The notes under the pieces: generated by a model
The model's database searches: none
Seen by the model: only the letters and a program-made list of their open reading frames with translations
What the model was told of the DNA's origin: nothing
Shown here: positions 1 through 50,751 of the stretch, piece by piece
Layout of the letters: each line of letters opens with the position of its first letter
Numbering within the stretch: position 1 is the first letter of the stretch
From: Escherichia phage P817
Sequence record: MZ826699.1
Length of the DNA stretch: 50,751 nucleotides
Direction: 5' to 3' (one strand)
Made by a program: the position numbers and the translations under genes

Positions 1-80
1 CCTGCCGTACCTTCACCCTTAAACGTCTTGTTGTAAGAGTCGGTCTTAACGCTTTTTTTACTCATCTGTTTTTCTCCCAA
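1..80 (-). CDS. portal protein, 5' fragment (duplicate of 49385..49464; truncated by window start)
   Basis: Positions 1-1367 match 49385-50751; region corresponds to the first ~26 codons of the portal ORF 48187..49464. Confidence 0.6.
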   Translation of the reverse strand, partial: MGEKQMSKKSVKTDSYNKTFKGEGTA

Positions 81-87
81 TAAAAAA

Positions 88-108
88 GGCTAGGTTGTTA
101 GCCTAGCC
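88..108 (-). terminator. stem-loop GGCTAGG-N7-CCTAGCC with T-run between terL stop and portal start (second copy about 49472..49492)
   Basis: Perfect 7-bp inverted repeat; rc of A6 at 82-87 gives a U-tract on the minus strand. Confidence 0.35.
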
Positions 109-116
109 ATTATACA

Positions 117-1703
117 TTATTTGCGCATTCCCGCTAATCGTTTCATTCGTGCTACCGGATCATCAAGCAAGTTCATTTCGAAGTTGCCAGCATCAACAAC
201 GTTATCCACGATGTCGTCGTGAGGATGGCTATCGTCAAAGGTGAAGCCGACCAGTTCCGCTTCCATTTCAGTAAGCATTGGGTGTGATTCAGGAAACACG
301 ATTCGCCCTGCTTTCATGATTGGTGCTGCGTCCATTGCACGCGTAACTTTATCGGTATCTCGCTGCACTGGCGTGATGTCAATCGGAAGCTTCTTGTTGA
401 TTGACTGAATCAGGCCCGTACCGCTCGCCTTGTCTTCAATGTAAACCTTGCGTAGTGACGTCTTGTTCTCCTTCGCCCACTTGAAGCAGTTTCCGTAAAA
501 GTTAAGAGCCATCGTTTCAAGGTCCGGCGCTTCCCACTTACCGCGAATGCCGTCTATGAAATATACGCGATCCTTATACTTGCCCCACAAAACAAAGACG
601 CTGTAGTCGTGTATTTCCTCTGCCTTCTGCGCTGTATCCGCAGTGGTGAACAGGTATTCGAAGCGATCCGGTTTTGGCATGTTGGCTTTTTCGCCGTCGC
701 CGTAATACTGGAACCAGTCAGACTTAAACGCGTTACCACCAAGCGCGATGGGCTTCTGCTGATACTGTGATTCAAACGTGTAAAGGTCAGCTTCGCGCAA
801 CGCCAGCAGGCTCTCCGCGCTCTCCTTTGCAGGCCAGAAAGAGAAGTGCTCAACCCCGTCAATCATTACAGATGGAGAGGATAGCACGTCTCTGTCAAAT
901 TCCTCTTTCAACCAGTCAGGAAGCGTGTCTCTGTATTCCTCAGTTACCAGCGCCGGAATGATTACCTGCTCAAACTTCATGCCACCCATACCGCCATTCA
1001 TCAGGAACCACGTCGAGTCGTTAACGTGCAGTCGCTGCTGCACAACAACGCATGGCGTTCTGTCAGTCATACGACGTGATCGCACGGTGTTTTTTAGCAG
1101 TGTATGAGCCGCCTTGCGCTTAACGGACGAATACATGTCTTTCGGTTTGTCGGGGTCATCAAGCGTTAACATTCCGGTAAAGCTCCAGGGTTTACTGGGG
1201 TCTTCCATGTACCCGCCACGCTTACCAGTTACCTGGCCGCCGATCGCACGTGATGTTAACGTCAGCCACGCCTTATCGTTATCGTTAAGTGCGGTAATAT
1301 CGCCACCGGACGCCTTAGCAAGTTTGGTAGGCCATAGCTCCTGGAACTCATCGCAACCGATAATCTCACGCGTCCTGATCCCGTTATCCTTCACCAGACT
1401 GTCAGAGAACGAAAGGTTAAGATTTCGAACCTTCGGACTCTTTAACATTCCGTAAACTGGCATGTGGATAGAGAAGATCTCAGTCTTACCGGAGCCTGGC
1501 GTGATGTTGAATATCACGTTCTGCGCCTCGCCTTTGATGATCTGCTCAACCTTCCAGCAAAGGTAAGTGAAGTGCCAGTTGCTTTGGAACTTCTGAGCCT
1601 GCCCGATCTGGAACCAGATTCTCAACATCTTTTCGAATGACTGCTCAGATAGCGCCTTTATTGCCTGCTTTCTTGCAAGGTCGAGATCTTCCCACTGGAT
1701 CAT
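117..1703 (-). CDS. terL: terminase large subunit
   Basis: 528-aa ORF; P-loop-like NITPGSGKTE; sits between a small-terminase-sized ORF and the portal at the head of the structural operon. Confidence 0.8.
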   Translation of the reverse strand: MIQWEDLDLARKQAIKALSEQSFEKMLRIWFQIGQAQKFQSNWHFTYLCWKVEQIIKGEAQNVIFNITPGSGKTEIFSIHMPVYGMLKSPKVRNLNLSFSDSLVKDNGIRTREIIGCDEFQELWPTKLAKASGGDITALNDNDKAWLTLTSRAIGGQVTGKRGGYMEDPSKPWSFTGMLTLDDPDKPKDMYSSVKRKAAHTLLKNTVRSRRMTDRTPCVVVQQRLHVNDSTWFLMNGGMGGMKFEQVIIPALVTEEYRDTLPDWLKEEFDRDVLSSPSVMIDGVEHFSFWPAKESAESLLALREADLYTFESQYQQKPIALGGNAFKSDWFQYYGDGEKANMPKPDRFEYLFTTADTAQKAEEIHDYSVFVLWGKYKDRVYFIDGIRGKWEAPDLETMALNFYGNCFKWAKENKTSLRKVYIEDKASGTGLIQSINKKLPIDITPVQRDTDKVTRAMDAAPIMKAGRIVFPESHPMLTEMEAELVGFTFDDSHPHDDIVDNVVDAGNFEMNLLDDPVARMKRLAGMRK

Positions 1704-2236
1704 AATTCCCCCAAAATATCCTTGACGGCTTCTTTAAATTCATCAGTAGTTACTGACACCGCGCCAGCCGATACGTTGTTCTGCACGTTGACTTCTGCTG
1801 CCTTGTCGATACCAATGTCTTTACCTACGAATCCAGCATTGATAAGGTTGGACGCAGCAAGCTGATATTTCTGTTCAATGATTACTGAGTCAATGAACTC
1901 CATTACCTCAGAGAATCCAGGTGACGCGCGCCAGCTTTGGATCGCACCGGAGGTAACGCCGCAATAAAGCTGGAATCCGTTGAGCGTGAACACTCGCGGC
2001 TTATGCACTAAGTTCTCGGTGACAACACCCTGGAAGCTCGCCGTTTCGATTGCCTTGATTGCCTGGTCCTCGGCCCATGAGAAATACTTAACCGCCAGGT
2101 TGAATACAGTCTCAGGCGTCATTGGGTGGCGGTGGCTCAGGTTGGCGATATCGCCATACTTTTTATTGTACAGCTCTTTGAAGTTACCAATGCGCACCTT
2201 CTCTTGAGCGGTGCTGGTGAAGTTTTCATCTTTCAT
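1700..2236 (-). CDS. terminase small subunit (putative)
   Basis: 178-aa ORF immediately upstream of terL with 4-bp overlap; first gene after terminator and promoter-like sequence. Confidence 0.5.
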   Translation of the reverse strand: MKDENFTSTAQEKVRIGNFKELYNKKYGDIANLSHRHPMTPETVFNLAVKYFSWAEDQAIKAIETASFQGVVTENLVHKPRVFTLNGFQLYCGVTSGAIQSWRASPGFSEVMEFIDSVIIEQKYQLAASNLINAGFVGKDIGIDKAAEVNVQNNVSAGAVSVTTDEFKEAVKDILGEL

Positions 2237-2265
2237 GGTTTCATCCTCTTGTTGAATAGGAAGGA

Positions 2266-2274
2266 ATTATACCA
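2266..2274 (-). promoter_or_regulatory. candidate late promoter, extended -10 (TGGTATAAT) upstream of terS
   Basis: rc of attatacca; lies between a terminator and the terS start; no good -35. Confidence 0.3.
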
Positions 2275-2285
2275 GATTGCAGGCA

Positions 2286-2309
2286 TAAAAAAAGCACCCC
2301 GAAGGATGC
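2286..2309 (-). terminator. intrinsic terminator (GCATCC-TTCG-GGGTGC + T7) downstream of ORF 2319..2540
   Basis: GC stem-loop followed by U-tract on minus strand. Confidence 0.55.
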
Positions 2310-2318
2310 TTAAATGAA

Positions 2319-2540
2319 TCAATCAACGTATTTGATGGCCCCAGGCTTCCGCCCCGATCGAATGTCGTTAATCTCGTTGAACACAGAGATAAACTTGCCG
2401 GATACGCGCCACTGCTTTTTCTTCTCATCGTATCGAGCTTGAGCGAACTGACCTCGCTTAATTAACTTGGCTACCCATGAGCAAGATAATGAAATGATCA
2501 GGACGGAAGCGAAAATAAAACCATAAATAAACGTCAGCAT
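2319..2540 (-). CDS. hypothetical small membrane protein
   Basis: 73 aa; hydrophobic N-terminal segment FIYGFIFASVLIISL. Confidence 0.4.
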   Translation of the reverse strand: MLTFIYGFIFASVLIISLSCSWVAKLIKRGQFAQARYDEKKKQWRVSGKFISVFNEINDIRSGRKPGAIKYVD

Positions 2541-2731
2541 GAAATACCCCTTACATAATTAACTAAAAATTTATGAGTCGTTGTATCGACTCCGCTCATT
2601 TCCTTCACCTTTGAAACGGCTTCTTCGGCGCTACTGGCCTCAACCTTTGCTTCAAAGTTTTGCTTACAAGATGCGCATGTGCGCCCCATTAGCAAAATAG
2701 TTAGCTTGACCTCAAACATATCAAACCTCAT
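2534..2731 (-). CDS. hypothetical protein
   Basis: 65-aa ORF in minus-strand early gene string. Confidence 0.35.
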   Translation of the reverse strand: MRFDMFEVKLTILLMGRTCASCKQNFEAKVEASSAEEAVSKVKEMSGVDTTTHKFLVNYVRGISC

Positions 2732-2906
2732 TGTTAGGTCCGGTTACGGAGTCCGGCGGGCTTTCACAATGCCCCGATTTTTTTTTGCGACTTACACTTT
2801 GCTTTTGGCGATGCGCTATTTCAATTTGCGGCTTACGAACCGCTCGTTGCCACTTGGTGGCCTCGTCTGTTTACGAGATTAAAGATACCAGTCAGTGAGA
2901 TGGCTG

Positions 2907-3101
2907 TCAATCAACTTTTTTAAAAGTTCCATACGTCGGGCAAACAGGGTAGTCGATCGCGACCTTGTTCCCCTCGTCACTGTAGACGTAAACGTATCCC
3001 TGGGAATCAACTTTTTCCACTGTGTACTCGCAGCCAGTAAAGAACTCATAACCGCGCGCGCCGATACACTTGATCACGTCACCCTTCTTGATCTTACTCA
3101 T
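2907..3101 (-). CDS. hypothetical protein (start adjusted to MSKIKKGD, RBS GGAGAA)
   Basis: ORF-track frame 2907..3164; internal ATG with good RBS. Confidence 0.4.
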   Translation of the reverse strand: MSKIKKGDVIKCIGARGYEFFTGCEYTVEKVDSQGYVYVYSDEGNKVAIDYPVCPTYGTFKKVD

Positions 3102-3333
3102 AGATACTTTCTCCGTTTTCACGTTTGCCAACCAGCCCCTTAAGATAACCAGCAATCCACACAAATTTGTCGCGCGATATAATGGTCGCTACGGCCTCAT
3201 GGTGCTTGGTAATAATTGAGGCAACCATCTTATCATCTTTGCGATCTTTCTTGCTCAGGGTGGCATACGCTGCGTTTAATTGCTTGGCCTTGGCCTTTAC
3301 TGCGTTCATCTGCGGATCGGTTAATCCAAACAT
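3094..3333 (-). CDS. hypothetical protein
   Basis: 79-aa ORF, overlaps neighbours in operon fashion. Confidence 0.4.
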   Translation of the reverse strand: MFGLTDPQMNAVKAKAKQLNAAYATLSKKDRKDDKMVASIITKHHEAVATIISRDKFVWIAGYLKGLVGKRENGESIYE

Positions 3334-3659
3334 TATTCGTAAACCTCATCAATGATTTCGCTGATCTTGTTCATGGTGTCAACCTTGGCGCAATCCCATT
3401 CCGGTGAGCCTGGTTCTTCCCATGGTCCGCCAGGGCCGTGACACGTCATGTTGTCGATAAGTTCCGACACTTCGCTTTCCAGAACATTGCGCATGTGCTC
3501 AATCTGCCAGCATTCAACCGAGTCTTCTGCGTCGCGGTAAGCCTTGAACTCACCGCCGAGAACTTTTTGAGCTGCTTCGGCTGATTCCTTAGTTTCGTGA
3601 ACGGTCCGGCGAATCTCTTTACCGAACTTGCCAACGCCATAAGTGTGAATGTAAATCAT
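3333..3659 (-). CDS. hypothetical protein
   Basis: 108-aa ORF. Confidence 0.45.
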   Translation of the reverse strand: MIYIHTYGVGKFGKEIRRTVHETKESAEAAQKVLGGEFKAYRDAEDSVECWQIEHMRNVLESEVSELIDNMTCHGPGGPWEEPGSPEWDCAKVDTMNKISEIIDEVYE

Positions 3660-3868
3660 TCTTCGATCACCTTATATTCATTTTCGCTAATGCTGATTTC
3701 GTTGCCAACATGCACGAACTCTGTTTCACGGATAGCTTGGATTGAAAGGTCGCCGTCCTTGTATTTACCTGACACTTCGATTACGTCGCCGACTTTAAAG
3801 CCGCAATCTTCCAGAGTAAGAGCATCGTCATCAGTGATATAGTCAACGTCGATAATTTCAATTTTCAT
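3656..3868 (-). CDS. hypothetical acidic protein
   Basis: 70 aa, Asp/Glu-rich; preceded by box/stem-loop/box module and RBS. Confidence 0.45.
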   Translation of the reverse strand: MKIEIIDVDYITDDDALTLEDCGFKVGDVIEVSGKYKDGDLSIQAIRETEFVHVGNEISISENEYKVIEE

Positions 3869-4112
3869 TTCTGCTTCCTCGTTCGTTTCGATGGGGTAAC
3901 TATACAGCTACCCCGATTATGAGTTTTAACAAAAAGTGCTATCGTTGGTGATTTCGTGCAATCTTTTTCAACGCCAACCATATTTTAAAGCTGAAAATTT
4001 CAGGTTTTGTGAATCGTCGCTTCCCGTACTGTCGGCAAAGGCGGCGAACTCGTCGCTTATCAATCCACAGGTCAGTAATTATCTTTTCTGATTTGATTAG
4101 CTTCATGACTAT

Positions 4113-4272
4113 TACCCTTCGTTTTCGTCAAATTGTTGATTGTTGATCTGAGAGCGAACCTCTTTAACCATCTCTGAGAACTCATCGGCTGTGCACTGCA
4201 TAGTCTGAGTGGCCAGTAGTTGCTTAAGGATGACGGCTTGCTTATCTGACAGGTTGATAGTAATCATTTTCC
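4113..4272 (-). CDS. hypothetical small protein (about 52 aa, [10 protein letters not shown]...)
   Basis: Read by eye from reverse complement; below ORF-track cutoff. Confidence 0.25.
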
Positions 4273-4429
4273 AAGCACCCCTTTTGTTTTCAGATTGTGG
4301 CGGTAGAGCTGCATAACATGCCCATTGTGATGATTGCTTGATGGATACTCTTTCATATCGCTTTCCTCTCGTTTGGTGTGAACTAACTATAACAAAACCC
4401 GCCGGAGCGGGTTTAGCAATTCGTGCTAT

Positions 4430-5047
4430 TTACCAAGGAATATCATCGGCCCACTCGTCGATTGCAGGACGGATACCACAGGCGCGAACAACCGCCAGGA
4501 CGCCACCTTCAATATCACCATTCACAAGATGCACGTCATGCTCGTTATATTTCTTGTAATCAGAAAAATGCGATTCCTTTATGCGAATGTAATCACGGCT
4601 ATCTCCCGCGAATGTCTTGCCATCCATGAACAGGCGGACCAGGGTAACATCGTGACCATCTTCAACGAGCCTGATCACTTCATCGGGGAATCCGCCATCA
4701 GTACACACAAAGCTGAATCCTTCATCACACAGTCGGATATGTTCACTCATCAGCTTACCGAATTGCTGATTGCCAAAGAGTGGCTTAACTACCGTCTCGC
4801 TAATCCAGATCATGAACTCACGGCAGGTCTTGCCACCAAGAAAGCTCTGAGGCTGTTCTTTCTGATCTCGGTCATCGTATGCAGTGATGAACTTTGAGAA
4901 ATCTCTGGCACCAAGGATGGATGCTGCAATCTCAAACATCGGACGCTTGAAGCTGGTCGGGATGCAATTGTAATCTGCTGCCAGTGCATTGCCGATCGTG
5001 TCTTTACCTACGGCAGCAGGGCCGTTTAGAATGATAATCTTTGACAT
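4430..5047 (-). CDS. P-loop kinase, polynucleotide 5'-kinase-like
   Basis: Walker A LNGPAAVGKDT at N-terminus (start taken at MSKIIIL with RBS AGGAAT); adjacent to HAD phosphatase gene. Confidence 0.55.
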   Translation of the reverse strand: MSKIIILNGPAAVGKDTIGNALAADYNCIPTSFKRPMFEIAASILGARDFSKFITAYDDRDQKEQPQSFLGGKTCREFMIWISETVVKPLFGNQQFGKLMSEHIRLCDEGFSFVCTDGGFPDEVIRLVEDGHDVTLVRLFMDGKTFAGDSRDYIRIKESHFSDYKKYNEHDVHLVNGDIEGGVLAVVRACGIRPAIDEWADDIPW

Positions 5048-5096
5048 TTTGATATTCCTGAGTAGTGGGCGCAATGTGCGCCCGTTAAGTTTATTT

Positions 5097-5714
5097 TTAT
5101 TTACCGCTTACGAGATTGCATTTTTTGCACTGGCGAACACCATGCGGAGGTAGCGGATCGCTAAATTCGTGCTCGCAAACTTTCTCTACGCCGTGAGACT
5201 TAAGGCCGGAGTGCACGCTGTCTCCATAGTCACACACCTGATAGGTAGTGATGCCGAGGCTTCGGAAGTGCGCGATAACGTTAGGACTATCATCAAAGGC
5301 CGCGGTGATGCGGTGCAAGCCAATGTATCGTAAAAATTCTTCCTTGATGATCGTATCCTTGCGATTGTCATCAGCCTGGCGCATGACAAGAACGTTGTAT
5401 TTAGCGCCAGCATCATACAGCCATTGCGTTGATTCTTCAACAACTGCATCCGATCGACCAGTAAGTACGATGATGAAAGCGCCGGAAGCGAACAGGCCAT
5501 TCATTACGTCAATCGTTTCCTGGAATGGCGTGTCGAACTTGCTAAGAGAGTTAAATTCAAGCCACGACTCGGTGAGGTGTAAATCCTTGGTCGGCAGCTT
5601 ATGCAGGCGGTGAGTTCCGTCTGACAGAGTGCCATCGTAATCAAAGATGTAAACTTTCTTGTTTACTGCTACCGTTTCAAGGTGATGCTTAATCATGGTG
5701 TAAAGCTGGTTCAT
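5097..5714 (-). CDS. HAD-superfamily phosphatase, polynucleotide 3'-phosphatase-like
   Basis: HAD motif I FDYDGTL near N-terminus; 205 aa. Confidence 0.6.
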   Translation of the reverse strand: MNQLYTMIKHHLETVAVNKKVYIFDYDGTLSDGTHRLHKLPTKDLHLTESWLEFNSLSKFDTPFQETIDVMNGLFASGAFIIVLTGRSDAVVEESTQWLYDAGAKYNVLVMRQADDNRKDTIIKEEFLRYIGLHRITAAFDDSPNVIAHFRSLGITTYQVCDYGDSVHSGLKSHGVEKVCEHEFSDPLPPHGVRQCKKCNLVSGK

Positions 5715-5786
5715 TTTTAACTTCCTTTCGTGTGGTTGGTGTGGGGATTATACCAGTCAGGATGAATCCCCTTTTAACAAAAAGTG

Positions 5787-6590
5787 CTATTTGATATAGA
5801 ACTGAGCCACTACGCCACCATCAGGATTTGTGATTGCGTATGCGTCACCGATCGTTGCCTTGGCATTCATAACCTTACCAATTCTCCTGGCATTCCAGCG
5901 ATAATCTCCTTTTAAATCAGAGACGAATGCATCTTGTACGATATTAATAATGCTCGGCTCACACCCTGTCTCACATTCATCAACTTCATACTCATACTCA
6001 CAACCGTTGATAAACATATTTCCGTTAACATGGTAGCAAACAGCCACCTTGCGATCGCGTGCTGATTCACATTCACCAACCGCCCATACGTGATTATCGC
6101 TATAACCGTAACCGCAGCTTCGTGGTTCCATTTTCGCGGTTGACATGTTAAGCGCCTTGCCTTCACCGAAATTGCTACCGAAAGTGAACTTGGCATCTTT
6201 CGTCAGGTAATCAAACTTTGCGCCATCATCTACGACGGTTTTCCCTGGGCCAGCCGCAAGCTCATTCACGAATGCATCGACAGTGCTGTGACACGGATCG
6301 CCATTGTACTTAGGCAAATCCTTGAACAATTGCTCACATGCTTCGTGCACCAGCTTACCTACAGCTTCTTTGATTGCCTGCTCAACATGGTCAGCGATAA
6401 TCGACGGTGCAGAAATTTGATGTTTTTGAGTCGATTCTAAGGCCTTTAAACGTGCCTGTAAGGAATCGATTTCTTTTTTATGCATTGCGTAGGATACCCA
6501 CGCTCCATCGTCGCAGGATTGCATTCCGACGCCGTGAATATTGACGCTGGTTGGCACTGACACAGGGATATAACGGTTGATGCTGTTCAT
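5787..6590 (-). CDS. hypothetical Cys-rich protein
   Basis: 267-aa ORF; C-terminal half rich in Cys/Glu/Tyr (CEYEYEVDECETGCEP). Confidence 0.5.
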   Translation of the reverse strand: MNSINRYIPVSVPTSVNIHGVGMQSCDDGAWVSYAMHKKEIDSLQARLKALESTQKHQISAPSIIADHVEQAIKEAVGKLVHEACEQLFKDLPKYNGDPCHSTVDAFVNELAAGPGKTVVDDGAKFDYLTKDAKFTFGSNFGEGKALNMSTAKMEPRSCGYGYSDNHVWAVGECESARDRKVAVCYHVNGNMFINGCEYEYEVDECETGCEPSIINIVQDAFVSDLKGDYRWNARRIGKVMNAKATIGDAYAITNPDGGVVAQFYIK

Positions 6591-6671
6591 ATGTGATTCC
6601 TCAGTTGGTTTGTGTTCACTTGACAGGAGACACTATAGCTAATGTCTCCGAGCAAGTTTTAACAAAAAGTG

Positions 6672-6890
6672 CTATTCGATGAATCCGGCGCGAATTGCAG
6701 TTTCAAGTGTGACATACTGCTTAGCCGTCAGTGATGAGTGATAGGTAAAGATGCCAGCCTGGATACCCTTTACCAACTGATCCTGCGTAATGCCTGAGAT
6801 ATTAATAATCCCGTATCCGCCACCAGTGCGCAGGACCACATCGCCGACCGCACAAAATTCAATGCCTTTACTGTTAGTGTAGACTTGCAT
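6672..6890 (-). CDS. hypothetical protein
   Basis: 72 aa; stop codon overlaps intergenic box. Confidence 0.4.
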   Translation of the reverse strand: MQVYTNSKGIEFCAVGDVVLRTGGGYGIINISGITQDQLVKGIQAGIFTYHSSLTAKQYVTLETAIRAGFIE

Positions 6891-7255
6891 TTTTTAACCC
6901 CTTAACCTGATATGCCGTTCTTGTGCGAATGGCTGTTACTAAATGAGTTAATACTGACGCCTGGCTTAAAGCCTTAAACCATCGACCTGCGGTTTTTGAA
7001 TAGATGTATCCAGTGCCGCAAACTACGGCAAACCACATGCCATTACGCATAAAAACTATTGGCTTCAACGGGATCATAATCATTGCTCCTTCAAGGCACG
7101 GTAGGCTTTTCTCACCACGCCGTACGCAATGACCAGAGGCCAAGCGGCAGCAATGATGAATAAGTCAGATTGCTTGTTCTCGCTATTGCGTACCTCGTCG
7201 GCAATTGCATAAACCGGAACAGCGCCCAGGATGTAAAGCACGATGCATAAAATAA

Positions 7256-7642
7256 TCATAAGTAACCCTTCCCTACAGTTTCGCCAACTTCACGTGATGC
7301 CTTTAACTTGTTCCAGAAATCGAACGGGCCGACTGGCTCCCATGAGTTTGCAGGGATGTGCGGCTCTGATTCGCGAACAATTCCATTCCACCAACCAAGC
7401 TCAGTATCGCTATTGCGCTTATATCCGCCACCCATATTGAATACACGATCCAGTTCAGTAGCACCGACAACAACCCGATCCTTGAATACATCCTGAATAA
7501 TTTTAGGCTCATTGCTTATATCTTTAATCTCAACAACCACAGGGTAGTTATCAGGGTTAGATACAACCTCAATCTCATGAGGCTTACGACCTGGTTTCAG
7601 TGAATAGATTGACGGGTTGAGTAAACGTACTTTCATTTGCAA
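7256..7642 (-). CDS. hypothetical protein
   Basis: 128-aa ORF. Confidence 0.45.
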   Translation of the reverse strand: MQMKVRLLNPSIYSLKPGRKPHEIEVVSNPDNYPVVVEIKDISNEPKIIQDVFKDRVVVGATELDRVFNMGGGYKRNSDTELGWWNGIVRESEPHIPANSWEPVGPFDFWNKLKASREVGETVGKGYL

Positions 7643-7717
7643 TTCCTCTTATTGGTTGACTTTGCTTCAATAAGGCCACTATATCAAATGGCCTTGCGGA
7701 AGGTTTAACAAAAAGTG

Positions 7718-7906
7718 CTATTCGAATTTTTCGTTGTGGTGAATGACCTCAGCCACGTAAATCTTTCTCAAGAACCACTCCTGCGTTCCAGTGGAAGTAA
7801 TCTTGTGCATCTTCCATACCTGGTGCCAGGGCAGATACTCAATATCCTCAGCCAGTGCCGTGAACGCTTTGCCGCAGTGAGTGTAAATCGTGGTGTAGTT
7901 AGTCAT
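7718..7906 (-). CDS. hypothetical protein
   Basis: 62-aa ORF preceded by conserved leader GGTATACTTCTTTCATACCAAC. Confidence 0.4.
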   Translation of the reverse strand: MTNYTTIYTHCGKAFTALAEDIEYLPWHQVWKMHKITSTGTQEWFLRKIYVAEVIHHNEKFE

Positions 7907-8069
7907 TTAGTATCTCCCTTGTTGGTATGAAAGAAGTATACCAGTCAGGGAGAATATCGTTTTAGCAATTCGTGCTATTTGACCACAACTAGGAAGATTA
8001 TCACCAGGAACAGAAGCGCCCAGGATAACCCAACAAGAAGCAATTGCAGCACGTCAACTAATTTGAACT

Positions 8070-8387
8070 TCATAGCAGTTCAACCTCATCCTCTGCAAAT
8101 GGCCAGTCGCCTGGTGCCATTCCTTTCTTGCTGAGCGCCGGAAGGAAATCAGCGTCAACCATGTATATCGTACCCTCATCACCTTCTTCATATTTCCAGG
8201 CCATCGCCACTACTGGCAGCTTGCTTTTATCAACGCCCTGATACGGAGACTTGATAATGCGAATCTTAATCATTTCTTCATTGTTCATTGTGGCGCTCCA
8301 TGTAGTCAGCCATTTTGATAAGGTGCTCACCCATTGCTCGGACAGTCGCCGGATCTTGCATTGGGAATGCTCCAGAGTCGTCGTCAA
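8070..8387 (-). CDS. hypothetical protein (true start possibly MNNEEM near 8287)
   Basis: 105-aa ORF overlapping 8278..8484. Confidence 0.3.
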   Translation of the reverse strand: MTTTLEHSQCKIRRLSEQWVSTLSKWLTTWSATMNNEEMIKIRIIKSPYQGVDKSKLPVVAMAWKYEEGDEGTIYMVDADFLPALSKKGMAPGDWPFAEDEVELL

Positions 8388-8484
8388 TAACGATTTCGAC
8401 AGTGACGTTATCGCTATTGGTCATCGTGTCAATCCAGCAATCGTCATCGTCCATATCCTGGAAGCGCTTGCGATCGGTAATCAT
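8278..8484 (-). CDS. hypothetical acidic protein
   Basis: 68 aa, Asp-rich. Confidence 0.35.
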   Translation of the reverse strand: MITDRKRFQDMDDDDCWIDTMTNSDNVTVEIVIDDDSGAFPMQDPATVRAMGEHLIKMADYMERHNEQ

Positions 8485-8711
8485 AAAACCCCCTTCTCAG
8501 CGCGGTGGGCCGATTCCATCAGGTGACACGCCAGTTGGCGCGCCTGGTCTGGCGTGTACACCATGTAACTTGATGCGTCAACATACTCTTCAGGATTGAA
8601 GTCAACGCACACCTTGAATGCAAAACCCTGGGCGCTGCTATGCAGTTTCTTTACCATTACCTCGGCCTGTTCGCCTGAGTCGTCAGCGATGCGTACGGCG
8701 GTTGTGCTCAT
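8481..8711 (-). CDS. small protein, paralog family member A
   Basis: 76 aa; shares VRIxD..QAEV..DF(N/D)PE(E/G)Y..Y(T/S)PD.AR.LA..AEK with ORF 9439..9651. Confidence 0.45.
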   Translation of the reverse strand: MSTTAVRIADDSGEQAEVMVKKLHSSAQGFAFKVCVDFNPEEYVDASSYMVYTPDQARQLACHLMESAHRAEKGVL

Positions 8712-8790
8712 AAATTACCCCTTAGTTGATTGTTTCACTTCAATGAGTGCACTATAGCAAATGCACTCACGGCAGTTTTAACAAAAAGTG

Positions 8791-9081
8791 CTATCGTTCA
8801 TCTTCTCTGGAGCATCCCTTGCCGCAACCATGGCGACCAACTTCCACGATCCCGACACCGCTTAAGCCGATGTATTCCTGACCAGTGTCCTTATCGGTGA
8901 TGACGTATATCGCTCTGACGTTCTCATATGCCAGTTCATCCCTGAACTCCTGAATCTTCACAACCTGGACGCGATCGCTGACATTCACTGGCATCTTCTG
9001 CCGAGCTTCTGAATCTACACGGGTGCTTCCGAAATCACATCCAGCCAGAGCCAGTGCTGCTAATAAAATTAGTTTCTTCAT
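8791..9081 (-). CDS. putative lipoprotein
   Basis: Signal peptide plus lipobox MKKLILLAALALAGC. Confidence 0.5.
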   Translation of the reverse strand: MKKLILLAALALAGCDFGSTRVDSEARQKMPVNVSDRVQVVKIQEFRDELAYENVRAIYVITDKDTGQEYIGLSGVGIVEVGRHGCGKGCSREDER

Positions 9082-9278
9082 TCGATAATCCTCACTACTT
9101 TCTCTTTGCGATGCGGTGCGCCGGACTTATGCAGCCAGTAGCGAGCCTGGGAAAGCTGGCTTGCATGGGACACTGTAACCCACCAGAACAAAGCCACCCG
9201 TTTTTGGACGGCATACCACTTGACCGGATGACCGAAGGCGTTTGTTGTTTCAATCAATGTGATCCTGAATTTACTCAT
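9078..9278 (-). CDS. hypothetical protein
   Basis: 66-aa ORF. Confidence 0.3.
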   Translation of the reverse strand: MSKFRITLIETTNAFGHPVKWYAVQKRVALFWWVTVSHASQLSQARYWLHKSGAPHRKEKVVRIIE

Positions 9279-9438
9279 CCGAAATTGTACTCCTTAATTT
9301 TCTTTGCCGCTCTCATTATGTCATCCAGGCACATTTTATCATCAAGCAAGTCAGCTAACGCCGCTCCGTCATCACTGCCTGACTCTAGAATCTCGGCGAT
9401 CCTGATTATCGAGATGCACTCATCGTGAGTTAGCTTAT

Positions 9439-9651
9439 TCATAACTTCTCTGCCTCTTCCGCTGCCAGGATAAGCGCCGCAGCTAATTTGCGGGCCGCAT
9501 CAGGTGAGTATTGCATCAGTGTTTGGCAATCTGCGTAACCCTCAGGATCGAAGTCCAGGTTGACAACATTACCGCGAACTGTTCTCATCGTTACACTGAC
9601 CTCAGCTTGGTCAAAGTTAACATCATCAATACGTACAGTTTCCATAATCAT
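9439..9651 (-). CDS. small protein, paralog family member B
   Basis: 70 aa; paralog of 8481..8711. Confidence 0.45.
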   Translation of the reverse strand: MIMETVRIDDVNFDQAEVSVTMRTVRGNVVNLDFDPEGYADCQTLMQYSPDAARKLAAALILAAEEAEKL

Positions 9652-9715
9652 TTCCTCTTCGTTGTTGATAGGGTAATCATAGCTGACTACCCGATTTATT
9701 GTTTAGCAATTCGTG

Positions 9716-10279
9716 CTATTCACCGTTCAGGAGTGATTTAGCTTTCCGATAAAACTCGACAGCCTTTCTGACCTCATCTGCATCATAGCCATGAATCATG
9801 TCTGAGCTTGCCTGCAATTTGCTATGAGATTTGCGCTCAACCGATCTCCATGGGTCGCACCACTTGTGAATGTCTCTCCCATACATGCCCACCAGGTATG
9901 GATGTGCATATATCTTGTCACCAATAAGGCAAATGATTCCCGCGTCCTGTAGTGATGGTAGGATGTTGTCAATCAGGTTATTCATTACTCCATTACGCTC
10001 GACGAACGGCTGGACCTTTCTGATCGCCTCATATGTTGAGCGAACTCCCACAACGCCTTTTCCATTTGTCGCTTGCTTCCAGATCTTTTCAACCACGACG
10101 CATTGTTCACGATTTAGGTTTGCGCGACGCATAACTTCCACTTCGCACCAGTACTTTTGTGACTGTCGGTATCCGTTAGCATTGATTGCAACTCGTAGTG
10201 GTTCAAGCCCATCTTCCGTAGCAATCTCCATAATCTGCTCATCCGTCAATTTGTCCTCGTTGAAGTCAAACATCCCCAT
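9716..10279 (-). CDS. domain-deleted paralog of the 527-aa P-loop protein (N- and C-terminal segments only)
   Basis: MFDFNEDKL..LRVAINANGYRQSQ and NGKGVVGVRS.YEA.RKV.PF...CLIGDKIY shared with ORF 13772..15355; central P-loop region absent. Confidence 0.55.
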   Translation of the reverse strand: MGMFDFNEDKLTDEQIMEIATEDGLEPLRVAINANGYRQSQKYWCEVEVMRRANLNREQCVVVEKIWKQATNGKGVVGVRSTYEAIRKVQPFVERNGVMNNLIDNILPSLQDAGIICLIGDKIYAHPYLVGMYGRDIHKWCDPWRSVERKSHSKLQASSDMIHGYDADEVRKAVEFYRKAKSLLNGE

Positions 10280-10800
10280 TATTTTGTCTCCTTAATCATT
10301 TCCTGGTACATTTTGATTGCCTTGATGGCCCCTGTAATCTCATCGCCTTCAAACTCAGTCACGGATGGCATCAGCTTGAGTATTTTGACCTTAAAGTCGC
10401 TCACAGCCTTCTCTGCAATCTGGCAGTTTGCCTTCACTCGCTTTCCTGTCTGGATTGCGCCATCAACCAAAGACAGATAAGCACACCGAACCTCGACGTC
10501 ATCACCGAAATCACCATCCTTAATTGAAAGTTTTGCACGAACGTTTGCCTCCTGTATCTCTGGCATCCTGGCTACCGTATTGGCGACATATGACGCCTTC
10601 AGCTTTGCCATACTGTACTTGCCACCTACATCCAGATCCTCACGACTTATGCCTCCTATATCACTAGATGTGAGGCCGTAAACCTGGCGAGCTATTAGAT
10701 GGATTGGGACGTGGTAGCTGCGGTTCTCGGACTTGAGCGCTTGCTCCGCCATGTAGCGGACGACATCGCCCAGGCTTACGCGTTGATTATGATTTGACAT
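10279..10800 (-). CDS. hypothetical protein (first gene of leftward early operon)
   Basis: 173-aa ORF adjacent to AT-rich divergent control region. Confidence 0.5.
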   Translation of the reverse strand: MSNHNQRVSLGDVVRYMAEQALKSENRSYHVPIHLIARQVYGLTSSDIGGISREDLDVGGKYSMAKLKASYVANTVARMPEIQEANVRAKLSIKDGDFGDDVEVRCAYLSLVDGAIQTGKRVKANCQIAEKAVSDFKVKILKLMPSVTEFEGDEITGAIKAIKMYQEMIKETK

Positions 10801-11519
10801 AGATATTACTCCTGATTGGTGGTCTTCGTTAAGATGGGTGCAATACTACCAGCGTGGTTACATGTTATCAAGTGTTATTGATGCAAATGTTCGACTTAGT
10901 TACGTTTTGCGACCTCTCGCCCCAGATATAGCTCAATGTAAAGTCTGCGTATAGTTTGTAGATAAGGATTTTTAGCAAATGGGCCCCTACATGACCTTTT
11001 ATTCCTACAATGTCGTCATATTCCTACAGGTGTAGGAAAATATCATAGAAAACAATCGCAATATCACATATCCACTATCTACATTATCTACATATATATA
11101 TATTAATAATAATAATATAGATAAATGGTTATTATATAAGGATATTTTAATGTAACCATGGCGTAATTCTGCGTGATAAGCGTACACGATTCCTACGGTG
11201 GGCTTCTTCATCTACACGGCGTAACTTTTATAACGCGTATGCGCTAGAAACGTGTGGCGGGAAAATCCTACCAGGCGATCAGGGGATCAGACTTCACCCC
11301 ATCATTCCCCCCATCAATGAATCATTGCTCAATTCGCAACAATCGAAAACATCATTGCATCGGAAGCAATATTGCTGTATGTGCAATAGTCATGATAATC
11401 ATTGCAATAGCTGCAACAATCCATAAATCCAACGAATGGCACTTTTTTCTAATGACCGATCAGTTGTGATTCGCTATTGTTACTCCATCGAAACGAGTGA
11501 AGAGAACTGGAGAAAATAA
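10801..11519. promoter_or_regulatory. AT-rich divergent control region with palindrome TTCCTACAGGTGTAGGAA, direct repeats (ATTCCTACA, ATCTACAT, ATCATTGC x3); candidate early promoters or origin
   Basis: Non-coding, flanked by divergent genes; about 70 bp shares about 80% identity with 30710..30805. Confidence 0.45.
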
Positions 11520-11699
11520 ATGAGCACTGTTAAAATTCATTGCTACGTCGTGATGGCTGAGCCACGCGAGCCGGAATATGACACTCAGGTGCACTGCGTG
11601 TGCCTCAGTGAGCAGATGGCAGAGCAGGTTTGCGAGAAGATGAACGCAACCGACAAGTACAACCAGTACGACTACTACGAAACGGAGCTACAGAAATGA
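11520..11699 (+). CDS. hypothetical small protein (59 aa)
   Basis: Read by eye: RBS GGAGAAAATAA then ATG; ATGA overlap with next ORF. Confidence 0.35.
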   Translation: MSTVKIHCYVVMAEPREPEYDTQVHCVCLSEQMAEQVCEKMNATDKYNQYDYYETELQK

Positions 11700-11905
11700 T
11701 GTTTGACATTGTGCAGTTTATCGGGAGCGGCAACGAGTATCTGATCAGTTGCGATAACTCACAGACCGAAGTGTTCCGCCTGGTTGATGGTTTGCCACTG
11801 CAAACGACCGCGATGGATAGCCAAATCATTGAGTGCGCGTTATTGTCTGGCGGCGCGCGGGTAATTGGTCAGGCGAAAATCACTGTTGAGATTTCACTAA
11901 TTTAA
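11696..11905 (+). CDS. hypothetical protein
   Basis: MMFDIVQF...; in ORF-track frame 11630..11905. Confidence 0.35.
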   Translation: MMFDIVQFIGSGNEYLISCDNSQTEVFRLVDGLPLQTTAMDSQIIECALLSGGARVIGQAKITVEISLI

Positions 11906-11916
11906 GGAATTAACAA

Positions 11917-12153
11917 ATGAGAATTGTTCACGGAGTCATCTACAAGGGCGTAGCGGACGGCAAGACCAGATTCATTACTCCGTCGGGCCGGATGTATGTG
12001 TGGGCCTATGGAGCCTGGCGCTTCTATTATCAGTTCGTCGATTCAACCTATAAACTTATTAGCTCAGCAGTCGGCAAGAAAGGCAGTAAAGTATTCCTGG
12101 CCTCAAGCCGCAAGGTCTTCATGGAAAAAGCGTGTAGCGCTAGATCCGATTGA
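11917..12153 (+). CDS. hypothetical protein
   Basis: 78 aa; RBS AGGAAT upstream. Confidence 0.4.
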   Translation: MRIVHGVIYKGVADGKTRFITPSGRMYVWAYGAWRFYYQFVDSTYKLISSAVGKKGSKVFLASSRKVFMEKACSARSD

Positions 12154-12172
12154 CTACTTTGCCGTTGAGTTC

Positions 12173-12352
12173 ATGGGGAATCGGTTCAGCAAAAGACGGC
12201 TGTTACGCAATGGTGATATTGCCAGGGTTCAGCAAAATGCTGCTGTTGCGTTCGGTAAAGCGGCACGTCAGAACCTGACTGGTTATCAGCCATGCATAAC
12301 GCCGACGCCGTTTTACGTGCATAAGCAGCGACCACCAAAAAGCCGTAAATAG
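12173..12352 (+). CDS. hypothetical basic protein
   Basis: In frame of track ORF 11996..12352; stop TAG lies in intergenic box. Confidence 0.25.
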   Translation: MGNRFSKRRLLRNGDIARVQQNAAVAFGKAARQNLTGYQPCITPTPFYVHKQRPPKSRK

Positions 12353-12430
12353 CACGAATTGCTAAACGAAGCCTCACGGATTGAGGCATAATAATTTCAT
12401 CGAAACGAAGTACACAAAGAGGAAGTAAAA

Positions 12431-12655
12431 ATGTCAGTTAAAGCTCAGAACGTAGTAGCACACATCGAAGCAAAAGGCCGTGCAATCGTCAAGCTGGACC
12501 GCGCCGCAGGCGTAAGCCAAATCACCATTACGCGCCGTGAGTTCGACCGCTACGTTGTTGGCACTCATCCAGGCTCAATCATCCGTAGCCTTACCCGTGC
12601 TGAGATGGTTAAGCTGTTAAACGAAAACTCACTTTATATCAACTCCTGGAGCTAA
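12431..12655 (+). CDS. hypothetical protein
   Basis: 74 aa; strong RBS AGAGGAAG; preceded by box/stem-loop/box module. Confidence 0.5.
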   Translation: MSVKAQNVVAHIEAKGRAIVKLDRAAGVSQITITRREFDRYVVGTHPGSIIRSLTRAEMVKLLNENSLYINSWS

Positions 12656-12657
12656 CA

Positions 12658-12873
12658 GTGCATCAAGATAATTTTCGTGATCGCTATCGTGAAGCTATTG
12701 AGGCCGGACTGAATGAAGATTGGGCGCTCACAGTTTCCTATGGATACGTCGAACTCGACACGGCACTTGGCGAAATGGATATGGACCAGGAAAGCGAAAG
12801 CAACCAGTCAGTAGACGGGATCGGGGATGACTTCGACTACCGCTTAAAATTTGACGACGGAATACCGTTCTAA
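12658..12873 (+). CDS. small acidic protein with SSB-like C-terminal tail (…KFDDGIPF)
   Basis: GTG start 9 nt after GGAG; C-terminus resembles SSB tail DDDIPF. Confidence 0.45.
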   Translation: MHQDNFRDRYREAIEAGLNEDWALTVSYGYVELDTALGEMDMDQESESNQSVDGIGDDFDYRLKFDDGIPF

Positions 12874-12879
12874 GGAATC

Positions 12880-13122
12880 ATGATGAAAATTCGCTGCACT
12901 AACTGCATTACCAGCACTGACAAGAAGGTTCTTACGCCATTCGTAAAAGGCTCTGTATACGACGCTGAGCCGCTAATCATTAACGGTAAGACAATCCCGA
13001 ACGAATGGGTGATTAATGGCGCTGAGCGACCGCACAAGCACGATTCTGGCTGGATTGCTATCGCAGGTTGGAAGGTCGGAATGTTTATCCCTGGAATCGC
13101 AACGTTTGATGAGGTGAAATAA
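12880..13122 (+). CDS. hypothetical protein
   Basis: 80 aa; RBS AGGAATC. Confidence 0.45.
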   Translation: MMKIRCTNCITSTDKKVLTPFVKGSVYDAEPLIINGKTIPNEWVINGAERPHKHDSGWIAIAGWKVGMFIPGIATFDEVK

Positions 13123-13283
13123 TGCTCAAGCCATCTGAGATAAACTACTTCGATCTTGAAGTCATTAGTGCCTATAGCGGAAAGGGATGGCCATGCGGTG
13201 ATTTGTTTAACGAGGATTTGCTTGAGAGCCATGAAACAATGCTCAAAGCGATAGAGAAAGCACGAAATAGCACGAATTGCTAA
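13122..13283 (+). CDS. hypothetical small protein (53 aa)
   Basis: Read by eye; ATGA overlap with previous ORF; stop inside intergenic box. Confidence 0.3.
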   Translation: MLKPSEINYFDLEVISAYSGKGWPCGDLFNEDLLESHETMLKAIEKARNSTNC

Positions 13284-13346
13284 AGCCCTTCGGGGCTTTT
13301 CCTGTATATTGATCTCATCGAAACGAAACACAAAAAGGCAAACAAA

Positions 13347-13700
13347 ATGACAATCACCACTAAAAACTTCGTTACCTCCGACAATCGCCTACTGAAAGCT
13401 CGCGTCAGCAAGAATGGATTTGAACAGGTCAAGATCAATGGAAAGTGGGTCAACCTGGATATCAAAGGCCGTTACATCAAGACTAAAACCCTTTACGTTA
13501 CCAAGGTGAATCACAAATCTTCCGTCAAAAAAGACTTCACCGAAGGCAAGCGCTACCAGGTTTCTCTCCATGCTGGATTGGGAAGCAACGCTGGCTATAT
13601 TTTTGACAACGAGGGTCATGCGTGGCAGTTGTACCGTGACGAGGATGTTGGGTTTGTATCACTGTGTGGAACTTATCGCTGGGAAGCTCAGTACAAATAA
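13347..13700 (+). CDS. hypothetical protein
   Basis: 117 aa; preceded by box/stem-loop/box module. Confidence 0.5.
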   Translation: MTITTKNFVTSDNRLLKARVSKNGFEQVKINGKWVNLDIKGRYIKTKTLYVTKVNHKSSVKKDFTEGKRYQVSLHAGLGSNAGYIFDNEGHAWQLYRDEDVGFVSLCGTYRWEAQYK

Positions 13701-13771
13701 GTAGCATTTTTTGGCAAGCGGTCTTACCATAGGTGCGTTAACATTGGCGCACCAACTAAGGAGTTATTTTA

Positions 13772-15355
13772 ATGTTTGATTTCAACGAAGATAAATTGTC
13801 AATCGATCAGGTCATGGCTGTAGCCGCTGCCGATAACCTGCCACCTCTACGCGTAGCAATCAACGCGAACGGGTACAGGCAAAGCCAGTCATTCTGGAAA
13901 TCCCCAACAGAGATTGACTCAGGCGGTGACAAATATCCGGTAATTTCACTTGGTAACGATTATGATGTCGTTGGTAAACTGTCAAGCAATGCCGCTCGTT
14001 CTGTTCAGTTCCCCGAGTCGTCCGCTTACATGCATTTCCTCGGATGCATATCAGCCGCCATGCTGGGCCGATTTACGGTTGAGTATCACGGAACACAACA
14101 GCCTACCGCGCTGTACGTCGTAACCAGTCAGCCGCCATCGACAGGTAAATCAGCCATCAACTCACTTTCGCTGGCCCCGATGATCGCAGAGACTGAACGA
14201 CTCAACGAGATCCGAAAGCGCGACCGCAAGAAGATTATGGCTAAGCTTTCCGCTCTATCCAAGGAGATGAAGCAGGAGAAATCACCGTCTGATATGGCGG
14301 CTCTGTTTGAGGAGAAAGAGGAGCTTGAAGAAAAACTTGAACGACTCTGTGACATCGTTTTCCCCGTATCCGACACCACGCCGGAAGGTCTTGCGCGAAT
14401 CAACAACCGCCAGGGCAACTTTGCAGTTATCTCGGATGAAGCAACGAGCGTGAACTCACTGTTAGGCATGACCTATGGTGACGGCTCAAAGAAAACGAAC
14501 AGCGAGCTTGTGCTTAAGGCGTGGGATGCTGGTAACGTATCTATCGCCCGTGCGAACGCAGACAATAACATGAGCTTCATTGCGATGGGCTGTATATCTG
14601 TAATTGCACAGGATGAAACAATCAACGCGATCATGAATGCTGGTGCGCGTGGTATCGGTGTGTCAGAACGTTTCTTGCTTGTGCGTGAGAAGTCATTCCT
14701 TGGCGAGCGTGTATTCGTTGACGAAAAAGGCGAATCAACATACGAGCCTATTGATGGCGGACTCAAGGCGGACTACTTTCGTCTGGTCCATGAGATCATG
14801 AGCGAACACGAAGTCAACCTGACAGTGAGCACGTCGGCGATGAAATATCTCAACCGTGCGCGTCAGGATATGGAACCTCACCTTGCGGACGGCGGGAAGT
14901 ATTCACACACAATGCTTCGCGGCGCGCTTGGTAAGTTTGATAAGCAGGCTATCAGGATCGCGGCTGTTCTTCACACTGTGCGTAACTGGTTTAATCCCAA
15001 TGGCGGTAGTCCGAAGAAGTCCAGAGAGATTGAGCTTGATACAATGCAGGAAGCGGTAATTATGTTCCAGGAACTGAGTAAGACTTATCTGTCATCTGCA
15101 AACGCTGCTGGTCATGCTGGCGACCATGCGGAGATGAATAAGCTGATCGATATTCTGATCAAGCAAGGTAAGAACGGGAAAGGCGTTGTAGGTGTCCGAT
15201 CCCTATATGAAGCGGCTCGTAAGGTTAAGCCATTCGAGGGCCAGGCTGGCGTAATGACTCGAATCAAAGACCATCTGATCCCTATGCTTGATGAGAAAAA
15301 CTATACGTGCCTGATTGGTGATAAAATTTACATTAATCCGCGACTGCTGGGGTAA
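13772..15355 (+). CDS. putative replication-associated P-loop NTPase
   Basis: 527 aa; Walker A-like QPPSTGKSA and Walker B-like FAVISDEAT in central region; RBS AAGGAG. Confidence 0.55.
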   Translation: MFDFNEDKLSIDQVMAVAAADNLPPLRVAINANGYRQSQSFWKSPTEIDSGGDKYPVISLGNDYDVVGKLSSNAARSVQFPESSAYMHFLGCISAAMLGRFTVEYHGTQQPTALYVVTSQPPSTGKSAINSLSLAPMIAETERLNEIRKRDRKKIMAKLSALSKEMKQEKSPSDMAALFEEKEELEEKLERLCDIVFPVSDTTPEGLARINNRQGNFAVISDEATSVNSLLGMTYGDGSKKTNSELVLKAWDAGNVSIARANADNNMSFIAMGCISVIAQDETINAIMNAGARGIGVSERFLLVREKSFLGERVFVDEKGESTYEPIDGGLKADYFRLVHEIMSEHEVNLTVSTSAMKYLNRARQDMEPHLADGGKYSHTMLRGALGKFDKQAIRIAAVLHTVRNWFNPNGGSPKKSREIELDTMQEAVIMFQELSKTYLSSANAAGHAGDHAEMNKLIDILIKQGKNGKGVVGVRSLYEAARKVKPFEGQAGVMTRIKDHLIPMLDEKNYTCLIGDKIYINPRLLG

Positions 15356-15358
15356 ATT

Positions 15359-15733
15359 ATGTTTCTTCTGGATCTGTACCGTTTTTGCGAAGGCTATGAA
15401 AAATTCAACCGTCAGCACCTGGCGGTATTCATATACAAGCATAGGGAGTGCGAGCGACTGGCGAAGGCTGCCGGAGTTACGCCTCGCTACTTCGCATCAT
15501 CAGCATCAAAGGAGTTCATCGCAAGATGCATGGGCGAAGGATACCTTGACGGCGTGAACAACTGGTACTGGTCCAAAGGGGCGCAAAAAAGGCCATTTGA
15601 ATTTCATTTCAGGTGCTATGGCGGTGAGAGCGATCGCTATACATGGGAGATGATGAACATAGAGAAGATGAGCGATGAAGAGTTATTCGGAAAGCCAGGT
15701 CGTAATCGACGCGATAATCAGATGCAGTTCTGA
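15359..15733 (+). CDS. hypothetical protein
   Basis: 124-aa ORF. Confidence 0.45.
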   Translation: MFLLDLYRFCEGYEKFNRQHLAVFIYKHRECERLAKAAGVTPRYFASSASKEFIARCMGEGYLDGVNNWYWSKGAQKRPFEFHFRCYGGESDRYTWEMMNIEKMSDEELFGKPGRNRRDNQMQF

Positions 15734-15872
15734 GAATGGCATTAGTGAGGACGGGCTTAACCAAGCCCTTCTCTCAATGCTTAACTCATCCATGCGCGCC
15801 GGACGACGTGATGAGCATACGTTGTGCAATAATGAAGGTGAATTGTTGCTACTGGTGCAAAGATTTGGATAA
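15675..15872 (+). CDS. hypothetical protein
   Basis: 65-aa ORF ending at bidirectional terminator. Confidence 0.3.
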   Translation: MKSYSESQVVIDAIIRCSSENGISEDGLNQALLSMLNSSMRAGRRDEHTLCNNEGELLLLVQRFG

Positions 15873-15906
15873 AAAAAGGGAGCCTTTCGGCTCCTTTTAT
15901 TTTTTG
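15872..15906. terminator. bidirectional intrinsic terminator (GGAGCC-TTTC-GGCTCC flanked by A7 and T-rich tract)
   Basis: Perfect 6-bp GC stem with U-tracts on both strands between convergent genes. Confidence 0.7.
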
Positions 15907-16283
15907 CGTCGTTCCAGCCAAATTGAAAGAGCAATCATCAGAATGCCAATGAACAGGAATACCAGTCCGGCAATCAGATTACCTTTCGAGTCATCGTTCC
16001 TGATCTCAATCTTATCAGCGATGATGGTGTCAGCCTTGATGCTTGAGGTGCTGACAGACTTACCGTTTGACGTATCAACCTTTCCTACCTTTGAATCTTT
16101 GATAGTGGTGTCGTTGTCGTTTGACTTATCCACCTTTCCGGTAACGCCTACCGTTTGCTTCACGTTCTCAGCCCCAGCCTGCGCACTGATTTCTGGCTTG
16201 CTGCCAATTAAACCAGTCAGCGCAGATGTCGCCGAACAACCTGATAACACGAACATCATTAAAATAAATAGCACCTTTTGCAT
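15897..16283 (-). CDS. unimolecular spanin (T1 gp11-like): lipoprotein with C-terminal transmembrane helix
   Basis: Start at MQKV (RBS GAGGA); lipobox FVLSGC; C-terminal TM LIAGLVFLFIGILMIALSIWL; adjacent to lysis genes. Confidence 0.6.
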   Translation of the reverse strand: MQKVLFILMMFVLSGCSATSALTGLIGSKPEISAQAGAENVKQTVGVTGKVDKSNDNDTTIKDSKVGKVDTSNGKSVSTSSIKADTIIADKIEIRNDDSKGNLIAGLVFLFIGILMIALSIWLERRKK

Positions 16284-16341
16284 AAAATCCTCATCTAGTT
16301 TGTGGTATGGTTTGATCACTATACATTGCAAATGGTGAAAA

Positions 16342-16806
16342 ATGAACTGGAATGATATTTTTTATTTAAAAGATGGTGTTTTAATGTGGGGTAAAAAAAC
16401 CTCAAGGAGAGTGTCACTAAATTCACCCGCTGGCAGCATACAAAATAGCGGGTATGTAAGCGTAGGCCTTGACGGTAAAAGATATTACGCACATAGAATA
16501 GTGTGGGAAATGCACAATGGAAAAATACCTGACGGTATGTTCATTGATCACATAAATCACATAAGGCACGACAACAGAATAGAAAACCTCAGATTAGTTT
16601 CAAGATCAGAGAATATGAAAAACCAGAGCTTAAGGATTGATAGCACAAGCGGATTTACTGGAGTAACTTACAGGAAAAGGGATAGTGTATGGATAGCTCA
16701 AGATGACGGATCTCATTTAGGTAGTTTCAATTCATTTGAAGAAGCAGTTAAAGCTAGAGAAAGGTATAATTTAATCAATAACTTTCATGAAAATCACGGG
16801 GCTTGA
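16342..16806 (+). CDS. HNH homing endonuclease with AP2-like DNA-binding domain
   Basis: HNH motif HINHIRHDNRIENLRLVSRSEN; AP2-like GFTGVTYRKRDSVW...FEEAVKARERYN; AT-rich, opposite strand to flanking lysis genes. Confidence 0.75.
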   Translation: MNWNDIFYLKDGVLMWGKKTSRRVSLNSPAGSIQNSGYVSVGLDGKRYYAHRIVWEMHNGKIPDGMFIDHINHIRHDNRIENLRLVSRSENMKNQSLRIDSTSGFTGVTYRKRDSVWIAQDDGSHLGSFNSFEEAVKARERYNLINNFHENHGA

Positions 16807-16817
16807 CGCCCCGATTT

Positions 16818-17312
16818 TTATTTTAGTTCAGCTACACAATATTCATATTCGAACGCCCGTCGATTCTTAAGCCCCTTTGACCGCTCTTTCTTTCCGGTCT
16901 TCGGATTCTTAAAGTAAGTCCAGGACCATAGCTGATTGCAAGCCTCAAGTAGTTTACCCTGGTTAGTAAGTCTCAGCATAGTGGAATTACGGTAAGCACC
17001 AGTGCCAACGTTGAAAGTGAAGCTGTACATTGCCGCACGGAAGTGATCCGGCACGTCAACCTTAATCCGCTTATCAACCTCACGCTTGGCGATGTCGATA
17101 TGCTTATATAGCAATGCGTCGCATTCTCTTTTGGTGTAGGTCTTGCCGAGAATAACGTCAGGTCCAGTGATGCCAGCGCACACCGTCCATACTCCGGCAA
17201 TATCCTTATATGGATTGTACTCAACGCCTTCAATCTTCTCAACAAGTGAAGGAGTTAGCGATAAAGCTACACCAAAAGAAATACTAGCAAGCGTCCTGTT
17301 TACGCTCATCAT
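16818..17312 (-). CDS. endolysin, T4/P21-type lysozyme with N-terminal SAR domain
   Basis: E-x8-D-x5-T catalytic spacing ([16 protein letters not shown]); weakly hydrophobic N-terminal [17 protein letters not shown]. Confidence 0.7.
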
Positions 17313-17539
17313 TATTTACCCCTTAGTTTAAGCGCCGTCGGCAAGTCTCCTGAGTCAAGCGCCTGACGAATGGCTTTGCTATCCTGATATTTCCAGTAAG
17401 CACCCCAAATGCCAAAACAAACGAACAGGATGAACGTCGCACCCGCGATCGCCAGTTGGCCCGTTGCAGCGCCAGCGAAAGATGCCCCGCCAGTGCCAGC
17501 CGTTACAGTGTTTAATACCTCTTTCATGTGATCCACCAT
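17312..17539 (-). CDS. holin
   Basis: 75 aa; hydrophobic segment [19 protein letters not shown]; charged C-terminus; directly upstream of endolysin. Confidence 0.6.
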
Positions 17540-17605
17540 TTATGCAATTGTCAATATCTCAGTTAGTAAAAAACATAATACATTAGCACGGTATAGAAAA
17601 GAAGC

Positions 17606-17632
17606 ACAAAAAAAGGGAGCCTAAAGGCTCCC
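17606..17632 (-). terminator. intrinsic terminator (GGGAGCC-TAAA-GGCTCCC + T8 on minus strand)
   Basis: Perfect 7-bp stem followed by U-tract; separates the helicase/Dam operon from lysis genes. Confidence 0.65.
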
Positions 17633-17659
17633 CGTGCGTAACGTTATGTTTTTATTGCG

Positions 17660-17833
17660 CTAGTCAGCGATAATAAATTCAACCAGCGCACCATCAATCG
17701 GCGCAAAAATCCACGTCATATCGTCGCCGTAAATCTTGTAGTTACCGTCACCTTGATACTCGGCGCTGTACGGATTGTTAACAGTGAAAGGCAGTGTTTT
17801 AGATGTGTTCTTAACGCAAAATAATTTAACCAT
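17660..17833 (-). CDS. hypothetical small protein (57 aa)
   Basis: Read by eye; RBS GAGGA; between metallophosphoesterase gene and terminator. Confidence 0.35.
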   Translation of the reverse strand: MVKLFCVKNTSKTLPFTVNNPYSAEYQGDGNYKIYGDDMTWIFAPIDGALVEFIIAD

Positions 17834-17904
17834 GATTGAATCCTCTGTGAGTGAGGTATGAATATAGCGCCTTCCGGCGCTACAGTGTTAGGCAATTCGT
17901 GCTA

Positions 17905-19047
17905 TCAGATGTCGCTCATTTCAGGACGGTAAACGAAGCGACCGACTTCGCCGAACTCCTTGGAGTAGACAATTACCGCCGCCTGGCGATATGAGCGCCA
18001 ACCGCCGCGCGCCGCATAGGCATCTTTCGCGCCCAACTGACCGTGAACCTCATCAATACCCAGCGTGCCTTCTGTGATCGTCTGGTGATGCCAGTGTCCT
18101 GAGTGAGTGTAAATATATTTGCTCGTCCCGAACTCTTCGCGGAAGTCAGTAGCCATTGCCGCCAGGCGAGTATCAGCTTTTTTCATGGTGTGACCATGAG
18201 TGTACCCAAGCAATGTCTTACCCCACTTGGTACGGTGAAGAATCATAGGAGACGTATCAACCGTTACGCGCACCTCACCTTCAAAGTATGCCGCCATTGC
18301 AGCGCGGAGCCAAATCATACCCGCCTGATCATGGTTCCCTTCAATGATCTGGATTTCGACCTCTTCGTGCTTATCCAGCATTAGCGCTACCGCGCGGCGT
18401 ACGGAACGGATTGCAACGTGAACTAGCTTGGCGTATCGACTATCCTGATCCAGTACGTGACCGCTTGCAGGCGTTACTGCGTCCAGGCCATCAGAGTGAA
18501 GGAAGTCACCGCCGATTAACAGGACTGCTTTCTTAGCCTTCGGAGATACGCCGACAGAATAATCAAAGAAGTTTTTCAGCACTTTCTCTGAGATGTCAGT
18601 GCTGTAGTTCTCACCGCATTCATGCTTGTGTGCCATCGCGCCAATATGAAGATCGAATACCGGATAGAGCGCCAGGAGATTTTCATCGTAGTGAGGTTCG
18701 CCAAGGATAGGCTGAGCTGCCGCGCGTGGTAGTTCATCACAGAATGCTTCAATTGCAGCATCCATCATGGCGGCTAACTTTTCCTTGTCCTGATCGGTCT
18801 TAACCCAGCGCACGACCTCGGAACCGTCAGCGCGAATCATGGTTGACGTGCCTTTAACCTGAAAGCCATCTGGCACGTGTACGCTTACGTGTTTATTCCC
18901 GTGGAACTCACCGCGCTTTGCCAGGCGGCTTGAGCGCTGCTCAACAGTTCGAATGTTCATCCCGTATTCCTGGGCAATCTGGCGGAGTGTTTTACCAGCT
19001 TCGCGCTCAGCAATGAATTGTTCGTCAGTGATTTTTTGAATAGCCAT
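17905..19047 (-). CDS. calcineurin-like metallophosphoesterase with N-terminal HTH
   Basis: Motifs DLHIG, GGDFLH, GNHD, GHxH; N-terminal HTH-like KTLRQIAQEYGMNIRTVEQR. Confidence 0.6.
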   Translation of the reverse strand: MAIQKITDEQFIAEREAGKTLRQIAQEYGMNIRTVEQRSSRLAKRGEFHGNKHVSVHVPDGFQVKGTSTMIRADGSEVVRWVKTDQDKEKLAAMMDAAIEAFCDELPRAAAQPILGEPHYDENLLALYPVFDLHIGAMAHKHECGENYSTDISEKVLKNFFDYSVGVSPKAKKAVLLIGGDFLHSDGLDAVTPASGHVLDQDSRYAKLVHVAIRSVRRAVALMLDKHEEVEIQIIEGNHDQAGMIWLRAAMAAYFEGEVRVTVDTSPMILHRTKWGKTLLGYTHGHTMKKADTRLAAMATDFREEFGTSKYIYTHSGHWHHQTITEGTLGIDEVHGQLGAKDAYAARGGWRSYRQAAVIVYSKEFGEVGRFVYRPEMSDI

Positions 19048-19130
19048 TTTTGTAAATCCTTATCGTGTTAGTAAGTAGATGATAATAAAACCAATTAGCG
19101 GCGGTAATAATACAGGAATTAAGCAGCGCA

Positions 19131-19382
19131 TCAAATCTTTTTCAACCATGTTGTTAAAGTATATGGCTCAACCGCTTCACCTGCCGTCTCTGATTCGCTG
19201 GGGACCATCATACCAGTTGACGGGCTAAAATACATCAGGCGATAACCGCCACCGCGCGAACATGGCACATCTTCGAAGTCCGAAGGCAACCAGTCAGCAA
19301 AATGGATGATTGCGAACGTCTCATTGTTGTTGCTGCAAGTCGGGTATTTGTCAGCGTCAAAATCAAGTCCTGGTAAGTTCAT
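19131..19382 (-). CDS. hypothetical protein
   Basis: 83-aa ORF. Confidence 0.4.
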   Translation of the reverse strand: MNLPGLDFDADKYPTCSNNNETFAIIHFADWLPSDFEDVPCSRGGGYRLMYFSPSTGMMVPSESETAGEAVEPYTLTTWLKKI

Positions 19383-19678
19383 TTATATTTTCTCGCTGAG
19401 TCTTTCGTTGCTTGAATGCAGGCTTTGTAGTCAATCTTCACCGGAGTCGCCGGAACTCTGATCAGTTTACGCGGCCTTTCATGTATATATGTCATCTTTC
19501 CGTTGAATATGACGCATATATCTTTAATATCGAAATTCTTTGCTATAAGCGCAATATCATCACTTATTCCTGCCTCCTTGCAGTGAGTCCAAACAGCCTG
19601 ACGGCCTACCTCAACAGTTACCATAAATGTCAAAGCTCCCTGACATAGCTTGATAATCTGCGATAGGCAAGTGACCAT
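19379..19678 (-). CDS. hypothetical protein (start uncertain, possibly 19624)
   Basis: 99-aa ORF overlapping upstream gene. Confidence 0.35.
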   Translation of the reverse strand: MVTCLSQIIKLCQGALTFMVTVEVGRQAVWTHCKEAGISDDIALIAKNFDIKDICVIFNGKMTYIHERPRKLIRVPATPVKIDYKACIQATKDSARKYK

Positions 19679-19844
19679 AAGCGCCTTTGAGATATGTTAC
19701 CGCGATCACTTCATCAATCCCGCCATCCTTACCAAGCGCCAGAGCTTCACTTGCGCACTCATTAGCCAGGCGAAGCAGGTGCGGCAGTAAAATATTTTTA
19801 CGGTATGCCTGCTGGTTGTAAGTGCTAAAAGGTTGCTTCTTCAT
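19611..19844 (-). CDS. hypothetical protein
   Basis: 77 aa; preceded by conserved leader GGTATACTTCTTTCATACCAAC and RBS GAGGAA. Confidence 0.45.
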   Translation of the reverse strand: MKKQPFSTYNQQAYRKNILLPHLLRLANECASEALALGKDGGIDEVIAVTYLKGAYGHLPIADYQAMSGSFDIYGNC

Positions 19845-19914
19845 GGTGATTCCTCGTCTCGTTGGTATGAAAGAAGTATACCCGCGCGGTGGCGGGTATG
19901 TTTAGCAATTCGTG

Positions 19915-20154
19915 CTATTGGTTAAAATCTTCAGGGCAATCTTGCTTATACTCTAGAAGGTCTTTTTTAATAGACTCTCCCCATGAATTTACCGGATTGC
20001 CTTTAACCTCATCAAACGACATGTCGAGAGATCCGGAGAAATTCCACGCATCACCTTTAAACCCTGCCGCCTTAAGCTTTGTGCAAACAATACCTCTAAA
20101 TAAAAGGAACTGACCATCTTCATTTAAATTAACTTTCTTATTCATATTAAACAC
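19915..20154 (-). CDS. hypothetical protein
   Basis: 79-aa ORF, AT-rich. Confidence 0.4.
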   Translation of the reverse strand: MFNMNKKVNLNEDGQFLLFRGIVCTKLKAAGFKGDAWNFSGSLDMSFDEVKGNPVNSWGESIKKDLLEYKQDCPEDFNQ

Positions 20155-20875
20155 TCCGTTTACGTGGTTTCTTGCGGCTTACACCTGGGCAAATATCGCT
20201 AACTGAAACATAATGAGTTTGCTGGGTTTCGCCTTCTTTAAGTTTTCGCATGATGAAGATTACAGATCCCTTATTATTCCCATCTACAGGCTTTCCGGTC
20301 AGTCCAGATATGAATGCTAGTCGCCCCGTCCGGCAATATTCCTGTCTGTCAATCTCTGTGATGTCAGCCTCAATCCAGATGATTTCAGCCGCGTTGCGTC
20401 GGGCTTCTGCAAACCAAGCCGTTGAGTTATCACCAGGAAGCAACATATCAATCTGATTGTTGTGTTCCATTTGCTCAATCGCTTTCTTAACGAAAGGATC
20501 TGGATGTGAGTACGGCGGATTAAGCCAGATGTGCTTATTGCTACCCCACCAAATTTTTAGGCAGTTCACTTGTTCGCTGTAGAACTTTTCGCACACAGCA
20601 TTGTTAGCGCTGGCGGCGGCGTCAATGTCATACTTACCATAGCGCGACTCCATCCATGAGATCACTTCTCTGTCAGTTGCCCAAAGGTCACGAACTGCGT
20701 CAGGCGTCTTGCTTCCGGCGTATCGGTTTCCAGTTACCCGATAGAATGTGTCCGGCTTTACAGCTTGGTAATGACCGTTCCCAGGAACAAGCGCATTAGT
20801 AACAAAATTTTCACGCTCGATCTGCTCAAAGCTAACGAATGCGTCATGAGTATACTTGTCGTTTGAGTCGATCAT
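20147..20875 (-). CDS. dam: DNA N6-adenine methyltransferase (Dam-like)
   Basis: NPPY catalytic motif (HIWLNPPYSHPD); 242 aa. Confidence 0.7.
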   Translation of the reverse strand: MIDSNDKYTHDAFVSFEQIERENFVTNALVPGNGHYQAVKPDTFYRVTGNRYAGSKTPDAVRDLWATDREVISWMESRYGKYDIDAAASANNAVCEKFYSEQVNCLKIWWGSNKHIWLNPPYSHPDPFVKKAIEQMEHNNQIDMLLPGDNSTAWFAEARRNAAEIIWIEADITEIDRQEYCRTGRLAFISGLTGKPVDGNNKGSVIFIMRKLKEGETQQTHYVSVSDICPGVSRKKPRKRSV

Positions 20876-20876
20876 C

Positions 20877-21149
20877 TTATTTAACCTCGGTAACTTTGCA
20901 GTTATTAACAGCGACGAACCCGCCTACGCTAACTTTTACCTGACTTTCAGTCACGTTGTAAACCGCCTTCCCCAAGAAAGTTTGCAGTTCATAGTGATCG
21001 CCTTCACGCTCAATAACAACGCCCTTGTCTGAAACAATCTGCGACTTGGTTACTGTGAAGGATTCCTTACCGCAATCGTAAAACTTGGTATCTTCTGCAC
21101 AACCTGCCATTGCCACAACTGCCAGTAGAGCGATGATTGACTTTTTCAT
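20877..21149 (-). CDS. putative lipoprotein
   Basis: MKKSIIALLAVVAMAGC signal peptide plus lipobox. Confidence 0.5.
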   Translation of the reverse strand: MKKSIIALLAVVAMAGCAEDTKFYDCGKESFTVTKSQIVSDKGVVIEREGDHYELQTFLGKAVYNVTESQVKVSVGGFVAVNNCKVTEVK

Positions 21150-21215
21150 TTTGTTTTCCTTGGTTGGTTACTTCGTTTCGATGAGGTGATAATACACCAC
21201 CTCACTGATTCGTCT

Positions 21216-21644
21216 TTAGCAATTCGTGCTATTCAGCATATCAGCAACTGCTTTCTTGTATTCCTCCTGGCCGTACGCCACCGCCGCGAACCCGCCACGC
21301 TCTCGGACACGCCGGAGGAACTCTTTCTGCTCCTTGCTGACTGGTTTTGCCTTTCCTTTCCCGCTCTTATTTACTCGCTTCAATTCTATGGCCCCGAACG
21401 GGTATTTACCGAACGGGCCGAGAAGAAATACAAAATCACTAACACCCTTCAATAACCCGCTCTGAGAGTCAACAAGTGCTGAATGCATCGTCTTTACCCC
21501 CTCATTAACGGTGTGCCAGAATAATAGCTCTCCATGCCTAACTTTAGTCCAGGTCACGCAATCGACCTGGTGCTTGTTCTCTGTCCATGTATCCGATTTG
21601 TCTGGAGTGTAATATTCCAGGTAGTCGCCTTTGTCTGTGATCAT
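21216..21644 (-). CDS. VRR-NUC domain nuclease (PD-(D/E)xK)
   Basis: GVSDFVFLLGPFGKYPFGAIELKRVNKSGK...SKEQKEFLRRV pattern; immediately downstream of helicase. Confidence 0.55.
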   Translation of the reverse strand: MITDKGDYLEYYTPDKSDTWTENKHQVDCVTWTKVRHGELLFWHTVNEGVKTMHSALVDSQSGLLKGVSDFVFLLGPFGKYPFGAIELKRVNKSGKGKAKPVSKEQKEFLRRVRERGGFAAVAYGQEEYKKAVADMLNSTNC

Positions 21645-23743
21645 AAGTTACCGTCCAATCCAAAATCCTTACGTGAGATAATATCCTCACCCTTTGCATT
21701 CTTGCGGTGAGTTACCCGCACCGGATGCGCTATGTGGTGAGCATTGTTTAAAATCATTTTCGCACTTCTGTAAGCCGCCATTAATTTCGCGACCTTACTG
21801 TCATGCACATGAGGCAATACCCCTTTTTGTTTCCATATCGTGTGACATACCTGCGCCGTTGATTGAGGGAAAAACTTCTCATACGCGATGAAGTTAACTC
21901 CCACTGAGTCTGTCAGGTCGTACCGATAAAGAATACCAGTCTGATTACGTGTCAGAGTTACTTCAAAGCTGTTAACTGTGCACCAGTCGTTTTTGGTGTA
22001 AGCCTTACCAGTCAGGTTATCATTTGGATCTTTCAGGCTAACGTCGCAGCAACGGCATATTCTCGCCACTACGTCATTCTCAGCGCCACACCCCTTAACG
22101 ATAACCTCGCCAGTGCGATCATCAATTTGGTCTTCGCAGATACGAGACTTCCAGAAATACTCACAACGATTGCCATTTTCGTCTCTGTGAATGCAGCGGC
22201 GGGCGTAAAAACTGTTCTCTGTTCCGCACAGTTCACATTTTTTCGGTTCTTCCTTACCATCAAATCGGCGCTGGTACTGAGCCTCTTCAAGAATAGGATC
22301 GAAGTAAAGCTGACCAAGCTCATCCATAGTGCCAGCGAAATCCCATACCAGGTGATCTTTCTTCACCATTCCCATCGCTTTTTGCCACGGCTTAAGCAAT
22401 CGCATACCTCTACCAAGCAACTGTATTAGAAGGGTAAGCGAGCCGATCTTGCGAAGTATTACCGAAAAATCCCAAAACGGAACGTTAACGCCAGTGGTTA
22501 GCGCTACCACCTGGAATATGTATTTGATCTCGCCACGGTTCGCCGCCTCCAGTATCGCTTGTCGTTTTTTGGTGTTCGTCTTCTCCGTGATGATCTCATA
22601 GGTAGCGTCAGGTGGCAGATAGCTCGCCGCCTCTTTGCAATGGCGCTGGCCTGCGCACGTAATCAGTACGCCATTTCGCTTTTTCGCTTCCTCTACGACC
22701 ATCCCCATAATTCGCTTTGTCATGCTGGCGTTGTCATGGATTTTCTTTTCCATCGCCTTCATTTCTTTCTGGCTAAAATCTGCCGTCCCGTCCTGGCCTG
22801 ATGCCTTGAACTCATCCAGATCATATCCAGCGTCACCGACACTTCCGAAAATGGTTGGGACAACAGAGCCGAACTCAATAAGGTAGCTGGTGTCGATGTT
22901 AGTAACCTGCTCACGCCAGAACCCGGGTAACTTAGGGTTATCGACAACAATCGGAGTTGTGCCTCTGAACTCAGAACCAGTCATGCCGAAGATTCGCAAT
23001 TCCTTCCCGTTCTTCTCTTTGCAGCGGCGCATCAATTCAGTGATAATGATCGTGTACTGGCTTCGTTTGGTTCCAAGAACAGGCTCGCCAGTCTTCCGGC
23101 TTATCAGTAATTGCTTATCCATAACCTGAACGCCAACCTCTACGCCATCAAGGTATCCATTGACATAGCCCTCGCTGTTTTTCGGGTAGTCAACGAATAC
23201 ACGCTCATCCTTTTCAGTGAGCATCATCTCAATCGTTTCTTCGTTGTCGATGGCGGCGGCAAGGTCTTCCCAATCCACCTGGTGACATTCATCAATCCCA
23301 AGCACCATGGGCGTAAAGTCACCAAGCGCCTTAAACAGACCGTTTGCAACCGAACCTTCCGATCCAACAACGATGGGGAAGTAAGCTGATTTTGTGTTCA
23401 GGCCAGCACAGTAAACTGAGTTAGGAACGCCGAAGTTTGAGATTTCTTCACTATCCTGAGCAACAATGTCGCCCTGGCGTGCAAGAATCATCATCGATAA
23501 GCCCATCTCTTTGACGCGCGATGCGATCATGGCAAAGCCGATTGTCTTACCTGCCGACACTGACGCCTTAACGATGAATGGATGCTTATAGCGAGCAATG
23601 CGCTTGCCGATCTCGTCATACATTACGCACTGATATTCATAAGGAACCATGTCACCGAACGTGAATTTATCCTGAATCTCTTTAATCTTCTGCGGTCCGA
23701 GTTCTTCTATCTGTTTTTTAATGGATTTAATGCGCATAGCCAT
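21641..23743 (-). CDS. superfamily 2 DEAD/DExH-box helicase with C-terminal Cys-rich zinc-ribbon-like region
   Basis: Walker A SVSAGKT, motif II GIDECH; C-terminal CELCGT...CIHRDENGNRCEYFW. Confidence 0.8.
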   Translation of the reverse strand: MAMRIKSIKKQIEELGPQKIKEIQDKFTFGDMVPYEYQCVMYDEIGKRIARYKHPFIVKASVSAGKTIGFAMIASRVKEMGLSMMILARQGDIVAQDSEEISNFGVPNSVYCAGLNTKSAYFPIVVGSEGSVANGLFKALGDFTPMVLGIDECHQVDWEDLAAAIDNEETIEMMLTEKDERVFVDYPKNSEGYVNGYLDGVEVGVQVMDKQLLISRKTGEPVLGTKRSQYTIIITELMRRCKEKNGKELRIFGMTGSEFRGTTPIVVDNPKLPGFWREQVTNIDTSYLIEFGSVVPTIFGSVGDAGYDLDEFKASGQDGTADFSQKEMKAMEKKIHDNASMTKRIMGMVVEEAKKRNGVLITCAGQRHCKEAASYLPPDATYEIITEKTNTKKRQAILEAANRGEIKYIFQVVALTTGVNVPFWDFSVILRKIGSLTLLIQLLGRGMRLLKPWQKAMGMVKKDHLVWDFAGTMDELGQLYFDPILEEAQYQRRFDGKEEPKKCELCGTENSFYARRCIHRDENGNRCEYFWKSRICEDQIDDRTGEVIVKGCGAENDVVARICRCCDVSLKDPNDNLTGKAYTKNDWCTVNSFEVTLTRNQTGILYRYDLTDSVGVNFIAYEKFFPQSTAQVCHTIWKQKGVLPHVHDSKVAKLMAAYRSAKMILNNAHHIAHPVRVTHRKNAKGEDIISRKDFGLDGNL

Positions 23744-23827
23744 AGTATTAAATGCCTTTCATGTTCGTTCGATTGACGTTATAATAACAACCATCGAAAC
23801 CAATGTTTAACAAAAAGTGCTATTGAG

Positions 23828-24310
23828 GTGATGAAAATGAATGCAAATGATAAGCGTACTCTTAACGGTAACAACGGAACTATCCGCACGGAAGATAAGA
23901 AGCAGCGCAAACGACCGTCAGGTTACTATGTTCTCAAGGATGAAGTAAAGGCCGGATTAAGAGCGCGACTTGATATTGTGTTTGAGTTCTACGGCAGCAA
24001 GGCGAACATGGCGAAACAATTAAAAGTTACTCGCCAGGCCGTTGAGGAATGGTTTAAGCGTGGGATGATGTCGGCCCGTGGCGCTCAATTGGCGCACAAC
24101 CGATACAAGCGAACTGGCGAAGGGTTCCGCGCTACATTCTGCCGACCGGATCTCCAATTCGATGGAAATGGAAAGCCGCTGACACTCCGGTGCAAAAAAC
24201 GTCACATGCTGCGCGTTGTTACTGAGGCTGAATTAGCTACTAAGCCAGAATGTCGATCGTGGCGCAAGATTAAGGCCGCTAACGAAGCAGCACGGAAAGC
24301 TAAAGAATAA
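23828..24310 (+). CDS. putative HTH DNA-binding protein
   Basis: Candidate HTH ANMAKQLKVTRQAVEEWFKRG; basic protein; first gene of a rightward unit. Confidence 0.4.
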   Translation: MMKMNANDKRTLNGNNGTIRTEDKKQRKRPSGYYVLKDEVKAGLRARLDIVFEFYGSKANMAKQLKVTRQAVEEWFKRGMMSARGAQLAHNRYKRTGEGFRATFCRPDLQFDGNGKPLTLRCKKRHMLRVVTEAELATKPECRSWRKIKAANEAARKAKE

Positions 24311-24315
24311 CAATC

Positions 24316-24350
24316 AAGGTTGTGCCATAATTGGTGCAACCTTTTTTATT
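24316..24350 (+). terminator. intrinsic terminator (GGTTGTGCC-ATAATT-GGTGCAACC + T6)
   Basis: 9-bp stem with two G-U pairs followed by TTTTTTATT. Confidence 0.5.
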
Positions 24351-24362
24351 GGAGTAAATACA

Positions 24363-25304
24363 TTGAACGAGATGTTCCAGAAAGAAGAAGTGCTGCCGTA
24401 CATGAAGGGATTATGGCGTGAGGCGTTACAATCCATTTGTGGCTTGCAATCCGGCGTGTTCAATAAGAAGCACCAGCCATGCCCACACTGTGGCGGCACT
24501 GATCGCTTCCGTTGGACTGATAACATTAACTCACCTGGTGATGGTGGCGCTGTATGTAACCAGTGCGGGAGCGACTCCGGAGTTGGCTGGATGATGAGGC
24601 TGACTGGTGAGCCTTACAGTGAGGTTATTAACATTCTTGGTCGATTCCTTGGTAAAGTTCCGCAGGATTACAAAGCTAAGGCTTACCGCAGGGCGTCTCG
24701 CGTACCGGAGAAAGGCCTTGGCAAGATGGCGGATCATGAGTCGTGCGTATCTGTAATGGAGCGCACAGAAAAGCGCGAGAGCACCGATTTAAGCGTGTAT
24801 GAGTGCCTAACCGAAGATTCATATGATGTTGGCGTAAAAGTGCGTCAGGATGGCACTGAGGAGCTAATACACGCATTACCGTGCTACATGGTCCACCATG
24901 ACGGAATTGATGAGGATATGTGTAACGTCATGTTTGCTTATGATAATGGCGAATACACTTTCCTTGCGCGTGATTATTCTCGCGGCTCAGTGGTTAAGCT
25001 GGGGAGTGGCGAGGATGATGCAGCTATATATATGACAAGCGATCTGATTGATGGTTATCGTGTGAAGATGGCGACCAGTCAGGAAGTGTGGGTGACTTTC
25101 TCCCCTGAGAATCTTGAGATTGTTGCTTATCGGTATCGAGGAGATCGAGAGTTGCGCGTTGCGTGTCCGGCTGATGATTTGCGAACGCTTTACATGGCAG
25201 ATGAACGTGATTTAAAAGTTGTAGTGCCGAACGGCGGAAACTTCAAAATGGGCCTTGAGAGAAAGTTATATACGCCGCAGGATCTGATAGATAAGTATTC
25301 ATGA
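24363..25304 (+). CDS. putative DNA primase (N-terminal zinc ribbon)
   Basis: CPHCGGTDRF...CNQCG zinc-ribbon pattern as in primase-helicase zinc-binding domains; TTG start after GGAG. Confidence 0.45.
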   Translation: MNEMFQKEEVLPYMKGLWREALQSICGLQSGVFNKKHQPCPHCGGTDRFRWTDNINSPGDGGAVCNQCGSDSGVGWMMRLTGEPYSEVINILGRFLGKVPQDYKAKAYRRASRVPEKGLGKMADHESCVSVMERTEKRESTDLSVYECLTEDSYDVGVKVRQDGTEELIHALPCYMVHHDGIDEDMCNVMFAYDNGEYTFLARDYSRGSVVKLGSGEDDAAIYMTSDLIDGYRVKMATSQEVWVTFSPENLEIVAYRYRGDRELRVACPADDLRTLYMADERDLKVVVPNGGNFKMGLERKLYTPQDLIDKYS

Positions 25305-25399
25305 CAATTACCCGCTACGGAGGGTTTTTTTATGCCTTACGTAATGCTATACTGCACTTTAGCAATTCGTGCTAAACACCAATATAGGAGTTGATTATT

Positions 25400-27901
25400 A
25401 TGGCAATTTATGACTTAGGAACTGCGTCGCTAGCCGCAAATGGCGAGGTGACTGGTATCGGTACAACATGGAAAGCACCTCTTACACTGATTCGAGTTGG
25501 TGCTACCATTGTTTTCAAAACTGAACCAGTACAGATTTACACCATCTCAGAAATTATCAGCGACACTCAGATTAATGTTTACAATCCAAATTCTGAAACT
25601 GTTCCTGCCGGGACTGGTTACGCGATTCTTGCTCACGATGGAATTACCGTTCAGGGGTTGGCTCAGGATGTTGCAGAAACCCTTCGTTACTATCAGTCGA
25701 GTGAGACAGAAGTTGCAGATGCTGTTGATGCATTTAACAATTTTGACTCTGCTGATTTTGAATCAAAGGTAACGCAGGTAAACACGCAGTACGGTGATGT
25801 TGTTACGATTGCAGAACAGGTAAACACGAAGTACGGTGATATTGTTACGATTGCAGAACAGGTTTCAAGTGATGCATCATCATCACAAATTAACGCCACC
25901 AATGCATCATCTTCCGCCGATAGAGCAGAGGCGGCGGCAAACTCTGTGTCTGGAACATTAACTTTAAGCTTCTCCGATGGAGGAACGGTAGAGTCTAAAA
26001 GACAACAGGTTTTATACATCAATGGAAATGAGGTTAAATCTTATGTCTGGACTGGATCATTACCAAAGACTTTTCCAGTCGGTTCAACTCCTGAAACTTC
26101 CGGTGGTGTTGGTTTAGGTGCGTGGGTTATTGTTGGCGACGCATCGCTGCGCAGTGACTTAGCAAAAACAAATGGTGCAGGATTAATCGGAGGTTTATCA
26201 AAACCGATTACGTTCTGGGGTGCTGTAGGTGATGGTGTTACAAATAACACATCAGCATTCAATTCTGCTGAGGATTCACAGTTTAATGATATATACATAC
26301 CTGAAGGCAACTTTAAGGTTGATAATATTACCTTTAATAAACGATATTGGGGTCCAGGGATTGTGGTAATCGATCACAAATCTGATTTCACTGGCGTGGG
26401 AATTAACGACATGACCGTGTCAGGAATATACAATGGACAGCAAGATCTAAATGCAATTGTAAGAATAAAGGAAGCTTCAAATCCTGATAAGCTTGAATTC
26501 AGTACAGACAATGGAGTTACATGGCATGACACGATAGACGTGTACAATCCAATCGATGACAGTGTATCTCCGCAACCAATCGTAATACTTGCAGGCGGGG
26601 TGGATTTTTTCGTAAGTGGATTGAAGATAAGCTTTTCTTCAACCACTGGACATACAGCAAATGACTCATGGTCATTTTTAATTCCTTCCAATCCATCAGT
26701 AATAAACACAGGAAGTGGTAGCATCGTTAAATCAGGAAGCATTATTTTTAATGTTAGTGGAAACAATGACACTAATACTTCCGCTGGAAAAGACTCATTA
26801 GGCGGTGGAAACGTAGGAGCTAACAATACCGCATATGGGTGGAAGTGCTTATACTCAAACACTACAGGATACGCAAATACCGCGTCTGGGATTCAGTCTA
26901 TGGAAAACAATAAGACTGGTAAAAACAACTGTGCATACGGTGCTGATTCTCTAAGAACTAACGTATCTGGTTCTGATAACGTAGCTGTTGGGGTCTTTGC
27001 GTCAGGAGCAAACACAACAGGGTACGGTAACACTGGACTTGGTAACGATGCCAATAGGTACAATGAAACAGGATTCGGAAATACCGCAGCGGGTGTGCAG
27101 GCACTGTACCACAACAAGGCCGGTAATGAGAACACAGCTTTCGGTGAATACGCATTACGCGGCGGAAGTTCCAGTATGCCTACGGGAACATCTGTTCAGT
27201 ATTTCGTGGCTGTAGGGGCTAAAGCTGGTTTCAACGCGTTAGGTAATAACAACACTGCTATCGGATACGAGGCGCTATATGCGGCCTCAGGTGCAAATAA
27301 CGTTGGAGTTGGGTTTGACGCAGGATTCAAAGTTACCGACGGGTCTTTCAATATATTTTTAGGGGCATCGTCAGGCAACGTTACTGGGCAGGCCGAGCAC
27401 GTCCATAACTGTGTTCTTCTTGGTGATAGTACGAAATCAACGGGGAGTAACGCGGTTGCTATCGGTAGCGGGGTAACTGCGGCGCAAAACACGATCGCAA
27501 TCGGCAACAGCTATCACACAGACATTTTCCATTACGGAAATTTAAAGCCGCAATTAGATAACACCTTTAGTATAGGAAGTTCTTCTGCAAGGTACACACA
27601 AGTTTACGCGACCAACGGCACCATTAATACATCTGACGAGCGGTTAAAAACACCACTCGATTTCGACCTGTTAGATGCTGAAAAAAGAGCCGCCGCTGAG
27701 ATAAAAAAACATATCGGTAAATTCAGGTGGTTAGACCATGTTGGTAGTAAAGTGCATTTTGGTGTTGGCGCTCAGGCAGTGGAGCGAATACTAACTAAAA
27801 ATGGACTTAACAGTAACGACTACGCTTTCCTTGTAAAAGAAAATGGTTCTTATGGTATTAACTACGGGGAGTTGGCTATGTTTATATTAATGGCGATTTA
27901 A
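25400..27901 (+). CDS. tail fiber with C-terminal intramolecular chaperone (S74-type) domain
   Basis: N-terminus MAIYDLGTASLAANGEVTGIGTTW; Gly/Asn-rich repeats; C-terminal SDERLK...FGVGAQAVERIL motif; start ATG after AGGAG. Confidence 0.7.
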   Translation: MAIYDLGTASLAANGEVTGIGTTWKAPLTLIRVGATIVFKTEPVQIYTISEIISDTQINVYNPNSETVPAGTGYAILAHDGITVQGLAQDVAETLRYYQSSETEVADAVDAFNNFDSADFESKVTQVNTQYGDVVTIAEQVNTKYGDIVTIAEQVSSDASSSQINATNASSSADRAEAAANSVSGTLTLSFSDGGTVESKRQQVLYINGNEVKSYVWTGSLPKTFPVGSTPETSGGVGLGAWVIVGDASLRSDLAKTNGAGLIGGLSKPITFWGAVGDGVTNNTSAFNSAEDSQFNDIYIPEGNFKVDNITFNKRYWGPGIVVIDHKSDFTGVGINDMTVSGIYNGQQDLNAIVRIKEASNPDKLEFSTDNGVTWHDTIDVYNPIDDSVSPQPIVILAGGVDFFVSGLKISFSSTTGHTANDSWSFLIPSNPSVINTGSGSIVKSGSIIFNVSGNNDTNTSAGKDSLGGGNVGANNTAYGWKCLYSNTTGYANTASGIQSMENNKTGKNNCAYGADSLRTNVSGSDNVAVGVFASGANTTGYGNTGLGNDANRYNETGFGNTAAGVQALYHNKAGNENTAFGEYALRGGSSSMPTGTSVQYFVAVGAKAGFNALGNNNTAIGYEALYAASGANNVGVGFDAGFKVTDGSFNIFLGASSGNVTGQAEHVHNCVLLGDSTKSTGSNAVAIGSGVTAAQNTIAIGNSYHTDIFHYGNLKPQLDNTFSIGSSSARYTQVYATNGTINTSDERLKTPLDFDLLDAEKRAAAEIKKHIGKFRWLDHVGSKVHFGVGAQAVERILTKNGLNSNDYAFLVKENGSYGINYGELAMFILMAI
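25778..25861 (+). repeat. 42-bp tandem duplication inside tail fiber gene (VNTQYGDVVTIAEQ / VNTKYGDIVTIAEQ)
   Basis: Two adjacent near-identical 42-bp units. Confidence 0.8.
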
Positions 27902-28138
27902 AAAACCTACTGAAAAAGTGTTAATCACACTGACAATAACGTGCATCGTAATTGATGCACGTTAAACCTACCTGATAGTTATTATGCCTTCATGACGGTT
28001 CCATGCTCTGAAAAAGCATCTCAACAAGTCAGTTGTCAGTTTTTTCTTTGCGAGTAATTTGAGTTAAGAAGCAGTCAACCTTACTTTCTATTTGGGAGAC
28101 AACATTTGTTTCATTAACTAATTCAACATAATTTTGAC

Positions 28139-28170
28139 ACCCCACTAGCTTCAGTGGGGTTATTTTTATC
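28139..28170 (+). terminator. intrinsic terminator (CCCCACT-AGCTTC-AGTGGGG + TTATTTTTAT)
   Basis: Perfect 7-bp GC stem followed by U-tract. Confidence 0.65.
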
Positions 28171-28171
28171 A

Positions 28172-28618
28172 TCAGAATGGAATGTCATCATCGAATTGGT
28201 TTTGCTGATTCGGCTGCTGCTGACTTTGCTTTTGCTGTTGAGGCTGCTGCCGCTTCTGATTTTGACTCTGCTGCTGCGCTGGTTCGCGCTGGCTGAATTG
28301 CAACTGAGGTCGGATCATTTCGGCGGTTACATAAACAGTGCCGTCATTACCCTGGCGTGACGCCAAGTGAAGCGTGTCGGCAGAAATTGATACAACCTTA
28401 CCTTCCTGGAACGCTTCATCATACCACTGCATAACGTTTTCTTTTGCGAAGAACGTAGCTCGGTAGTTACTGTAAACCGTCTCATCCTCGCCCTGCTGAT
28501 TGCGAATCTTCATGCGTTCTGAAAGTTCAACGGCGTACATTTTCCAACGACCGTTGTTGTTGCTGCCTTCTTTGGTGTATGGCGCTTTGCGGATCTGACC
28601 AGTGATTACGTGTGGCAT
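28172..28618 (-). CDS. ssb: single-stranded DNA-binding protein
   Basis: Gln-rich linker and canonical acidic tail FDDDIPF. Confidence 0.85.
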   Translation of the reverse strand: MPHVITGQIRKAPYTKEGSNNNGRWKMYAVELSERMKIRNQQGEDETVYSNYRATFFAKENVMQWYDEAFQEGKVVSISADTLHLASRQGNDGTVYVTAEMIRPQLQFSQREPAQQQSQNQKRQQPQQQKQSQQQPNQQNQFDDDIPF

Positions 28619-28656
28619 TGTATTTTCCTTTTTGGATGGGGCCGAAGCCCCGTTAA

Positions 28657-29313
28657 TTAGAATTGTTCGATGGATTCAGATTGTACAGGTTCGGACGGTG
28701 CATTTGCAACCTTGTCTTCAACCTTTTGAGTATCGGCCTTTTTTGCTGGCTGGAAACCGCGAGCTCTACCGATGATCAATTCAGCCTTGCGCTTCTGCAA
28801 GTGGTCTTCTGCAATCTTCCACTCAGCCGCGCCGAGTGAACCTTTAGCGCTCTTATAGATTACCTGGAGGTCTTCCAGTTTTTCACAGTTGGTGATCAGT
28901 TTTTTGTAGTCTGCTGCCGTGCGCTTCGCGATTTCTGCGTCGTCATCGCTCTGAGTGATTCCAAGCGCCGCGCACAATGCGTAACGGCGACCGTATGATG
29001 TTGTTGAGCCGTAAGCCTGGGCACTAATCTTCTCGATCGGCATGTTGTACTGGAACGCAAGCCACTCGCCAGAACTGTGAAGTATGAGCGTCTCAATGTG
29101 CATTACCTTTTCGGTTGACGTGTCCAGGTTTGACTGGATAACCATAAGGTCATGCTCTTTTAGCGCTGGTTCAACGGCCTCCAGAACGTCCGTCAGGTTT
29201 GAGTAATGGTTTTTCAGGTGAGTGTTAAATCCTGATTTTTTTGCGATAGCAAACTGCTTTTTAGCTGCAATTAGAGCGGATGAAACATTCGAAAACTTCT
29301 CTGATGTACGCAT
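28657..29313 (-). CDS. Erf-like single-strand annealing protein (putative)
   Basis: 218 aa; located between exonuclease and SSB. Confidence 0.45.
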   Translation of the reverse strand: MRTSEKFSNVSSALIAAKKQFAIAKKSGFNTHLKNHYSNLTDVLEAVEPALKEHDLMVIQSNLDTSTEKVMHIETLILHSSGEWLAFQYNMPIEKISAQAYGSTTSYGRRYALCAALGITQSDDDAEIAKRTAADYKKLITNCEKLEDLQVIYKSAKGSLGAAEWKIAEDHLQKRKAELIIGRARGFQPAKKADTQKVEDKVANAPSEPVQSESIEQF

Positions 29314-29395
29314 TATATATACCTTTGTTTACTTCGTTTGATTTACGGTGATTATAGCAAATCACCGCATTCGTGTTTAGCAAAAAATGCTACGA

Positions 29396-30430
29396 TTAAA
29401 GAATATGCTTAAACTGTTTCATGATCCAGTCAGGGGTCTCAAGCTCTATTTCCGGTTCTCCGTTGTTGTATGAAGGCCACACGTCGTTTTCTTCGCACAT
29501 TGAGAAAGTGTGAATTACGCTCATATACTGCGCACGACCAATCTTAAGCTGATCACCACTCATCCGGTAAGCCATCGGCAGGTAAGGCTCTTTCTTCTCC
29601 TGTGCCAGTAGTCGGACAACTACAGGTCTTGTTTCCTCAAAGCATTTAACGAACAAGTCGCGCTGCAATGCCATCTTGAGATAGTATCCATGATTGAATG
29701 CCAGGCGCGGGAAATCAGTCGGGTTAGCGCTCATTGTCGTTTTGTAATCAGTGATGACGACAATTTCAGGATGAATGTCAGGATCGTAACCCATGCGCCG
29801 GATTGCCTCTGTATCCTTAACGATGTCAACATGGTCAAGTCGCACCTTAACTTTAACGCCACAAATCACGCCAAACAATGAATACTCACGGAATGCAGTC
29901 TCACTGTTCATGCAGGCGTTATGTTCAGGAATCATCTCAAGAACCTGGCGCATACTGACGCAGGCGTCGTAGTCCTCTGCCTTAACCAGCTCCACTCCGT
30001 CTGCCCACGCCTGACATTGTGCGATCATGTCAATCAGCCACATGACGTTAAGGTCTTCACCACAATCAACCATCATTTTAATCAACTCTGGATATTGCTT
30101 GCCGCTTGTACCAGTCAGGCCAAATGATTTTAGTTTCGTTGCCAAGGCCGCTTGGCTTGTGATCACGTTTTCAATCTCGCTTTCTTTCGGTGCGCGGCGA
30201 TACTGGCGTTCAAACAGTGCCTTACTCTCGAAATTGGTATGCGACTGCGTACCGAAGACCAGTGCCTTAGTCGTCGAGTTCATTTCAAACTTCCACGCCG
30301 CAGGGCAAGTACTGTGGATCTTGCTGAGTGACGAGCCTGATACATACTCGGCGGTCCACTCATCTTTGCTGTGGTAAAAGTCGTTGCTCATTTCTTCTGA
30401 CGTGAAGTATTGAAACAGTGGCTTGGTCAT
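29396..30430 (-). CDS. PD-(D/E)xK recombination exonuclease (RecE/YqaJ-like)
   Basis: RLDHVDIV...VVITDYKTT motif typical of RecB-family nucleases; first gene of recombination operon. Confidence 0.5.
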   Translation of the reverse strand: MTKPLFQYFTSEEMSNDFYHSKDEWTAEYVSGSSLSKIHSTCPAAWKFEMNSTTKALVFGTQSHTNFESKALFERQYRRAPKESEIENVITSQAALATKLKSFGLTGTSGKQYPELIKMMVDCGEDLNVMWLIDMIAQCQAWADGVELVKAEDYDACVSMRQVLEMIPEHNACMNSETAFREYSLFGVICGVKVKVRLDHVDIVKDTEAIRRMGYDPDIHPEIVVITDYKTTMSANPTDFPRLAFNHGYYLKMALQRDLFVKCFEETRPVVVRLLAQEKKEPYLPMAYRMSGDQLKIGRAQYMSVIHTFSMCEENDVWPSYNNGEPEIELETPDWIMKQFKHIL

Positions 30431-30970
30431 CTCTTTAATCCTCGTTCGTTGTTGATGCTGGTAACTATACGCGCTTGGTTGCGTTAGTCAAGTGGTTACA
30501 TGTAGATATTTGTAATCACGTGTATGCAATGGCGTCAGTTACATAAAATGGCTATCCAGACCAGCTATAGCTTGATGTAAACGGCGTGTATATCGTGTAT
30601 ACCATTTTTCGCGGAGGGTGCATTGGTGTATGCGTGATTAGATACTGTATGAATATACATATTAGAAATTTATAAGCGGAACACTCTATAGAAGTAGTTA
30701 CACGATATACACAGTAATATATATAATAATAATAATTATAGTAGAAGGTTGATATATATAGATATTTTAATGTAACTATCGCGTAACTAGGCGTAACTGC
30801 GCGTATATCATTTTTCGCGGACGAGATTGCATACATCGAGTTACATCGGTTACGTGTATATAGTTGCATTTTCATACTTGACACCAAAAAGCACGAATTG
30901 CTAAAGCTCAATTAATGGTTAGTGTATAGTTACCTCATCGAAACGAAAAACACTTAATAAGGATTCAAAA
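30431..30970. promoter_or_regulatory. AT-rich divergent control region homologous to 10801..11519
   Basis: Shares TGGTTACATGT and about 70 bp ...AATAATAAT...GATATTTTAATGTAAC... with region 1; internal repeats GCGTAACT x2 and TATATC...ATTTTTCGCGGA x2. Confidence 0.45.
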
Positions 30971-31213
30971 ATGACTAACTTAATCAAACTTTCAATCATC
31001 GCCGCAGCAGCAATCATGATGGTAGGTTGTTCTTCTGGTCCTCGTCCTGATGGTTGGTGTGCAACGCAATCAAACGGAGTGTGCGTGGCTAAATGGAAAA
31101 ATGGTGTGGTTGTTCCAGCTGGTGAAGTTGATGTTCGCTACGCTGGTATTGAATCAAAAGCAGGTGGAGGCTACGGCGGTTCAGTTGCAGATCACGGCTC
31201 TAAGGAGTGGTAA
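30971..31213 (+). CDS. lipoprotein, candidate Cor-like superinfection exclusion protein
   Basis: 80 aa; [20 protein letters not shown] lipobox; next to tail-tip J-like gene region. Confidence 0.45.
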
Positions 31214-31214
31214 G

Positions 31215-32177
31215 ATGGGGCAGGGTATATTGATCGATCTTAACGATGGAAGGCCAGCTATGGAGATAACAGCAGGATTGAGAGCACCTGCCGTGACTGG
31301 TTCGATAAATACTAACGGGCTTTCTACTCCGGCTAACTCATGGGATTTTGGATTATCCATGTCACCTGGCTCAACGGCTTTCTGCCTACCAACAAAGGCG
31401 GTCCACGTTGATGCTTACGATGTAATACCAGAAGTGTATTATATGAACGGATTTCAAAAGGTTAATGATGGTATAGGAAGGATAACGCTCAGTAACTTCA
31501 ACGGTGCCAATGGTCGAATAATTGACTTTGGAGGTAACTGCTTTGAAATACTACCAGCCTCACCCTCATCAAGTCCAGGGATACTAGTTGAAAACTCAAC
31601 TGACTTCCTGGCAATATCAAGCAATTCAAGGCTAATGTCTGCGGCATGGGTTGGTGGGATTCAGGTAAATGGTGCTGCGTCACTTCCTGTCAGCGGAATC
31701 CCTTTCGGTAAGTGGGATAACCCAAACGTGTCGCTTGAAAGTGATGGAAGTACGATATGGTGCAGGGATTCAAACTACGGCGGGATTGATGACGTTGGGG
31801 CTAGCACTTACGTCCAGTTGGTTATATTCAGAAATGAGCCGCCGCCAGCAGGTCCAGGGCTTACAATGTCAAACGGATCTGGTCAGATTGTATTCTCTAG
31901 TGTTCGAAGGCCTTTCGTTCTTGGTGGGTTCATTCAGATTAACAATGGATACCAGTCAATCAATGGTGGATTCTTCCCGCTTCTTAGATGCGGCGCTACG
32001 ACTAGAGTTACAGGTGGGTATAACAACCTTAGGTATAAGGGTGTTTGCATGTCAGGAGGCTCTGTCAGGTCTGTTCCTGGCTCTGTAATAGGTAACTACT
32101 CTACTCAGACTGGCGCACAATTCCCATTCGACACAAACATATCAATGGCACTTCCATTTATTCCTAACTTCTACTAA
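31215..32177 (+). CDS. Gly/Asn/Ser-rich protein, possible receptor-binding or tail-associated protein
   Basis: Start ATG after GGAGTGG; 320 aa; co-transcribed with lipoprotein. Confidence 0.35.
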   Translation: MGQGILIDLNDGRPAMEITAGLRAPAVTGSINTNGLSTPANSWDFGLSMSPGSTAFCLPTKAVHVDAYDVIPEVYYMNGFQKVNDGIGRITLSNFNGANGRIIDFGGNCFEILPASPSSSPGILVENSTDFLAISSNSRLMSAAWVGGIQVNGAASLPVSGIPFGKWDNPNVSLESDGSTIWCRDSNYGGIDDVGASTYVQLVIFRNEPPPAGPGLTMSNGSGQIVFSSVRRPFVLGGFIQINNGYQSINGGFFPLLRCGATTRVTGGYNNLRYKGVCMSGGSVRSVPGSVIGNYSTQTGAQFPFDTNISMALPFIPNFY

Positions 32178-32197
32178 AAAAAGCCCCGAAAGGGGCT
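32175..32197 (-). terminator. intrinsic terminator (GCCCC-TTTCG-GGGC + T7) after J-like gene
   Basis: GC stem plus U-tract on minus strand. Confidence 0.65.
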
Positions 32198-32204
32198 TAA
32201 TCAT

Positions 32205-35200
32205 TTACCACGTACCAACTACTACCCTACCCCCATTTGGCAAGTTAACCGTGATTCCGTTATTGTTTATGACAACAGTATTGTTTGTTCCGTTAAAGGC
32301 GAAGTTACCGTTACTGGCGTACAAACTACCACGAACTGTTGCGTTGTTTAACTCCGCCGCTCCTGACTTATCAATAGCCCACCCCTGACTTCCTTGAACG
32401 TAGTTGTTAGATTGGATCCTGTTACCAATCTTCGCGTTCGTGATTGAACCGTCCTTGATCACAGCGCTCTGGATGAACACCTGGTTGCTCTCAACAACAA
32501 AAGGCAATGCCCACTGACCGGAACCAGATCCAACCCCATTACTGATTGCGAATCTGTTTGCGTCAAAGATGAACTGACTCTTAACACCAGCACCGCTGCC
32601 AACAAGTTCCATGCTCATCCCTGCACTATACTCAACCCCATTGTATTTTAGTCCTAACTTAACGCCGTACTGAGCGCCAGCGGATTCCGCATCCACCCAG
32701 GAATCAAGTTTTTCATTCAGTGCTGCCTGAGTATCTCCAAGCTGAGCACTTAAAGCAGTGTCTGCAGTAGTCCTTGCTTCCGTTTCGGTGGCTAGTGCCG
32801 TCTGAACTTCAGTTATGGAGGCGACAACCTCATCATCAATCTGCGCTTTAAGCTGCGTGAGAGCCTCTACGCGCGCCTGAGTTTCATCAGCAATAAGATT
32901 CACCGCCTGAACGTATTCAGCCTTACGCTTGCCGTTTTCCTTTGTCATTCGTCGCACGTCCGTGTCGTTTGCAATGGCGTTCTCAAGAATTGATTCCGCC
33001 TGCGCCTGAATAGCTCCGTTTGACTCAATGGCGTTCTGCTGTAGGTACTTAAACCCTTCGGAATTCTCAATATCTACCTTAATTTCACCAATGATCGATT
33101 CCACGTCATCACTAGCCATTCCTCGAACAATGTCAGACCAGTCAGAGACGTTCCCGATCCTGTCAACCAATCTCGCCCTGTACCAGTTCACATATCCTGC
33201 TGGTAATGTTGAGTGCCAGTACTCGTACTGAGGGTATGGGATCATTGTTAACAGGCTTGCGTTCTCCTCGCCTGTGTGACCTCCCGCTCCATTATCTGGT
33301 ATCTGCTGCAACTCAGTGTAGGCAGTGTCGCCAGAACCTTCGGGGAAACCCCATTTAACCCGTATCCCAAACACCTGGTCGTCAGATGCAGTTATGACTG
33401 TTGGTTTATCTGGCTTCCCAATCTTACCCGTCAATCCGACGCTGACAACTTCAGACCATGGAGACGTGTTTCCACCGCTTGAGATGCTCCTTACGCGTAC
33501 GTGATAATTACCAGCATAAATCCCTTCAACCTCAACCTCTGAGTTGGCTGTGCGCGGTACGTTCATCCAGTTTCCGTTATCCTTGCGCCATTGCACATCG
33601 TACTTGCTTGCGTACTGAACTTTATCCCATCCTACCACCATTGTTTCTACGCTCATTCCCTGCACAATTCTAGAGTATGATGAAACGACAATGTTTTTAG
33701 GTGGCTGCATGTTGTCAGGATCTACAATACTGGTTGGTCGGTCATCAATATTTACGCCGTAGTCAATCTCGTCGTATTTGTTCGGATCGTATTCAACTGC
33801 CGTAATGCTGTACGTGAACTCATCGTCGCCGTCTCCCTTCGTGATTCCTGTTACAACGTATTGCTGCAAGGCCACATCAGTGCGGTCGATTGCGAACACT
33901 GTGTTGGGTTGAACATCAAAGCCGAATCCAACGTTAAGCTCAATGGTTTTCCCGTCAGCAGACACTTTTGAAATCGTCCGACGCACCGGATTTCCGTCAG
34001 CCTTGTTCACGATAATGAAATCACCAGCGCGCGCATCGACCTTAAAGTGTGTGAACACTTGCAGGCCTGACACTTCCATCACACGACCTGATAACGAAAG
34101 CGTCAGGTTACTTGACCAGAAGTTATCAGCGATTGCTACCACGTCGCCAATCATCGGAATCATACCCTCAAGGCCAGTAGCAAAACTCACCGTCGTGCTG
34201 CGAAGGTTTGTTTTGAGAACCCAACGGCCCCGTCTATTCGCTTCACTGCGTCGAGTGCATCCGATCGCCGTGATGCTTGTCGGGTTATGGCCGAAGCGCA
34301 ATGAAGCGTTAAGGTCGAACACCCCCTCAATGTCTTGGCTGTACATGTTCTGCTCATCGTCGAACGTGACGTTGCATGTTGTGTACATGCTTTTTTCACT
34401 TGCGAACGTATAGGCAAATGAGCCATCAACGACGTTATCGTTAGTAAAAATATACGACGCCTCTCTCGGTCGGTCGATGACAATTGAAAGGCTCTCGCCG
34501 TTCCAGAAGCTCATTCCTCGGAATATTGAGCAAATATCTCGAACCAGATTGTAAGCCTCAACCTGAGACTGGATTACCACGTCGCAAAGGTAGCGAGGCT
34601 CCAAACCTCCGTGACCGTCAGGAACTTTCTGATCGCAGTATTGACCAGCATCATATAGCGACCACTTATCGACCGCGATCCCCAGCTCTCTTTGGTCGAG
34701 TCCGTATCTCTGATTGGTGATCAAATCATAAAGCACCCACGCCGGATTATTTGACCATGCTTTTTTAAAACTCCCATCCCATGTGCCGTTATACTCTCGA
34801 AGCTCTGGATTATAGTTGCTCGGAACGTTAATGAGCTTCCATTTCTTTTTCGTGCTAATGCTTGGGATTTGCGGGAATAGATCGCTGTTAAACTCGACGT
34901 AAACAAGACCAGTCAGAGGGTAACGGAATTTAGCATCAACCACTTCGGCATAAGACTGAATGTTTATCGCATCAACGACGCGCGCATCAGTTGAATCAGC
35001 CGTAACGCGTCGCACACGCAATAGAACCTGACTATTGAACGTTGGGAGGTCGATTCGTTTTGTTTTGTCATATCCGCTAATTGTCTTACCGTCGATTACG
35101 TCTGATAAAACTTCCTGGTAGTTCCCGCCATCAACCGCCATATCTACGGCCCACTTCACGACCACGCCGACCATATCTCCGTTTTCTTTCGTTGTAACGC

Positions 35201-35585
35201 CGCGAGGCATAAGGATTTTTACGCGGACGGCTGATAGCTGTTTATTCGTTACCGAGATCACGTAAGGCGTCGTTGTTTTCAATTCACGGCCTACAGTGAA
35301 CTCAGCCGCCGTGTCGTTGAAGCCTTTGATGTAATCCTGAGTCTGCGTACCAGGTCGGAACTCAGCCGTTACGCCTTCATAGTTAACCTCGCCGGATGGT
35401 GCAATTACAGGAACATCATTAAGATATAAGTCCTTTAATGAGAAATTCGCGTCAACCTCGCCATCACTAACAGCGAGCAAAACCTTAATCTTGTTGATTG
35501 AGATCAGGTTGTCTTCCATCTCCTGTGGGGTATGAGGTTTGCTGCTCCCACCCTTTCGGCCCGTCACTACACTATTTTTAATCAT
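32205..35585 (-). CDS. central tail fiber / host specificity protein (lambda J-like)
   Basis: 1126 aa; N-terminus GRKGGSSKPHTPQEMEDNLISINKIK resembles lambda J N-terminus; follows I/K/L/M-like genes. Confidence 0.8.
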   Translation of the reverse strand: MIKNSVVTGRKGGSSKPHTPQEMEDNLISINKIKVLLAVSDGEVDANFSLKDLYLNDVPVIAPSGEVNYEGVTAEFRPGTQTQDYIKGFNDTAAEFTVGRELKTTTPYVISVTNKQLSAVRVKILMPRGVTTKENGDMVGVVVKWAVDMAVDGGNYQEVLSDVIDGKTISGYDKTKRIDLPTFNSQVLLRVRRVTADSTDARVVDAINIQSYAEVVDAKFRYPLTGLVYVEFNSDLFPQIPSISTKKKWKLINVPSNYNPELREYNGTWDGSFKKAWSNNPAWVLYDLITNQRYGLDQRELGIAVDKWSLYDAGQYCDQKVPDGHGGLEPRYLCDVVIQSQVEAYNLVRDICSIFRGMSFWNGESLSIVIDRPREASYIFTNDNVVDGSFAYTFASEKSMYTTCNVTFDDEQNMYSQDIEGVFDLNASLRFGHNPTSITAIGCTRRSEANRRGRWVLKTNLRSTTVSFATGLEGMIPMIGDVVAIADNFWSSNLTLSLSGRVMEVSGLQVFTHFKVDARAGDFIIVNKADGNPVRRTISKVSADGKTIELNVGFGFDVQPNTVFAIDRTDVALQQYVVTGITKGDGDDEFTYSITAVEYDPNKYDEIDYGVNIDDRPTSIVDPDNMQPPKNIVVSSYSRIVQGMSVETMVVGWDKVQYASKYDVQWRKDNGNWMNVPRTANSEVEVEGIYAGNYHVRVRSISSGGNTSPWSEVVSVGLTGKIGKPDKPTVITASDDQVFGIRVKWGFPEGSGDTAYTELQQIPDNGAGGHTGEENASLLTMIPYPQYEYWHSTLPAGYVNWYRARLVDRIGNVSDWSDIVRGMASDDVESIIGEIKVDIENSEGFKYLQQNAIESNGAIQAQAESILENAIANDTDVRRMTKENGKRKAEYVQAVNLIADETQARVEALTQLKAQIDDEVVASITEVQTALATETEARTTADTALSAQLGDTQAALNEKLDSWVDAESAGAQYGVKLGLKYNGVEYSAGMSMELVGSGAGVKSQFIFDANRFAISNGVGSGSGQWALPFVVESNQVFIQSAVIKDGSITNAKIGNRIQSNNYVQGSQGWAIDKSGAAELNNATVRGSLYASNGNFAFNGTNNTVVINNNGITVNLPNGGRVVVGTW

Positions 35586-35633
35586 GATGTTTAGCCTTTC
35601 GTGCGATTTATAGAAGATTCATTATACAGGCGT

Positions 35634-35656
35634 AAAAAAACCCGCGCAAGGCGGGT
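35634..35656 (-). terminator. stem-loop with T7 between I-like and J-like genes
   Basis: CCCGC-GCAAG-GCGGG with U-tract on minus strand. Confidence 0.4.
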
Positions 35657-35662
35657 CTTAAG

Positions 35663-36256
35663 TTATGCCATATCTTCGGCGACGCTATAGGCGGAGAATG
35701 TCGCCCCACCTACAGTTCGATACCCATAAGGTACAGGGATCGGGTTTCCGGCTGCTGTCGTGTTTACTGCGCCGCCGAAGGCGTATGATGGTTTGTTTTT
35801 GCTGCTTTGAACCTCCATCTTTGAGCCGCCTTGCTGTGGTGAAATCATTTGCATTACCCCACCTAGCACCATTGCTCCGCCCATCATAAATGCTGACGTT
35901 GCGAACGTACCCATTAGCGCCAGTGATGCACCGCCTGTGTAGAATGCCGCAACCATCATTACAGCGCCAACAACAATCTGGAACATCCCGCCGTTTTTTG
36001 ATCCAGTAGGGATCGGAATAATGCGGACCTCTTTAGCACAAACGAATGCCGCCTCGTCATGCTGGCCTACATTCTTTCCGTCAACGAATACTGCGAAGTG
36101 CATACGTGAGCCGATCTCACTCTGCATGAACTCCTTAAACCCTTCCACCTGGGATGATAACGCCCGAATTGCTTCAGGGTATGAGTCAACATCATATTTG
36201 TGGAAGACGCCGAACCTACGACCGAGAGAACCTGATAGCTTTATTGTTTTTAACAT
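35663..36256 (-). CDS. tail assembly protein (lambda I-like)
   Basis: 197 aa; Gly/Ala/Met-rich hydrophobic C-terminal half; position between K-like and J-like genes. Confidence 0.6.
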   Translation of the reverse strand: MLKTIKLSGSLGRRFGVFHKYDVDSYPEAIRALSSQVEGFKEFMQSEIGSRMHFAVFVDGKNVGQHDEAAFVCAKEVRIIPIPTGSKNGGMFQIVVGAVMMVAAFYTGGASLALMGTFATSAFMMGGAMVLGGVMQMISPQQGGSKMEVQSSKNKPSYAFGGAVNTTAAGNPIPVPYGYRTVGGATFSAYSVAEDMA

Positions 36257-36975
36257 TTACCTAACTCCTTATGCCTACATATCATTACTGTGTGATCCTG
36301 GAACCATCCTGAATAAATGTCTGTCTTTGATAGCTTTCCAAATGCGTGATGTAGGAGTTGATTATTGCCAAGGTAAATCCCCGCGTGGTTCCAAACATCA
36401 GCTTGTAACTTCATGATGATCATATCACCAGGTTCAGGATCTTTTCCGGTTTCAACAAAACCCTCTTTAATGTAGTTGTCCTGGTAGAGATTCTCACCAT
36501 ATTCAGGCTTCCACCACTCGTAAGGCTTTCGGAAGTCATTCAGGATTACGCCGCGCTCTTTGTGCCATGCCATAACCAGTCCCCAGCAATCGAAAGAGCC
36601 AAGCGACCAGGGGCGACCAATCAGAGGCATGGCTTCTGGATGAACGATTCTCATGTCACCTTCTGGCAGACTTACAATCACCCATGGCAATTCCATCTCA
36701 TTCAATACGCACAGGTCGTGAGCGCTTGGTAAAGTGGTCGCCCCGTCTCCAGTGTGGCTATGAACGATGGCGATCGTGGTTAGGTCGGCGTCATCCTCAA
36801 TGCAGGCGTACTGTACAGAATGAAGCTGAAAACCTTTTTCCGGATCTGAGTGAACGTTGTCAATAGGCCAGTATTTTTGAACTCGGCCCTTCTGAGTCAC
36901 CACACCGCAACATTCATTGGGGTAAACTGATTTTGCATGTTCGAAGATTGCCATCTTAATTTTGCCGTTAATCAT
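36250..36975 (-). CDS. tail tip assembly protein (lambda K-like; JAMM/MPN plus NlpC/P60)
   Basis: HSH...SAHD JAMM-like motif; Cys/His-containing C-terminal domain. Confidence 0.7.
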   Translation of the reverse strand: MINGKIKMAIFEHAKSVYPNECCGVVTQKGRVQKYWPIDNVHSDPEKGFQLHSVQYACIEDDADLTTIAIVHSHTGDGATTLPSAHDLCVLNEMELPWVIVSLPEGDMRIVHPEAMPLIGRPWSLGSFDCWGLVMAWHKERGVILNDFRKPYEWWKPEYGENLYQDNYIKEGFVETGKDPEPGDMIIMKLQADVWNHAGIYLGNNQLLHHAFGKLSKTDIYSGWFQDHTVMICRHKELGKC

Positions 36976-37718
36976 TGGTTTTTCCTGTCAAGTGATGCGA
37001 CCGCGCAGCCGCCGAAATCTAATTCATTTTTGTCGCCAAATCGTAATTTGCAGGCAGTTACCGTTCCTGCGCATACGTCCTGTGATGGATCAGTTACTGG
37101 ATTGTTGTCTTTGTCAAACATCCGGCTTCCATTATAACCGCAACCGCGTCCGCTCCGATACCATCCACGCTGCGCCCAAAAGCAAACACTCTGAGTAACT
37201 CGCGGCGGGATCATAATGCCATCCATATCGTATGGTGATGTCAGGTCGAATCGCGCAAGGTTCTGATCCACAAAGTTCGGTCGTTCAACGTAGTAAACGT
37301 ATTTTCGGAAGTCACCAGCCGCAACGTTACCTGTGCTGCCGAGCATTTCGCGTGAGGTTATCCAGATAGTCACCTTGGCCTGCATCATGCCGTTGTAGGA
37401 CCGGATAAGCGCCGACACGCGGCTATCAAGGTTTGACAAAGATAGCTGAGGCTTTCCGGCCTTGCCGTTACCATTTAGGTCAATGCCAGAGATGCCGAAA
37501 GGGCGTGCGCCATATTCATTCCCCTGAAAGGTGATTGTTTTTGGCTTGAGGCTTCCGCCTGGTTGTGTCGCTGCGAGAATCTCTTCCGGAGTGAACTGAA
37601 TGTTCTCGTTGTGGAATCGGTAGACCTGCGCGCCGAACTTCGTTCCGTCAACGTCGATTAGCGTCATTATCTCACCAGGGAATAGCCCCTGCAATACGTT
37701 TTCAAACTTAGGTGTCAT
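36972..37718 (-). CDS. minor tail protein (lambda L-like)
   Basis: 248 aa; position between M-like and K-like; Cys cluster near C-terminus. Confidence 0.6.
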   Translation of the reverse strand: MTPKFENVLQGLFPGEIMTLIDVDGTKFGAQVYRFHNENIQFTPEEILAATQPGGSLKPKTITFQGNEYGARPFGISGIDLNGNGKAGKPQLSLSNLDSRVSALIRSYNGMMQAKVTIWITSREMLGSTGNVAAGDFRKYVYYVERPNFVDQNLARFDLTSPYDMDGIMIPPRVTQSVCFWAQRGWYRSGRGCGYNGSRMFDKDNNPVTDPSQDVCAGTVTACKLRFGDKNELDFGGCAVASLDRKNQ

Positions 37719-37760
37719 GGGATTACCTCCAATAAAAAGCCCCCGTTAGGAGGCTTTATT

Positions 37761-38108
37761 CTACACCGCTGTGAAGGCTTCTACAATGGTGCATTTTACG
37801 ACAAGAAGGCCTCGACCGATTGGCTGAGTATTCAGCGTGTCAGGCTTCAATAGGAAGACTCCGATCTTGTCCTCCGGCGGGGTAAAGGCAAAGGCTTTCA
37901 GTCTGTGCGATCGCAAAAATTCGCGCACCTCCTTCCAGTCCTTGCCAACGTAGCTGATTGCGTACTCTCGTCGCTCAGTGTTATAGCCAGACGATGCAAC
38001 CTGGCGGAATCCATTACCAAACTGCACCTGCCTGTCATTGTTGGTGACGGTCATCACACCGCCACCATCCTGAACCTGTACGCACCACTTGAAAACGTCT
38101 AGGGCCAT
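37761..38108 (-). CDS. minor tail protein (lambda M-like)
   Basis: 115 aa directly downstream of tape measure gene. Confidence 0.6.
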   Translation of the reverse strand: MALDVFKWCVQVQDGGGVMTVTNNDRQVQFGNGFRQVASSGYNTERREYAISYVGKDWKEVREFLRSHRLKAFAFTPPEDKIGVFLLKPDTLNTQPIGRGLLVVKCTIVEAFTAV

Positions 38109-38111
38109 TTA

Positions 38112-41021
38112 TTACGCTCCTGCTTTTCCGTTGATGTAATTGTAAACTTCGCCACCCTGTGAGCATGATTCCTGAATCATTTGCTTGAAAATCATTTTCA
38201 CGCCTTGCTCCATACCCTTCGGATCGCTACCGTTATTGATGCTAACAGGGATGCTTCCAATTGTCACGCCGCCAGCCATGATTGCACCGCTGCCGCCACC
38301 GCTTGAAGTTCCACCAACCATCCCGCCATTCGCATAACCTCGCATCATTCGATAAAGGTTATCGACGCCAATTCGCTTGGTGGCTTCCTTGGTCATGACA
38401 AATTCGCCCTTATGAACTGTGCCTGCTGGCTCATATTTTCCACCGTCTCCGGTATAGCCGCCAGTGGCGAACCAACCTGAGTTAGCGAAGGAGAACCCCT
38501 TGCCGCTGCCTCCGCCCATCATTCCTGATAGTGAGTTAAAGATTACCATCTGCGTGATCATCTTAATGATCTGGCTGATAATGCTTTTTGCAAAGTCTGC
38601 AAAGTTGGCCTGCCCCGTCATCAAGAACTCAGTCATCATGTCTGTCAAACCGTTCAGGGCGTTACTTGCGATATTTTCTACGTTTCCGTACATATCCATA
38701 GCACTCTCGCCGTAGTCCGCAAATGCTTTCTGCGCCCCAGCAAGCCAGTCTCCGCGCTTCTCATCCTCGTTGGCGTAATACTCGTTCTGCTTGTCAATCA
38801 TTTTCTTGAGCGCTTCATCATCCTGACCGCCGCCCTTAGCCATGTACTCCGCTCGGATCTTCTCAAGCTGAATCTGGCGCTCTGCCTCAAGTGTACCCAT
38901 GGCGCGCGTGGCGTTAAGGCTTTTGCTCGCTGCGTCAATCTGCATGATGAACTTCATTGAGTCGTCATTCAGTTTGTTGATCTGCTCCTGCTTAACAATC
39001 TGATCACCAAGCTCTGCCTTTTCCTTCGCCAACGAGAGCACCTTTTGCTGACTGGCAAGCAATGCTTTTTCCTCGTTGGTCAGCTTACGCTTACTCTGTG
39101 CATCCTGGAGGATTGAAATCTGAGCCTCAGTAGCCCACAAAGCACGGCGCTGGCTTGAGATCTTGTCGTTAATCGACTTGTGATCTTCCAAAACTTTAAG
39201 CTGAGCTTTGAGAACGTAAAGTTCTTTATCAAGCTGCTCGGTAGCGCCCTTGGTTACTGCGCCGTTGCTCTTAGTTTTCTTCCGGTTCTTTTCCTCAATT
39301 TCTTTAGCTTCCTTCGCTACGGCTTCCTTTGTTTCCTTGGCGTATTGCTTCTCAAGATCACGTCGGCCCTTAAGCGCATTGATGTAACCCATCTCGCCCT
39401 TTTCGACTCGCGCGTTAATAACATCCAGATCTTTTGCAAGGCTGTCGTAGGTGTCCTTGGAGTTCTTAACGATAGTCTGCTGTTCGTTGAGAATATCCTT
39501 ACCGAAATCACTCATACCTGGCAGGCTTTGCGTGGCCTTGATTGCAGAGGCGATAAAGTTAGAAATGTATTCGTCACCCTTGGCGAGAATCATTTTAACC
39601 TGAATCACCGTGCCGCTAACCACATCAATGATGAGGTTTAGAGCACCAAGCGTATGATCTCCAACCCACCCCCAGGCGTCTGATGACCATTTCTTAATGT
39701 CATTCCACATCTTTTCAAGCGGCGTTGCAGTACCTGCAATCTTGCTCATGCGTTCTTCCATGGTGTCGGCAAACAGCTTGGTCGCCTCCGTCACAGCTTC
39801 GGTTTCGCCCTTGGCTTTAACAATCCCGTTAATGTAGGTCAATTGACCTTTCTCAAGGAAGTTGTATTGCTCGTTCAGCTTCGCCAGTCCTTTTACCGGA
39901 TCATCTGCAATCTTGCCGAAGTCACTGATAATATCGCTCGTCGCTCGACCCGTTGCGGCTGACCATTCAGCGGTAGCGCGGGTAATATTCCTGATTTGGT
40001 CCTGAGTGTACTTACCACTTTTCGCAAGCTCAGTAGCAATTTCTCGCACAGATCCGATAGTCGCGTTGCTGGTATCCGCAATTTTGTTTGCAATCTGGTC
40101 AAGGTCCGCCGCGCTCGCCGCTGCAAATCCGCCAGTCTCAATCAAGGCGTTTTTCATATCTGTGATGGAGCGGTAGGAGTCGTAACCAGCTTTAGCAAGG
40201 CCAGCAAGTGCGATACCCATAGCGCCCATACCAACCGTTACCGGATTAAGGTAAGAAAGCAAAACTTTAAACGTATTCCCAACACCGCCGAACGAATCCT
40301 TGATCTGCCCGCCCTGCTGGATTGCAACCAGCCATACAGGCATACCGGAAGCAAGGGAGGTAACAACGTCAGTGATCTGCATTGGCAAGATGCGCAGCGC
40401 GTTCTTGTACTCGCCAGCGGAAAGGCCAGCCGCATTTGTCGCTACAGTCTGCTTGTTCATCGCTGCAATTAAAGGTGCGGCCTGAGTCGATACGCCAAGC
40501 TGTGCCGCCTTCAATTCGAGAAGCTCAGTCTTGGTCATTGTCGCAGCGTTAGCTTGTTCTTGCAGTGATTTAAGGAACCTGTCAGCGTCCTTTGTTGCCG
40601 CCTCTTTGGCTTTTGAGTTAGCCATAGCCGCACGGCCCTCTTCGGTCAGCGCCATCTTGGATCGGTTAAGCGCATTGATCTGAGTTTCAATCATGCTTGA
40701 CAGATTGAAGAACTCGGCGTCTGGAACGAGGCCTTTACTCCAGAGGTTATCCAGGTCAACGCTCGCCTTCTGCAACTGGCGCATTTTTCCGATTGTAGGA
40801 TCAATGGCTTTCTCTACGTCGGCAAATTCTTTCTTCTGGCGCTTAACCTCGTTGTTGAACTCTTTCATCTTCTGCTTTGCTACTTGCTCAGCATCAATGA
40901 AATTGTCAAAGCTCTTTCCGGCTGTGTTGTTCGCCCTGGATAAGTCATCCAGAGATTTAACCGCCGCATCAACCTGGGATACGTCAACCCCAAGCGATAG
41001 CCCTGCAAATTTATCTGTCAT
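38112..41021 (-). CDS. tail tape measure protein
   Basis: 969 aa, coiled-coil-rich with Gly-rich C-terminal region; follows G/G-T chaperone. Confidence 0.85.
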
Positions 41022-41057
41022 AAAACCCCCATACGAAAAAAGCGCCCGTAGGCGCTA

Positions 41058-41686
41058 TTATTTTTTGTGCATCTGCTTAAGCGCTTCCGCTTCCATCACA
41101 CGCACATCATTTAAGGCCATTTCTTCACAATCTATTTTATAGATTCGAAATAGCATAGGCAAGACATTATAATCAAGCCCGTAGGCTCCGGCTCCGGCAG
41201 ATCTCCATTGCGTTTGCATCGCGGTGAATACTTCCCATGACTGGTATGTTTCCTCGTCGAACTGCAATATCTCCGGCTCTTCGTTGTCGTAGTCTTCACG
41301 GGTTAATCCGTATGCCTCTAGTTCTGCATCTGTGGGCGTTCGCCTGAATAGTAGTTCGACCGCCCGTTTTAGTTTTTTACTCGGTAGCCAGCCAGTGCTT
41401 GAGTGTAGGTTGAGATCAGGCCACCAACAACGGCAGGGTAACTATCAACCAGCTTGTTAATGTTTTCATCATTGAACTCATCCTCAAGCTCCCACCCGCT
41501 AGCCAGGGATTTTACAAACTGAGCACCAGTCTGATTGCTGGCTTCTTTCAGCGTGGCGTTAAGTTCTGATGACGTTAGCGCCTTGACAGTGAATGAAAAC
41601 GAAGCTTCAACGCCGTTCGGCAATACGAATTTAACCGGAAGCGGGAAGTCTGGCAGGCGTTCAGATAGGGTTACTTTAAAGCTCAT
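41058..41686 (-). CDS. tail assembly chaperone G-T fusion produced by -1 frameshift
   Basis: Frame of ORF 41058..41267 stays open back to slippery heptamer A AAA AAC at the 3' end of G ORF. Confidence 0.6.
41369..41686 (-). CDS. tail assembly chaperone (lambda G-like)
   Basis: 105 aa between major tail and tape measure; ends ...RVKN at slippery site. Confidence 0.65.
   Translation of the reverse strand: MSFKVTLSERLPDFPLPVKFVLPNGVEASFSFTVKALTSSELNATLKEASNQTGAQFVKSLASGWELEDEFNDENINKLVDSYPAVVGGLISTYTQALAGYRVKN
41372..41378 (-). promoter_or_regulatory. -1 programmed ribosomal frameshift slippery heptamer A AAA AAC
   Basis: Canonical X XXY YYZ heptamer overlapping last codons of G ORF. Confidence 0.6.
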
Positions 41687-41726
41687 GGTTTTTTCCTCTT
41701 TGTTTGAATTGGTGATATTAAATCAC

Positions 41727-41753
41727 AAATAGAAAAAGGGGGCAATAGCCCCC
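41727..41753 (-). terminator. intrinsic terminator (GGGGGC-TATT-GCCCCC + T5) after major tail gene
   Basis: Perfect 6-bp GC stem plus U-tract. Confidence 0.65.
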
Positions 41754-41758
41754 TTGCA

Positions 41759-42430
41759 TTACTCAGATTCTTTCATGTGCGTGTATTTGCCATCAAGCGA
41801 GATGGTCAGGATGGTCGTTTCATCTTCGTTCATCACCGTGTTAGGGATGTCATCGAAAGATGGCGTGCCAGAGAAGGTGCGAATCGGATAGCTTGCCTTC
41901 GGTACAAACATTCGCATAGCGCGCGTCTTGCCGTCTTCGTCGTAACCAATCAGAAGCTGCGTGATTGGGTTGGAGTAGTCGAAGTCGAACGTATACGCGA
42001 TGGACGTCGCAGATTTAAAGGTCGGGATCTGCTTTTCACGGTCATCTGAAAGGCACTGCTTGGTATAGAACTGCTGCTCGCCACCAGATTTTGCGATGTC
42101 GCTCACGCATGGAATCTCAATCCAGCTTTCGATCTTAACGAAGGTGGAGGCGCCGCCAGCGGGGAACTTGTTAAGGTCAGCCGTGGAAGTGTTCTTGTCT
42201 CCTTCAAGCGTGATTGATGTGTCGCTAACCACTTCTTTTACGCGCATTACGCGGTTTTTAAATGCAGCCCATACGCTTTCAAGCACCAGGACGTAATCGC
42301 CTTTCACAATGCCAGTGGTTGACGCAACAGTCGCCACCGGATTTTCCGCGTTACTCACTGCGGTTGCTTCGATTTCGGTGGCTGCTCGGGTCTGCTCAAT
42401 AAAGATTTGGGAACCGTTAGGAAGTGCCAT
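41759..42430 (-). CDS. major tail (tube) protein
   Basis: 223 aa; directly upstream of chaperone/tape measure; followed by strong terminator. Confidence 0.7.
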   Translation of the reverse strand: MALPNGSQIFIEQTRAATEIEATAVSNAENPVATVASTTGIVKGDYVLVLESVWAAFKNRVMRVKEVVSDTSITLEGDKNTSTADLNKFPAGGASTFVKIESWIEIPCVSDIAKSGGEQQFYTKQCLSDDREKQIPTFKSATSIAYTFDFDYSNPITQLLIGYDEDGKTRAMRMFVPKASYPIRTFSGTPSFDDIPNTVMNEDETTILTISLDGKYTHMKESE

Positions 42431-42443
42431 AGTTAATGCTCCT

Positions 42444-42863
42444 TTATTCGTCGTATTGTACTGTGAAGCGGATTGGAATTAACCAGCCTCTTTGGGATTT
42501 CTGCACGGGCTTTTGGCTCGCGCCTTCAAAAATAAAACCTACAGAAAGGATTTTACCATCTTCGAAGAAATTAGCAATTTCTTTTGCGAGCTTGCGCGCG
42601 TCGTCCATGCCAGTATCAGGCGAGAACACGATGCCAATCTGTACGAGTCCACGGATCCTGATACACTTCCGGCTCAGAGACTTATACGTCTTCTCTGCCG
42701 GAATGTAATCAAACTTCAACCACGTAGAGCCATCATCAGGCTCGGTGAATGACACGTTCTCATACATGATCGGGAATCGACTACCAAACTCACCATAAAG
42801 CGCCTTGCGCGACGCGACCGCCAGGTCATAATCGTCATAAACCATTTTTATTCCTTGATTCAA
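42444..42863 (-). CDS. putative tail terminator protein
   Basis: Position immediately upstream of major tail gene. Confidence 0.4.
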   Translation of the reverse strand: MNQGIKMVYDDYDLAVASRKALYGEFGSRFPIMYENVSFTEPDDGSTWLKFDYIPAEKTYKSLSRKCIRIRGLVQIGIVFSPDTGMDDARKLAKEIANFFEDGKILSVGFIFEGASQKPVQKSQRGWLIPIRFTVQYDE

Positions 42864-43278
42864 TGATTGCTTCTGCCATGTAAGATCTCAACCGGATAGC
42901 CACTAGACCAAGCACACCAGCGGGAGCTTGCTGTGAATGTCCGTACTCCAGAGCATTTGCATAGATCAGCATGTTAGAAAAATAGATGGTAGTTACCGCG
43001 CCGCCACGACCTAACGGCAATGCGTTAGCAGTTCGTATGCCAGCGGCGATGGTAGCGTTACCGGATTTGTCATACTCATTCAGTGCGTACATTGGAATGT
43101 GATTATAGGTTATCTGCCAGTTGGCTCTAAATCGTCCTGTATCGACTGGAGAGCCTTTAACTAAATCGGCGTGCACAGCCTTGACGAACTCACGAATAAC
43201 GTCATCAAGGCCCGATTTAACCTGCTTAATCCACTTCTCTATATCGCCTTGGAATTTCCTGACGATATAGTTAGCCAT
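42835..43278 (-). CDS. putative neck / tail completion protein (start adjusted to MANYIVRKF)
   Basis: Position in connector gene string. Confidence 0.35.
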   Translation of the reverse strand: MANYIVRKFQGDIEKWIKQVKSGLDDVIREFVKAVHADLVKGSPVDTGRFRANWQITYNHIPMYALNEYDKSGNATIAAGIRTANALPLGRGGAVTTIYFSNMLIYANALEYGHSQQAPAGVLGLVAIRLRSYMAEAIIESRNKNGL

Positions 43279-43651
43279 GTGCCGCCACCTTACGCAAGAT
43301 CGGACGGTATGCGATAACGTGAGATTGAGTCGGGTTAACTGGTCTATTGTCAACGACTCGCCAGTGCTGGCCCTCAAGGATGATAATCATCCCGTTCTCA
43401 ATCGGCGTGACGTTAGAGAAGAATGCGCGCTTGTCTCCCAGCCTGATAGATTCGCCATCAATCATGTGATAACTGATCGCTCGTACAGCGCCGAAAACTT
43501 TGCCGAGAACCTCCGGTACTTTCACCTCTTCACCGTCAACCATTTGGACGCCACCACCAGAGATGATGATGTCGAATCCGACCTCATCGTTTCCAGAGAA
43601 GGCATTAATCCCCTGATCGGTAAGCCTTTGGACTTCGTTATAATCAATCAT
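43271..43651 (-). CDS. putative head closure / head-tail joining protein (start adjusted to MIDYNEV)
   Basis: Position; ATGA overlap with upstream ORF. Confidence 0.35.
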   Translation of the reverse strand: MIDYNEVQRLTDQGINAFSGNDEVGFDIIISGGGVQMVDGEEVKVPEVLGKVFGAVRAISYHMIDGESIRLGDKRAFFSNVTPIENGMIIILEGQHWRVVDNRPVNPTQSHVIAYRPILRKVAAHG

Positions 43652-44061
43652 CGCACACACCCCCGCGCCCGAATACCAGAGATAAGGCCGAAGCCGCCGC
43701 CTTTCTTCTTGTTGAGAACGTCGTACATTTTGCCCCATGGGGTTTGTGTAATCTGACGCCCATCAGTGTTCTGAGTTACAGATCCGTAGCCAGTCGAAAA
43801 TTCACCGCTCAGGGAGAATGACGTTACTCGCCGTGAGTAGTTCTCCAGACTTTCATTCTCTCCCTTCATTGCACCATCCAAAAACATCAAGTGCATGGTG
43901 TACAGGGCCAGTGCTTTGTAATAGTCAGCACCGAATTTATTATTGCACACGAATGACTCAGCCAGCATCATCCAAGCTAGGAAGGTGACGCTATCAACCT
44001 TTCGTAATGCTGGGGCCAGCTGGCACATAAATTCGAACGCCTTAGTCTGATCTTCATTCAT
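43648..44061 (-). CDS. putative head-tail adaptor
   Basis: 137 aa; position after capsid gene. Confidence 0.35.
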   Translation of the reverse strand: MNEDQTKAFEFMCQLAPALRKVDSVTFLAWMMLAESFVCNNKFGADYYKALALYTMHLMFLDGAMKGENESLENYSRRVTSFSLSGEFSTGYGSVTQNTDGRQITQTPWGKMYDVLNKKKGGGFGLISGIRARGCVR

Positions 44062-44110
44062 AGTAGCTTCCTCATGTTAAAAAAAAGGGACGCATCAGCG
44101 CCCCTATAGG

Positions 44111-44383
44111 TTATTTGTATTCCTTGCCAGTTTCAAGATCTTCAATATCTTTCAATTCTTTTTCCGGCTTAACCTTCGCGGCCTTTTTGATTTCAGCGAT
44201 GTACTCACGCGTGCGCTTCGGATCATCGTCAAATTCAATGTTCTTGCGTAAGAATAGGTATTTAAACGCCTGGGATTTGATTTGCTCCTCTGTTACCTCC
44301 AGAGTGTCATCAGGTTTCAAATCTTGCTTTTCGATACGAACCAGACAAGCGCCGATGTTCTTAATGACGTTTTTCTTAGCCAT
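44111..44383 (-). CDS. hypothetical protein (head-associated)
   Basis: 90 aa, Lys/Glu-rich. Confidence 0.4.
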   Translation of the reverse strand: MAKKNVIKNIGACLVRIEKQDLKPDDTLEVTEEQIKSQAFKYLFLRKNIEFDDDPKRTREYIAEIKKAAKVKPEKELKDIEDLETGKEYK

Positions 44384-44458
44384 GTTTATTTCCTTTTGAT
44401 TAGTTTAACGAGTGTATTGCCTAGGTGTTCAATGTAATTGTTTTAATGTTGCATGTCA

Positions 44459-44489
44459 ATAAAAAAAGCCCCTGACGTTAATCAGAGGC
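44459..44489 (-). terminator. intrinsic terminator (GCCTCTGA-TTAACG-TCAGGGGC + T7) after major capsid gene
   Basis: Stem-loop plus U-tract on minus strand. Confidence 0.6.
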
Positions 44490-44495
44490 TCAGTA

Positions 44496-45455
44496 TTACG
44501 CGGTAGCTTTCAGGCCAACCAGCATGATAATCGTCAGCGGACGATATACGATCAGACCAGTGGTCTTGGAGGTGCACGGGACTTTAAAGTGCAAATCCTT
44601 CGCCTGCATCGGCAGCATGTTGAAAGGCTCAGGAATCTCGATGCTCATGTTCATCGGGTCTTTCTCATACGCCAGTACAGCTTTAGTGCCTGCGCCGTCG
44701 ATGTCTTCCAGTTCGGAGATGGAAGAGATGGTGATGCCACCGTTCTGAGACTTGAACCAGTCCAGATAACTCATCGTGGTTTCCGGCATACGCTTAGCGA
44801 GCAATTTACGCTGAGACGGCGGGATAACGATGTCGGTGATCTTGTGCTGACCATTGGTCAGGGTTTCCATCTTCTCGATCAGGTCGGTCAGTTCTTCGCT
44901 TGCTTTCTCTGCATCGCCCCACGCGCCAGCAACAGAAGTCACACGGGTAATGTTCGGATGGTCGAAAACAGAGATGATTTTGTGAGGCTTGGAGCCTTTG
45001 AAAACCAACTGGTTAACAAGTGTTTCGTGACCTTCACGCGCCAGAGTCGCTTTACGATCTGACAAACTTGAACCCAGCGCTTCACCATTTTTGATCTCGT
45101 CGATAGAAATCAGCCACGCGTTACCGAGGCGGTGAACTCGACCAGATTCCAGGCTGTGAGTAGCGTCAACAGTCGGCAGGTCGTCGGTGTAGTCAGCGAT
45201 AATCTTCGCCATGGTCACGCCGTCAAACTTGAGATATTCGAACAGGTTAGCGGTCGGGCTAATCTCAGTAGTTACAGGGAACAGAGCCAGAGCGGAAGTC
45301 TCAGGGTAAGCCGCTTCATACTGGCGCTTAAGCAACTGAGTCATCTGTTTAACGGTCCAGATGCCAAGCTGGTCGGCCTTGTTGCCGCTAACGCCAATCT
45401 GGCGCATACCAGTAGTGATCATGTTCTGTTCGAAAGAGTCGAGTTTCATAGTCAT
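44496..45455 (-). CDS. major capsid protein
   Basis: 319 aa; downstream of scaffold/decoration genes; followed by terminator. Confidence 0.7.
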   Translation of the reverse strand: MTMKLDSFEQNMITTGMRQIGVSGNKADQLGIWTVKQMTQLLKRQYEAAYPETSALALFPVTTEISPTANLFEYLKFDGVTMAKIIADYTDDLPTVDATHSLESGRVHRLGNAWLISIDEIKNGEALGSSLSDRKATLAREGHETLVNQLVFKGSKPHKIISVFDHPNITRVTSVAGAWGDAEKASEELTDLIEKMETLTNGQHKITDIVIPPSQRKLLAKRMPETTMSYLDWFKSQNGGITISSISELEDIDGAGTKAVLAYEKDPMNMSIEIPEPFNMLPMQAKDLHFKVPCTSKTTGLIVYRPLTIIMLVGLKATA

Positions 45456-45545
45456 AATTTGTTCCTTTTGGTTTAGAAAGACGTGATTAAGTTCACGAGT
45501 CTATAATAGCATTTTTTGTTAAGCGCGCAATAGATTTTTATGCAT

Positions 45546-45566
45546 TAAAAAAGGGGCCGAAGCCCC
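45546..45566 (-). terminator. intrinsic terminator (GGGGC-TTCG-GCCCC + T6)
   Basis: Perfect GC stem plus U-tract on minus strand. Confidence 0.6.
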
Positions 45567-45575
45567 GTATTTTAA

Positions 45576-46187
45576 TTAAGCCGCCGCGCCAGGGTCGCCC
45601 TTGTCACCTTTTGGACCTTGAGGACCAGTGTCACCTTTATCGCCTTTCGGACCTTGAGGGCCAGTGTCACCTTTCGCACCTTGAGGACCAACAACGGGAG
45701 CACCAGCAGATTGAAGCAACTGAATCTGAACGAGATCATATGTAGCATTATCAGATGATAACTTCTGACCAGTAAATTTATAACCAGTTGCAATATCGCC
45801 ATCTCGAGCAACTACGCCATCTGAGTTAAACAATACCTGCTTGCCGTAAGAGTAATCGTCATCAAGTAAACCAGCCTTAACGACAGGAACCCATACGCGA
45901 CCATGTGTAAGAACGTTTACAGCAATTCCGTCTTCATATTCACCACTTGCAGAGTATGCGTGACTCATAACTGAAACGCCAATCAATGGTAGAGAACTGT
46001 CAGTAGCAACCTTGACTACTTTGTGCCCGTCAACGGCTTGTACTTCACTCACTGCGAGAAGTCGCCCGACAGGGATTGAACCATCAGCAGCGCAAGCCCC
46101 GTCAACATTGTAAAGGGAGGTGTCTGCGATTTGACCAGCATACGCTTTAGCGCGATGTACGGTGTAAGAAGCTTTGATTAGTGCCAT
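45576..46187 (-). CDS. putative head decoration/cement protein with C-terminal collagen-like (Gly-X-Y)n tail
   Basis: Position between scaffold and capsid genes; C-terminus GPQGAKGDTGPQGPKGDKGDTGPQGPKGDKGDPG. Confidence 0.45.
   Translation of the reverse strand: MALIKASYTVHRAKAYAGQIADTSLYNVDGACAADGSIPVGRLLAVSEVQAVDGHKVVKVATDSSLPLIGVSVMSHAYSASGEYEDGIAVNVLTHGRVWVPVVKAGLLDDDYSYGKQVLFNSDGVVARDGDIATGYKFTGQKLSSDNATYDLVQIQLLQSAGAPVVGPQGAKGDTGPQGPKGDKGDTGPQGPKGDKGDPGAAA
45579..45700 (-). repeat. tandem DNA repeats encoding collagen-like Gly-X-Y triplets
   Basis: Repeated ggaccttgagg/ccagtgtcacc units of about 30 bp. Confidence 0.7.
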
Positions 46188-46240
46188 GATATTTTTCCTT
46201 TTTCACTTAGAGATTAAGCGGCCTTTCGACCGCCATTTTA

Positions 46241-47356
46241 TTACTTACGGAAGCGCGCCTGTGGATCAGGAATCGCATCATCATCTTTGCCGCCTTGAGC
46301 GCCATCAGCTTTGTCGCCGTGCACTTTAATGCGTTGAGCAGCCATCTTATCAGAATCGCGTGCGATTTCATAAGACTGATTGATGTATGCGTCGGATTTT
46401 TCTTTCGCGTCAATGCCGAGAACTTCGTCAATGACTGCCAGCTTGATGGCTTTCTCGTCAAGGCCGTCGCACTTGATACCCATGCCGGAAGCTAATGCGA
46501 TAACAGCGCCAAGCTCGTCAGCTTTTTCTTTTGCTTCTGCCAGGGCCGCTTCGATCTGAGCTGGAATGCCATCAACCTTTGCTTTCAGCGCATCACGCTC
46601 AGCTTGCAGGCCATCGACTTTAGCACCAGCTTGCTCTGCTGCGGTTTGCAGTTTGCCGATGTGTTCAGCTACGTCTTTTGACACTTCCACTTCTGCTGAA
46701 TCAATTTTAATTTTTACGGTCATGTTACTTTCCTCATTGGTTAATTGAACATGCTCATCATATTTAATTTCTTCTGAGCCGTCAAGATTTAATCTGGCAA
46801 CACCAGCTCGACCCTTGCTAACAAGTGCGACGTGATTAACCCTAATTTTTGTCTGTAGAACGTCAAACTCTACCCAGTCATCTGGGATGCTAATATCAGG
46901 CCCAACGTCGTCTTTGAAAATATATTCACCAGATGCATTTGAACCCCAACCTTCCCTGTGAATCTCAATAACTGTGTATCCTACTGACAACTCTCTAGCC
47001 CTGCCGCTCTCAGCAGCAGCAATTGCATCGGAGTCCATTATGGTGATCGGGCACATTACCTTGCCCTCACCTCTATCAGCAAAAGCCTCTCCAGAACAAT
47101 TACCCACAACAACATCTTTTGCGTTATCTGGAGTTACCGTTACGTGCCCAAGTGTTATTGGCTTCCCTCTGTAACTAGTCAGTGAGTCTATATCAAAAAC
47201 CTCACTTCCTGGCCTGAACTCCCTCTGTGTTGAGCCATCTGCTAACGTATACTCCTGTAAGCCAACCCTTGCAACTACTGGGACATCAAAAATAAATCCA
47301 TTCTCATCCTTTATCGCCTTAAATAACAGGTAATCAAACCTTTGCTTAGCTTTCAT
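46241..47356 (-). CDS. prohead protease / scaffolding protein (putative fusion)
   Basis: 371 aa; C-terminal Ala/Lys/Glu-rich coiled-coil-like region; position between head morphogenesis and capsid genes. Confidence 0.5.
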   Translation of the reverse strand: MKAKQRFDYLLFKAIKDENGFIFDVPVVARVGLQEYTLADGSTQREFRPGSEVFDIDSLTSYRGKPITLGHVTVTPDNAKDVVVGNCSGEAFADRGEGKVMCPITIMDSDAIAAAESGRARELSVGYTVIEIHREGWGSNASGEYIFKDDVGPDISIPDDWVEFDVLQTKIRVNHVALVSKGRAGVARLNLDGSEEIKYDEHVQLTNEESNMTVKIKIDSAEVEVSKDVAEHIGKLQTAAEQAGAKVDGLQAERDALKAKVDGIPAQIEAALAEAKEKADELGAVIALASGMGIKCDGLDEKAIKLAVIDEVLGIDAKEKSDAYINQSYEIARDSDKMAAQRIKVHGDKADGAQGGKDDDAIPDPQARFRK

Positions 47357-47410
47357 ATACTAACCCTCTCCAAATCCAGTTAATTTAAACATCCCAATTT
47401 TCCTCATTAA

Positions 47411-48184
47411 TCATGATACTTCCCCGTTTGATGTTGTAAAATCAGGAATTGCCCAACAACGGCAACCGTAAGGCTCGCCAGGGAACGGATGGTCACTTGA
47501 GATCTCAATGCGTTTACCTTCCCATTTAACGTGTTGTAATCGCTCGCGTTCATCCAGTTTACCATGCCAGAAATAGTGAGTTACTCCAGCATCATCAAGT
47601 CGCTGGCGCATCAGTACGCTGTTCCATGTGGACACGATTCCACGTGAGCGATTCACGGTCCAGCCAGTATACACCTTGTAGCGCTGCTTTAAAACTTCAT
47701 CAACCTGCTGACTGGTTTTATTGCGCACGTTTTCGACGCGTAGGTTTTGCGACCAGTCAGAGATGATGTCTCTCGCTAACTTTAAAATACTCGCCTCAGC
47801 CGAACCGCGCCATTGCGATGACTTCTCGCGATACCATGACTCATTGGCATTCGCCCCAAGCGCGCCAAGCAAGATCACAGATTGATTCTTTCCGCCACCT
47901 GCCTTCTTAGCCACGTTGAGGAATTGCTTTGAGTTGAACTTGTATATAGTCAGGGCCAGTGCCGGAAGTGTGGCAACAATTGCTGCGATCATTCCGGCAG
48001 CGTATTCCTCTAGCTCATCCTCTGCATCATTGATTTCTTCGTCCGAAGCGTCGAATCTCATCCCACCAGTAAGCGATCTGGCTTTCTTTGCCATCTCGCC
48101 TGCGAAGGTTGACAATGAGCGGCTAAGTTGCCGCTCGCTTGCTTCGGGGTAACTCCATTGATTTACAATGCCGTTAACCTTCAT
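47411..48184 (-). CDS. head morphogenesis / minor head protein
   Basis: 257 aa immediately downstream of portal. Confidence 0.5.
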   Translation of the reverse strand: MKVNGIVNQWSYPEASERQLSRSLSTFAGEMAKKARSLTGGMRFDASDEEINDAEDELEEYAAGMIAAIVATLPALALTIYKFNSKQFLNVAKKAGGGKNQSVILLGALGANANESWYREKSSQWRGSAEASILKLARDIISDWSQNLRVENVRNKTSQQVDEVLKQRYKVYTGWTVNRSRGIVSTWNSVLMRQRLDDAGVTHYFWHGKLDERERLQHVKWEGKRIEISSDHPFPGEPYGCRCWAIPDFTTSNGEVS

Positions 48185-48186
48185 GA

Positions 48187-49464
48187 TTATTCCTCGTTGT
48201 TCACCTGCGGGTTAATTGGTTCGATTTCTTCAAGCTCCGGCGCTGGGCCTTGCATCTTGATAAAGTCTGCGATTGCCTCAAGTGTATCACGCGCTTCGTC
48301 ACGGTCAATAACCTGATCAGCCAACAGCTTTGAAAGCGATTCAACGTTATTCTTCAACGTCTCGGATTGTTCTTTCTCGCTTGGCATTGATAGTGGCTCG
48401 AATCGAACTGACCATTCCTCTTCCTGCACAATCATAGGAATTAACCACTCCAGAAGCGGCCTGTAATACTCGTTACGCTTGCGGTCAATCATCTTGTAGA
48501 AAGTCTCAAGCGCTGTGTTCTGGCTCGCTGACACGCCGCCTACGTTCTTATTCTTGAGGATGATCTCATGAATCTGCGAGTAGTTGACGATGCGGTCCAT
48601 CTTCTTATCCAGGAAAGCATCAACGCCGCCAATGTCTGAGTTAAGGACGTCGTATTCTTCGTCGGTGGCATCAATGCCAATCGTTCGGCCTACGCCGCTA
48701 TTGTCATCAACCTGAGCTAATCGCAGTCGAGCCGCGTAACGCCCTTCGTCATCGTCGCACAAATCAGCCAGTCCTTTTGCTTTCCATACGCCTTGCTGCT
48801 TACGGCGCAATAGCTGAGTAGCCAGTTCTTCACAGTAGTTGTAGTCCAGGATGGCGTCAATCAAGCCCTTACTCAGCACCGATGCGCCCCAATCGTTATT
48901 CTGCGCGCGAAGTGAGTTAGGTACGCTCTCGCCGCCGTTAACATAGATTCGCGTGTAGTGTACGTCGTATTCCGGTACGCTTCCGCCAGGGTTAATGGTG
49001 TAAATCTTCGGCATACCATAGCGAGGGTTGCGTGCGTTCTTCTCGCGGTCCTTGATGCGGATCTGCTCTTTCTCGTACACTCGGATTGATTCAAGCTGCG
49101 CACCTTCCTTGATTGGTGATGTCAGGAGTCGGTTGTCACGGACGACGGCAACGATAGCGGAACCACCATAAAGCCGCTCCCATGAGAACGCCTCGACAAT
49201 CTGCTTGTTCAGCTTCATGCCATCCCACAAAGATTTGAACGCCTTCTCATCCTTCACCCCGTCCAGGCCGAATCCAGGGAAAACCATTTCCTCTGGAATA
49301 ACATCGACAATTTTCTTAGCCATAGGATCATCAATGTAAAACTGCGTCACATACATCTGATCGTATAGCGATGCAAGCGCGCCGCCTGCCGTACCTTCAC
49401 CCTTAAACGTCTTGTTGTAAGAGTCGGTCTTAACGCTTTTTTTACTCATCTGTTTTTCTCCCAA
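48187..49464 (-). CDS. portal protein (likely ATG start at 49449, MSKKSVK)
   Basis: 425 aa immediately downstream of terL. Confidence 0.7.
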   Translation of the reverse strand: MGEKQMSKKSVKTDSYNKTFKGEGTAGGALASLYDQMYVTQFYIDDPMAKKIVDVIPEEMVFPGFGLDGVKDEKAFKSLWDGMKLNKQIVEAFSWERLYGGSAIVAVVRDNRLLTSPIKEGAQLESIRVYEKEQIRIKDREKNARNPRYGMPKIYTINPGGSVPEYDVHYTRIYVNGGESVPNSLRAQNNDWGASVLSKGLIDAILDYNYCEELATQLLRRKQQGVWKAKGLADLCDDDEGRYAARLRLAQVDDNSGVGRTIGIDATDEEYDVLNSDIGGVDAFLDKKMDRIVNYSQIHEIILKNKNVGGVSASQNTALETFYKMIDRKRNEYYRPLLEWLIPMIVQEEEWSVRFEPLSMPSEKEQSETLKNNVESLSKLLADQVIDRDEARDTLEAIADFIKMQGPAPELEEIEPINPQVNNEE

Positions 49465-50751
49465 TAAAAAAGGCTAGGTTGTTAGCCTAGCCATTATACA
49501 TTATTTGCGCATTCCCGCTAATCGTTTCATTCGTGCTACCGGATCATCAAGCAAGTTCATTTCGAAGTTGCCAGCATCAACAACGTTATCCACGATGTCG
49601 TCGTGAGGATGGCTATCGTCAAAGGTGAAGCCGACCAGTTCCGCTTCCATTTCAGTAAGCATTGGGTGTGATTCAGGAAACACGATTCGCCCTGCTTTCA
49701 TGATTGGTGCTGCGTCCATTGCACGCGTAACTTTATCGGTATCTCGCTGCACTGGCGTGATGTCAATCGGAAGCTTCTTGTTGATTGACTGAATCAGGCC
49801 CGTACCGCTCGCCTTGTCTTCAATGTAAACCTTGCGTAGTGACGTCTTGTTCTCCTTCGCCCACTTGAAGCAGTTTCCGTAAAAGTTAAGAGCCATCGTT
49901 TCAAGGTCCGGCGCTTCCCACTTACCGCGAATGCCGTCTATGAAATATACGCGATCCTTATACTTGCCCCACAAAACAAAGACGCTGTAGTCGTGTATTT
50001 CCTCTGCCTTCTGCGCTGTATCCGCAGTGGTGAACAGGTATTCGAAGCGATCCGGTTTTGGCATGTTGGCTTTTTCGCCGTCGCCGTAATACTGGAACCA
50101 GTCAGACTTAAACGCGTTACCACCAAGCGCGATGGGCTTCTGCTGATACTGTGATTCAAACGTGTAAAGGTCAGCTTCGCGCAACGCCAGCAGGCTCTCC
50201 GCGCTCTCCTTTGCAGGCCAGAAAGAGAAGTGCTCAACCCCGTCAATCATTACAGATGGAGAGGATAGCACGTCTCTGTCAAATTCCTCTTTCAACCAGT
50301 CAGGAAGCGTGTCTCTGTATTCCTCAGTTACCAGCGCCGGAATGATTACCTGCTCAAACTTCATGCCACCCATACCGCCATTCATCAGGAACCACGTCGA
50401 GTCGTTAACGTGCAGTCGCTGCTGCACAACAACGCATGGCGTTCTGTCAGTCATACGACGTGATCGCACGGTGTTTTTTAGCAGTGTATGAGCCGCCTTG
50501 CGCTTAACGGACGAATACATGTCTTTCGGTTTGTCGGGGTCATCAAGCGTTAACATTCCGGTAAAGCTCCAGGGTTTACTGGGGTCTTCCATGTACCCGC
50601 CACGCTTACCAGTTACCTGGCCGCCGATCGCACGTGATGTTAACGTCAGCCACGCCTTATCGTTATCGTTAAGTGCGGTAATATCGCCACCGGACGCCTT
50701 AGCAAGTTTGGTAGGCCATAGCTCCTGGAACTCATCGCAACCGATAATCTC
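49385..50751. repeat. 1367-bp terminal duplication of positions 1..1367
   Basis: Direct sequence identity at both window ends. Confidence 0.85.
49501..50751 (-). CDS. terL: terminase large subunit, second copy, 3' portion (truncated by window end)
   Basis: Identical to 117..1367. Confidence 0.7.
   Translation of the reverse strand, partial: EIIGCDEFQELWPTKLAKASGGDITALNDNDKAWLTLTSRAIGGQVTGKRGGYMEDPSKPWSFTGMLTLDDPDKPKDMYSSVKRKAAHTLLKNTVRSRRMTDRTPCVVVQQRLHVNDSTWFLMNGGMGGMKFEQVIIPALVTEEYRDTLPDWLKEEFDRDVLSSPSVMIDGVEHFSFWPAKESAESLLALREADLYTFESQYQQKPIALGGNAFKSDWFQYYGDGEKANMPKPDRFEYLFTTADTAQKAEEIHDYSVFVLWGKYKDRVYFIDGIRGKWEAPDLETMALNFYGNCFKWAKENKTSLRKVYIEDKASGTGLIQSINKKLPIDITPVQRDTDKVTRAMDAAPIMKAGRIVFPESHPMLTEMEAELVGFTFDDSHPHDDIVDNVVDAGNFEMNLLDDPVARMKRLAGMRK

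Follow-up and report, generated by a model that had tools for sequence, protein, structure and literature searches.

Packaging genes at the ends of the contig

The stretch analysed here, referred to as the window, is the whole 50,751-nt sequence of Escherichia phage P817 (MZ826699.1), and all coordinates given are window positions. Its ends fall within the packaging genes, where the following features were found:

1-1367 (no strand): left copy of the duplication, comprising portal nt 1-65, the terL-portal spacer and terL codons 113-528
1-65, minus strand: fragment of the portal ORF (first 65 nt), a left-end duplicate of the portal start
88-108, minus strand: terL-portal hairpin, a terminator-like match with a 7-bp G+C-rich stem and a 7-nt loop, followed by T6
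117-1703, minus strand: terL, complete, 528 aa (Pfam PF17289 Terminase_6C, 2.3e-11; PHROG 38, 1e-104)
1700-2236, minus strand: terS, P22 gp3 type (Pfam PF16677 GP3_package, 34.4 bits for a cut-off of 29.4; PHROG 606, 7e-54)
48187-49449, minus strand: portal, complete, 420 aa (Pfam PF06381 Phage_portal_3, 2.9e-67; PHROG 146)
49385-50751 (no strand): right copy of the duplication, redundant and the one for trimming
49472-49492, minus strand: second copy of the hairpin, duplicate of 88-108
49501-50751, minus strand: second copy of terL, truncated (codons 113-528 and the stop), ended by the window edge

The three complete proteins resemble those of phage T1, with 62.4% identity for TerL (over aa 5-526), 62% for the portal and 55.7% for TerS. 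Both terminase subunits have their orthologues in T1, whose headful packaging has been characterised by experiment and whose terminase is the closest characterised one; by family, TerS is of the P22 gp3 type. When the TerL sequence was searched against solved structures, nothing matched at E ≤ 0.01, and the exact TerL sequence was matched in only four other contigs. The portal start was placed at the ATG at 49449 (position 65 in the left copy), which is preceded by a GGGAGA ribosome-binding site and gives a length of 420 aa that is also found in the annotations of relatives. The TTG at 49464, used in the ORF listing, is probably not the true start.

In taxonomic terms, the window holds the complete genome of a T1-like coliphage, a new member of Nouzillyvirus in the Drexlerviridae. 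It is collinear with T1 along the entire genome. Exact-match scans of viral, metagenome and genome contig collections gave no hit. The phage record collection does not contain the window either; its best whole-genome matches there show 87-93% identity at 81-86% coverage, and the DNA of the terL region is 96% identical to that of 50EP, TH21 and BUCT-XGG-1.

Extent of the terminal duplication

End-to-end base comparison of 1-1367 with 49385-50751 (repeat family D1) gave 0 mismatches. The longest exact prefix that is also a suffix of the window is 1,367 bp, and the unit genome is therefore 49,384 bp, to be compared with 48.4-51.9 kb for complete relatives. A chance origin of such an end match (about 4^-1367) is ruled out. 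The first base of the window lies 65 nt into the portal gene and the last one at terL codon 112/113, so that the right-hand terL copy lacks its first 112 codons. T1 TerL (aa 118-526) also matches this truncated copy. The initial annotation had reported identical ends, a unit of about 49,384 bp, window edges inside portal and terL, and a terL-portal hairpin within the duplicated segment. The base comparison, the prefix-suffix length, and the ORFs together with the start-site sequence bear out the first three of these points, and the hairpin is present in both copies.

The duplication corresponds to 2.8% of the genome, which lies inside the range of physical redundancy reported for T1-like phages (from about 1 kb in TLS to 2.8 kb in T1). 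Because 1,367 bp fits this range, size by itself is no argument against a physical origin. A claim that the segment is too short for physical redundancy was rejected as well, since TLS is reported to add only about 1 kb per headful (PMC11447400).

The terL-portal hairpin

The hairpin has the sequence GGCTAGG-CTAACAA-CCTAGCC, then T6. Its centroid fold has an energy of -11.8 kcal/mol with z = -1.6, which is unremarkable taken alone. It is kept in 50EP, in three metagenome contigs (L002-L004) and in ESCO41. T1 carries an annotated rho-independent terminator in the same terL-portal spacer, although the stem sequence differs from that of the window. Thus, the hairpin looks like a conserved element of the intrinsic-terminator type, and it is incidental to the duplication. 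A role as packaging signal was considered and rejected: the T1 equivalent is annotated as a terminator, the element lies 10 kb from the syntenic pac region, and its folding energy is ordinary.

Continuity across the overlap boundaries in relatives

Five independent sequences (L001-L005) were aligned to the single-copy unit genome after rotation. 50EP (GenBank) and four metagenome contigs (Logan, ENA) formed single alignment blocks over one or both boundaries, with 92-96% identity. 50EP is itself deposited as circular. The records of relatives place terL at 14 different sites and in either orientation, and none of the records compared ends or repeats at the boundary positions of the window.

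Three Nouzillyvirus records made with the Geneious de novo assembler (PMC7498436) also end in exact copies of their starts:

TH21 (MT446395): overlap of 872 bp, mapping to window positions of about 32.6-33.5 kb; unit genome 51,215 bp
TH27 (MT446401): overlap of 402 bp, mapping to about 11.1-11.5 kb; unit genome 51,942 bp
TH30 (MT446404): overlap of 427 bp, mapping to about 30.5-30.9 kb; unit genome 51,327 bp

The major capsid protein of these three phages is about 96% identical to that of the window, and all three units exceed 50,751 bp. On this evidence, the overlap boundaries, inside the portal and terL ORFs, are arbitrary and non-conserved, with no recognisable end signal.

Packaging mode and candidate pac region

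T1-like phages package by headful and have no fixed ends (PMC13164509), and they package from concatemers (PMC11447400). For the T1-like phage SU57, restriction patterns fit permuted DNA and cos ends are experimentally absent (PMC7718038). TLS yields a submolar pac fragment and is packaged in series of three to four headfuls, with about 1 kb added per headful (PMC11447400). Phage Chapo (vB_EcoS_Chapo, MT682715) was assembled as one contig with overlapping ends and without doubled coverage, as its authors expected (PMC7471380). In this family, pac-initiated headful packaging thus produces terminally redundant, partly permuted DNA (PMC11447400, PMC7471380, PMC7718038, PMC13164509). Permutation is only partial, with three to four headfuls cut from one pac site. 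Given its terminase orthologues, the window phage would likewise be a pac-initiated headful packager with terminally redundant and partly permuted virion DNA. The P22-gp3-type TerS argues against cos packaging of the lambda or HK97 kind.

A candidate pac region could be located by homology, outside the duplication:

11290-11425, minus strand: candidate pac region, predicted

It contains, in order, GATTGTTGC (twice), GCAATGATT, GGGGGGA and TCGCCTGGT. The motifs GATTGTTGC, GCAATGATT, GGGGGGA and TCGCCTGGT are found in the same order at positions 27-90 of the T1 record, and GGGGGGA occurs once per genome in both T1 and the window. The pac cut of Chapo was mapped by reads to 68/69 (PMC7471380), 4 nt past GGGGGGA, with about 20% of the local reads sharing that end, and the SH2 record starts at exactly that point. 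By analogy, the first cut in the window is predicted near 11302/11301 on the minus strand, with packaging toward lower coordinates. The candidate lies within a divergent non-coding stretch (10801-11520) that is syntenic with the record starts of T1, TLS and ESCO41. Plain blastn between the initial 1.4 kb of T1 and the window returned no alignment; homology near pac was detected only via synteny, with ESCO41 as intermediate, and motif comparison. The ESCO41 paper contains no analysis of termini (PMC10269720), and the start of that record is therefore not usable as an experimental end.

Origin of the duplication

The 1,367-bp duplication is very probably an overlap produced in assembling a circular-map T1-like genome, rather than a biological terminal repeat. 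This reading is supported by the T1-like placement of the phage, the interruption of essential genes at both ends, the independent assemblies that run unbroken through the boundaries, the different overlaps of relatives and the pac headful packaging of the family. The initial annotation had proposed either an assembly of a permuted headful genome or a linearised circular contig; both describe the same thing, and the proposal is upheld. The assembler would have circled the 49,384-bp unit once and continued for a further 1,367 bp, making the start and the end of the contig identical. An overlap-type or long-read assembler is assumed, because SPAdes or MEGAHIT would leave overlaps of k-mer size, far below 1,367 bp. 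The map would close because a headful terminase, made of the P22-gp3-type TerS and the T1-type TerL, presumably cuts the virion DNA out of concatemers in series initiated at pac. Such cutting would yield terminally redundant, partly circularly permuted molecules that lack a single pair of ends. Homology with T1, Chapo and SH2 suggests that each packaging series begins on the minus strand at about 11.30 kb and proceeds in the direction of terS, terL and portal. First-headful molecules would then have their redundancy from about 11.3 kb downward. Neither the size nor the site of the physical terminal redundancy is given by the 1,367-bp overlap.

The window might instead be the sequence of a single virion chromosome, or a consensus drawn from one class of them, for instance one cut later in a packaging series and caught by long-read sequencing, with a headful of 50,751 bp and a true redundancy of 1,367 bp. 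A redundancy of 2.8% falls between the values for TLS (about 1 kb; PMC11447400) and T1 (2.8 kb) and, with pac near 11.3 kb and packaging toward lower coordinates, a fourth or fifth headful could conceivably begin in the terL region. However, the same-genus phages with about 96% capsid identity have units of 51.2-51.9 kb, longer than the window, which makes 50,751 bp unlikely as a single chromosome and means that the headful must be above about 52 kb. Moreover, late cuts in a headful series are imprecise and would not give a clean-ended consensus from many molecules, and the ends of a permutation class that is in the minority are lost in assembly. We consider this origin very unlikely. A template of intracellular concatemeric or circular replicative DNA, with the overlap read across head-to-tail concatemer junctions, is very improbable. 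It would agree with packaging from concatemers in T1-like phages (PMC11447400), and a metagenomic or infected-culture library would hold such DNA and lead to the same sequence outcome. It is, however, indistinguishable by sequence from an assembly overlap of virion DNA: the template differs, but the meaning of the overlap is unchanged.

A fixed direct terminal repeat of the T7, T5 or N4 kind would imply that every virion DNA runs from portal to terL. The one point in its favour is the exact identity of prefix and suffix, a pattern that CheckV-like tools call 'DTR'. TerS and TerL are nevertheless orthologous to those of the pac headful packager T1, and the ends would cut two essential genes instead of lying in a conserved non-coding end. 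The overlaps of relatives lie elsewhere, no relative opens at this site, five sequences run through it, and the literature on the family describes no fixed ends. We regard such a repeat as extremely improbable. It is just as hard to credit that a Nouzillyvirus has departed from T1-type headful packaging and acquired fixed ends, with a true 1,367-bp repeat and a truncated portal or terL copy at each end.

Consequences for use of the record

The overlap marks the contig as a complete genome of 49,384 bp. Positions 49385-50751 should be trimmed before gene counts, ANI or VIRIDIC comparison and deposition. Left untrimmed, the record has terL annotated twice, once in truncated form, and a genome size inflated by 2.8%. 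The overlap should not be called a biological 'DTR', nor serve as a basis for inferring packaging type. Comparisons within the family are best made after reverse-complementing the sequence and reopening it in the non-coding region at 10.8-11.5 kb, for example at 11416 (the T1/ESCO41-equivalent position) or at the predicted pac cut near 11301. The duplication itself is ordinary and holds no new biology.

Comparison with known T1-like phages

T1 (NC_005833), the prototype of the Drexlerviridae, has the same gene order as the window throughout the genome, with 56%, 62% and 62% identity in TerS, TerL and portal, respectively. It belongs to another genus, and its conserved genes are only about 65-70% identical to those of the window at the DNA level. 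In both genomes, divergent non-coding DNA some 8-9 kb upstream of terS carries the motifs in a common order. The T1 record is opened at pac. Its physical redundancy of 2,800 bp lies at that end, 8.4 kb upstream of terS, and is annotated just once, as repeat_region 1-2800; TLS has the same layout. T1 pac has been examined through pac-dependent plasmid transduction mediated by the phage. The window, in contrast, begins inside portal and ends inside terL, with the 1,367 bp written out twice. Chapo, a Tunavirus, has the pac-proximal motif block in common with the window. Its record was trimmed and rotated to the T1 start by its authors and its pac cut was derived from read ends, whereas the pac region of the window is predicted from homology.

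Closer to the window, ESCO41 (NC_047820, vB_EcoS_ESCO41), the type species of Nouzillyvirus, shares genus and synteny, and its record start aligns, on the minus strand, to position 11416 of the window, within the motif region of the candidate pac. Unlike the window, the ESCO41 record has no terminal duplicate, contains an extra gene between terL and portal (other relatives annotate it as an HNH or homing endonuclease) and carries a tRNA-Arg. TH21, TH27 and TH30, with about 87-92% DNA identity to the window and unit genomes 1.8-2.6 kb longer, resemble it in record structure: the end of each record copies its own start. Their overlaps fall in a tail-tip gene and two divergent intergenic regions, whereas that of the window falls in terL and portal.

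Identical ends and the genes that they interrupt

A prefix/suffix comparison of the window showed that positions 1-1367 match positions 49385-50751 throughout, confirming the claim of the initial annotation without a mismatch. The longest prefix that is also a suffix measures 1,367 nucleotides, and the non-redundant unit is therefore 49,384 bp. The repeat finder lists the same pair of end copies, as family D1. An exact match of 1.4 kb cannot have arisen by chance.

The genes concerned lie on the minus strand in the order terS, terL, spacer, portal:

2236-1700, minus strand: terS, 178 aa, Pfam GP3_package, PHROG 606
1703-117, minus strand: terL, 528 aa, Terminase_6C, PHROG 38
66-116: terL-portal spacer, 51 nt
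49449-48187, minus strand: portal, 420 aa, Phage_portal_3, PHROG 146, ATG at 49449 (= position 65)

Since the portal ATG is at 49449, equivalent to position 65, window base 1 is nucleotide 65 of the portal ORF. The window ends on the third base of terL codon 112, so that the right terL copy (49501-50751) lacks the first 112 codons. Both boundaries had thus been placed correctly within portal and terL. A mechanical ORF call puts the portal start at TTG 49464, directly after the T run of a terminator-like hairpin. The GGGAGA ribosome-binding site preceding ATG 49449, together with the 420-aa annotations in relatives, indicates that the shorter portal is probably the correct one.

The hairpin said to lie in the duplicated segment was found in the terL-portal spacer (GGCTAGG-CTAACAA-CCTAGCC followed by TTTTTT, 108-82, minus strand), where it was matched by the terminator scan. 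It is within the duplication because the segment merely happens to span this spacer. Its centroid fold is -11.8 kcal/mol, and the 66-nt hairpin stretch is unexceptional against shuffles (z = -1.6). Beside the portal start the hairpin is shared by ESCO41, 50EP and three metagenome contigs. At the equivalent place the T1 record annotates a rho-independent terminator, a hairpin of different sequence (GGGCTGTCAATTGACGGCCC and a T run). The conserved hairpin belongs to the transcriptional elements of the late operon.

An extra gene lies between terL and portal in ESCO41, PH1062, P818, p111, CJ19 and XT34, annotated as an HNH or homing endonuclease in PH1062, P818, p111 and CJ19. The ESCO41 insert (record positions 10187-10735) is flanked on both sides by TGTATAAT, and the site (66-116) is empty in the window, 50EP and the TH phages.

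Classification of the phage

In the terL region the window shares 96% identity with Escherichia phages vB_EcoM_50EP, TH21 and BUCT-XGG-1, all classified in the genus Nouzillyvirus (Drexlerviridae). The best whole-genome records reach 87-93% identity at 81-86% coverage; the phage is therefore new within a known genus and absent from the reference collection. T1 is collinear end to end with the reverse complement of the window, with protein identities of 56% (TerS), 62% (TerL), 62% (portal) and 56% (helicase). No tRNA gene was detected by ARAGORN anywhere in the window; by contrast, ESCO41, the type species, has a tRNA-Arg(tct) upstream of terS.

Origin of the duplication

We aligned 50EP and four independent metagenome contigs encoding identical TerL (Logan, ENA; together L001-L005) to the rotated, single-copy unit genome. 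All gave single-block alignments at 92-96% identity, and four of the five cross the 49384|1 position. The L005 alignment stops at window 68 and spans 1367|1368 only; L004 spans both boundaries and ends at window 49259. Moreover, the records of TH21, TH27 and TH30, made with the Geneious de novo assembler (PMC7498436), each end in an exact copy of their start:

window ~32.6-33.5 kb: TH21 overlap, 872 bp, inside the tail-tip J-like gene
window ~11.1-11.5 kb: TH27 overlap, 402 bp
window ~30.5-30.9 kb: TH30 overlap, 427 bp

An overlap-type assembler working on a circular map is expected to leave overlaps of just this kind, arbitrary in both length and position. Across the relatives' records terL stands at 14 different coordinates, in both orientations, and 50EP was deposited as circular; these records agree on no physical end.

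The window could instead be one physical headful molecule. This is very unlikely, as late headful cuts are imprecise and the unit genomes of relatives are larger: TH21, TH27 and TH30 measure 51,215, 51,942 and 51,327 bp once trimmed. Their major capsid protein is ~96% identical to that of the window, and a capsid of this type would have to hold more than ~52 kb, so that 50,751 bp is unlikely as a headful chromosome, judging from the relatives' genome sizes and capsid. More improbable still is a template of concatemeric replicative DNA, with which neither the sequence nor the conclusion would change. A true fixed direct terminal repeat (DTR) is the least credible origin: terminase orthology contradicts it, the boundaries fall inside essential genes, and such ends are absent from every relative examined.

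Altogether, the boundary-crossing relatives, the arbitrary overlaps elsewhere and the T1-like packaging literature support the proposal of the initial annotation, namely assembly of a permuted headful genome or a linearised circular contig. Our analysis strongly supports reading the duplication as the routine assembly signature of a complete T1-like genome, headful-packaged by homology. The phenomenon is already known, and its consequence is practical only: one copy should be trimmed, the label DTR avoided and the sequence rotated to the family convention.

A 71-nt AT-rich repeat (77% identical) occurs once in each of two divergent intergenic regions, at 11104-11174 and 30724-30794. The TH27 and TH30 end overlaps map onto these two regions, and contigs L002 and L003 both end ~270 nt upstream of the DUF7174 gene, beside the copy at 11104-11174. 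Such spots seem to break short-read assemblies.

Other repeats in the window

Intergenic repeats of 77-94 nt with the core TTAACAAAAAGTGCTAT were found at 6586-6679, 7632-7725 and 8718-8794, and the motif recurs at 3931, 5779 and 23812 and, on the minus strand, at 11436, 16268 and 45506. Allowing at most one mismatch, the window has 9 copies of AAAAAGTGCTAT, where 0.37 would be expected. The core is also present in T1 intergenic regions, and the repeats are reminiscent of the 18 intergenic 21-base repeats described in TLS (PMC11447400). They could serve the early region as promoters or regulatory elements.

Two coding repeats were also observed. The 203-aa head decoration/cement-like protein (45576-46187, minus strand) has a C-terminal collagen-like Gly-X-Y run, GPQGAKGDTGPQGPKGDKGDTGPQGPKGDKGDPG (repeat 45589-45696), which is unaligned in the 170-aa homologues of L002 and L003. 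The 836-aa putative tail fibre gene (ORF 25391-27901) contains a tandem 42-nt (14-codon) duplication, 95% identical, at 25775-25858 on the plus strand.

Candidate pac region and packaging in T1-like phages

The region syntenic with the T1 pac end is the divergent non-coding stretch at ~10801-11520. The plus-strand genes start at ATG 11521, with a GGAGAA ribosome-binding site, and the listed minus-strand ORFs 11005-11211 and 11605-11829 are therefore probably spurious. The stretch contains:

11290-11425, minus strand: candidate pac motif block, GATTGTTGC ... GATTGTTGC-N7-GCAATGATT-N8-GGGGGGA ... TCGCCTGGT

T1 positions 27-90 hold the same motifs in the same order. GGGGGGA occurs exactly once in the window and once in T1, and the single window occurrence of GATTGTTGCA is at this block. 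ESCO41 and TH27 also carry the block. In Chapo, co-numbered with T1 here, the read-mapped cut lies 4 nt past GGGGGGA (...GGGGGGATTTA|GTGTTACC...), at 68/69, as placed by identical ends in ~20% of local reads (PMC7471380); the SH2 record begins exactly at GTGTTACC. By this likeness, the first pac cut is predicted near 11302/11301, with packaging toward lower coordinates; its position is uncertain by roughly a dozen bases, since the spacer in the window is 11 nt longer. The predicted pac would place the physical redundancy of the first headful ~10 kb from the window ends.

The T1 record opens at its pac end, where a 2,800-bp redundancy is annotated 8.4 kb upstream of terS, and the TLS and ESCO41 records open at the equivalent place. 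The literature on T1-like packaging is consistent as to why the map is circular. SU57 displays the restriction patterns of a permuted genome, with no cos site (PMC7718038), and TLS yields a submolar pac fragment, with series of three to four headfuls, ~1 kb added per headful and partial permutation (PMC11447400).

Follow-up and report, generated by a model that had tools for sequence, protein, structure and literature searches.

Intergenic boxes in the P817 genome

The window analysed here is the whole stretch of 50,751 nucleotides from Escherichia phage P817 (MZ826699.1). It holds 17 strong copies of an 18-bp box, against 0.06–0.10 expected by chance, and every one of them falls between ORFs, so that the recurrent intergenic box of at least 17 copies described in a sequence-only reading of this DNA is real. 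Ten copies are of type 1 (TTTAGCAATTCGTGCTAT, at two mismatches or fewer) and six are exact copies of type 2 (TTTAACAAAAAGTGCTAT), to which the copy at 29376 can be added with three mismatches. As that reading had claimed, 13 boxes are directed towards minus-strand genes and three (12349, 13267 and 30888) towards plus-strand genes, the box at 25358 is opposed to its neighbouring genes, several boxes overlap or supply the upstream stop codon, and the leaders of modules 6 and 12 have a 22-mer in common (GGTATACTTCTTTCATACCAAC). Its coordinates were exact for 7704, 12349, 13267 and 30888; most others were one base low (3924 for 3925, 25357 for 25358). Its statement that the module is absent from the structural block did not hold in full, since an opposite-orientation box (45506–45523) lies upstream of the capsid gene and a degenerate box (35588–35607) where the J-like gene starts. 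Every promoter module is co-oriented with the next gene (Table 1). The lipoprotein ORF behind module 13 is followed by a 242-aa ORF (20147–20875) at the position of the CJ19 DNA adenine methyltransferase gene.

Table 1. Marbox-containing modules and related boxes in the window (positions of the whole stretch; gap, distance from marbox to −10).
Feature	Span (strand)	Marbox	Gap (bp)	−10	Predicted +1	Hairpin	Target or context
Module 1	3892..3942 (−)	3923–3942 ATAGCACTTTTTGTTAAAAC	18	TATAGT 3899–3904	~3892 cATCGAAACGAA	3893–3914, encloses −10	ORF 3656–3868
Module 2	4379..4429 (−)	4410–4429 ATAGCACGAATTGCTAAACC, 14/15 to consensus		tgtTATAGT 4386–4391	~4379	4396–4413 in spacer, terminator-like, with T-run	tiny ORF, then ORF 4112–4267
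Module 3	5740..5790 (−)	5771–5790		tggTATAAT 5747–5752	~5740	5743–5771	ORF 5097–5714
Module 4	6625..6675 (−)	6656–6675		TATAGT 6632–6637	~6625	6626–6649 (GGAGACA/TGTCTCC)	ORF 5787–6590
Module 5	7671..7721 (−)	7702–7721		tgaTATAGT 7678–7683	~7671	7672–7695	ORF 7256–7642
Module 6	7928..7978 (−)	7959–7978		tggTATACT 7935–7940	~7928	no strong hairpin	ORF 7718–7906
Module 7	8743..8794 (−)	8775–8794		tgcTATAGT 8751–8756	~8744	8743–8770 (GAGTGCA/TGCACTC)	ORF 8481–8711
Module 8	9669..9719 (−)	9700–9719		TATGAT 9676–9681	~9669	9671–9692	ORF 9439–9651
Module 9	12349..12399 (+)	12349–12368		CATAAT 12387–12392	~12399 cATCGAAACGAA	12371–12387, spacer	ORF 12431–12655
Module 10	13267..13317 (+)	13267–13286		TATATT 13305–13310	~13317	13283–13298 in spacer, terminator-like, with T-run	ORF 13347–13700
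Weak degenerate member	13701..13751 (+)	GTAGCATTTTTTGGCAAGCG	18	TAACAT 13739–13744			upstream of helicase ORF 13772–15355; ortholog of T1 box 46141
Weak degenerate member	16268..16318 (+)	ATAGCACCTTTTGCATAAAA	18	tggTATGGT 16306–16311			upstream of ORF 16342–16806
Module 11	17854..17905 (−)	17886–17905 ATAGCACGAATTGCCTAACA, B site shifted	19	TATATT 17861–17866		17863–17884	ORF 17660–17833
Module 12	19868..19918 (−)	19899–19918		TATACT 19875–19880	~19868	19878–19899, spacer	ORF 19611–19844
Module 13	21181..21232 (−)	21213–21232		TATTAT 21189–21194	~21182 cATCGAAACGAA	21181–21205	lipoprotein ORF 20877–21149
Module 14	23774..23823 (−)	23804–23823	17	tgtTATTAT 23781–23786			helicase ORF 21641–23743
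Module 15	29344..29393 (−)	29374–29393 GTAGCATTTTTTGCTAAACA	17	tgcTATAAT 29351–29356		29344–29369	Erf-like ORF 28657–29313
Module 16	30888..30937 (+)	30888–30907 AAAGCACGAATTGCTAAAGC	17	TATAGT 30925–30930	~30937 cATCGAAACGAA		ORF 30971–31213
Marbox, no correctly spaced −10	25356..25375 (−)	full strength					opposed to neighbouring plus-strand genes
Marbox opposed to late genes	45506..45525 (+)						upstream of major capsid gene 44496–45455
Degenerate forward marbox-like	35588..35607 (−)	ATCGCACGAAAGGCTAAACA					presumed 5′ UTR, downstream of TATAAT; overlaps RBS of J-like tail gene 32205–35585

Box sequence and promoter geometry

Boxes from the window and from CJ19, T1, TLS and Rtp (100 boxes, five T1-like genomes) were compared. 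On the transcribed strand the box reads ATAGCAC-nnW-TTGYTAAA, with base percentages of A94 T96 A99 G100 C100 A100 C91 n W W(A51/T49) T96 T93 G99 Y(C57/T39) T95 A96 A100 A91. The published E. coli marbox consensus is 5′-gcactaattgctaaa-3′ (PMC5684230), and the marbox pattern is also given as gcannwwntgnnaaa (PMC12052159). Window boxes match the 15-mer at 12–14 of 15 positions and, in 17 cases, the pattern at all 10 specified positions, while GCACTAATTGCTAAA, found in some relatives, matches the 15-mer at 15/15. The variation seen between boxes, Y at positions 7 and 14 and W at position 10, stays within marbox degeneracy. Judged by its sequence, the 18-bp box extended by two bases makes up a marbox of 20 bp. 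This asymmetric site is recognised by host activators that are monomers with two HTH motifs: MarA, SoxS and Rob, and in Klebsiella RamA. The repeat was already published for phage TLS in 2024, its function then being given as unknown; we found no paper in the literature linking the marbox to it.

In 89 of the 100 boxes a TAnnnT hexamer lies 19–21 nt past the end of the 18-mer, the distance being exactly 20 nt in 74 of them (binomial P = 5e-51); the 22-bp spacing from TTGCTA to TATAG noticed earlier is correct, this being the stricter rule. The −10 is often extended (TGn), with a gap of 18 bp (range 17–19) to the marbox. Over the same 100 boxes, T is present at −15 in 50%, G at −14 in 71% and A at +1 in 79%, this A, 7 nt past the −10 hexamer, being the predicted start. 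About half to two thirds of the modules have TG at −15/−14, and about one third lack it. A consensus scan found −35/−10 pairs no commoner than in shuffles. The modules have no −35 hexamer. The box occupies about −50 to −31 in forward orientation, with its GCAC 'A site' at −47 to −44 and its YAAA 'B site' over the usual −35 position. From the correctly spaced −10 and the A 7 nt further on, the module reads as a promoter without a −35 hexamer, which favours the 'atypical promoter' among the roles proposed earlier, here with a sigma-70 −10. At promoters of class II the marbox points forward and overlaps −35, and no −35 hexamer is recognisable (PMC12052159, PMC10268841); each module is a predicted sigma-70 promoter of this 'class II MarA/SoxS/Rob' type. 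The unit had been called phage-specific, but its box equals the host marbox consensus, in class II register (PMC5684230, PMC12052159, PMC9178005).

The GC stem-loops reported beside each box are real. Folding energies reach −8.9 to −15.4 kcal/mol in 14 of the 18 tabulated window modules (16 of the 18 being strong), and the mean z-score against shuffles is −3.0 (89 boxes with a −10, five genomes). They are not, however, elements that follow the box downstream: each covers about −22 to +3, that is, spacer, −10 and discriminator, and should therefore be absent from a transcript that starts at that module. Their arms are diverse, with 59 different sequences among 72 stems. The hairpin behaves like a structure of read-through sense RNA. 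It would arise only in RNA that reads through from the upstream gene, most likely forming its 3′ end, as a leaky terminator where a T-run follows and as a protective or processing structure where none does. The CATCGAAACGAA box begins at about +1, the predicted transcript start, and initiation at the A about 7 nt past the −10 would yield an A/C-rich leader of 22–35 nt, often starting AUCGAAACGAA. The 20–30 nt said to separate the CATCGAAACGAA-like box from the RBS is the distance to the start codon; only 2–15 nt lie between box end and RBS.

Host activators and other candidate readers of the box

Since the box copies the marbox almost perfectly and has the position that it takes in host promoters that MarA, SoxS and Rob turn on as activators of stress responses and antibiotic resistance, the phage probably borrows these proteins to drive about 17 promoters of non-structural (presumed early) genes. 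We give a probability of roughly 60% to the modules being class II promoters dependent on MarA, SoxS or Rob. The bound activator would recruit RNA polymerase via alpha-CTD and sigma-70 region 4. It could be supplied as constitutive Rob or as basal or induced MarA and SoxS, and near-consensus sites would capture even scarce activator. Rob is expressed constitutively, and its level is kept high (PMC9178005). The box does not vary across Drexlerviridae genera that share only ~50% protein identity, and Klebsiella phage Sweeny has 17 copies; such invariance fits a conserved host reader. A search of all phage ORFs for a MarA-like protein, by tblastn and with a MarA/SoxS/Rob profile, gave a best E-value of only 0.78.

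T1-like phages multiply rapidly in plain broth. Uninduced cells contain little MarA and SoxS, and their Rob has been described as sequestered and inactive (PMC9178005). Set against that growth, the state of the activators counts against the host-activator reading. When LL5, a TLS-like phage, was used in a Keio single-gene screen, only receptor and LPS genes, secB and ppiB were recovered, and the words rob, marA and soxS are absent from the paper and its supplement (PMC7229145); it follows that no single activator is essential at the 20-fold EOP level. Redundancy of the three activators, or basal activity of the extended −10, could mask an effect in this screen.

The lack of a host activator in the Keio screen would also suit a phage-encoded reader. 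It is possible, though in our view unlikely, that, within the same promoter architecture, the box is read by the Cro-like HTH regulator encoded at 23828–24310 (T1 gp23 family), which as a dimer would bind TAGCA-N5-TGYTA, a partial palindrome with its centre at −42, the marbox likeness being coincidental or convergent. This regulator is kept in all Drexlerviridae examined, its gene adjoins a box (the distal edge of the module 14 marbox touches the RBS of this divergent gene), its predicted structure (pLDDT 86) resembles DNA-binding Cro proteins, and a palindrome centre at −42 fits class II activation. The conserved positions nevertheless break the symmetry expected for a dimer (C7 versus T11, A1 versus A17, A18; T at position 14 in 39%), and the marbox code accounts for every one of these points. 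Proposed earlier for EMSA, the protein has a single HTH. Its presumed recognition helix is not the same in phages whose boxes are identical (window, TRQAVEEW; T1, SNQTVQGW; TLS, NLKTVWGW), and no base-contact position is invariant among 28 homologues. A phage protein needed at all presumed early promoters would, moreover, have to be made first from some other promoter. That chance should yield a 14–15 of 15 match to an unrelated host consensus, and the same spacing as well, is very improbable.

More doubtful still are activator-free promoters, with RNA polymerase on the extended −10 and the box as a UP-like or upstream contact for alpha-CTD or sigma. UP elements consist of A/T tracts, and promoters that depend on them retain a −35 hexamer; here the invariant box positions are G/C (GCAC, TG) and no −35 is present. 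The frequent TG at −15/−14, the position of the box in the −33 to −50 zone of UP-element action (PMC11447400) and the outcome of the Keio screen would agree with such promoters, but the third of modules devoid of TG would not, and the exact identity of the box with marbox consensus and register would be left unexplained. A contact of this kind is one suggestion of the TLS paper.

Two further readings appear highly improbable. The box could act in RNA, as a 5-bp stem with a pentaloop like nut boxB or as an RNase site, and, jointly with the second hairpin, govern how polycistronic transcripts are processed or antiterminated. In 96% of boxes G4 has C14 or U14 as its pairing partner, the box sits at the upstream cistron's 3′ end, and the second hairpin does act like a sense-RNA structure. 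The box stem nonetheless shows no covariation, with no compensatory change in about 100 copies from five T1-like genomes (the neighbouring hairpin is the one that varies its arms), GAA, TTT and AAA stand in for one another as loop triplets, and the box-to-−10 distance is strict in DNA whatever the hairpin position. With asymmetric conserved positions that follow the marbox code, operator, RNA-processing and antitermination roles of the box are not favoured. Purely negative 'stoperators', at which a bound protein blocks elongating polymerase in one orientation as in mycobacteriophage L5, would account for two features to which the TLS authors drew attention, the bias in orientation versus transcription and the placement between genes, and for boxes that look repressive near late promoter-like sequences, but the family is described as virulent (PMC11447400, PMC7718038), the sole HTH regulator found is Cro-like (10 ORFs scanned for protein families), and a fixed distance of 20 nt to a −10 with TG and A start is not something that a roadblock requires.

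Boxes near late genes and comparison with known systems

Returning to host activators, boxes without a correctly spaced −10, in or just past promoter-like sequences of capsid and tail genes, suggest repression. The marbox at 25356..25375 lies at about +5 to +22 downstream of the extended −10 promoter-like TGcTATACT of the tail-fibre gene, an arrangement kept in CJ19, T1 and Rtp, and is a candidate repressing site. The marbox at 45506..45525 (kept in CJ19, T1 and TLS) makes up, on the late strand, the 16-nt spacer and TGcTAT of a canonical-looking promoter, TTGCGC-16-TGcTATTAT, and the marbox-like sequence at 35588..35607 is kept in T1 and TLS. Because these boxes lie in or after promoter-like sequences of the capsid, tail-fibre and J-like genes, the same factor may repress late genes while driving the non-structural (presumed early) ones.

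A reader of the Cro-like type would have parallels in Mu Mor/C and in lambda cI at PRM. For host activators the closest likenesses are E. coli promoters. The layout at the capsid gene is the one reported for pbpG, where repression by MarA, SoxS and Rob accompanies a marbox located in the spacer of the promoter (PMC12052159). The recruitment proposed for the modules would be that seen by cryo-EM in the complexes of Rob and of SoxS on micF. The micF promoter of MG1655 (ACAGCACTGAATGTCAAAAC, 18 nt, TAGAAT), a class II promoter, is identical to the phage modules in marbox orientation and in the 18-bp gap to the −10. In its micF complex Rob touches −47G and −45A (PMC9178005), and G4 and A6 of the phage box fall at these same positions, −47 and −45.

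The intergenic repeat and its promoter-like context

The window holds the complete genome of a T1-like phage (Drexlerviridae) of 49,384 bp. An exact repeat of 1,367 bases at the two ends indicates that the window has more than this genome, the surplus being either a terminal repeat or a wrap-around of the assembly. Features of the repeated end, the terminase ORFs for example, appear twice. The closest annotated relative is Escherichia phage CJ19, of the genus Nouzillyvirus, and E. coli is the host of the closest relatives.

The intergenic 18-bp box is a real repeat, with ten type 1 copies at no more than two mismatches, and six exact type 2 copies and one at three mismatches (chance, ~0.1). 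All copies lie between ORFs, as had been stated from the sequence alone, and several of them supply the stop codon of the upstream gene. The orientations given in the sequence-only reading were right, and most of its positions were one base low; it was also right about the 22-mer that two leaders have in common and about hairpins whose loop contains TATAG.

The same element has been reported before. The 2024 re-annotation of phage TLS lists 18 intergenic direct repeats of 21 nt (consensus aaATAGCACnnnTTGnTAAAA) located ~76 nt ahead of start codons and present in T1, Rtp and Rogue1 too; only three sigma-70-like promoters were found in that work, which proposed a stoperator, an enhancer site or an UP element and left the function of the repeat open (PMC11447400). 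The box of the window and the TLS repeats are one element, alike in consensus and in orientation relative to transcription. The fixed spacing to a -10 hexamer, the identity with the E. coli marbox and the opposite-orientation copies at late promoter-like sequences, all described below, are absent from the TLS paper (PMC11447400). A search of the full-text literature, with subscription journals outside its coverage, returned nothing relevant that links marbox, MarA or SoxS to phages, and an earlier report is possible; no transcript map of any T1-like phage was found in the literature. The repeat is thus already published, and its putative assignment to marbox promoters is that of a known class in an unexpected place and in bulk.

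We aligned 100 boxes from the window, CJ19, T1, TLS and Rtp on the box itself. Their sequence on the transcribed strand, in the direction of the gene that follows, is ATAGCAC-nnn-TTG(C/T)TAAA. Conservation extends outside the box to columns 36-37 (T 50%, G 71%), to a hexamer in columns 39-44 (T69 A80 T69 A62 n T81) and to column 51, where A (79%) is preceded by C (60%). An nAnnnT hexamer, whose A2 and T6 are invariant by construction of the spacing test, lies 19-21 nt past the box in 89 of the 100 copies and exactly 20 nt past it in 74, against a background of 19% (binomial P = 5e-51). The hexamers seen most are TATAGT, TATAAT, TATTAT, CATAAT, TATATT and TATGAT. An A2/T6 hexamer that has a TG one base ahead of it is what marks a putative (extended) sigma-70 -10 element, and the A seven bases past the hexamer is the expected start site.

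No -35 hexamer was found 16-18 bp upstream of the -10 in the modules. A consensus promoter scan found -35/-10 pairs no commoner than in shuffled sequences. The modules escaped it, which is what promoters lacking a -35 should do. The fixed -10, the TG, the start A and the lack of a -35 together argue that the module is a promoter in which the 18-bp box, at -50 to -33, replaces the -35. Among the functions offered in the sequence-only reading, that of an atypical promoter is the one which agrees with this arrangement. The predicted transcripts share a conserved start, AUCGAAACGAA, and the CATCGAAACGAA box occupies transcript positions -1 to +11, followed by an A/C-rich leader of 22-35 nt. The predicted 5' ends of the 16 strong modules are at 3892, 4379, 5740, 6625, 7671, 7928, 8744, 9669, 12399, 13317, 17854, 19868, 21182, 23774, 29344 and 30937.

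Three loci call for separate mention. The 22-mer common to two leaders spans the -10 (TATACT), the discriminator and the first transcript bases, and has a small inverted repeat of its own (GGTAT...ATACC). Module 2 is followed by a short unlisted ORF whose length falls below that of our list of ORFs of 40 aa. Where the leftward and rightward gene blocks diverge, there are ordinary sigma-70-like promoter candidates and no marbox; these are possibly activator-independent promoters.

Positions in the window of the features discussed in the text
Feature	Position	Strand	Description
End repeat	1-1367 and 49385-50751		0 mismatches between the two copies
ORF	4112-4267		Start overlaps (ATGA) the stop of the unlisted ORF
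Unlisted ORF after module 2	4268-4355	minus	~30 codons, ATGAAAGAGTAT...
Spacer-type hairpin	4396-4413		T-rich tail; also picked up by the scan
22-mer common to two leaders	7915-7940 and 19855-19880		GGTATACTTCTTTCATACCAAC
Divergent junction	10800-11550		Sigma-70-like promoter candidates
Promoter candidate at the junction	10871-10843	minus	TTGATA-17-TGnTAGTAT
Helicase/regulator intergenic region and regulator gene	23744-24310		Divergent genes
Marbox of this region	23804-23823		Distal edge abutted by the regulator RBS
Cro-like HTH regulator	23828-24310		160 aa, T1 gp23 family
Tail-fibre upstream region	25330-25395		Box 16 nt ahead of the start codon
Tail-fibre box	25356-25375		Full strength, opposite orientation
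J-like gene upstream region	35585-35660	minus	Terminator, then TGTATAAT, then ATCGCACGAAAGGCTAAAC
J-like box	35588-35607		Degenerate, forward (ATCGCACGAAAGGCTAAAC)
Capsid gene upstream region	45456-45560	minus (late)	TTGCGC, 16 nt, TGcTATTAT
Capsid box	45506-45523		Opposite orientation

Match to the E. coli marbox and candidate readers

The conserved pattern of the box is asymmetric, with no symmetric counterpart for C7, T11, A1, A17 and A18 and with either C or T at position 14. We compared it with the consensus marbox of the Grainger laboratory, 5'-gcactaattgctaaa-3' (PMC5684230), and with the marbox search pattern gcannwwntgnnaaa (PMC12052159). Seventeen boxes of the window fit the pattern at every one of its 10 specified positions and agree with the consensus 15-mer at 12-14 of 15, type 1 boxes (GCACGAATTGCTAAA) scoring 14 and type 2 boxes (GCACTTTTTGTTAAA) 12; several boxes of CJ19, Rtp and T1 (GCACTAATTGCTAAA) are identical to the consensus at 15/15. 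Variation among phage boxes tracks the degeneracy of the marbox, with C or T at positions 7 and 14 and A or T at position 10. Both the A site (GCAC) and the B site (YAAA) of the marbox are present in the phage 20-bp sites, and the plus-strand form listed in the sequence-only reading, TTTAGCAATTCGTGCTAT, is identical at 14 of 18 positions to the marRAB marbox of MG1655, TTTAGCAAAACGTGGCAT. At the level of sequence the box thus reads, position for position, as an E. coli marbox, to which MarA, SoxS and Rob, activators that are monomers with two HTH motifs, bind. The idea that it is phage-specific is not supported.

The geometry is that of class II promoters, which are without a recognisable -35 (PMC10268841). 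The box is in forward orientation in 16 of 16 strong window boxes with a -10 and in 89 of 100 boxes over the five genomes, as it is in micF. From the 20-bp box to the -10, the gap in the 16 strong window modules is 18 bp in twelve, 17 bp in three and 19 bp in one, and both weak members have 18 bp; micF, taken from MG1655, has the marbox ACAGCACTGAATGTCAAAAC, 18 nt and the -10 TAGAAT. The cryo-EM structure of Rob and RNA polymerase on micF shows Rob in contact with two bases of the GCAC site, -47G and -45A, and sigma region 4 pushed off the -35 by Rob (PMC9178005). With +1 set seven bases past the -10, the phage boxes have G4 and A6 at -47 and -45. For the micF soxbox a centre at -41.5 has been given (PMC9638938); that of the phage box is at -40.5 to -41.5, by choice of the start base.

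We scanned IMG/VR with the full pattern of marbox plus -10. Nearly all the contigs among the matches listed were T1-like, 42-52 kb in size, and had many copies apiece. Two contigs, IMGVR_UViG_2974607408_000001 (61,437 bp) and IMGVR_UViG_3300029615_000175 (42,765 bp), had a single match each among the matches listed, where most others had several; their sizes are atypical for T1-like phages. They may be chance matches, or other phages with the same trick.

A tblastn search for relatives of MarA, SoxS and Rob in the window, T1, TLS, Rtp and CJ19 gave nothing below E = 0.8, and a MarA/SoxS/Rob profile run on the full set of 393 ORFs (50 residues or longer) had a best hit of E = 0.78. The activator would appear to be supplied in trans by the cell, the phage encoding none. 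One conserved HTH protein, the Cro-like regulator, shows weak Cro/YdaS Pfam matches, and its structure, modelled with confidence (pLDDT 86), is like that of all-alpha Cro proteins (3bd1, 6on0) and unlike the AraC fold; a hidden mimic of MarA was rejected on this AlphaFold model. Its presumed recognition helix reads TRQAVEEW in the window, SNQTVQGW in T1 and NLKTVWGW in TLS, and none of the base-contact positions is invariant among 28 homologues. The box, in contrast, is identical in the window, T1 and TLS and in a Klebsiella webervirus, which has 17 copies. Since the box has not changed among phages whose proteins have diverged to 50% identity, its reader is likely to be a conserved protein of the host.

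Candidates for such a reader are at hand in the cell. Rob is expressed constitutively and at a high level (PMC9178005); the inducers of MarA and SoxS are salicylate-type compounds and oxidants, and the Klebsiella equivalent is RamA (PMC12052159, PMC10268841). The lack of a phage reader, the invariance of the box and the supply by the host are best explained if host activators drive the modules as marbox promoters of class II, a step that we infer with a probability of about 0.6. The near-consensus sites would have been selected to function even at low activator levels.

Genetic data from a TLS-like phage speak against this reading. The hits of a Keio screen with LL5, which is >90% identical to TLS, were limited to LPS genes, tolC, secB and ppiB, and the screen kept only effects of ~20-fold or more; rob, marA and soxS are mentioned neither in the text of that paper nor in its supplement (PMC7229145). 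This result excludes a strict need for any single activator, and the three are redundant. A second point against the reading is that Rob has been described as sequestered until it is released by ligands such as bile salts (PMC9178005). T1-like phages nevertheless thrive in plain broth. The extended -10 may give basal activity.

The gene of the Cro-like regulator diverges from the helicase gene. Between them, a perfect plus-strand TATAAT overlaps the minus-strand -10 (TATTAT), so that the helicase and regulator promoters may be face-to-face and mutually exclusive.

Several other identities were considered for the box. Stoperators of the L5 type are asymmetric repressor sites spread over transcribed regions, where they are roadblocks that need no promoter. 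They fit the orientation bias, but the phage sites are locked to a -10 hexamer, a TG and an A start; the T1-like family has been described as virulent (PMC11447400, PMC7718038). An UP-element promoter, which has an A/T-rich alpha-CTD site ahead of a working -35 hexamer, agrees poorly with invariant positions that are G/C (GCAC, TG) and with the lack of a -35 hexamer after the box. A lambda nut/boxB site, an RNA stem-loop with maintained pairing that is recognised together with a partner protein, is not supported: none of the 100 copies shows a compensatory change in the stem of the box, and one loop triplet can replace another. Taking TTGCTA as a -35 hexamer gives a spacer of 22 bp, a distance already pointed out in the sequence-only reading, and the hexamer 17 bp upstream (AAAnnn) is not -35-like. 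A sigma-54 promoter (TGGCAC-N5-TTGC) was rejected by inspection, the spacing in the box (TAGCAC-N3-TTGC) being 2 bp short and the GG missing; type 2 boxes are also without the GC, and a sigma-70 -10 follows. A T7/SP6-like promoter was considered because of CTATAG; the hexamer varies as TAnnnT, and no phage RNA polymerase has been reported for the T1-like family (PMC11447400). A MotA box is in the wrong position, the phage box spanning -50 to -33 and ending 20 nt before the -10, and sites for IHF, Fis and CRP did not fit by inspection.

Hairpins and late promoter-like sequences

Hairpins were surveyed in 86 distinct modules from six genomes. The hairpin encloses the -10 in 51 modules (mean -13.4 kcal/mol), its 5' arm lying near -24 and its 3' arm filling the discriminator and ending at -3 to +3; in 21 it lies in the spacer or ends within the -10, and 14 modules have none. 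Counted over 8 nt, the tail has 3.9 T in the 14 pure spacer-type hairpins and is thus T-rich, 2.9 T in the seven intermediate ones, and 1.4 T in the 51 enclosing ones, where it is T-poor. Some module hairpins carry a terminator annotation in T1. Given these positions, a transcript initiated at the module would be without the hairpin, and only read-through RNA from upstream would have it.

The comparison of stem pairing across related genomes, advised in the sequence-only reading, gave 59 different arms in 72 stems with the pairing retained. Mismatches in the sense-strand stems are G·T much more frequently than A·C (43 vs 8 overall; 15 vs 3 outside the promoter columns, P = 0.008), and the sense strand folds better than the antisense strand (-10.1 vs -7.8 kcal/mol). 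Both are the mark of a structure used in the sense RNA. With modest confidence, we consider that spacer-type hairpins with T-runs resemble ordinary terminators and that the enclosing hairpins are more likely a 3'-end protecting or processing structure. A cruciform or non-template hairpin that aids promoter opening would span 22 bp, far more than the transcription bubble, and we retain it as a very distant prospect.

Boxes that have no -10 at the right spacing also occur, at three late promoter-like sequences. Upstream of the capsid gene, the spacer and TGcTAT of the promoter-like sequence are the opposite-orientation box itself, and the -35-like hexamer becomes TTGACG in T1, TTGACC in CJ19 and TTGAAC in TLS. 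This sequence looks like a canonical strong promoter. It lies just past a strong bidirectional terminator. No box match was found upstream of the capsid gene in Rtp and in Klebsiella phage Sweeny. In E. coli pbpG, a marbox lies over the promoter spacer and MarA, SoxS and Rob repress (PMC12052159). The phage capsid sequence and pbpG are alike in having a marbox as promoter spacer; for the phage, repression is only what we infer.

The region upstream of rob in E. coli MG1655 contains CAGCAAAAAATGCTATTAT on the minus strand, ~60-80 nt before the ATG. It has a 16-mer, CAAAAAATGCTATTAT, in common with the phage capsid promoter-like sequence (rough chance, ~0.002), and this 16-mer is an opposite-orientation ATAGCATTTTTTGCT overlapping an extended -10. 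The rob gene is reportedly repressed through a marbox between its -35 and -10.

The second such box lies between the primase and tail-fibre genes, at about +5 to +22 past an extended -10 promoter-like sequence (TGcTATACT), an arrangement kept in CJ19, T1 and Rtp and not clearly in TLS. The third overlaps the RBS of the J-like gene (1126 aa), the AAAGG of the box being that RBS. The same J-like arrangement is seen at T1 25021 and TLS 24908.

Implications and related systems

We can only speculate on how these elements would work together. The ~17 consensus marboxes in class II position would turn on the presumed early genes, and the same factor would hold the late ones off through the marboxes in or just after the capsid, tail-fibre and J-like promoter-like sequences. 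Titration of a limited activator as genomes multiply, with ~20 sites each, or its inactivation, would then give an early-to-late switch. That Drexlerviridae have wired their development to host MarA/SoxS/Rob/RamA in this way, with early genes on, late genes held off and a switch by titration or inactivation, is a tentative idea and rather unlikely as a whole. Such wiring would make phage growth sense bile, salicylate, oxidants and resistance mutations of the mar or ramA type; for TLS-like phages, the same regulon also raises the TolC receptor.

If the marbox reading is right, most promoters of a classic family of virulent coliphages, those of the structural block aside, would depend on activators of the host's antibiotic and stress responses. 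Few phages would depend on their host in such a way. Phage success would be linked to the Mar/Sox/Rob/RamA state of clinical Enterobacteriaceae, with a bearing on phage-antibiotic combinations, on phage choice against efflux-upregulated strains and on the control of T1 contamination in fermenters. The modules would also provide synthetic biology with a set of compact, very strong marbox promoters. The marbox reading is a surprising link, and one directly testable by simple experiments.

Two phage systems offer partial parallels. T4 middle promoters (MotA box plus sigma-70 -10, with sigma appropriation by AsiA and MotA) and the window modules both keep the host -10 and have the -35 replaced by a conserved upstream box common to many phage promoters. 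In T4 the reader is of phage origin, and the MotA box (TGCTTtA) has its centre at -30, with 11-13 bp to the -10, whereas the box described here lies at -50 to -31, 18-20 bp from the -10, and matches the site of a host factor. The Mu middle and late promoters, served by Mor and C, have a -10 without a usable -35 and an ~18-bp activator site centred near -42/-43, and the modules likewise combine such a -10 with an ~18-bp site over the -35 position. Mor and C are phage-encoded dimers acting on dyad-symmetric sites; the window box, unlike theirs, is asymmetric and equal to the site of a host monomer.

Among the closest likenesses are the E. coli class II promoters, with micF as archetype and lpxC P2, lpxL P1 and rfaY P1 as further members. 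The phage modules have the same marbox in the same orientation, the same overlap with the -35 position, the 18-bp gap, a sigma-70 -10, no -35 and G and A at -47 and -45. They differ from the E. coli promoters in number, with 16-18 per phage genome, in having marboxes that are all near-consensus where the host sites are degenerate, and in a GC hairpin that in most modules covers the -10 and discriminator, together with a common transcript start.

Follow-up and report, generated by a model that had tools for sequence, protein, structure and literature searches.

The HAD phosphatase and P-loop kinase genes of the T1-like Escherichia phage P817 only half fit a split T4 end-healing enzyme

Layout of the locus in the P817 genome

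The DNA analysed here (the window, 50,751 nt) is the complete genome of Escherichia phage P817 (MZ826699.1), a T1-like coliphage of the Drexlerviridae. Megablast of the window returned 85 related phage records with identities of 75-93%. The first 1,367 nt of the window are exactly the same as the last 1,367 nt, an assembly overlap of the two termini that leaves a unique genome of about 49.4 kb. What looked like a further, divergent copy of TerL at the right end was rejected as a product of the same overlap. No tRNA genes were found in the window.

As listed in Table 1, a stand-alone gene for a PNKP-type HAD phosphatase and a gene for a P-loop kinase lie next to each other in the left-end early region. 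The sequence-only reading of this locus had described a kinase ORF with a Walker A motif and an ORF with the DxDGT motif of HAD phosphatases, and had taken them for the two halves of a T4-type polynucleotide kinase-phosphatase (Pnkp), encoded as separate polypeptides in reversed order. Both ORFs and both motifs proved to be as described, with GPAAVGKDT at residues 9-17 of the kinase and FDYDGTL at residues 24-30 of the HAD protein, each read from the minus strand. Transcription passes from the HAD gene through the spacer to the kinase gene, so the order is indeed reversed relative to T4 Pnkp. The two genes are not chance ORFs, since for each the homologues number from hundreds to thousands. 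The mechanically called kinase ORF extends upstream to a TTG at 5074, and an ATG is found at 5047. We take this ATG as the real start because more than 100 kinase homologues begin at the same MSKIIILN or MAKIIILN.

Table 1. Features of the HAD-kinase locus of P817 and of an associated gene; positions are those of the window.
Feature	Position	Strand	Evidence or remark
PNKP-type HAD phosphatase gene (predicted), stand-alone, 205 aa	5097..5714	-	
DxDGT motif I of the HAD protein (predicted nucleophile D25, predicted general acid/base D27)	5628..5642	-	aligned to T4 Pnkp D165/D167
C-terminal CxH...CxxC tail of the HAD protein (C180, H182, C196, C199)	5118..5177	-	alignment of homologues
HAD-kinase spacer, 49 nt	5048..5096	-	11-bp inverted repeat at 5063..5087; the scan reported the hairpin on the + strand
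P-loop kinase gene, T4 gp1 / T5 Dnk (dNMP kinase) family, 205 aa	4430..5047	-	
Walker A / P-loop GPAAVGKDT ("GKDT" variant) of the kinase	4997..5023	-	K15 and D16 invariant
Acidic C-terminal tail of the kinase, DEWADDIPW	4433..4459	-	resembles the SSB C-terminal tip
Terminator-like hairpin with T-run, directly 3' of the kinase stop codon	4395..4414	-	consensus scan
T4 Stp homologue, 30 aa	4267..4356	-	PHROG_6763, 6.7e-14
HTH + metallophosphoesterase-like "DNA repair exonuclease" (phrog_704)	17905..19047	-	PHROG_704, 1.3e-152

A small ORF starting 73 nt downstream of the kinase stop codon encodes a homologue of T4 Stp that is 75% identical over 24 aa to the stp products annotated in phages RB3, RB18, RB51 and T4 and 87% identical to rtp6 of phage Rtp. 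T4 Stp is an anti-restriction peptide and an activator of the PrrC anticodon nuclease, and its name stands for "suppressor of three-prime phosphatase". The terminator-like hairpin stands between the kinase gene and this stp homologue. Phage ETEP102 has an annotated terminator at the equivalent position.

Family assignment of the two proteins

The HAD protein matched the Pfam family HAD_PNKP (PF25109) over profile positions 2-139 of 143, with a score of 66.2 bits (E 4.4e-18) against a curated cut-off of 27.6 bits, and also matched PHROG_415, "polynucleotide kinase". NCBIfam gave no useful match for this protein or for the kinase. A sequence search of the PDB with the HAD protein reached the phosphatase domain of T4 Pnkp and Capnocytophaga Pnkp1, the latter (4xrp) being the closest sequence with 30% identity. 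In the fold comparison the HAD protein was likewise closest to solved Pnkp phosphatase domains. The catalytic residues of the T4 phosphatase are D165, D167, S211, K258 and D278, of which D165 is the nucleophile and D167 the general acid/base (PMC3592404). In the alignment these correspond to D25, D27, T85, K124 and D142 of the HAD protein, while T4 R213, D254 and D277 correspond to R87, D120 and D141. All eight positions are invariant in the family (28 of 28 members). The phosphatase active site is thus intact, and by family membership the protein is expected to be a 3'-phosphatase of the T4 Pnkp type, not a generic nucleotidase.

The closest known system for the HAD protein is the C-terminal 3'-phosphatase domain of T4 Pnkp (PseT; PDB 5uj0 and 1ltq; PF25109). 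Unlike T4 Pnkp, the P817 protein stands alone without a fused Pnkp-type kinase, and its partner kinase is of another family and is encoded downstream instead of forming an N-terminal domain. A further difference from T4 Pnkp is the variable C-terminal CxH...CxxC tail, which occurs in zero, one or two copies in the alignment of HAD homologues and is possibly a small zinc ribbon. The tail was poorly modelled (AF2 pLDDT 40-67).

The kinase matched PHROG_139, "deoxynucleoside monophosphate kinase", over residues 1-186 (7.8e-43). An exhaustive profile search yielded 3,793 representatives of its family, and an alignment of 62 of them (A3) was used for profile comparisons. With this alignment hhalign aligned 176 columns with T4 gp1 (E 1.9e-6), and profile alignment gave 61 columns beyond the P-loop with T5 Dnk (E 8e-9), a biochemically characterised dNMP kinase. 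Only 25 P-loop columns aligned with T4 Pnkp kinase profiles in hhalign with the same 62 members. An earlier alignment of low diversity (A1) was uninformative, as hhalign then aligned the P-loop alone for both gp1 and Pnkp. Searches of Pfam and NCBIfam with the kinase gave sub-threshold P-loop matches only, with no AAA_33 or PNK match, and searches of the PDB (phmmer and a 27-sequence profile) gave P-loop noise only. In the fold comparison the kinase grouped with dNMP kinases, and polynucleotide kinase folds ranked low.

K15 and D16 of the kinase P-loop are invariant in the family and T17 is found in 56 of the 62 representatives. The GKDT loop is common to the P817 kinase, T4 gp1 and T5 Dnk, whereas T4 Pnkp has GKST. 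The Pnkp-type P-loop GxxGxGKS is absent from the kinase, which, as in gp1 and Dnk, has Asp at the position where Ser or Thr follows Lys in Pnkp. The dNMP-phosphate ligands of gp1 are K37, R68, R132 and R177 (Table 2 of PMC10653934). R68 and R132 are retained as R60 and R76 of the P817 kinase. K37 has no aligned counterpart, and the invariant K34 sits in the same loop. R177 corresponds to the invariant G119, the local sequence being DGGF in the kinase, TDVRF in T5 Dnk and PDTRQ in gp1. No invariant acidic residue was found at the equivalent of the Pnkp general base Asp35 (and Arg38), where the alignment is approximate. The segment after strand 2 reads S-F-K34-x-P, and position 35 varies among D, E, A, Q and S and is R in P817.

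By homology, then, the kinase is of the T4 gp1 / T5 Dnk type and not the 5'-kinase half of Pnkp. It differs from gp1 in being much smaller and lacking the insertion of about 50 residues seen in gp1 (PDB 1DEK). It also differs from both gp1 (R177) and T5 Dnk (TDVRF) in the replacement of the DxR arginine by an invariant glycine, in the additional invariant residues K34, K88 and R151, and in the usual position of its gene directly after a PNKP-type phosphatase gene. The acidic end of the kinase follows a [DE]..[IL]PW pattern present in 80 of 114 close homologues and in 2 of 150 diverse representatives; the phage's own SSB ends in FDDDIPF.

The P817 pair therefore only half fits the idea of a split T4 end-healing enzyme. 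The phosphatase half of that idea holds, both by PF25109 and the active site and by the fold comparison, whereas the kinase is gp1/Dnk-like with a Pnkp match confined to the P-loop and does not have polynucleotide kinases as its nearest folds. A nucleotide kinase paired with a generic nucleotidase was the outcome that the sequence-only reading had set against itself; the kinase does belong to a dNMP-kinase family, and the phosphatase is not a generic nucleotidase by family.

Coupling of the two genes and the wider module

Both genes are members of known families, and the pair is common and already annotated in many T1-like phage records. GenBank records label the HAD gene "polynucleotide kinase" or "polynucleotide kinase/phosphatase" and the kinase gene "dNMP kinase" or "P-loop NTPase". 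The pairs of other Drexlerviridae (TLS gp09/gp14, KanT1, ETEP102 and KP36) belong to the same two families as those of P817, and in ETEP102 a "putative polynucleotide kinase phosphatase" adjoins a "putative deoxynucleotide kinase". The P817 pair is distinguished by its left-end early position, the 49-nt gap and the adjoining Stp homologue, whereas in many relatives the pair follows a DNA repair exonuclease gene and lies near the lysis genes.

In viral contigs, a PNKP-type HAD gene was found within 6 kb of the kinase gene in 66 of 80 diverse kinase loci, in every case upstream in the same orientation, and it abutted or overlapped the kinase gene in about 30 of the 80. Conversely, the kinase gene lay downstream of the HAD gene on the same strand in 76 of 82 HAD loci, in 39 of them within 60 nt; Rtp was the only one of the 82 without a kinase. 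The pair recurs in Klebsiella Webervirus, in K1G-like siphoviruses, in a PY100-like myovirus and in phiKMV-like podoviruses, and its order and strand are constant across Drexlerviridae, Kagunavirus, PY100-like myoviruses and Autographiviridae. Among the best 150 of the 3,793 kinase representatives we found at least three natural HAD-kinase fusion proteins, from two lineages only 37% identical, and one of the fusions was verified on a 60.7-kb phage contig. Together the HAD and kinase genes make up an accessory module that is co-transcribed and evolutionarily coupled and is found in T1-like and several other virulent phages. Departures from this arrangement are the HAD gene without a kinase in Rtp and PP90, the kinase without a HAD gene in DTL (where the kinase is truncated) and in large phages, and the 0.6-2 kb of small ORFs between the two genes in TLS and many other Drexlerviridae.

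Further genes accompany the pair in some phages. A homologue of the phrog_704 gene lies immediately upstream of the HAD-kinase pair in 27 of the 80 loci, in K1G and in vB_YenM_22, and immediately downstream of a natural HAD-kinase fusion gene. In P817 itself this gene is unlinked, lying 12 kb from the pair. Relatives of the phrog_704 protein gave weak Metallophos matches, with both Metallophos and PdeM matches below threshold, and the metallophosphoesterase (MPE) protein had no match in the PDB. The possibility that the MPE stands in for the HAD phosphatase, in the style of bacterial Pnkp, was set aside because the MPE is more probably the phrog_704 "exonuclease", which also accompanies the HAD gene. 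At 14 of the 80 loci, on contigs of about 44 kb that include Autographiviridae such as VR702, the kinase gene directly adjoins a gene for an ATP-dependent DNA ligase; these cassettes run EXO/MPE, HAD, kinase, ligase or MPE, kinase, ligase. The association with MPE and ligase in some phages recalls bacterial Pnkp with its kinase, metallophosphoesterase and ligase-like domains, and the order of phosphatase before kinase is that of mammalian PNKP. However, mammalian PNKP, Pnkp/Hen1 and Pnkp1-Rnl-Hen1 all have a PNK-type kinase with an Asp general base, while the kinase of the P817 pair is gp1-type, and in contrast to the Pnkp/Hen1 systems the P817 window has no ligase and no Hen1. About 15 of the 80 loci have an Stp-like ORF at a distance of 1-4 kb from the pair.

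Homologues of the kinase that stand alone are found among nucleotide-metabolism genes. In phage LAh_9 the gene follows those for ribonucleotide reductase (RNR), thioredoxin and nucleoside deoxyribosyltransferase (NDT) with overlapping stop and start codons, in phiWec189 it adjoins RNR, and in F98 it lies near a MazG-like gene. The stand-alone kinases of large phages keep every invariant residue of the family, DGGF included. For this reason the change of Arg to Gly in DxR was rejected as a mark of neofunctionalised, HAD-coupled kinases.

The sequence-only reading had recognised no ligase and had suggested that the missing partner might be host-encoded or one of the unassigned ORFs. Pfam and PHROGs scans found no ligase or nucleotidyltransferase domain in any previously unassigned window ORF of at least 150 aa, the KxDG motif occurred in the window only in structural (capsid and tail) and protease proteins, and no ligase is annotated in the curated relative ETEP102. 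The absence of a recognisable ligase is thereby confirmed by all three approaches.

Possible functions of the module

We give about an even chance to the reading that the module combines a 3'-phosphatase with a (d)NMP kinase for the recycling of host DNA. It would then serve phage DNA metabolism while the host chromosome is broken down. The HAD phosphatase would strip blocking 3'-phosphates from DNA (or RNA) fragments and so open them to exonuclease digestion, for which the phrog_704 metallophosphoesterase, a frequent companion of the pair, is a candidate. The kinase would turn the released dNMPs into dNDPs for phage DNA synthesis, and its SSB-tip-like DDIPW tail may dock it onto proteins that bind SSB tails. 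So understood, the module would correspond to the T4 gp1 or T5 Dnk step together with the phosphatase half of T4 PseT, and not to a complete PseT. Both T4 and T5 carry a gene for a dNMP kinase of their own. Phages T1 and TLS break down the DNA of the host and reuse the nucleotides, and the annotation of TLS lists the two genes of the pair (PMC11447400). [quoted passage not shown]

A nucleotide kinase is argued for by the full-length homology with gp1 and Dnk, the GKD P-loop and the lack of a general base. As the same catalytic residues occur in stand-alone and HAD-coupled kinases, the chemistry is likely to be the same in both settings, and one would hardly expect to find a polynucleotide kinase on its own next to RNR. 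We therefore favour recycling over end healing, because stand-alone kinases with identical invariants sit among nucleotide-metabolism genes. Certain observations stand against recycling. Biochemically, it is not obvious why a dNMP kinase should be fused with a polynucleotide 3'-phosphatase or coupled to it in translation. To our knowledge, coupling of a kinase with a 3'-phosphatase is across biology a hallmark of 5'-kinase/3'-phosphatase end healing. The order MPE, HAD, kinase, ligase of Autographiviridae looks like a heal-and-seal set, the arginine that contacts the acceptor phosphate (R177 in gp1, DVR in T5 Dnk) is replaced by the invariant glycine, and a Stp homologue lies next to the kinase gene.

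The same observations lend some weight to true split end healing, which we regard as possible but doubtful. Here the gp1-fold kinase would have taken on the role of a polynucleotide 5'-OH kinase, acting with the 3'-phosphatase on breaks with 3'-P and 5'-OH ends. DNA would be sealed by host LigA, or by a phage ligase where present, and tRNA cut by Stp-activated PrrC would be sealed by some further ligase. The constant position of the HAD gene upstream of the kinase gene, the natural fusions in divergent lineages, the cassettes with MPE and DNA ligase, the loss of the NMP-kinase acceptor arginine from the kinase family and the proximity of the Stp homologue all fit such a system, and the SSB-tip-like tail suggests that the kinase acts at DNA. 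A PNK had already been proposed as an answer to the Stp-triggered anticodon nuclease in T1-like phages (2015 Stevie genome note). However, the kinase has no homology to any polynucleotide kinase past the P-loop, polynucleotide kinase folds rank low for it, and position 35, where a general base would be expected, is variable. The change of Arg to Gly is uncorrelated with HAD coupling, as stand-alone kinases near RNR and NDT share the invariants, and Rtp and PP90 have the HAD gene but lack the kinase. A terminator-like hairpin also lies between the kinase gene and stp. With no ligase in the window, T4-style tRNA repair could not be completed by the phage alone, and we know of no 3'-OH/5'-P RNA ligase in E. 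coli. The Stp homologue beside the kinase gene nevertheless agrees with the tRNA-repair theme of the sequence-only reading. A more specific form of end healing is also tentative and rather unlikely: a gp1-fold polynucleotide 5'-kinase, the HAD phosphatase and the HTH-MPE protein, with a DNA ligase in some phages, would make up an unrecognised, non-orthologous heal-and-seal cassette spread over T1-like, K1G-like, PY100-like and phiKMV-like phages. In P817, where it is linked to the Stp homologue, such a cassette would perhaps counter nuclease-based defence.

It is improbable that the two proteins have independent tasks and that their genes are adjacent merely as part of a set of accessory early or DNA-metabolism genes that travels as a group. 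The kinase would in that case be an ordinary dNMP kinase, and the HAD protein would work by itself, perhaps as a nucleotidase or on RNA ends with 2',3'-cyclic-P or 3'-P left behind by RNase toxins of the host. Phages with one gene only (HAD in Rtp and PP90, the truncated kinase in DTL, the kinase in large phages) and the small ORFs that part the two genes in TLS and many Drexlerviridae are consistent with separate jobs, but it is difficult to see, without a functional link, why order and strand should be constant, stop and start codons overlap and the genes fuse. Less probable still is the processing of small nucleotides, in which 3' dephosphorylation followed by 5' phosphorylation would act on nucleoside 3',5'-bisphosphates or on a defence signalling nucleotide bearing a 3' or 2',3'-cyclic phosphate. 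This would link product to substrate directly (pNp to pN to ppN), which would explain the HAD-kinase fusion; the kinase retains nucleotide-kinase features, and the T4 Pnkp phosphatase also takes mononucleotide 3'-phosphates. But a pool of such a substrate in T1 infection is purely speculative, and the HAD protein is capless by fold match, as is typical of HAD enzymes that act on macromolecules.

The pair (PMC13164509, PMC11447400) and the link to Stp (2015 Stevie genome note) are already in the literature. Our analysis corrects the annotation, in that the T1-like phage gene labelled "polynucleotide kinase" encodes the phosphatase half only, and the neighbouring gp1-type kinase is by homology not the missing kinase half of Pnkp. 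It adds that the coupling is strong enough for natural fusion and that a wider module exists, which includes a metallophosphoesterase and, in certain phages, also a ligase. The synteny, the rare fusions and the association with MPE and ligase raise the question whether the kinase is a nucleotide kinase or a new type of polynucleotide kinase. The meaning is modest unless the kinase acts on polynucleotides; if it does, very common coliphages would carry in this pair a new end-healing system that is also a candidate for an anti-defence module.

Genome ends and a helicase-like ORF

Nucleotides 1..1367 of the window were found to be identical to 49385..50751 (100% identity over 1,367 nt), and part of the large terminase gene (TerL) lies inside this repeat. 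Because its two ends are the same, the window is one complete genome of ~49,384 bp, circularly permuted or terminally redundant, with an assembly overlap. A 363-aa ORF was considered as a second TerL gene and rejected as a truncated duplicate reading of TerL. Elsewhere, a match to the PHROG_2373 'DNA helicase'/DUF3987 protein, limited to the C-terminal part of that protein, was obtained for a 187-aa ORF; the full-length protein is also encoded in the window. From this match, a second copy of the C-terminal region of the gene, either a fragment or a paralogue, appears to be present.

Genes around the HAD-kinase pair

The commonest third partner of the pair of HAD phosphatase and kinase genes across phage families was the putative 'DNA repair exonuclease' of phrog_704. 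This protein has an HTH at its N-terminus, and metallophosphoesterase or PdeM-like signals were detected only below threshold. In several phage contigs of ~44 kb, the kinase stop codon is only a few nt from the start of a gene for an ATP-dependent DNA ligase. The gene order in these ligase-bearing contigs is exonuclease, HAD, kinase, ligase, or metallophosphoesterase-like gene, kinase, ligase. In phage T5, the two genes directly after dnk carry annotations of similarity to T4 pseT.2 and pseT.3, which flank pseT in the T4 genome. The arrangement is reminiscent of a possible connection of dNMP kinase to the pseT locus.

A 30-aa ORF that begins 73 nt downstream of the kinase stop codon, beyond a terminator-like hairpin, is a homologue of T4 Stp. 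Stp is an anti-restriction peptide and the activator of the anticodon nuclease PrrC. Stp-like ORFs were located 1-4 kb away from the pair in ~15 of 80 related loci, which are diverse kinase loci from viral contigs.

Features of the window and of other phage DNA (L-numbers; L089 is phage T5)
Feature	Location	Strand	Remark
Stp homologue	4267..4356	-	PHROG_6763 match, 6.7e-14; 75% identity to T-even stp
Kinase tail	4433..4459	-	...DEWADDIPW
HAD CxH...CxxC segment	5118..5177	-	
187-aa ORF	9716..10279	-	
71-aa PHROG_9085 protein	12658..12873	+	...KFDDGIPF
PHROG_2373 protein, full length	13772..15355	+	
Putative phrog_704 exonuclease	17905..19047	-	
Phage SSB	28172..28618	-	...FDDDIPF
363-aa ORF	49501..50592		
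Putative phrog_704 exonuclease, other phages	L006 2389..3519; L004 3932..4939; L170 9340..10500		
T5 dnk and next two genes	L089 12767..14246		
Ligase abutting kinase	L071, L072, L080-L082, L085; L073-L076, L078, L079, L083, L087; L004		

C-terminal tails of the HAD protein and the kinase

At its C-terminus, the HAD protein has a CxH...CxxC segment with the look of a small zinc ribbon. The segment is absent, single or double in relatives, and the predicted model is poor across this tail. An acidic C-terminus resembling the SSB tip is common to three window proteins, the SSB, the PHROG_9085 protein and the kinase; that of the phage SSB is the same as the E. coli SSB tip. Among 114 close homologues of the kinase, 80 keep its tail, compared with just 2 among 150 distant homologues, which suggests a clade-specific docking motif for SSB-tail-binding proteins.

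Follow-up and report, generated by a model that had tools for sequence, protein, structure and literature searches.

Two paralogous small acidic genes of Escherichia phage P817 belong to a recombining accessory family of functionally uncharacterised proteins

The closest described counterpart of the genes analysed here is Gp4.5 of phage T7, a protein reported to inhibit the Lon protease by binding it, so that activation of the sanaTA abortive-infection system is blocked; more recently, Gp4.5 has been proposed to counter other systems as well (PMC7438911, PMC11482910, PMC11323111). Among catalogued protein groups, phrog_13316 (PHROGs v4), which carries no functional annotation, does not differ from the family described below; it is the family itself. 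By predicted fold, a further point of comparison is the PC4/Sub1, Pur-alpha and YdbC fold of ssDNA-binding transcriptional regulators, to which the PC4-like protein of phage T5 (PDB 4bg7) belongs.

The window analysed here is the whole 50,751 nt sequence of Escherichia phage P817 (MZ826699.1), a T1-like coliphage and Nouzillyvirus-like member of the Drexlerviridae. Two of its small ORFs, called A and B below (Table 1), are each equipped with a Shine–Dalgarno sequence, and comparison with orthologues gave dN/dS values of 0.21-0.50 for A and 0.07-0.22 for B, low enough to identify both as protein-coding genes under purifying selection. An alternative start of B at ATG 9651 (9439..9651) would give a product of 70 aa. 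The motif GAGGA lies 7 nt upstream of ATG 9645 but 1 nt from ATG 9651, and the 68 aa form is that of the GenBank product and of all orthologues; given this ribosome-binding-site spacing and these product lengths, ATG 9645 is most likely the real start.

Table 1. Genes and upstream elements at the A/B locus, and chimeric family members in related contigs. Positions are those of the window unless a contig is named.
Feature	Position	Strand	Description
ORF A	8481..8711	minus	76 aa, pI 5.15, acidic; A-type member; GenBank UAV84716.1 (hypothetical protein)
ORF B	9439..9645	minus	68 aa from ATG 9645 (most likely start), pI 4.19; B-type member; GenBank UAV84720.1 (hypothetical protein)
68-aa gene	8278..8484	minus	directly after A, ATGA overlap (translationally coupled)
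96-aa predicted lipoprotein gene	8791..9081	minus	between B and A; signal peptide with LAGC lipobox
66-aa gene	9078..9278	minus	between B and A; unrelated to A/B
55-aa gene	9275..9442	minus	between B and A; unrelated to A/B; acidic, without family match
Box ATAGCACTTTTTGTTAAA	8777..8794	minus	upstream of A; stop codon of the lipoprotein gene before it lies within the box (TAG, 8793..8791)
Box ATAGCACGAATTGCTAAA	9702..9719	minus	upstream of B; palindrome TAGCA-N5-TGCTA; stop codon of the 187-aa gene before it lies within the box (TAG, 9718..9716)
Hairpin GAGTGCA/TGCACTC	8745..8768	minus	upstream of A; DNA fold z = -2.4; -10-like TGcTATAGT (hexamer 8756..8751) in loop and 3' arm
Hairpin GGGTAGTCA/TGATTACCC	9671..9692	minus	upstream of B; DNA fold z = -3.35; contains -10-like TATGAT (9681..9676)
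Chimera P0016	L003 1855-2067		B head and A tail; at A's usual place, the three genes between B and A absent
Chimera P0020	L017 2516-2725		B head and A tail; like P0016, intervening genes absent
Chimera P0011	L016 4001-4216		C head and A tail; at A's place, genes between the C and A parents missing

The original prediction had singled out A and B as paralogues, and formal alignment bore this out, with 40% identity over 57 aa by BLASTP (E 8e-9) and 44% identity in a global MAFFT alignment. The motifs that had been quoted as common to the two proteins (VRI.D, QAEV.V, DF(N/D)PE, Y(T/S)PD.AR.LA and AEK) are all visible in the alignment. When A and B were compared by phmmer with all 893 stop-to-stop window ORFs of at least 30 aa, the sole match of each was the other (E 3.5e-10 and 1.3e-10), the next-best match having E > 1. 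Likewise, an HMM search of all six-frame window ORFs found no further paralogue at HMMER sensitivity. At the DNA level, A and B share only 50% identity, and the duplication must therefore be old.

The two genes had also been described as tandem. This is wrong for P817, where the three unrelated genes listed in Table 1 separate B from A, although other paralogues of the family are directly tandem in related phages. A and B belong to a series of small genes flanked by the replication-module genes on one side and the polynucleotide kinase gene on the other, and the 4-kb region around them matches Nouzillyvirus coliphages (Drexlerviridae) at 84-95% DNA identity, in mosaic pieces. In the order of transcription, a DUF7174 gene and a 187-aa gene are followed by the B unit, made up of box and hairpin, B, the 55-aa gene, the 66-aa gene and the 96-aa lipoprotein gene, and then by the A unit, made up of box and hairpin, A, the 68-aa gene and two more genes, of 72 and then 32 aa; similar units come after it. 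A and B are each the first cistron behind their own box, hairpin and -10-like element, and the ATGA stop/start overlap that joins A to the 68-aa gene also joins B to the 55-aa gene.

Matches to phrog_13316 extend over residues 6-74 of A (E 5.1e-5) and residues 3-69 of B (E 7.2e-11), and all 28 aligned family members match this group over nearly the full profile length (best E 1e-15). Sequence searches of Pfam, NCBIfam and the PDB with the family returned nothing above threshold; matches to HypC, BssS, EutQ and AZUL were short and non-significant and were set aside. Of 50,697 phage records, 26 had an A-like gene and 73 a B-like gene by tblastn, compared with the 262 records that share DNA with the 4-kb region. 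Most of these matches come from E. coli Drexlerviridae, to which the family is mainly restricted; Vequintavirinae coliphages of the rV5-like group and a Yersinia phage are among the others, and the rV5-like coliphages, like a few further phages, carry a single copy.

Among 5.8 billion protein clusters, 314 belonged to the family, and the 120 of these that were listed are 66-88 aa long, lack a Pfam domain and are ‘hypothetical’ wherever they are named. An exhaustive HMM search of 1.84 billion representatives produced only 59 matches (E <= 1e-3), and a scan of IMG/VR viral contigs only five loci. The long repeat proteins P0138, P0150 and P0157, which also surfaced in the exhaustive search, were rejected, their matches seeming to reflect the composition of short V.(I/L)DF.PE-like repeats. 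A tblastn search from the divergent members P0155 and P0175 towards actinophage proteins found nothing, the low-complexity filter probably masking the alanine-rich helix.

Copy number, counted by running the family HMM over the fetched loci, ranged from one to four in ten related phage genomes or contigs. Three copies are present in vB_EcoM_50EP, GaoY1-9D, TH21 and the IMG/VR contig L005, 3-4 in PH1062 and four in CJ19; the P817 window has two (A and B), as do BUCT-XGG-1, where one is truncated, and Veterinaerplatzvirus, where the order is opposite, and P818 has one. The copies fall into orthologous types, of which A, B and C are the main ones and D and E are also seen, with about five N-terminal types and three C-terminal tail types overall. 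In relatives, a C-type copy directly follows B; the slot that it holds there (for example, L001 3894-4112) is filled in P817 by the 55-aa gene.

Variable copy number, multiple types, chimeras and patchy distribution together form the pattern expected of accessory genes. A and B are anciently diverged copies of one small acidic gene family of about 68-76 aa (median pI 4.66), and this is clearly a diversifying accessory family that stands directly behind promoter-like elements. The diversification that had been read into the pair is thus upheld by the one to four copies, the N-terminal types, the chimeras and the patchy distribution, although not by a tandem arrangement in P817.

The most direct view of how the family changes came from the metagenomic members, which pair N-terminal types with three alternative C-terminal tails, so that heads and tails recombine freely. 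Three chimeric genes could be placed in their genomic context (Table 1). In each, the YTPDQAR segment is the point at which sliding-window nucleotide identity changes over, from 80-95% with the B or C parent to 90-100% with the A parent. The 55-, 66- and 96-aa genes are all absent from the two contigs with a B–A chimera; the contig with the C–A chimera is without the 66- and 96-aa genes, and nothing in its C-bearing lineage corresponds to the 55-aa gene. The chimeras sit exactly where inter-copy genes are missing, from which it follows that the copies act as recombination points, and they can do so because the conserved segment that encodes YTPDQAR and the helix is common to them. These loci show directly that the paralogues are real substrates for homologous recombination, by which the accessory genes between them are removed or exchanged, and they provide a clear, sequence-resolved case of paralogues serving as recombination joints at which accessory genes are added or removed. 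In a separate metagenomic protein (P0128, 150 aa), a B-type C-terminal half is fused to the C-terminal portion of the 267-aa product of 5787..6590; this is either a recombination or deletion product, or an assembly artefact.

Structure prediction, which had been suggested as a check on the pair, was run for A with a 28-sequence alignment, and yielded an AlphaFold2 model with a mean pLDDT of 84.6. The model has strands at residues 2-9, 15-25, 29-37 and 49-52 and a helix at 54-73; in the predicted fold, a single alanine-rich helix at the C-terminus packs against an antiparallel sheet of four strands. Conservation is concentrated in strand 4 and the helix (M.Y(T/S)P.QAR.LA.AL..AA.EAE), and the invariant or near-invariant residues are R7, E17, V34, D37, P40, M50, Y52 and the alanine/leucine face of the helix. 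The hairpin of strands 2 and 3, the loop between strands 3 and 4 and the extreme C-terminal tail are variable. When the model was compared with BFVD by Foldseek, the best 50 matches were family members only.

The conserved C-terminal part recurs, weakly, in other catalogued families. The Pfam family DUF6907 (PF21848) is matched by 12 of the 28 members, at no more than 16.5 bits among those scanned individually (cutoff, 26), only from strand 3 to the helix and only over the C-terminal third of the profile. Below-threshold matches to phrog_2060, in 19 of the 28 members, likewise span strand 3 to the helix only. Neither DUF6907 nor phrog_2060 has a known function either. Longer proteins with a YTP.QAR.LAAAL helix were also among the matches of the exhaustive search.

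Of all the described proteins, T7 Gp4.5 alone offered a functional lead. Its Pfam family (PF17574, TA_inhibitor) gave sub-threshold matches for six of the 28 family members (best E 1.2e-4), and C-type members scanned individually scored 14.7-16.6 bits against a gathering threshold of 27; A and B themselves had no PF17574 match at E <= 1. By BLASTP, a C-type paralogue aligned to Gp4.5 with 37% identity over 54 aa (E 5e-5). In profile–profile comparison by hhalign, the 28-sequence profile reached a probability of 25% over 34 columns, and a wide 63-sequence profile reached 65-66% (E 6e-5, score 28.3) over 59 colinear columns. Against this score of 28.3 stand 12.1 for the reversed template, 9.4 +/- 2.1 for 100 column shuffles (maximum 16.6) and 6-12.6 for eleven unrelated families of small proteins from the same region. 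The AlphaFold model of Gp4.5 (pLDDT 85.6) shows the same strand-strand-strand-strand-helix order as A, with one extra helix.

Gp4.5 and the A/B family are both small, non-essential phage proteins, and both carry the strand 4-helix motif M.(Y/L)T.(D/E)QA..L..AL..AA. They differ in that Gp4.5 possesses an extra C-terminal helix and is basic (median pI of the Gp4.5 proteins, 9.9), whereas the A/B family is without this helix and acidic (about 4.7). Given this opposition of charge, a common target is unlikely. The residues that are invariant in Gp4.5 (D12, T13, D15, R19, H22, N24, Y34, R35, W36, H45, Q47, R48 and others) are not conserved in the A/B family, and Gp4.5 is encoded by one gene only, which lies between those for the T7 helicase/primase and the DNA polymerase, whereas the A/B family forms a multi-copy accessory array. 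No Gp4.5-like protein was found among the 59 matches of the exhaustive HMM search, as judged from all 59 lengths and from 49 of the sequences, and in Foldseek searches of BFVD from either model the other family was absent from the best 50 matches. Overall, Gp4.5 may be regarded as the closest functional analogue of A and B and a possible remote relative, and we have not filed A and B as members of its family. A 68-aa protein of PH1062 (L010 3983-4189) was considered as a bridge between the two families and rejected, as it shares only the helix motif with them.

The gene that directly follows A raises a related question of remote homology. With the wide family profile as its partner in hhalign, the 68-aa gene reached a probability of 84% over 62 colinear columns (E 7e-6), compared with no more than 0.8% for the eleven control families; against subsets of the family the signal was lost (no more than 3%). 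Possibly, judging by the match to the wide profile, the 68-aa gene encodes a very divergent third member of the same fold family. It showed no similarity to Gp4.5. A variant of this neighbour is labelled ‘DUF600’ in two GenBank relatives, a label that we discarded, the window's version having no Pfam match.

A box and a stem-loop had been noted before each gene, and both elements are indeed present at A and at B, but the box is not specific to the family. With up to two mismatches allowed, the 18-nt box ATAGCACNNNTTGNTAAA occurs 19 times in the genome, on both strands (13 perfect copies; 0.4 expected), and this excess marks it as a general promoter-like or operator-like element. Minus-strand copies lie at 3925-3942, 4412-4429, 5773-5790, 6658-6675, 7704-7721, 7961-7978, 8777-8794 and 9702-9719, plus-strand copies at 12349-12366 and 13267-13284, and there are more up to 45506. 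The box has two forms, of which the GAA form is the perfect palindrome TAGCA-N5-TGCTA. Before A and B alike, the regulatory element and the end of the upstream coding sequence are fused through TAG (8791-8794; 9716-9719).

Eight upstream regions can be aligned as ATAGCAC-N3-TTGNTAAA, a spacer of ~22 nt, a -10-like hexamer, a ribosome-binding site and ATG, the hexamer being TATAGT, TATGAT or TATAAT, often with an extended TG. The centre of the box falls ~41-42 nt upstream of the transcription start implied by the hexamer, a position more in keeping with an operator or an activator site than with a -35 element. The hairpins before A and B are of 7-9 bp and enclose the -10-like hexamer, with a stem sequence that differs by copy; hairpins around the hexamer are found at the same position on the minus strand at 8745-8768, 9671-9692, 7670-7695, 6625-6650 and 5742-5771. 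That pairing is kept while the stem sequence varies suggests selection for structure, in the DNA or in read-through RNA. A literature search on Drexlerviridae early promoters gave nothing relevant. From their position and these promoter-like motifs, we infer that A and B would be made early in infection.

All named matches to the family are ‘hypothetical protein’, and none is an annotated homologue that gives a function. A and B represent a well-supported paralogous ORFan family that is functionally uncharacterised, an ordinary accessory-gene family of a sort common in phage early regions, and a role in host takeover or anti-defence, as the original prediction had it, can only be inferred. We tentatively favour, as plausible yet somewhat short of probable, the reading that each copy is a small acidic protein-binding module aimed at a host factor and a functional analogue of Gp4.5, with a target that is probably not the same. 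The family would consist of dispensable accessory proteins, present from the start of infection, that probably bind a protein partner stoichiometrically, the likeliest partner being a host factor or a component of a defence system. Strand 4 and the conserved helix would act as the scaffold and, if the analogy to the PC4 and COMM folds holds, possibly as a dimer interface; target specificity would lie in the variable loops, and different paralogues would cover different targets or target variants. Binding and inhibition of Lon by Gp4.5 would be the parallel, and the family may be distantly related to it. A bolder extension, which we consider unlikely, would unite the A/B family, Gp4.5 and possibly the 68-aa gene in one ancient inhibitor superfamily with a four-strand-plus-helix fold; in the Drexlerviridae it would have grown into a combinatorial toolkit of one to four copies, with heads and tails that are variable and interchangeable, each copy neutralising a different host protease, ATPase or defence component, and the helix-coding segment would double as a recombination joint for inhibitors and cassettes. 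If the Gp4.5 link and the host-directed role are true, ‘hypothetical’ early genes of T1-like therapeutic coliphages would gain a function, and the family would offer a natural variant series for studying target change in small phage inhibitors.

Three other explanations were weighed against this host-directed role. The predicted fold, a four-stranded antiparallel sheet with a helix, is superposable on PC4 or PUR domains, and A and B could be ssDNA- or RNA-binding dimers of the PC4/Sub1/Pur-alpha kind that aid replication, recombination or transcription, like the PC4 homologue of phage T5. However, no PC4 or PUR Pfam match was found among the 28 members at E <= 1, and the basic and aromatic surface of a nucleic-acid-binding protein is not seen (net charge -4.2 for A, -7.5 for B and a median of -4.9 for the family). 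The acidity of the family makes such a role very unlikely. A phage-internal role, as partner, chaperone or regulator for the gene's own small operon or as a regulator of phage transcription, would accord with the place of each copy as first cistron and with its ATGA overlap with the next gene, and the 68-aa gene after A, if it is a distant relative, would fit a heterodimer. Yet the downstream neighbours differ among phages: the gene after a copy with an A tail is the 68-aa gene in some of them and a 59-aa gene in others, and after B comes the 55-aa gene in P817 but a C-, D- or E-type paralogue elsewhere. In addition, Pfam scans detected no DNA-binding motif, and we regard a phage-internal role as unlikely.

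The recombination data admit a different explanation, in which the proteins have little function of their own and the conserved C-terminal segment persists mainly as a homology ‘linker’ for cassette shuffling. Three independent chimeras with breakpoints in this segment and loss of the intervening genes speak for it, as does the free exchange of heads and tails among metagenomic members, but paralogous copies would be expected to recombine at the sequence they share in any case. Purifying selection acts across the whole length of the genes (dN/dS 0.07-0.5), the fold is confidently predicted and conserved residues occur throughout, beyond the putative linker (R7, E17, V34, D37 and P40); a mainly recombinational ‘linker’ role appears very unlikely, and the host-directed protein-binding module stays our tentatively favoured reading.

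Two features of the surrounding region deserve mention in their own right. Of the PHROG matches of the 96-aa lipoprotein encoded between B and A (8791-9081), the one to the Cor superinfection-exclusion protein is weak (E 1.6e-3), and the one to phrog_16585, which has no functional annotation, is stronger. Further along, an AT-rich, gene-poor divergent region at 10800-11520 separates the leftward from the rightward gene blocks and contains an overlapping palindrome (11076-11123) and direct repeats; this region may be a control region or origin.

Follow-up and report, generated by a model that had tools for sequence, protein, structure and literature searches.

A modular intergenic control region in the T1-like Escherichia phage P817 with a candidate packaging site

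The 719-bp gap between the leftward and rightward operons of Escherichia phage P817 (positions 10801–11519) is probably a non-coding, modular composite control region situated at the packaging-start end of T1-family genomes, and an array of four inverted repeats within it is a candidate recognition site for the small terminase. The window, 50,751 nucleotides of record MZ826699.1, is the whole T1-like genome (50.7 kb; Drexlerviridae, Nouzillyvirus-like), and this view is built on what can be observed directly in it, namely sequence anatomy, conservation, paralogy, motif uniqueness and the mapping of relatives' genome ends. Flanked by the genes of a DUF7174 protein (173 aa) on the left and a DUF7336 protein on the right, the gap is made up of a leftward promoter (P_L), a central module, an insert of ~180 bp and a rightward promoter (P_R). 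A sequence-only reading had described it as an AT-rich, non-coding divergent control region or promoter hub, which agrees with a GC content of 38.2% vs 47.1% for the whole genome (8% in the core) and with a near-consensus sigma-70 promoter facing leftward and a DR-class promoter facing rightward; the repeats that it listed are likewise all present in their places.

T1 is one of the classic phages and is notorious for contaminating laboratories. In the literature searched, its terminase recognition sequence and its replication origin lack a sequence-level definition, and searches for start-site or origin mapping in the T1 family gave nothing relevant. The paper on phage TLS based its pac assignment on six bases that resemble P22 and reported no origin-like repeats (2024, PMC11447400), and the SU57 paper reported neither a pac recognition sequence nor an origin. 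The map location of the T1 pac and the direct repeats are already published, and the region is largely of a known kind; the array of four units and the occurrence of the AT/repeat module in two copies appear to be new relative to the literature searched.

Global alignment of the gap with a second divergent region of the genome, located between exoVIII and cor, revealed that the second region, though collinear elsewhere, lacks the ~180-bp insert (11262–11440). Together with the ends of related genomes, this makes the insert a candidate for the T1-family pac region, from which packaging would proceed leftward in P817 coordinates. Position 1 of T1, the start of the annotated terminal repeat 1..2800 (NC_005833), maps to 11370|11371, its status as a genome end being based on the record annotation and secondary statements. 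The PhageTerm start reported in the MSK paper (36,862, forward direction) corresponds to a peak at ~11289 of P817, the junction of the UDF157lw record, which was reorganised by PhageTerm, falls at ~11291, and the SU57 junction maps to ~11270, the SU57 paper itself having assigned the genome end, like the pac of T1, to this untranslated stretch. The records of T1, MSK, UDF157lw and SU57 all run leftward in P817 orientation. Record ends of Rtp and OzMSK map to 11376 and those of ESCO41 and XT34 to 11416, but some record starts (Rtp, Rogue1, OzMSK, XT34 and possibly ESCO41) were probably set by convention. Altogether the ends are scattered over ~150 bp (11270–11416). In P22, too, initiation ends are scattered over ~100–150 bp, as they are in T1-family relatives.

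Inside the insert, a motif scan combined with conservation uncovered four 17-bp inverted repeats of the form ATTGC-N7-GCAAY (11324–11417). The units start at 11324, 11354, 11371 and 11401, giving a spacing of 30/17/30 around a dyad at 11370|11371, the very position to which the start of T1 maps. Only one further, isolated unit is found in the 50.7 kb (39724), against 0.36 expected from shuffles, while the four-unit array occurs a single time in the genome and is missing from the paralogous second region. The 30/17/30 spacing is identical in MSK, phiEB49, Sf12, Sd1 and the Nouzillyviruses, and variable positions are far rarer in the arms (5/40) than in the spacers (18/28; Fisher p = 1.6e-5). 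In T1 two units are kept, joined by a 13-nt linker as here, and the T1 record begins right after the second. The three copies of ATCATTGC interleaved with GCAATA that had been taken as iteron-like do lie here (11321, 11351 and 11398; three of the five genome copies, p ~1e-6 to 4e-6, a range given jointly with TATCTACA), but they are not iterons of the AT module and belong to this separate, region-specific array at the relatives' genome ends. A packaging site was not among the readings offered at that stage.

The phage carries the matching kind of enzyme. Its small terminase (178 aa, 1700–2236 on the minus strand), whose gene overlaps the start of the large-subunit gene (528 aa, 117–1703), matches PF16677 GP3_package above cutoff (E = 2.6e-8) and is 56% identical to that of T1, while the adjacent early gene is without any homology. 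A P22-gp3-type small terminase is common to P817 and the P22/Sf6-like headful phages, and headful packaging with terminal redundancy and limited permutation is described for the T1 family (TLS, PMC11447400; MSK and SU57 papers). Late in infection, this terminase would recognise the four ATTGC-N7-GCAAY units, a first cut would be made within ~11270–11420, and headful packaging would then run leftward, toward 10800. The resemblance to known pac sites is one of plan. In SPP1, repeated recognition boxes flank the cut zone in a pacL-pacC-pacR arrangement, which the P817 array recalls. Unlike the pac sites of P22-like phages and SPP1, which lie inside or adjacent to the small-terminase gene, the P817 candidate is ~9 kb away from it, and in place of the P22 pac sequence, of which no copy was found in P817 with up to 3 mismatches, it has four dyad-symmetric 17-bp units at 30/17/30. 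With ATTGC-N7-GCAAY in four copies, invariant spacing and family-wide conservation, pac would gain a concrete candidate, and a defined site would aid the engineering of T1-like phages, the prediction of generalised transduction and a consistent annotation of genome starts.

The placement of the array must nevertheless be taken with caution, since it ends only 20 bp upstream of the direct repeat of P_R and could instead be an operator or enhancer of that promoter, the ends being directed by another part of the insert. This would fit the two ends known at nucleotide level, those of MSK and UDF157lw, which lie ~33 bp left of the array and outside it, so that the recognition site could be some other part of the insert or the C-rich repeats revealed by a repeat search, a tandem of 12-mers on the plus strand (TTCACCCCATCA / TTCCCCCCATCA, 11293–11316) that begins 1–4 bp to the right of these ends (11289–11291). 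However, neither the DR promoter of the second region nor ~17 other DR promoters have such an array, position 1 of T1 falls exactly at the end of the second unit, and the family as a whole retains the array, as it does the small terminase, whereas the early genes on either side have been exchanged. An operator function is therefore regarded as quite unlikely, and the array is retained as the candidate terminase recognition site.

On the left side of the gap, consensus and position weight matrix (PWM) scans together with conservation identified P_L on the minus strand (10843–10871), consisting of a -35 element TTGATA (10871–10866), a 17-bp spacer and an extended -10 element TGg-TAGTAT (10848–10843). 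Its PWM score of 14.2 is the third best in the genome, both strands considered, its orientation is correct, its sequence is kept in 9 relatives, and it lies 36 nt upstream of an ATG. Transcription is predicted to start at ~10835–10836, downstream of which follow CATCTTAACGA, a ribosome-binding site AGGAG (10813–10809) and the ATG of the DUF7174 gene at 10800. Early in infection, host sigma-70 RNA polymerase would initiate at this strong promoter and transcribe the small early genes that make up the long leftward operon. The P_L spacer contains TGGTTACATGT (10855–10865), a motif noted earlier as common to both divergent regions and indeed restricted to 10855 and 30493; its place with respect to the promoter differs, being within the spacer here and directly upstream of the -35 element there. 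Comparison with relatives, Rtp and the second region further delimits a conserved block CCAGATATAGCTCAATGTAAA (10922–10942), the palindromic core of which takes the form AGCTATAGCT both in Rtp and at 30561–30581 of the second region.

The rightward promoter is of a different kind. P_R (plus strand, 11433–11496) was recognised by a scan for the DR, its spacing to the -10 element and a start motif, and comprises the DR AATGGCACTTTTTTCTAATGA (11433–11453), a weak -35 ATGACC (11452–11457), a 17-bp spacer, a -10 TATTGT (11475–11480) and the start motif CATCGAAACGA (11486–11496), with a predicted transcription start at ~11487, a ribosome-binding site GGAG at 11509 and an ATG at 11520. Scored as a sigma-70 promoter it reaches only 8.8. 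The DR matches the 21-nt direct repeat aaATAGCACnnnTTGnTAAAA described for TLS and reported in T1, Rtp and Rogue1 as well, the function of which was left open between a stoperator, an enhancer and an UP element (PMC11447400). P817 has ~20 copies (22 genome-wide matches vs 1.3 expected); the P_R copy has 2 mismatches to the TLS repeat in the 16-nt core, and relatives carry AATAGCACTTTTTGCTAA in its place. The distance from the DR to the start codon is 87 nt for P_R, ~75–85 nt for other P817 copies and ~76 nt as the TLS-type standard. Going beyond the published TLS work, the repeat is tied here to a conserved start and to a hexamer resembling a -10 element: a TAnnnT sequence stands 20–22 nt after the DR in 18 copies, and all 6 exact genome copies of CATCGAAACGA stand 24–35 nt upstream of a start codon. 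Because each repeat is followed at a fixed distance by a -10 element and a start motif, the enigmatic direct repeats of the family become part of a promoter class, the layout of which is a near-palindromic TAGCAC-N3-TTGCTAA centred near -42, a weak -35, a TAnnnT -10 and a CATCGAAACGA start.

In class II activator-dependent promoters, the activator site is centred near -41.5. Like these promoters and the MotA promoters of T4, the DR class combines a good -10 with a weak -35 that is functionally replaced by an upstream, partly dyad-symmetric box, though the box of P_R differs from those of CRP/FNR and MotA in sequence and spacing, the MotA box lying 12 bp from the -10 vs 22 bp here. This geometry suggests that P_R depends on an activator and hence probably fires later than P_L, and the rightward operon would then be driven by a member of the phage's own promoter class. 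The sole candidate for such an activator has a Cro-like helix-turn-helix match below threshold.

Between P_L and the candidate pac block lies the central module, which would be a protein-binding and unwinding-prone element and is duplicated in the exoVIII/cor region. It includes a cluster of TTCCTACA sites (11001–11038) with direct copies at 11002 and 11021, spaced by 19 bp, and an inverted copy at 11031, the latter two forming a palindrome TTCCTACA-GG-TGTAGGAA (11021–11038) that has no other copy in the genome. The longer ATTCCTACA occurs at 11001 and 11020, and ATTCCTAC is met a third time at 11189, where it provides a fourth copy of TTCCTACA (11189–11196). Overall, four of the five genome copies of GTAGGAA/TTCCTAC (Poisson p ~7e-9 vs the rest of the genome) and three of the four copies of TATCTACA (p ~1e-6 to 4e-6, the joint range given with ATCATTGC) are concentrated in 10801–11519. 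A palindrome with 8-bp arms arises in 8.5% of shuffles and so is not rare by itself; what gives it weight is that MSK, SU57 and UDF157lw conserve it. In these phages and in CJ19 the arms are kept and the centre varies (GG, AG, CT, G), which points to the binding site of a dimeric protein.

A tandem TATCTACAT x2 (plus strand, 11076–11093) lies at the left edge of the AT tract. This element had been read as two copies of ATCTACAT, which are indeed present, but the proper tandem unit is TATCTACAT. The AT/AAT tract noted earlier is borne out as (TA)5 at 11093–11102 and (TAA)4T at 11104–11116, both within an extreme AT tract (11084–11150). At 8.3% GC (~92% AT), 11092–11151 is the least stable 60-bp duplex in the genome (-54.3 kcal/mol vs a genome mean of -83.2, sd 5.0), with its paralogue at 30715–30774 ranking next (-55.6 kcal/mol). 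The previously reported similarity to the second divergent region was recovered as 81.5% identity over 81 nt between 11094–11174 and 30717–30794 (E = 3e-15 within the window), and the paralogous module as a whole (11094–11183, matching 30717–30794) follows the order AT tract, GATATTTTAATGTAACCAT and three phased GCGT repeats, GGCGTAATTC / TGCGTGATAA / GCGTACAC at 11161, 11171 and 11180. The two copies are ~19.6 kb apart in P817, and such pairs are also present in T1 (74.7% over 91 nt) and Rtp (82.9% over 123 nt); conservation of the pair, AT tract and phased repeats included, extends to the Nouzillyviruses. The two divergent regions are collinear over several separate blocks and not in the AT tract alone, and each has private repeats, TTCCTACA in 10801–11519 and CGTGTATA in the second region. 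To the right of the module, a block ATCTACACGGCGTAACTTTTATAACGCGTATGCGCTAG (11205–11247) is kept in relatives and Rtp. Several TATAAT-like matches inside the AT module, as expected in AT-rich DNA, were not accepted as promoters because their position is not conserved between the two regions, and a role of the tract as UP element was rejected because it lies >110–220 bp from the promoters.

What the duplicated module does can be read in two ways, of which a replication origin is slightly preferred to a transcription-switch site common to both regions. An origin would be confined at most to the central module (~11076–11183) and is for that reason compatible with a composite control region. Held tentatively, and with rather low confidence, this reading makes the central module a replication origin with a second copy at 30717–30794, in which the AT tract 11092–11151 would be the unwinding element, the GCGT and/or TTCCTACA repeats would bind an initiator, and initiation would perhaps be aided by transcription from the neighbouring promoters. 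It is somewhat doubtful that the AT-tract/phased-repeat pair (~11076–11183 and ~30700–30805) represents the replication origin of the T1 family, used in two copies. The two AT tracts are by far the least stable duplexes in the genome, short repeats with 9–10-bp phasing adjoin them in both copies, the pairing of the regions is conserved in T1 and Rtp, and in T1 these regions are the two largest non-coding stretches (~700 and 527 bp, the next being ≤194 bp). The tracts also lie beyond UP-element reach of the consensus-mapped promoters, and both the TLS and the SU57 paper describe the origin of T1-like phages as unknown. As in iteron origins such as lambda ori and those of plasmids, an easily melted AT-rich tract stands beside phased short direct repeats, and like SPP1 oriL/oriR and P4 ori/crr the module comes in two copies. 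Iteron origins have an initiator gene next to them or host DnaA/IHF sites; none of the genes beside the module is recognisable as an initiator, and neither divergent region holds a consensus site for DnaA or IHF (TTWTNCACA, WATCAANNNNTTR). The repeats of the module are degenerate and short, with the GCGT repeats at 9–10 bp (x3) and TTCCTACA and TATCTACAT at 8–9 bp, compared with 17–22 bp for classical iterons; no similarity of the central module to plasmid origins, or to any plasmid in PLSDB, was found, and GC skew across P817 gives no origin signal, as it tracks gene orientation.

The other reading, which we regard as doubtful in its own right, takes the central module and the shared motifs (TGGTTACATGT, AGCTATAGCT and the GCGT repeats) as operators for a phage regulator or a nucleoid-type protein; just as doubtfully, the bound protein would act jointly on the divergent promoters of the two regions, shutting them off or setting their timing. 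In its favour are the collinearity across blocks beyond the AT tract, the palindromic or repeated motifs, whose arms are conserved and whose centres vary, and the private repeats of each region, and the phage depends on host RNA polymerase and needs gene timing (TLS paper, PMC11447400). Yet the AT tract and its repeats are 110–300 bp away from the target promoters, the module holds no conserved promoter, and the sole regulator candidate is a 160-aa protein with Cro-like matches below threshold. An analogue for such a switch is the p4/p6 complex of phi29, which acts at the early/late control region. The search for the origin is narrowed to two paralogous 100-bp modules.

That the gap encodes small proteins or a structured RNA is very improbable, and the earlier claim that it is non-coding is upheld. 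A minus-strand ORF of 37 aa is intact in 8 of the 9 phages of the close-relative alignment, P817 included, and is annotated in CEB_EC3a and BUCT-XGG-1, and some relatives carry a 'membrane protein' annotation across 11329–11442. However, each internal ORF is broken by stops or frameshifts in one or more of the close relatives, and even the best preserved (minus strand, 11329–11442) has stop codons in ETEP102, e4/1c and 50EP and shows no third-position bias, its variable columns being distributed 14/12/17 by codon position and the variation concentrated in the inverted-repeat spacers. No PHROG family was found for the three internal ORFs tested, no Rfam match for the whole genome at gathering thresholds or for the region at E ≤ 1, and no tRNA by ARAGORN. 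With broken frames and no codon periodicity, the small-protein reading was rejected.

A search for related loci with the 173-aa DUF7174 protein returned one locus, and pattern scans of IMG/VR gave mostly chance matches, of which only T1-like contigs were informative. The left end of T1 itself (NC_005833) lies in the same divergent gap, flanked by two operons of small genes that face outward. Its nucleotide similarity to the P817 region is too low for BLASTN at E ≤ 1e-3, and the flanking operon starts with unrelated genes. T1 differs in having two array units vs four and in ATTCCAG/TGGAAT sites that replace TTCCTACA and lie on the other side of the end. It shares an ATTGC-N7-GCAAC unit, a 13-nt linker and a second unit, an AT tract with repeats GGCGTAATTT x2 at the equivalent place, a DR-class promoter on the far side and, between cor and exoVIII, a second AT module paralogous to the first.

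The window comprises the complete 50,751-bp genome of a T1-like phage, in which the region at 10801-11519 and its surroundings are 88-98% identical to Drexlerviridae of the genus Nouzillyvirus (p111, PH1062, CJ19, P818, 50EP), with remoter matches that include Rtp, MSK, SU57, Rogue1-like phages and T1. The region separates a leftward operon, beginning at 10800 on the minus strand (a 173-aa DUF7174 protein, about 25 small genes, then the terminase genes), from a rightward operon beginning at 11520 on the plus strand (a 59-aa protein, then small genes and a helicase). The sequence-only reading had described it as AT-rich and non-coding, which agrees with a GC content of 38% against 47% for the genome and with the finding that every internal ORF is broken in close relatives. 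A small-protein reading was rejected, as the best-preserved ORF lacks codon-position bias and carries stop codons in three phages; PHROG, Rfam and tRNA searches of the region returned no match.

All the repeats listed in that reading were recovered: the palindrome (11021-11038), ATTCCTACA (11001 and 11020), a further copy of ATTCCTAC (11189), two tandem copies of TATCTACAT (11076-11093), (TA)5 and (TAA)4 (11093-11116), ATCATTGC (11321, 11351 and 11398) and TGGTTACATGT, found at 10855 and 30493 and nowhere else in the window. The similarity to the second divergent region amounts to 81.5% identity over 81 nt (11094-11174 versus 30717-30794, E = 3e-15). Compared with the remainder of the genome, the region is strongly enriched in these motifs: it holds four of the five genomic copies of GTAGGAA, three of four of TATCTACA and three of five of ATCATTGC. 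The palindrome by itself is not statistically rare, because 8.5% of shuffles yield one with 8-bp arms of this type; its weight lies in its conservation in other genera.

The right third of the region most probably serves packaging initiation, its main and best-supported role, which the sequence-only reading missed. In a global alignment the region and the second divergent region (30431-30970) are collinear paralogues except for an insert of about 180 bp (~11262-11440) present only in the former, which contains a C-rich 12-mer repeat (11293-11316) and the ATCATTGC/GCAATA repeats. The latter, noted earlier as interleaved repeats, are present but resolve into an array of four 17-bp inverted repeats, ATTGC-N7-GCAAY, starting at 11324, 11354, 11371 and 11401; outside it the genome holds a single unit (0.36 expected from shuffles). 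MSK, phiEB49, Sf12, Sd1 and every Nouzillyvirus examined share the 30/17/30 unit spacing exactly, and among 17 phages 5 of 40 arm positions vary as against 18 of 28 spacer positions (Fisher p = 1.6e-5). Such arm-confined conservation is the signature expected of half-site recognition by a protein, not of coding sequence or RNA. Nothing else in the region is conserved as widely as the array block, which keeps 85-91% identity in genera whose flanks are unalignable. Small "membrane" or "hypothetical" proteins are annotated over the array and the AT tract in public records (CEB_EC3a gp15 at 102-218 of its retrieved locus L002; 1117-1263 of the BUCT-XGG-1 locus L086; several small CDS in the PH1062 locus L082; CJ19_063 at 3191-3355 of the CJ19 locus L001), and are very likely spurious, since their frames are broken in relatives, show no codon bias and belong to no family.

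Genome ends of relatives fall exactly within the insert. Position 1 of the T1 record, which carries an annotated terminal repeat at 1..2800, aligns to 11370. At motif level T1 has two units with an identical 13-nt linker, and its record begins directly after the second, a point corresponding to the array dyad 11370|11371. The PhageTerm packaging start of MSK (36,862, forward direction; MSK paper) maps to 11289, the junction of the UDF157lw record, reorganised per PhageTerm, to ~11291, and the SU57 end, placed by combining PhageTerm output with a coverage step and T1 comparison (SU57 paper), to ~11270; the same paper locates the T1 pac in this untranslated region. Deposited records of Rtp and OzMSK start at 11376, those of ESCO41 and XT34 at 11416, starts that were probably set by convention in Rtp, OzMSK and XT34 and possibly in ESCO41. 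All these records run leftward in the window orientation, and packaging would therefore proceed from the insert toward 10800. We conclude that the insert represents the pac region, with the four-unit array as the leading recognition-site candidate; binding and cutting are inferred.

In P22, Sf6, SPP1 and P1, pac lies inside or beside the small-terminase gene, whereas here that gene (1700-2236) is about 9 kb from the candidate pac. T1 shows the same separation, with its small-terminase gene at 8396 and its genome end at position 1. The two small terminases are 56% identical, while the first early genes beside the site are unrelated between both phages. The small terminase is of the P22-gp3 type. 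The P22 pac sequence is absent from the window.

The promoter hub proposed earlier is supported by the predicted leftward promoter P_L and the rightward promoter P_R of the direct-repeat (DR) class. P_L is an extended -10 sigma-70 promoter on the minus strand (-35 TTGATA at 10871-10866, 17-bp spacer, TGg-TAGTAT at 10848-10843), ranks third when the entire genome is scanned on both strands with a position-weight matrix (score 14.2), was also recovered by a consensus scan and is conserved in relatives. Its equivalent in the second divergent region is TTGACT-16-TATAGT (30491-30464, score 12.6); the transcription starts of both are predicted.

On the rightward side, the 11-mer CATCGAAACGA (11486-11496) has six exact genomic copies, each oriented with a gene whose start codon follows 24-35 nt downstream (seven matches with one mismatch allowed, 1.2 in shuffles). 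Each copy is preceded, at a distance of about 50 nt, by TAGCAC-N3-TTGCTAA, which has 22 matches in the genome (1.3 expected) and is the 21-nt DR reported for phage TLS and noted in T1, Rtp and Rogue1 by a paper that gives the repeats alone and leaves their function open (PMC11447400). Across 18 aligned copies (3926, 4413, 5774, 6659, 7705, 7962, 8778, 9703, 11437, 12350, 13268, 16269, 17889, 19902, 21216, 23807, 29377 and 30889), taken as 16-21 nt of the form TAGCAC-N3-TTGYTAA, the DR is followed after 20-22 nt by a TAnnnT hexamer and, 5 nt on, by C-A; because of this fixed distance it is part of a phage-specific promoter class. The DR is centred near -42 and accompanied by a weak true -35, as in P_R (plus strand; -35 ATGACC at 11452-11457, 17-bp spacer, -10 TATTGT at 11475-11480, PWM score 8.8). 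This geometry resembles that of activator-dependent promoters and would imply a putative activator.

Twelve of the 18 DR promoters carry a very stable hairpin in or around the -10 hexamer (z < -2 versus shuffles; 40-nt stretches downstream of the DR, for example 3886-3925, 6619-6658, 8738-8777, 21176-21215 and 29337-29376), with arms that vary by copy (GGGGTA/TACCCC, GGAGAC/GTCTCC, GAGTGC/GCACTC and others); no such hairpin accompanies the operon-head promoters at 11437 and 30889 (z about 0). The probable role of the hairpins is in termination or 3'-end protection of transcripts that read through from the upstream gene. Homology among close relatives stops directly after the DR/-35 (window 11453-11530; alignment A2, columns 660-751), giving way to at least three unrelated sequence types that each lead into a different first gene (window/CJ19/P818/50EP; p111/GaoY1-9D; PH1062/BUCT-XGG-1); gene cassettes seem to be exchanged at the conserved DR, as at a mosaic junction. 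In a third, short divergent region (23744-23827), between a 700-aa helicase (minus strand) and a 160-aa protein (plus strand), a minus-strand DR (23807-23822) overlaps a plus-strand promoter with TATAAT and CATCGAAACCA (23792). The 160-aa protein is the sole visible candidate for a phage transcription regulator; its Cro-like helix-turn-helix matches are sub-threshold only.

Between P_L and the insert lies a TTCCTACA cluster with arms retained in MSK, SU57 and UDF157lw and a variable palindrome centre (GG, AG, CT, G), together with the tandem TATCTACAT repeat, a tract of 8% GC, GATATTTTAATGTAACCAT and three GCGT repeats phased by 10 and 9 bp. No other 60-bp duplex of the genome is as unstable as the AT tract of this central module (~11076-11183) and its paralogue at 30715-30774 (-54.3 and -55.6 kcal/mol; mean -83.2, sd 5.0; next value -65.8). 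Paired modules also occur in T1 (74.7% over 91 nt) and Rtp (82.9% over 123 nt), and in T1 the equivalents of both divergent regions are by far the largest non-coding stretches. The T1 copies match each other but neither the Rtp nor the window copies at E <= 1e-3; paralogues are therefore more alike within a genome than distant orthologues.

Of two readings of the module, neither of them more likely than not, the slightly favoured one is a replication origin with two working copies; T1-like phages have no known origin according to the TLS and SU57 papers; however, it contains no DnaA or IHF sites and has no adjacent initiator gene and no plasmid relatives. The other, rated almost as highly, is a shared binding platform for a regulator timing the divergent promoters. 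No promoter inside the module is conserved between both copies, and a UP-element reading was discarded, the distance to the promoters being too great.

Much of the region is a known kind of element: published work already covers the DR elements, the terminal repeat and where T1 pac maps. Against the T1-family literature searched, three points appear new: how the pac candidate is built at nucleotide level, the fixed geometry between DR and -10, and the family-wide duplication of the AT/repeat module. Each is directly testable.

Over the whole window the DnaA box TTWTNCACA occurs once (5.5 +/- 2.4 expected from shuffles), a mild depletion. The second divergent region, between exonuclease VIII and the Cor lipoprotein, has a private repeat family, CGTGTATA (three of three genomic copies; five of six for GTGTATA), and ten GTTAC/GTAAC pentamers in 540 bp, and at 30781-30804 it carries three GCGT repeats with exact 10-bp phasing, a pattern that never arose in shuffles.

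Follow-up and report, generated by a model that had tools for sequence, protein, structure and literature searches.

Escherichia phage P817 (Drexlerviridae, genus Nouzillyvirus) encodes a 71-residue homologue of phage T1 gp06 whose last residues resemble the C-terminal tip (SSB-Ct) of bacterial SSBs. The protein is not itself an SSB; the tip is a short linear motif that the two have in common. To judge from its homologues, no other feature of the protein has been selected as strongly and persistently as the tip, which corresponds to the SSB-Ct recognition core. What is new here is an SSB-tip docking motif on a non-SSB scaffold, the motif itself being already known. We tentatively read the protein as an adaptor and weigh this reading below against three others. 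The window, that is, the whole stretch of DNA that was analysed (50,751 nucleotides, MZ826699.1), corresponds to approximately the whole phage genome, and the features discussed are collected in Table 1.

The acidic ORF of 71 codons that a preliminary description had reported, with a GTG start and a GGAG ribosome-binding site, is present at 12658..12873 on the plus strand. Its product, which shows 100% identity to a P817 hypothetical protein, ends ...DFDYRLKFDDGIPF and is followed by TAA (C-terminal sequence of the gp06-like protein, ...DDFDYRLKFDDGIPF). A tGGAGctaa-like context also precedes the ATG of the T1-like homologues in JMPW2 and Shfl1, with one base different in Sfin-1, and in the homologues this ATG stands at the position equivalent to the P817 GTG. 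The first internal methionine of the P817 protein is residue 40, and no start other than the GTG would therefore leave the conserved N-terminal domain intact. The protein is strongly acidic, with 19 Asp and Glu against 5 Lys and Arg (net charge -14, pI 4.05). The protein encoded immediately upstream, a homologue of T1 gp05, is basic; throughout Drexlerviridae its gene keeps synteny with the gp06 homologue, which it always adjoins. The two genes may be translationally coupled, and the gp05-like protein is a possible partner of the gp06-like one. Its match to the BRCT domain of NAD-dependent DNA ligase (1l7b) was not significant (E 0.13), and the label 'polyribonucleotide nucleotidyltransferase' that it bears in some records looks unfounded.

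Table 1 Coordinates of the gp06-like gene, its parts, its neighbours and other tip-bearing or associated genes. Positions refer to the window unless a locus of another viral contig is given.
Feature	Position	Strand	Remarks
CDS, 71 aa, T1 gp06 homologue (phrog_9085)	12658..12873	+	profile match, full length
N-terminal core domain, residues 1-47	12658..12798	+	three helices predicted by AlphaFold2; reused in longer phage proteins
ALGEMDMDQES motif	12763..12795	+	junction of domain and disordered region
Acidic linker, residues 47-63	12796..12846	+	predicted disordered; pLDDT < 50 at residues 44-47 and 50-58
C-terminal tip KFDDGIPF	12847..12870	+	SSB-Ct-like; I69, P70 and F71 invariant in 39 close homologues
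GGAG ribosome-binding site	12648..12651	+	6-nt spacer to the GTG of the 71-aa ORF
Upstream gene, 74 aa, T1 gp05 homologue (phrog_4344)	12431..12655	+	stop codon 2 nt before the GTG
Downstream conserved gene, 80 aa (phrog_4448)	12880..13122	+	same syntenic block
DUF3987-type DNA helicase (phrog_2373)	13772..15355	+	downstream of the small genes; ends ...PRLLG
Phage SSB, 148 aa	28172..28618	-	ends ...NQFDDDIPF; tip FDDDIPF at 28175-28195
dNMP kinase, 205 aa (phrog_139, E 2.8e-44)	4430..5047	-	ends ...AIDEWADDIPW; DDIPW at 4433-4447
Example viral loci ending DDIPW-TAA	L045:5045-6850, L120:4178-5371, L047:5708-6325		
Mini C5-methyltransferase copies	L001:2924-3619, L003:3227-3937, L004:1963-2652, L005:1734-2438, L009:1405-2082, L012:531-1235		

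The gp06-like gene and the DUF3987 helicase gene share one plus-strand block of small ORFs, which begins at 11520 and is closed by a terminator-like hairpin (16797-16813), and they are therefore probably co-transcribed. The gp06-like gene may be expressed early. The helicase itself has no SSB-type tip. Ahead of this block lies an AT-rich stretch of about 700 bp (10800..11520) without convincing genes, on one side of which the minus-strand genes end, near 10800, and on the other the plus-strand small ORFs begin. It contains short tandem repeats of 12 and 19 nt, an (AT)n palindrome (11076-11123) and two promoter-like sites, and is probably a divergent regulatory region. The replication genes recognised in P817 encode a helicase, a primase, ERF, SSB and an exonuclease, and no DNA polymerase is among them.

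By profile comparison the 71-residue product is a homologue of phage T1 gene 06. It matches phrog_9085 over residues 1-71, aligned to profile positions 1-69 of 69 (E 4.1e-28), and the Shfl1 record carries the notes 'similar to T1p05 / T1p06' at its gp05- and gp06-like genes. A homologue was found by tblastn in 351 phage records, overwhelmingly from phages of enterobacteria; the records that we examined individually were all Drexlerviridae, save one unclassified. The family profile yielded 277 homologues, and an HMMER search of 1.84 billion cluster representatives returned only 40 clusters at E < 1e-3. Distant members are encoded on contigs of about 1 kb, which give little gene context. The core domain of the family also matches phrog_9323 and phrog_4823, and all three PHROGs, covering the T1 gp06 family and its long relatives, are annotated as 'unknown function'.

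Gene order is kept across subfamilies: the gp05-like gene is followed by the gp06-like gene, then by a gene of 72-80 codons, and the DUF3987 helicase gene comes last. In many lineages a mini C5-methyltransferase of about 230 residues, sometimes together with an HNH gene, lies between the 72-80-aa gene and the helicase. In Tls-like and Warwick-like phages, NBD2, Klebsiella phages and metagenomic relatives this methyltransferase is encoded directly downstream of the gp06 homologue or close behind it, with an HNH or small gene sometimes intervening. An obligatory link between the two genes was rejected, as no mini C5-methyltransferase is present anywhere in the P817 window. In some records the gp06 homologue is itself mislabelled 'putative cytosine DNA methylase'.

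AlphaFold2 predicts three helices for the P817 protein (residues 4-15, 20-27 and 33-45) and no strands, with block-mean pLDDT values of 66-78 over residues 1-40. Residues 44-71 have low pLDDT, and this C-terminal third is presumably disordered. The mean pLDDT is only moderate, at 63 for the P817 protein and 58 for a family member with a cysteine knuckle, and the latter model is uninformative as to whether IPF is packed or free. The models thus suggest a two-part protein in which a three-helix domain is followed by a flexible acidic linker, at the end of which the C-terminal tip is free. Conservation in the family is highest at ALGxMDMDxES, within the extended pattern ...AGLNxEWAxKVAxxxxTLxxALGxMDMDxES, and the acidic linker behind it differs between lineages in both sequence and length, its place being taken by a Cys4 knuckle in many of them. 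Short forms of 60-102 residues consist of the core domain and a variable tail. In long forms (160-310 residues) the core domain is internal and the ends are different; these include phrog_4823 and fusions with a phrog_3786 zinc-ribbon or with phrog_15368. The long relatives, among them the remote homologues P0147, P0150, P0151, P0158, P0160, P0161 and P0163, have the core of about 45 residues with ALGDMDMDxES and, unlike the P817 protein, no P-F tip. The protein had been pictured as carrying only a tail, and this has to be given up: it has a conserved folded N-terminal domain that recurs in other architectures.

Database comparisons did not connect this domain to a characterised fold. Pfam gave no match for the 71-residue protein, its neighbours or its long relatives, a PDB sequence-profile search with the protein found only a chance match (E 1.4), Foldseek with its model against the PDB returned nothing at E < 1, and PADLOC gave no defence-related profile match. 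An OB-fold ssDNA-binding domain was found neither by Pfam nor in the AlphaFold2 model, which has helices only. Foldseek against BFVD retrieved only uncharacterised phage proteins, several of them with high sequence identity to the query. Among these matches are uncharacterised proteins of ViI-, PhiSH19- and phiEa2809-type phages, which may, on the strength of the models, be further relatives.

The end of the protein is conserved to a degree that the linker is not. When the family was reduced to 125 cluster representatives at 90% identity, the endings were FPF (56), IPF (39), IPW (29) and LPF (1). A hydrophobic-P-[FW] end is found in 144 of 150 short forms, remote representatives included, or in 147 if two PFW endings and one EPF ending are counted. 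Among 27 representatives of clusters at 50% identity, position -1 is Phe in 20 and Trp in 5, -2 is Pro in 22, -3 is Ile in 18, and -5 is Asp in 15 and Glu in 3. The aligned endings point to a family consensus of [DE]-x-I-P-[FW]-COOH, with the same positions as D-D-I-P-F of SSB. Three types of tail lead up to it. The first is an acidic run, as in the P817 group (KFDDGIPF), T1-like phages (DDDDYIPW), SXFY507 (FDDGDFIPW) and several metagenomic lineages. The second is a Cys4 knuckle, DCGCRGxxxCxxC-IPF, found in the most diverse set and in NBD2, and the third is a knuckle ending C-K/A-R-C-FPF, found in Tls-like, Warwick-like and Klebsiella phages. Upstream of the tip 78 of the 150 short forms have acidic residues (D66 and D67 in the window), while 66 have at least three Cys and fewer than two acidic residues at positions -9 to -4. 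The acidic FDDxIPF appearance therefore seems to be lineage-specific. Within the P817 lineage (39 sequences, 72-100% identity) conservation reaches at least 90% at all of the last 15 positions apart from G56, and in the same sequences many N-terminal positions vary.

C-terminal conservation among homologues was the point on which the preliminary description had most exposed its proposal, and the conservation is there, across all three tail types. The more specific expectation of a conserved D-D-x-I-P-F was borne out in part: the hydrophobic-P-[FW] end is kept, and D-D-x is not family-wide, many members having a Cys4 knuckle with IPF or FPF. That the P817 protein carries an SSB-type docking tip is supported by this conservation together with the likeness of KFDDGIPF to the E. 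coli SSB-Ct DFDDDIPF: six of eight residues are identical, among them the IPF core, the proximal Phe and two Asp.

A chance origin of this likeness is excluded. The expected number of ORFs with a [DE]-x-hydrophobic-P-[FW] end among the 348 of at least 40 codons in the window is 0.024; three were observed, namely the 71-aa ORF, the phage SSB and a dNMP kinase. The internal pattern [DE]xIP[FW] occurs nowhere in these 348 ORFs. Comparison of the three tips shows different codons at almost all synonymous sites, and hence the likeness is kept at the protein level. The same difference in synonymous codons led us to reject recent copying of the SSB 3' end into the gp06-like gene. Co-variation of the last residue of the gp06-like protein with the SSB tip was likewise rejected, since JMPW2 combines IPW with an IPF-ending SSB and U136B combines FPF with IPF.

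The phage SSB does end in FDDDIPF and lies at the coordinates given earlier; the one point to correct is the strand, which is minus. It matches phrog_44 (E 2.5e-26) and gives no Pfam SSB match even up to E 1. A long Gln-rich linker precedes its tip, and its gene comes directly after that of the ERF annealing protein (28657..29313). In the dNMP kinase the tip forms the end of an appendix of about 15 residues, [DE]x[DEG][IL]PW, which is kept in relatives down to about 53% identity (EELDEIPW, EEDDDIIPW). More distant kinases of about 191 residues do not have this appendix, and we therefore regard the kinase tip as an added tag. Such a tag suggests that the kinase is tethered to an SSB-tip receptor, possibly at the replisome. 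In T1-like JMPW2 and Tls-like U136B, SSB-type ends are found only on the SSB (FDDDIPF in both) and on the gp06 homologue.

A scan of viral contigs for DDIPW-TAA extended this pattern to at least 120 loci (L015-L134) in at least 26 unrelated protein clusters. Among the matches listed are SSB types (phrog_44, phrog_9002, phrog_743 and the gp2.5-like phrog_112) and many families without known function. The same ending closes a 601-residue phrog_16 DNA helicase, a 397-residue AAA+ ATPase and the dNMP kinase of NBD2. As DDIPW-stop thus ends a kinase, a helicase and an AAA+ ATPase besides SSBs, the tip appears to be a portable C-terminal tag that phages place on non-SSB proteins as well.

The explanation that we prefer, tentatively and with somewhat less than an even chance of being right, is that the gp06-like protein is an adaptor whose tip would dock into an SSB-tip receptor and whose N-terminal domain would hold a second partner. 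The tip, F-D-D-G-I-P-F-COOH, would occupy the hydrophobic and basic pocket of the receptor in the manner of SSB-Ct. Docking in this pocket is suggested because the most strongly selected part of the protein is also the SSB-Ct recognition core, and the crystal structures with ExoI and RecO resolve no part of SSB-Ct other than IPF (PMC10143822). Candidate receptors in the host are the chi subunit of Pol III, ExoI, RecQ and PriA, of which chi would be the obvious one because the phage has no identified polymerase. The ERF annealing protein is a candidate receptor on the phage side, since phage annealing proteins and recombinases bind SSB-Ct according to two reports (PMC6393309, PMC13490951). The N-terminal domain would bind a phage partner, either the gp05-like protein or the DUF3987 helicase. 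In this way the adaptor would tie a component of the replication module to an SSB-tip receptor, and the dNMP kinase would be attached to the same receptor through its own tip.

We favour the adaptor because the tip is also carried by the kinase and, elsewhere, by helicases, because the N-terminal domain is conserved and reusable, occurring in tip-less architectures, and because a general decoy would compete with the phage's own SSB. A further point in its favour is that the tip survives full replacement of the preceding sequence, whether this is an acidic run or a Cys4 knuckle. Two observations count against docking: the largest Tls-like group has basic residues and Cys before the tip (C-K/A-R-C-FPF) rather than acidic ones, and an end in Trp or FPF is not a canonical SSB tip. 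SSB-Ct peptides typically bind with micromolar affinity, and at such an affinity tethering and competition would both depend on expression level or oligomerisation. It had been proposed that the protein could titrate host partners or recruit them. Both still stand as readings, with recruitment at least as plausible as titration; on a kinase, helicases and an ATPase, recruitment would be the natural role of the tip.

Titration would take the form of a decoy, in which an abundant early protein fills the SSB-tip pockets of ExoI, RecJ, RecQ, Ung and the PriA-dependent restart system, so that host enzymes dangerous to phage DNA, or in competition for it, lose their coupling to SSB-coated ssDNA. Added affinity might come from the acidic linker, should it lie in an adjacent basic or ssDNA-binding surface. 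We consider this possible but doubtful. Conservation of the tip speaks for it exactly as it does for the adaptor. The protein is small, has the net charge and pI given above, and lies in a run of small ORFs, as is typical of host-takeover genes, and the P817 lineage has a long constrained segment (GDDFDYRLKFDDGIPF), as expected of an extended interface. Its tip retains two Asp and the counterpart of SSB Phe172, residues that contribute to SSB-Ct affinity (PMC10143822), and host ExoI and phage SSB-type tips have already been tied to the outcome of phage defence (10.64898/2026.04.29.721553). However, a decoy would out-compete the phage's own SSB with its canonical tip too, and the tips of the dNMP kinase, the helicases and the ATPase are hard to read as inhibition. 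A conserved N-terminal domain that is reused without a tip is also more than a decoy needs, unless it serves to oligomerise the tails, and the Cys-knuckle lineages have no acidic run. Taken to the family level, the T1 gp06 family might be a natural inhibitor of the bacterial SSB interactome, with the tip serving additionally as an address label on phage enzymes, a proposition about which we are equally hesitant. The tip, with a linker that possibly mimics ssDNA, would then block the pockets of ExoI, RecJ, RecQ and PriA; if so, recombination or replication intermediates of the phage would be protected, or SSB- or ExoI-linked defence blunted.

We think it unlikely, and more so than the decoy, that the tail is a C-terminal module peculiar to this family, in origin a Cys4 zinc knuckle with a CIPF end, and has a target unrelated to SSB-tip pockets. 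The target might be the gp05-like protein, the helicase or the mini C5-methyltransferase, and the likeness to SSB would be a convergence of acidic low-complexity tails. DCGCRGxxxCxxC-IPF is indeed the commonest pattern among diverse representatives, the Cys-rich, acid-poor tails make up the 66 of 150 short forms counted above, many lineages have the methyltransferase of about 230 residues right downstream, and 'putative cytosine DNA methylase' is the name of the homologue in some databases. Yet what stays after loss of the knuckle is the three terminal residues and the acidic position -5. Tails have converged repeatedly on a D/E-rich sequence with IP[FW] in separate lineages, namely P817, T1-like phages, SXFY507, P0135, P0138 and P0149, and the same acidic tip is carried by an unrelated enzyme of P817, the dNMP kinase. 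Moreover, no mini methyltransferase gene adjoins the family gene in P817 or T1-like phages, and the window contains none. It is very improbable that the protein is a general acidic DNA mimic or anti-restriction protein like T7 Ocr or Gp5.9 with an incidental tail: its charge, pI, small size and place among small ORFs would suit such a role, but it has no fold or sequence similarity to Ocr, ArdA or Gp5.9 (Pfam, PDB sequence, Foldseek against the PDB and PADLOC), and the near-absolute conservation of the last three residues, beside an acidic linker that a Cys knuckle can replace, would go unexplained.

If docking is true, the gp06 family provides a small, widespread and easily tested tool, found throughout Drexlerviridae including the classical phage T1. 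It would also show how phages that depend on the polymerase of their host connect their own proteins to its replisome, or keep host repair enzymes away. The wider distribution of the tip suggests that such tagging is a general principle of DNA metabolism in phages, which could help to assign roles to many proteins of unknown function.

Genome maintenance in bacteria has the SSB tip as its hub peptide, and the tip has been proposed as a target for antibiotics. In bacterial SSBs as in the P817 protein it stands at the extreme C-terminus behind a disordered linker. The P817 protein differs from an SSB in having no OB fold and, as a helical protein of 71 residues with a pI of 4.05, no plausible ssDNA binding if its model is right; many members of its family differ further, with a Cys4 knuckle in place of the acidic run or with an FPF or IPW end. 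Another docking peptide, the beta-clamp-binding motif, has the consensus QL[SD]LF or QLxLxL, and KFDDGIPF and all tails of the family are without its Q and L positions. T7 Ocr and Gp5.9 are similar to the P817 protein in size, charge and position among small ORFs, and are without sequence or fold similarity to it; its conserved feature is the terminal peptide rather than a pattern of charges.

In the searchable literature we found no small non-OB protein with an SSB tip, no tip mimic, decoy or anti-defence protein of this kind, and no natural tip-bearing protein other than SSBs. The proteins described there are true SSB-like proteins only, namely Bas52_0087 (10.64898/2026.04.29.721553) and the DARNA trigger (10.64898/2026.02.22.705581). 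Bas52_0087 has two predicted OB folds and requires its FDDDIPF tip to trigger DRT10, a process in which host ExoI is involved, and a link between this protein and the ssDNA metabolism of the host, ExoI/SbcB included, has been proposed; the case shows that phage-borne tips are biologically relevant (10.64898/2026.04.29.721553). The tip is common to Bas52_0087 and the P817 protein, whereas the OB folds of the former have no counterpart in the latter.

By analogy, the closest functional precedent is the sharing of tails in phage T7, where several replication-related proteins have an acidic tail with an aromatic end, as do the SSB, the gp06-like protein and the dNMP kinase in P817. In T7 the gp4 helicase-primase shares its acidic tail and terminal Phe with gp2.5, and both tails dock on the T7 DNA polymerase. 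The gp2.5 tail, acidic with a terminal Phe on an SSB, has been described (10.64898/2026.02.22.705581). The P817 tails are of the bacterial-SSB type, IPF or IPW, unlike those of T7, and the tagged 71-residue protein, unlike gp4, has no known enzymatic domain. Because, unlike T7, P817 has no polymerase among its identified genes, the receptor of its tips would probably be a host protein.
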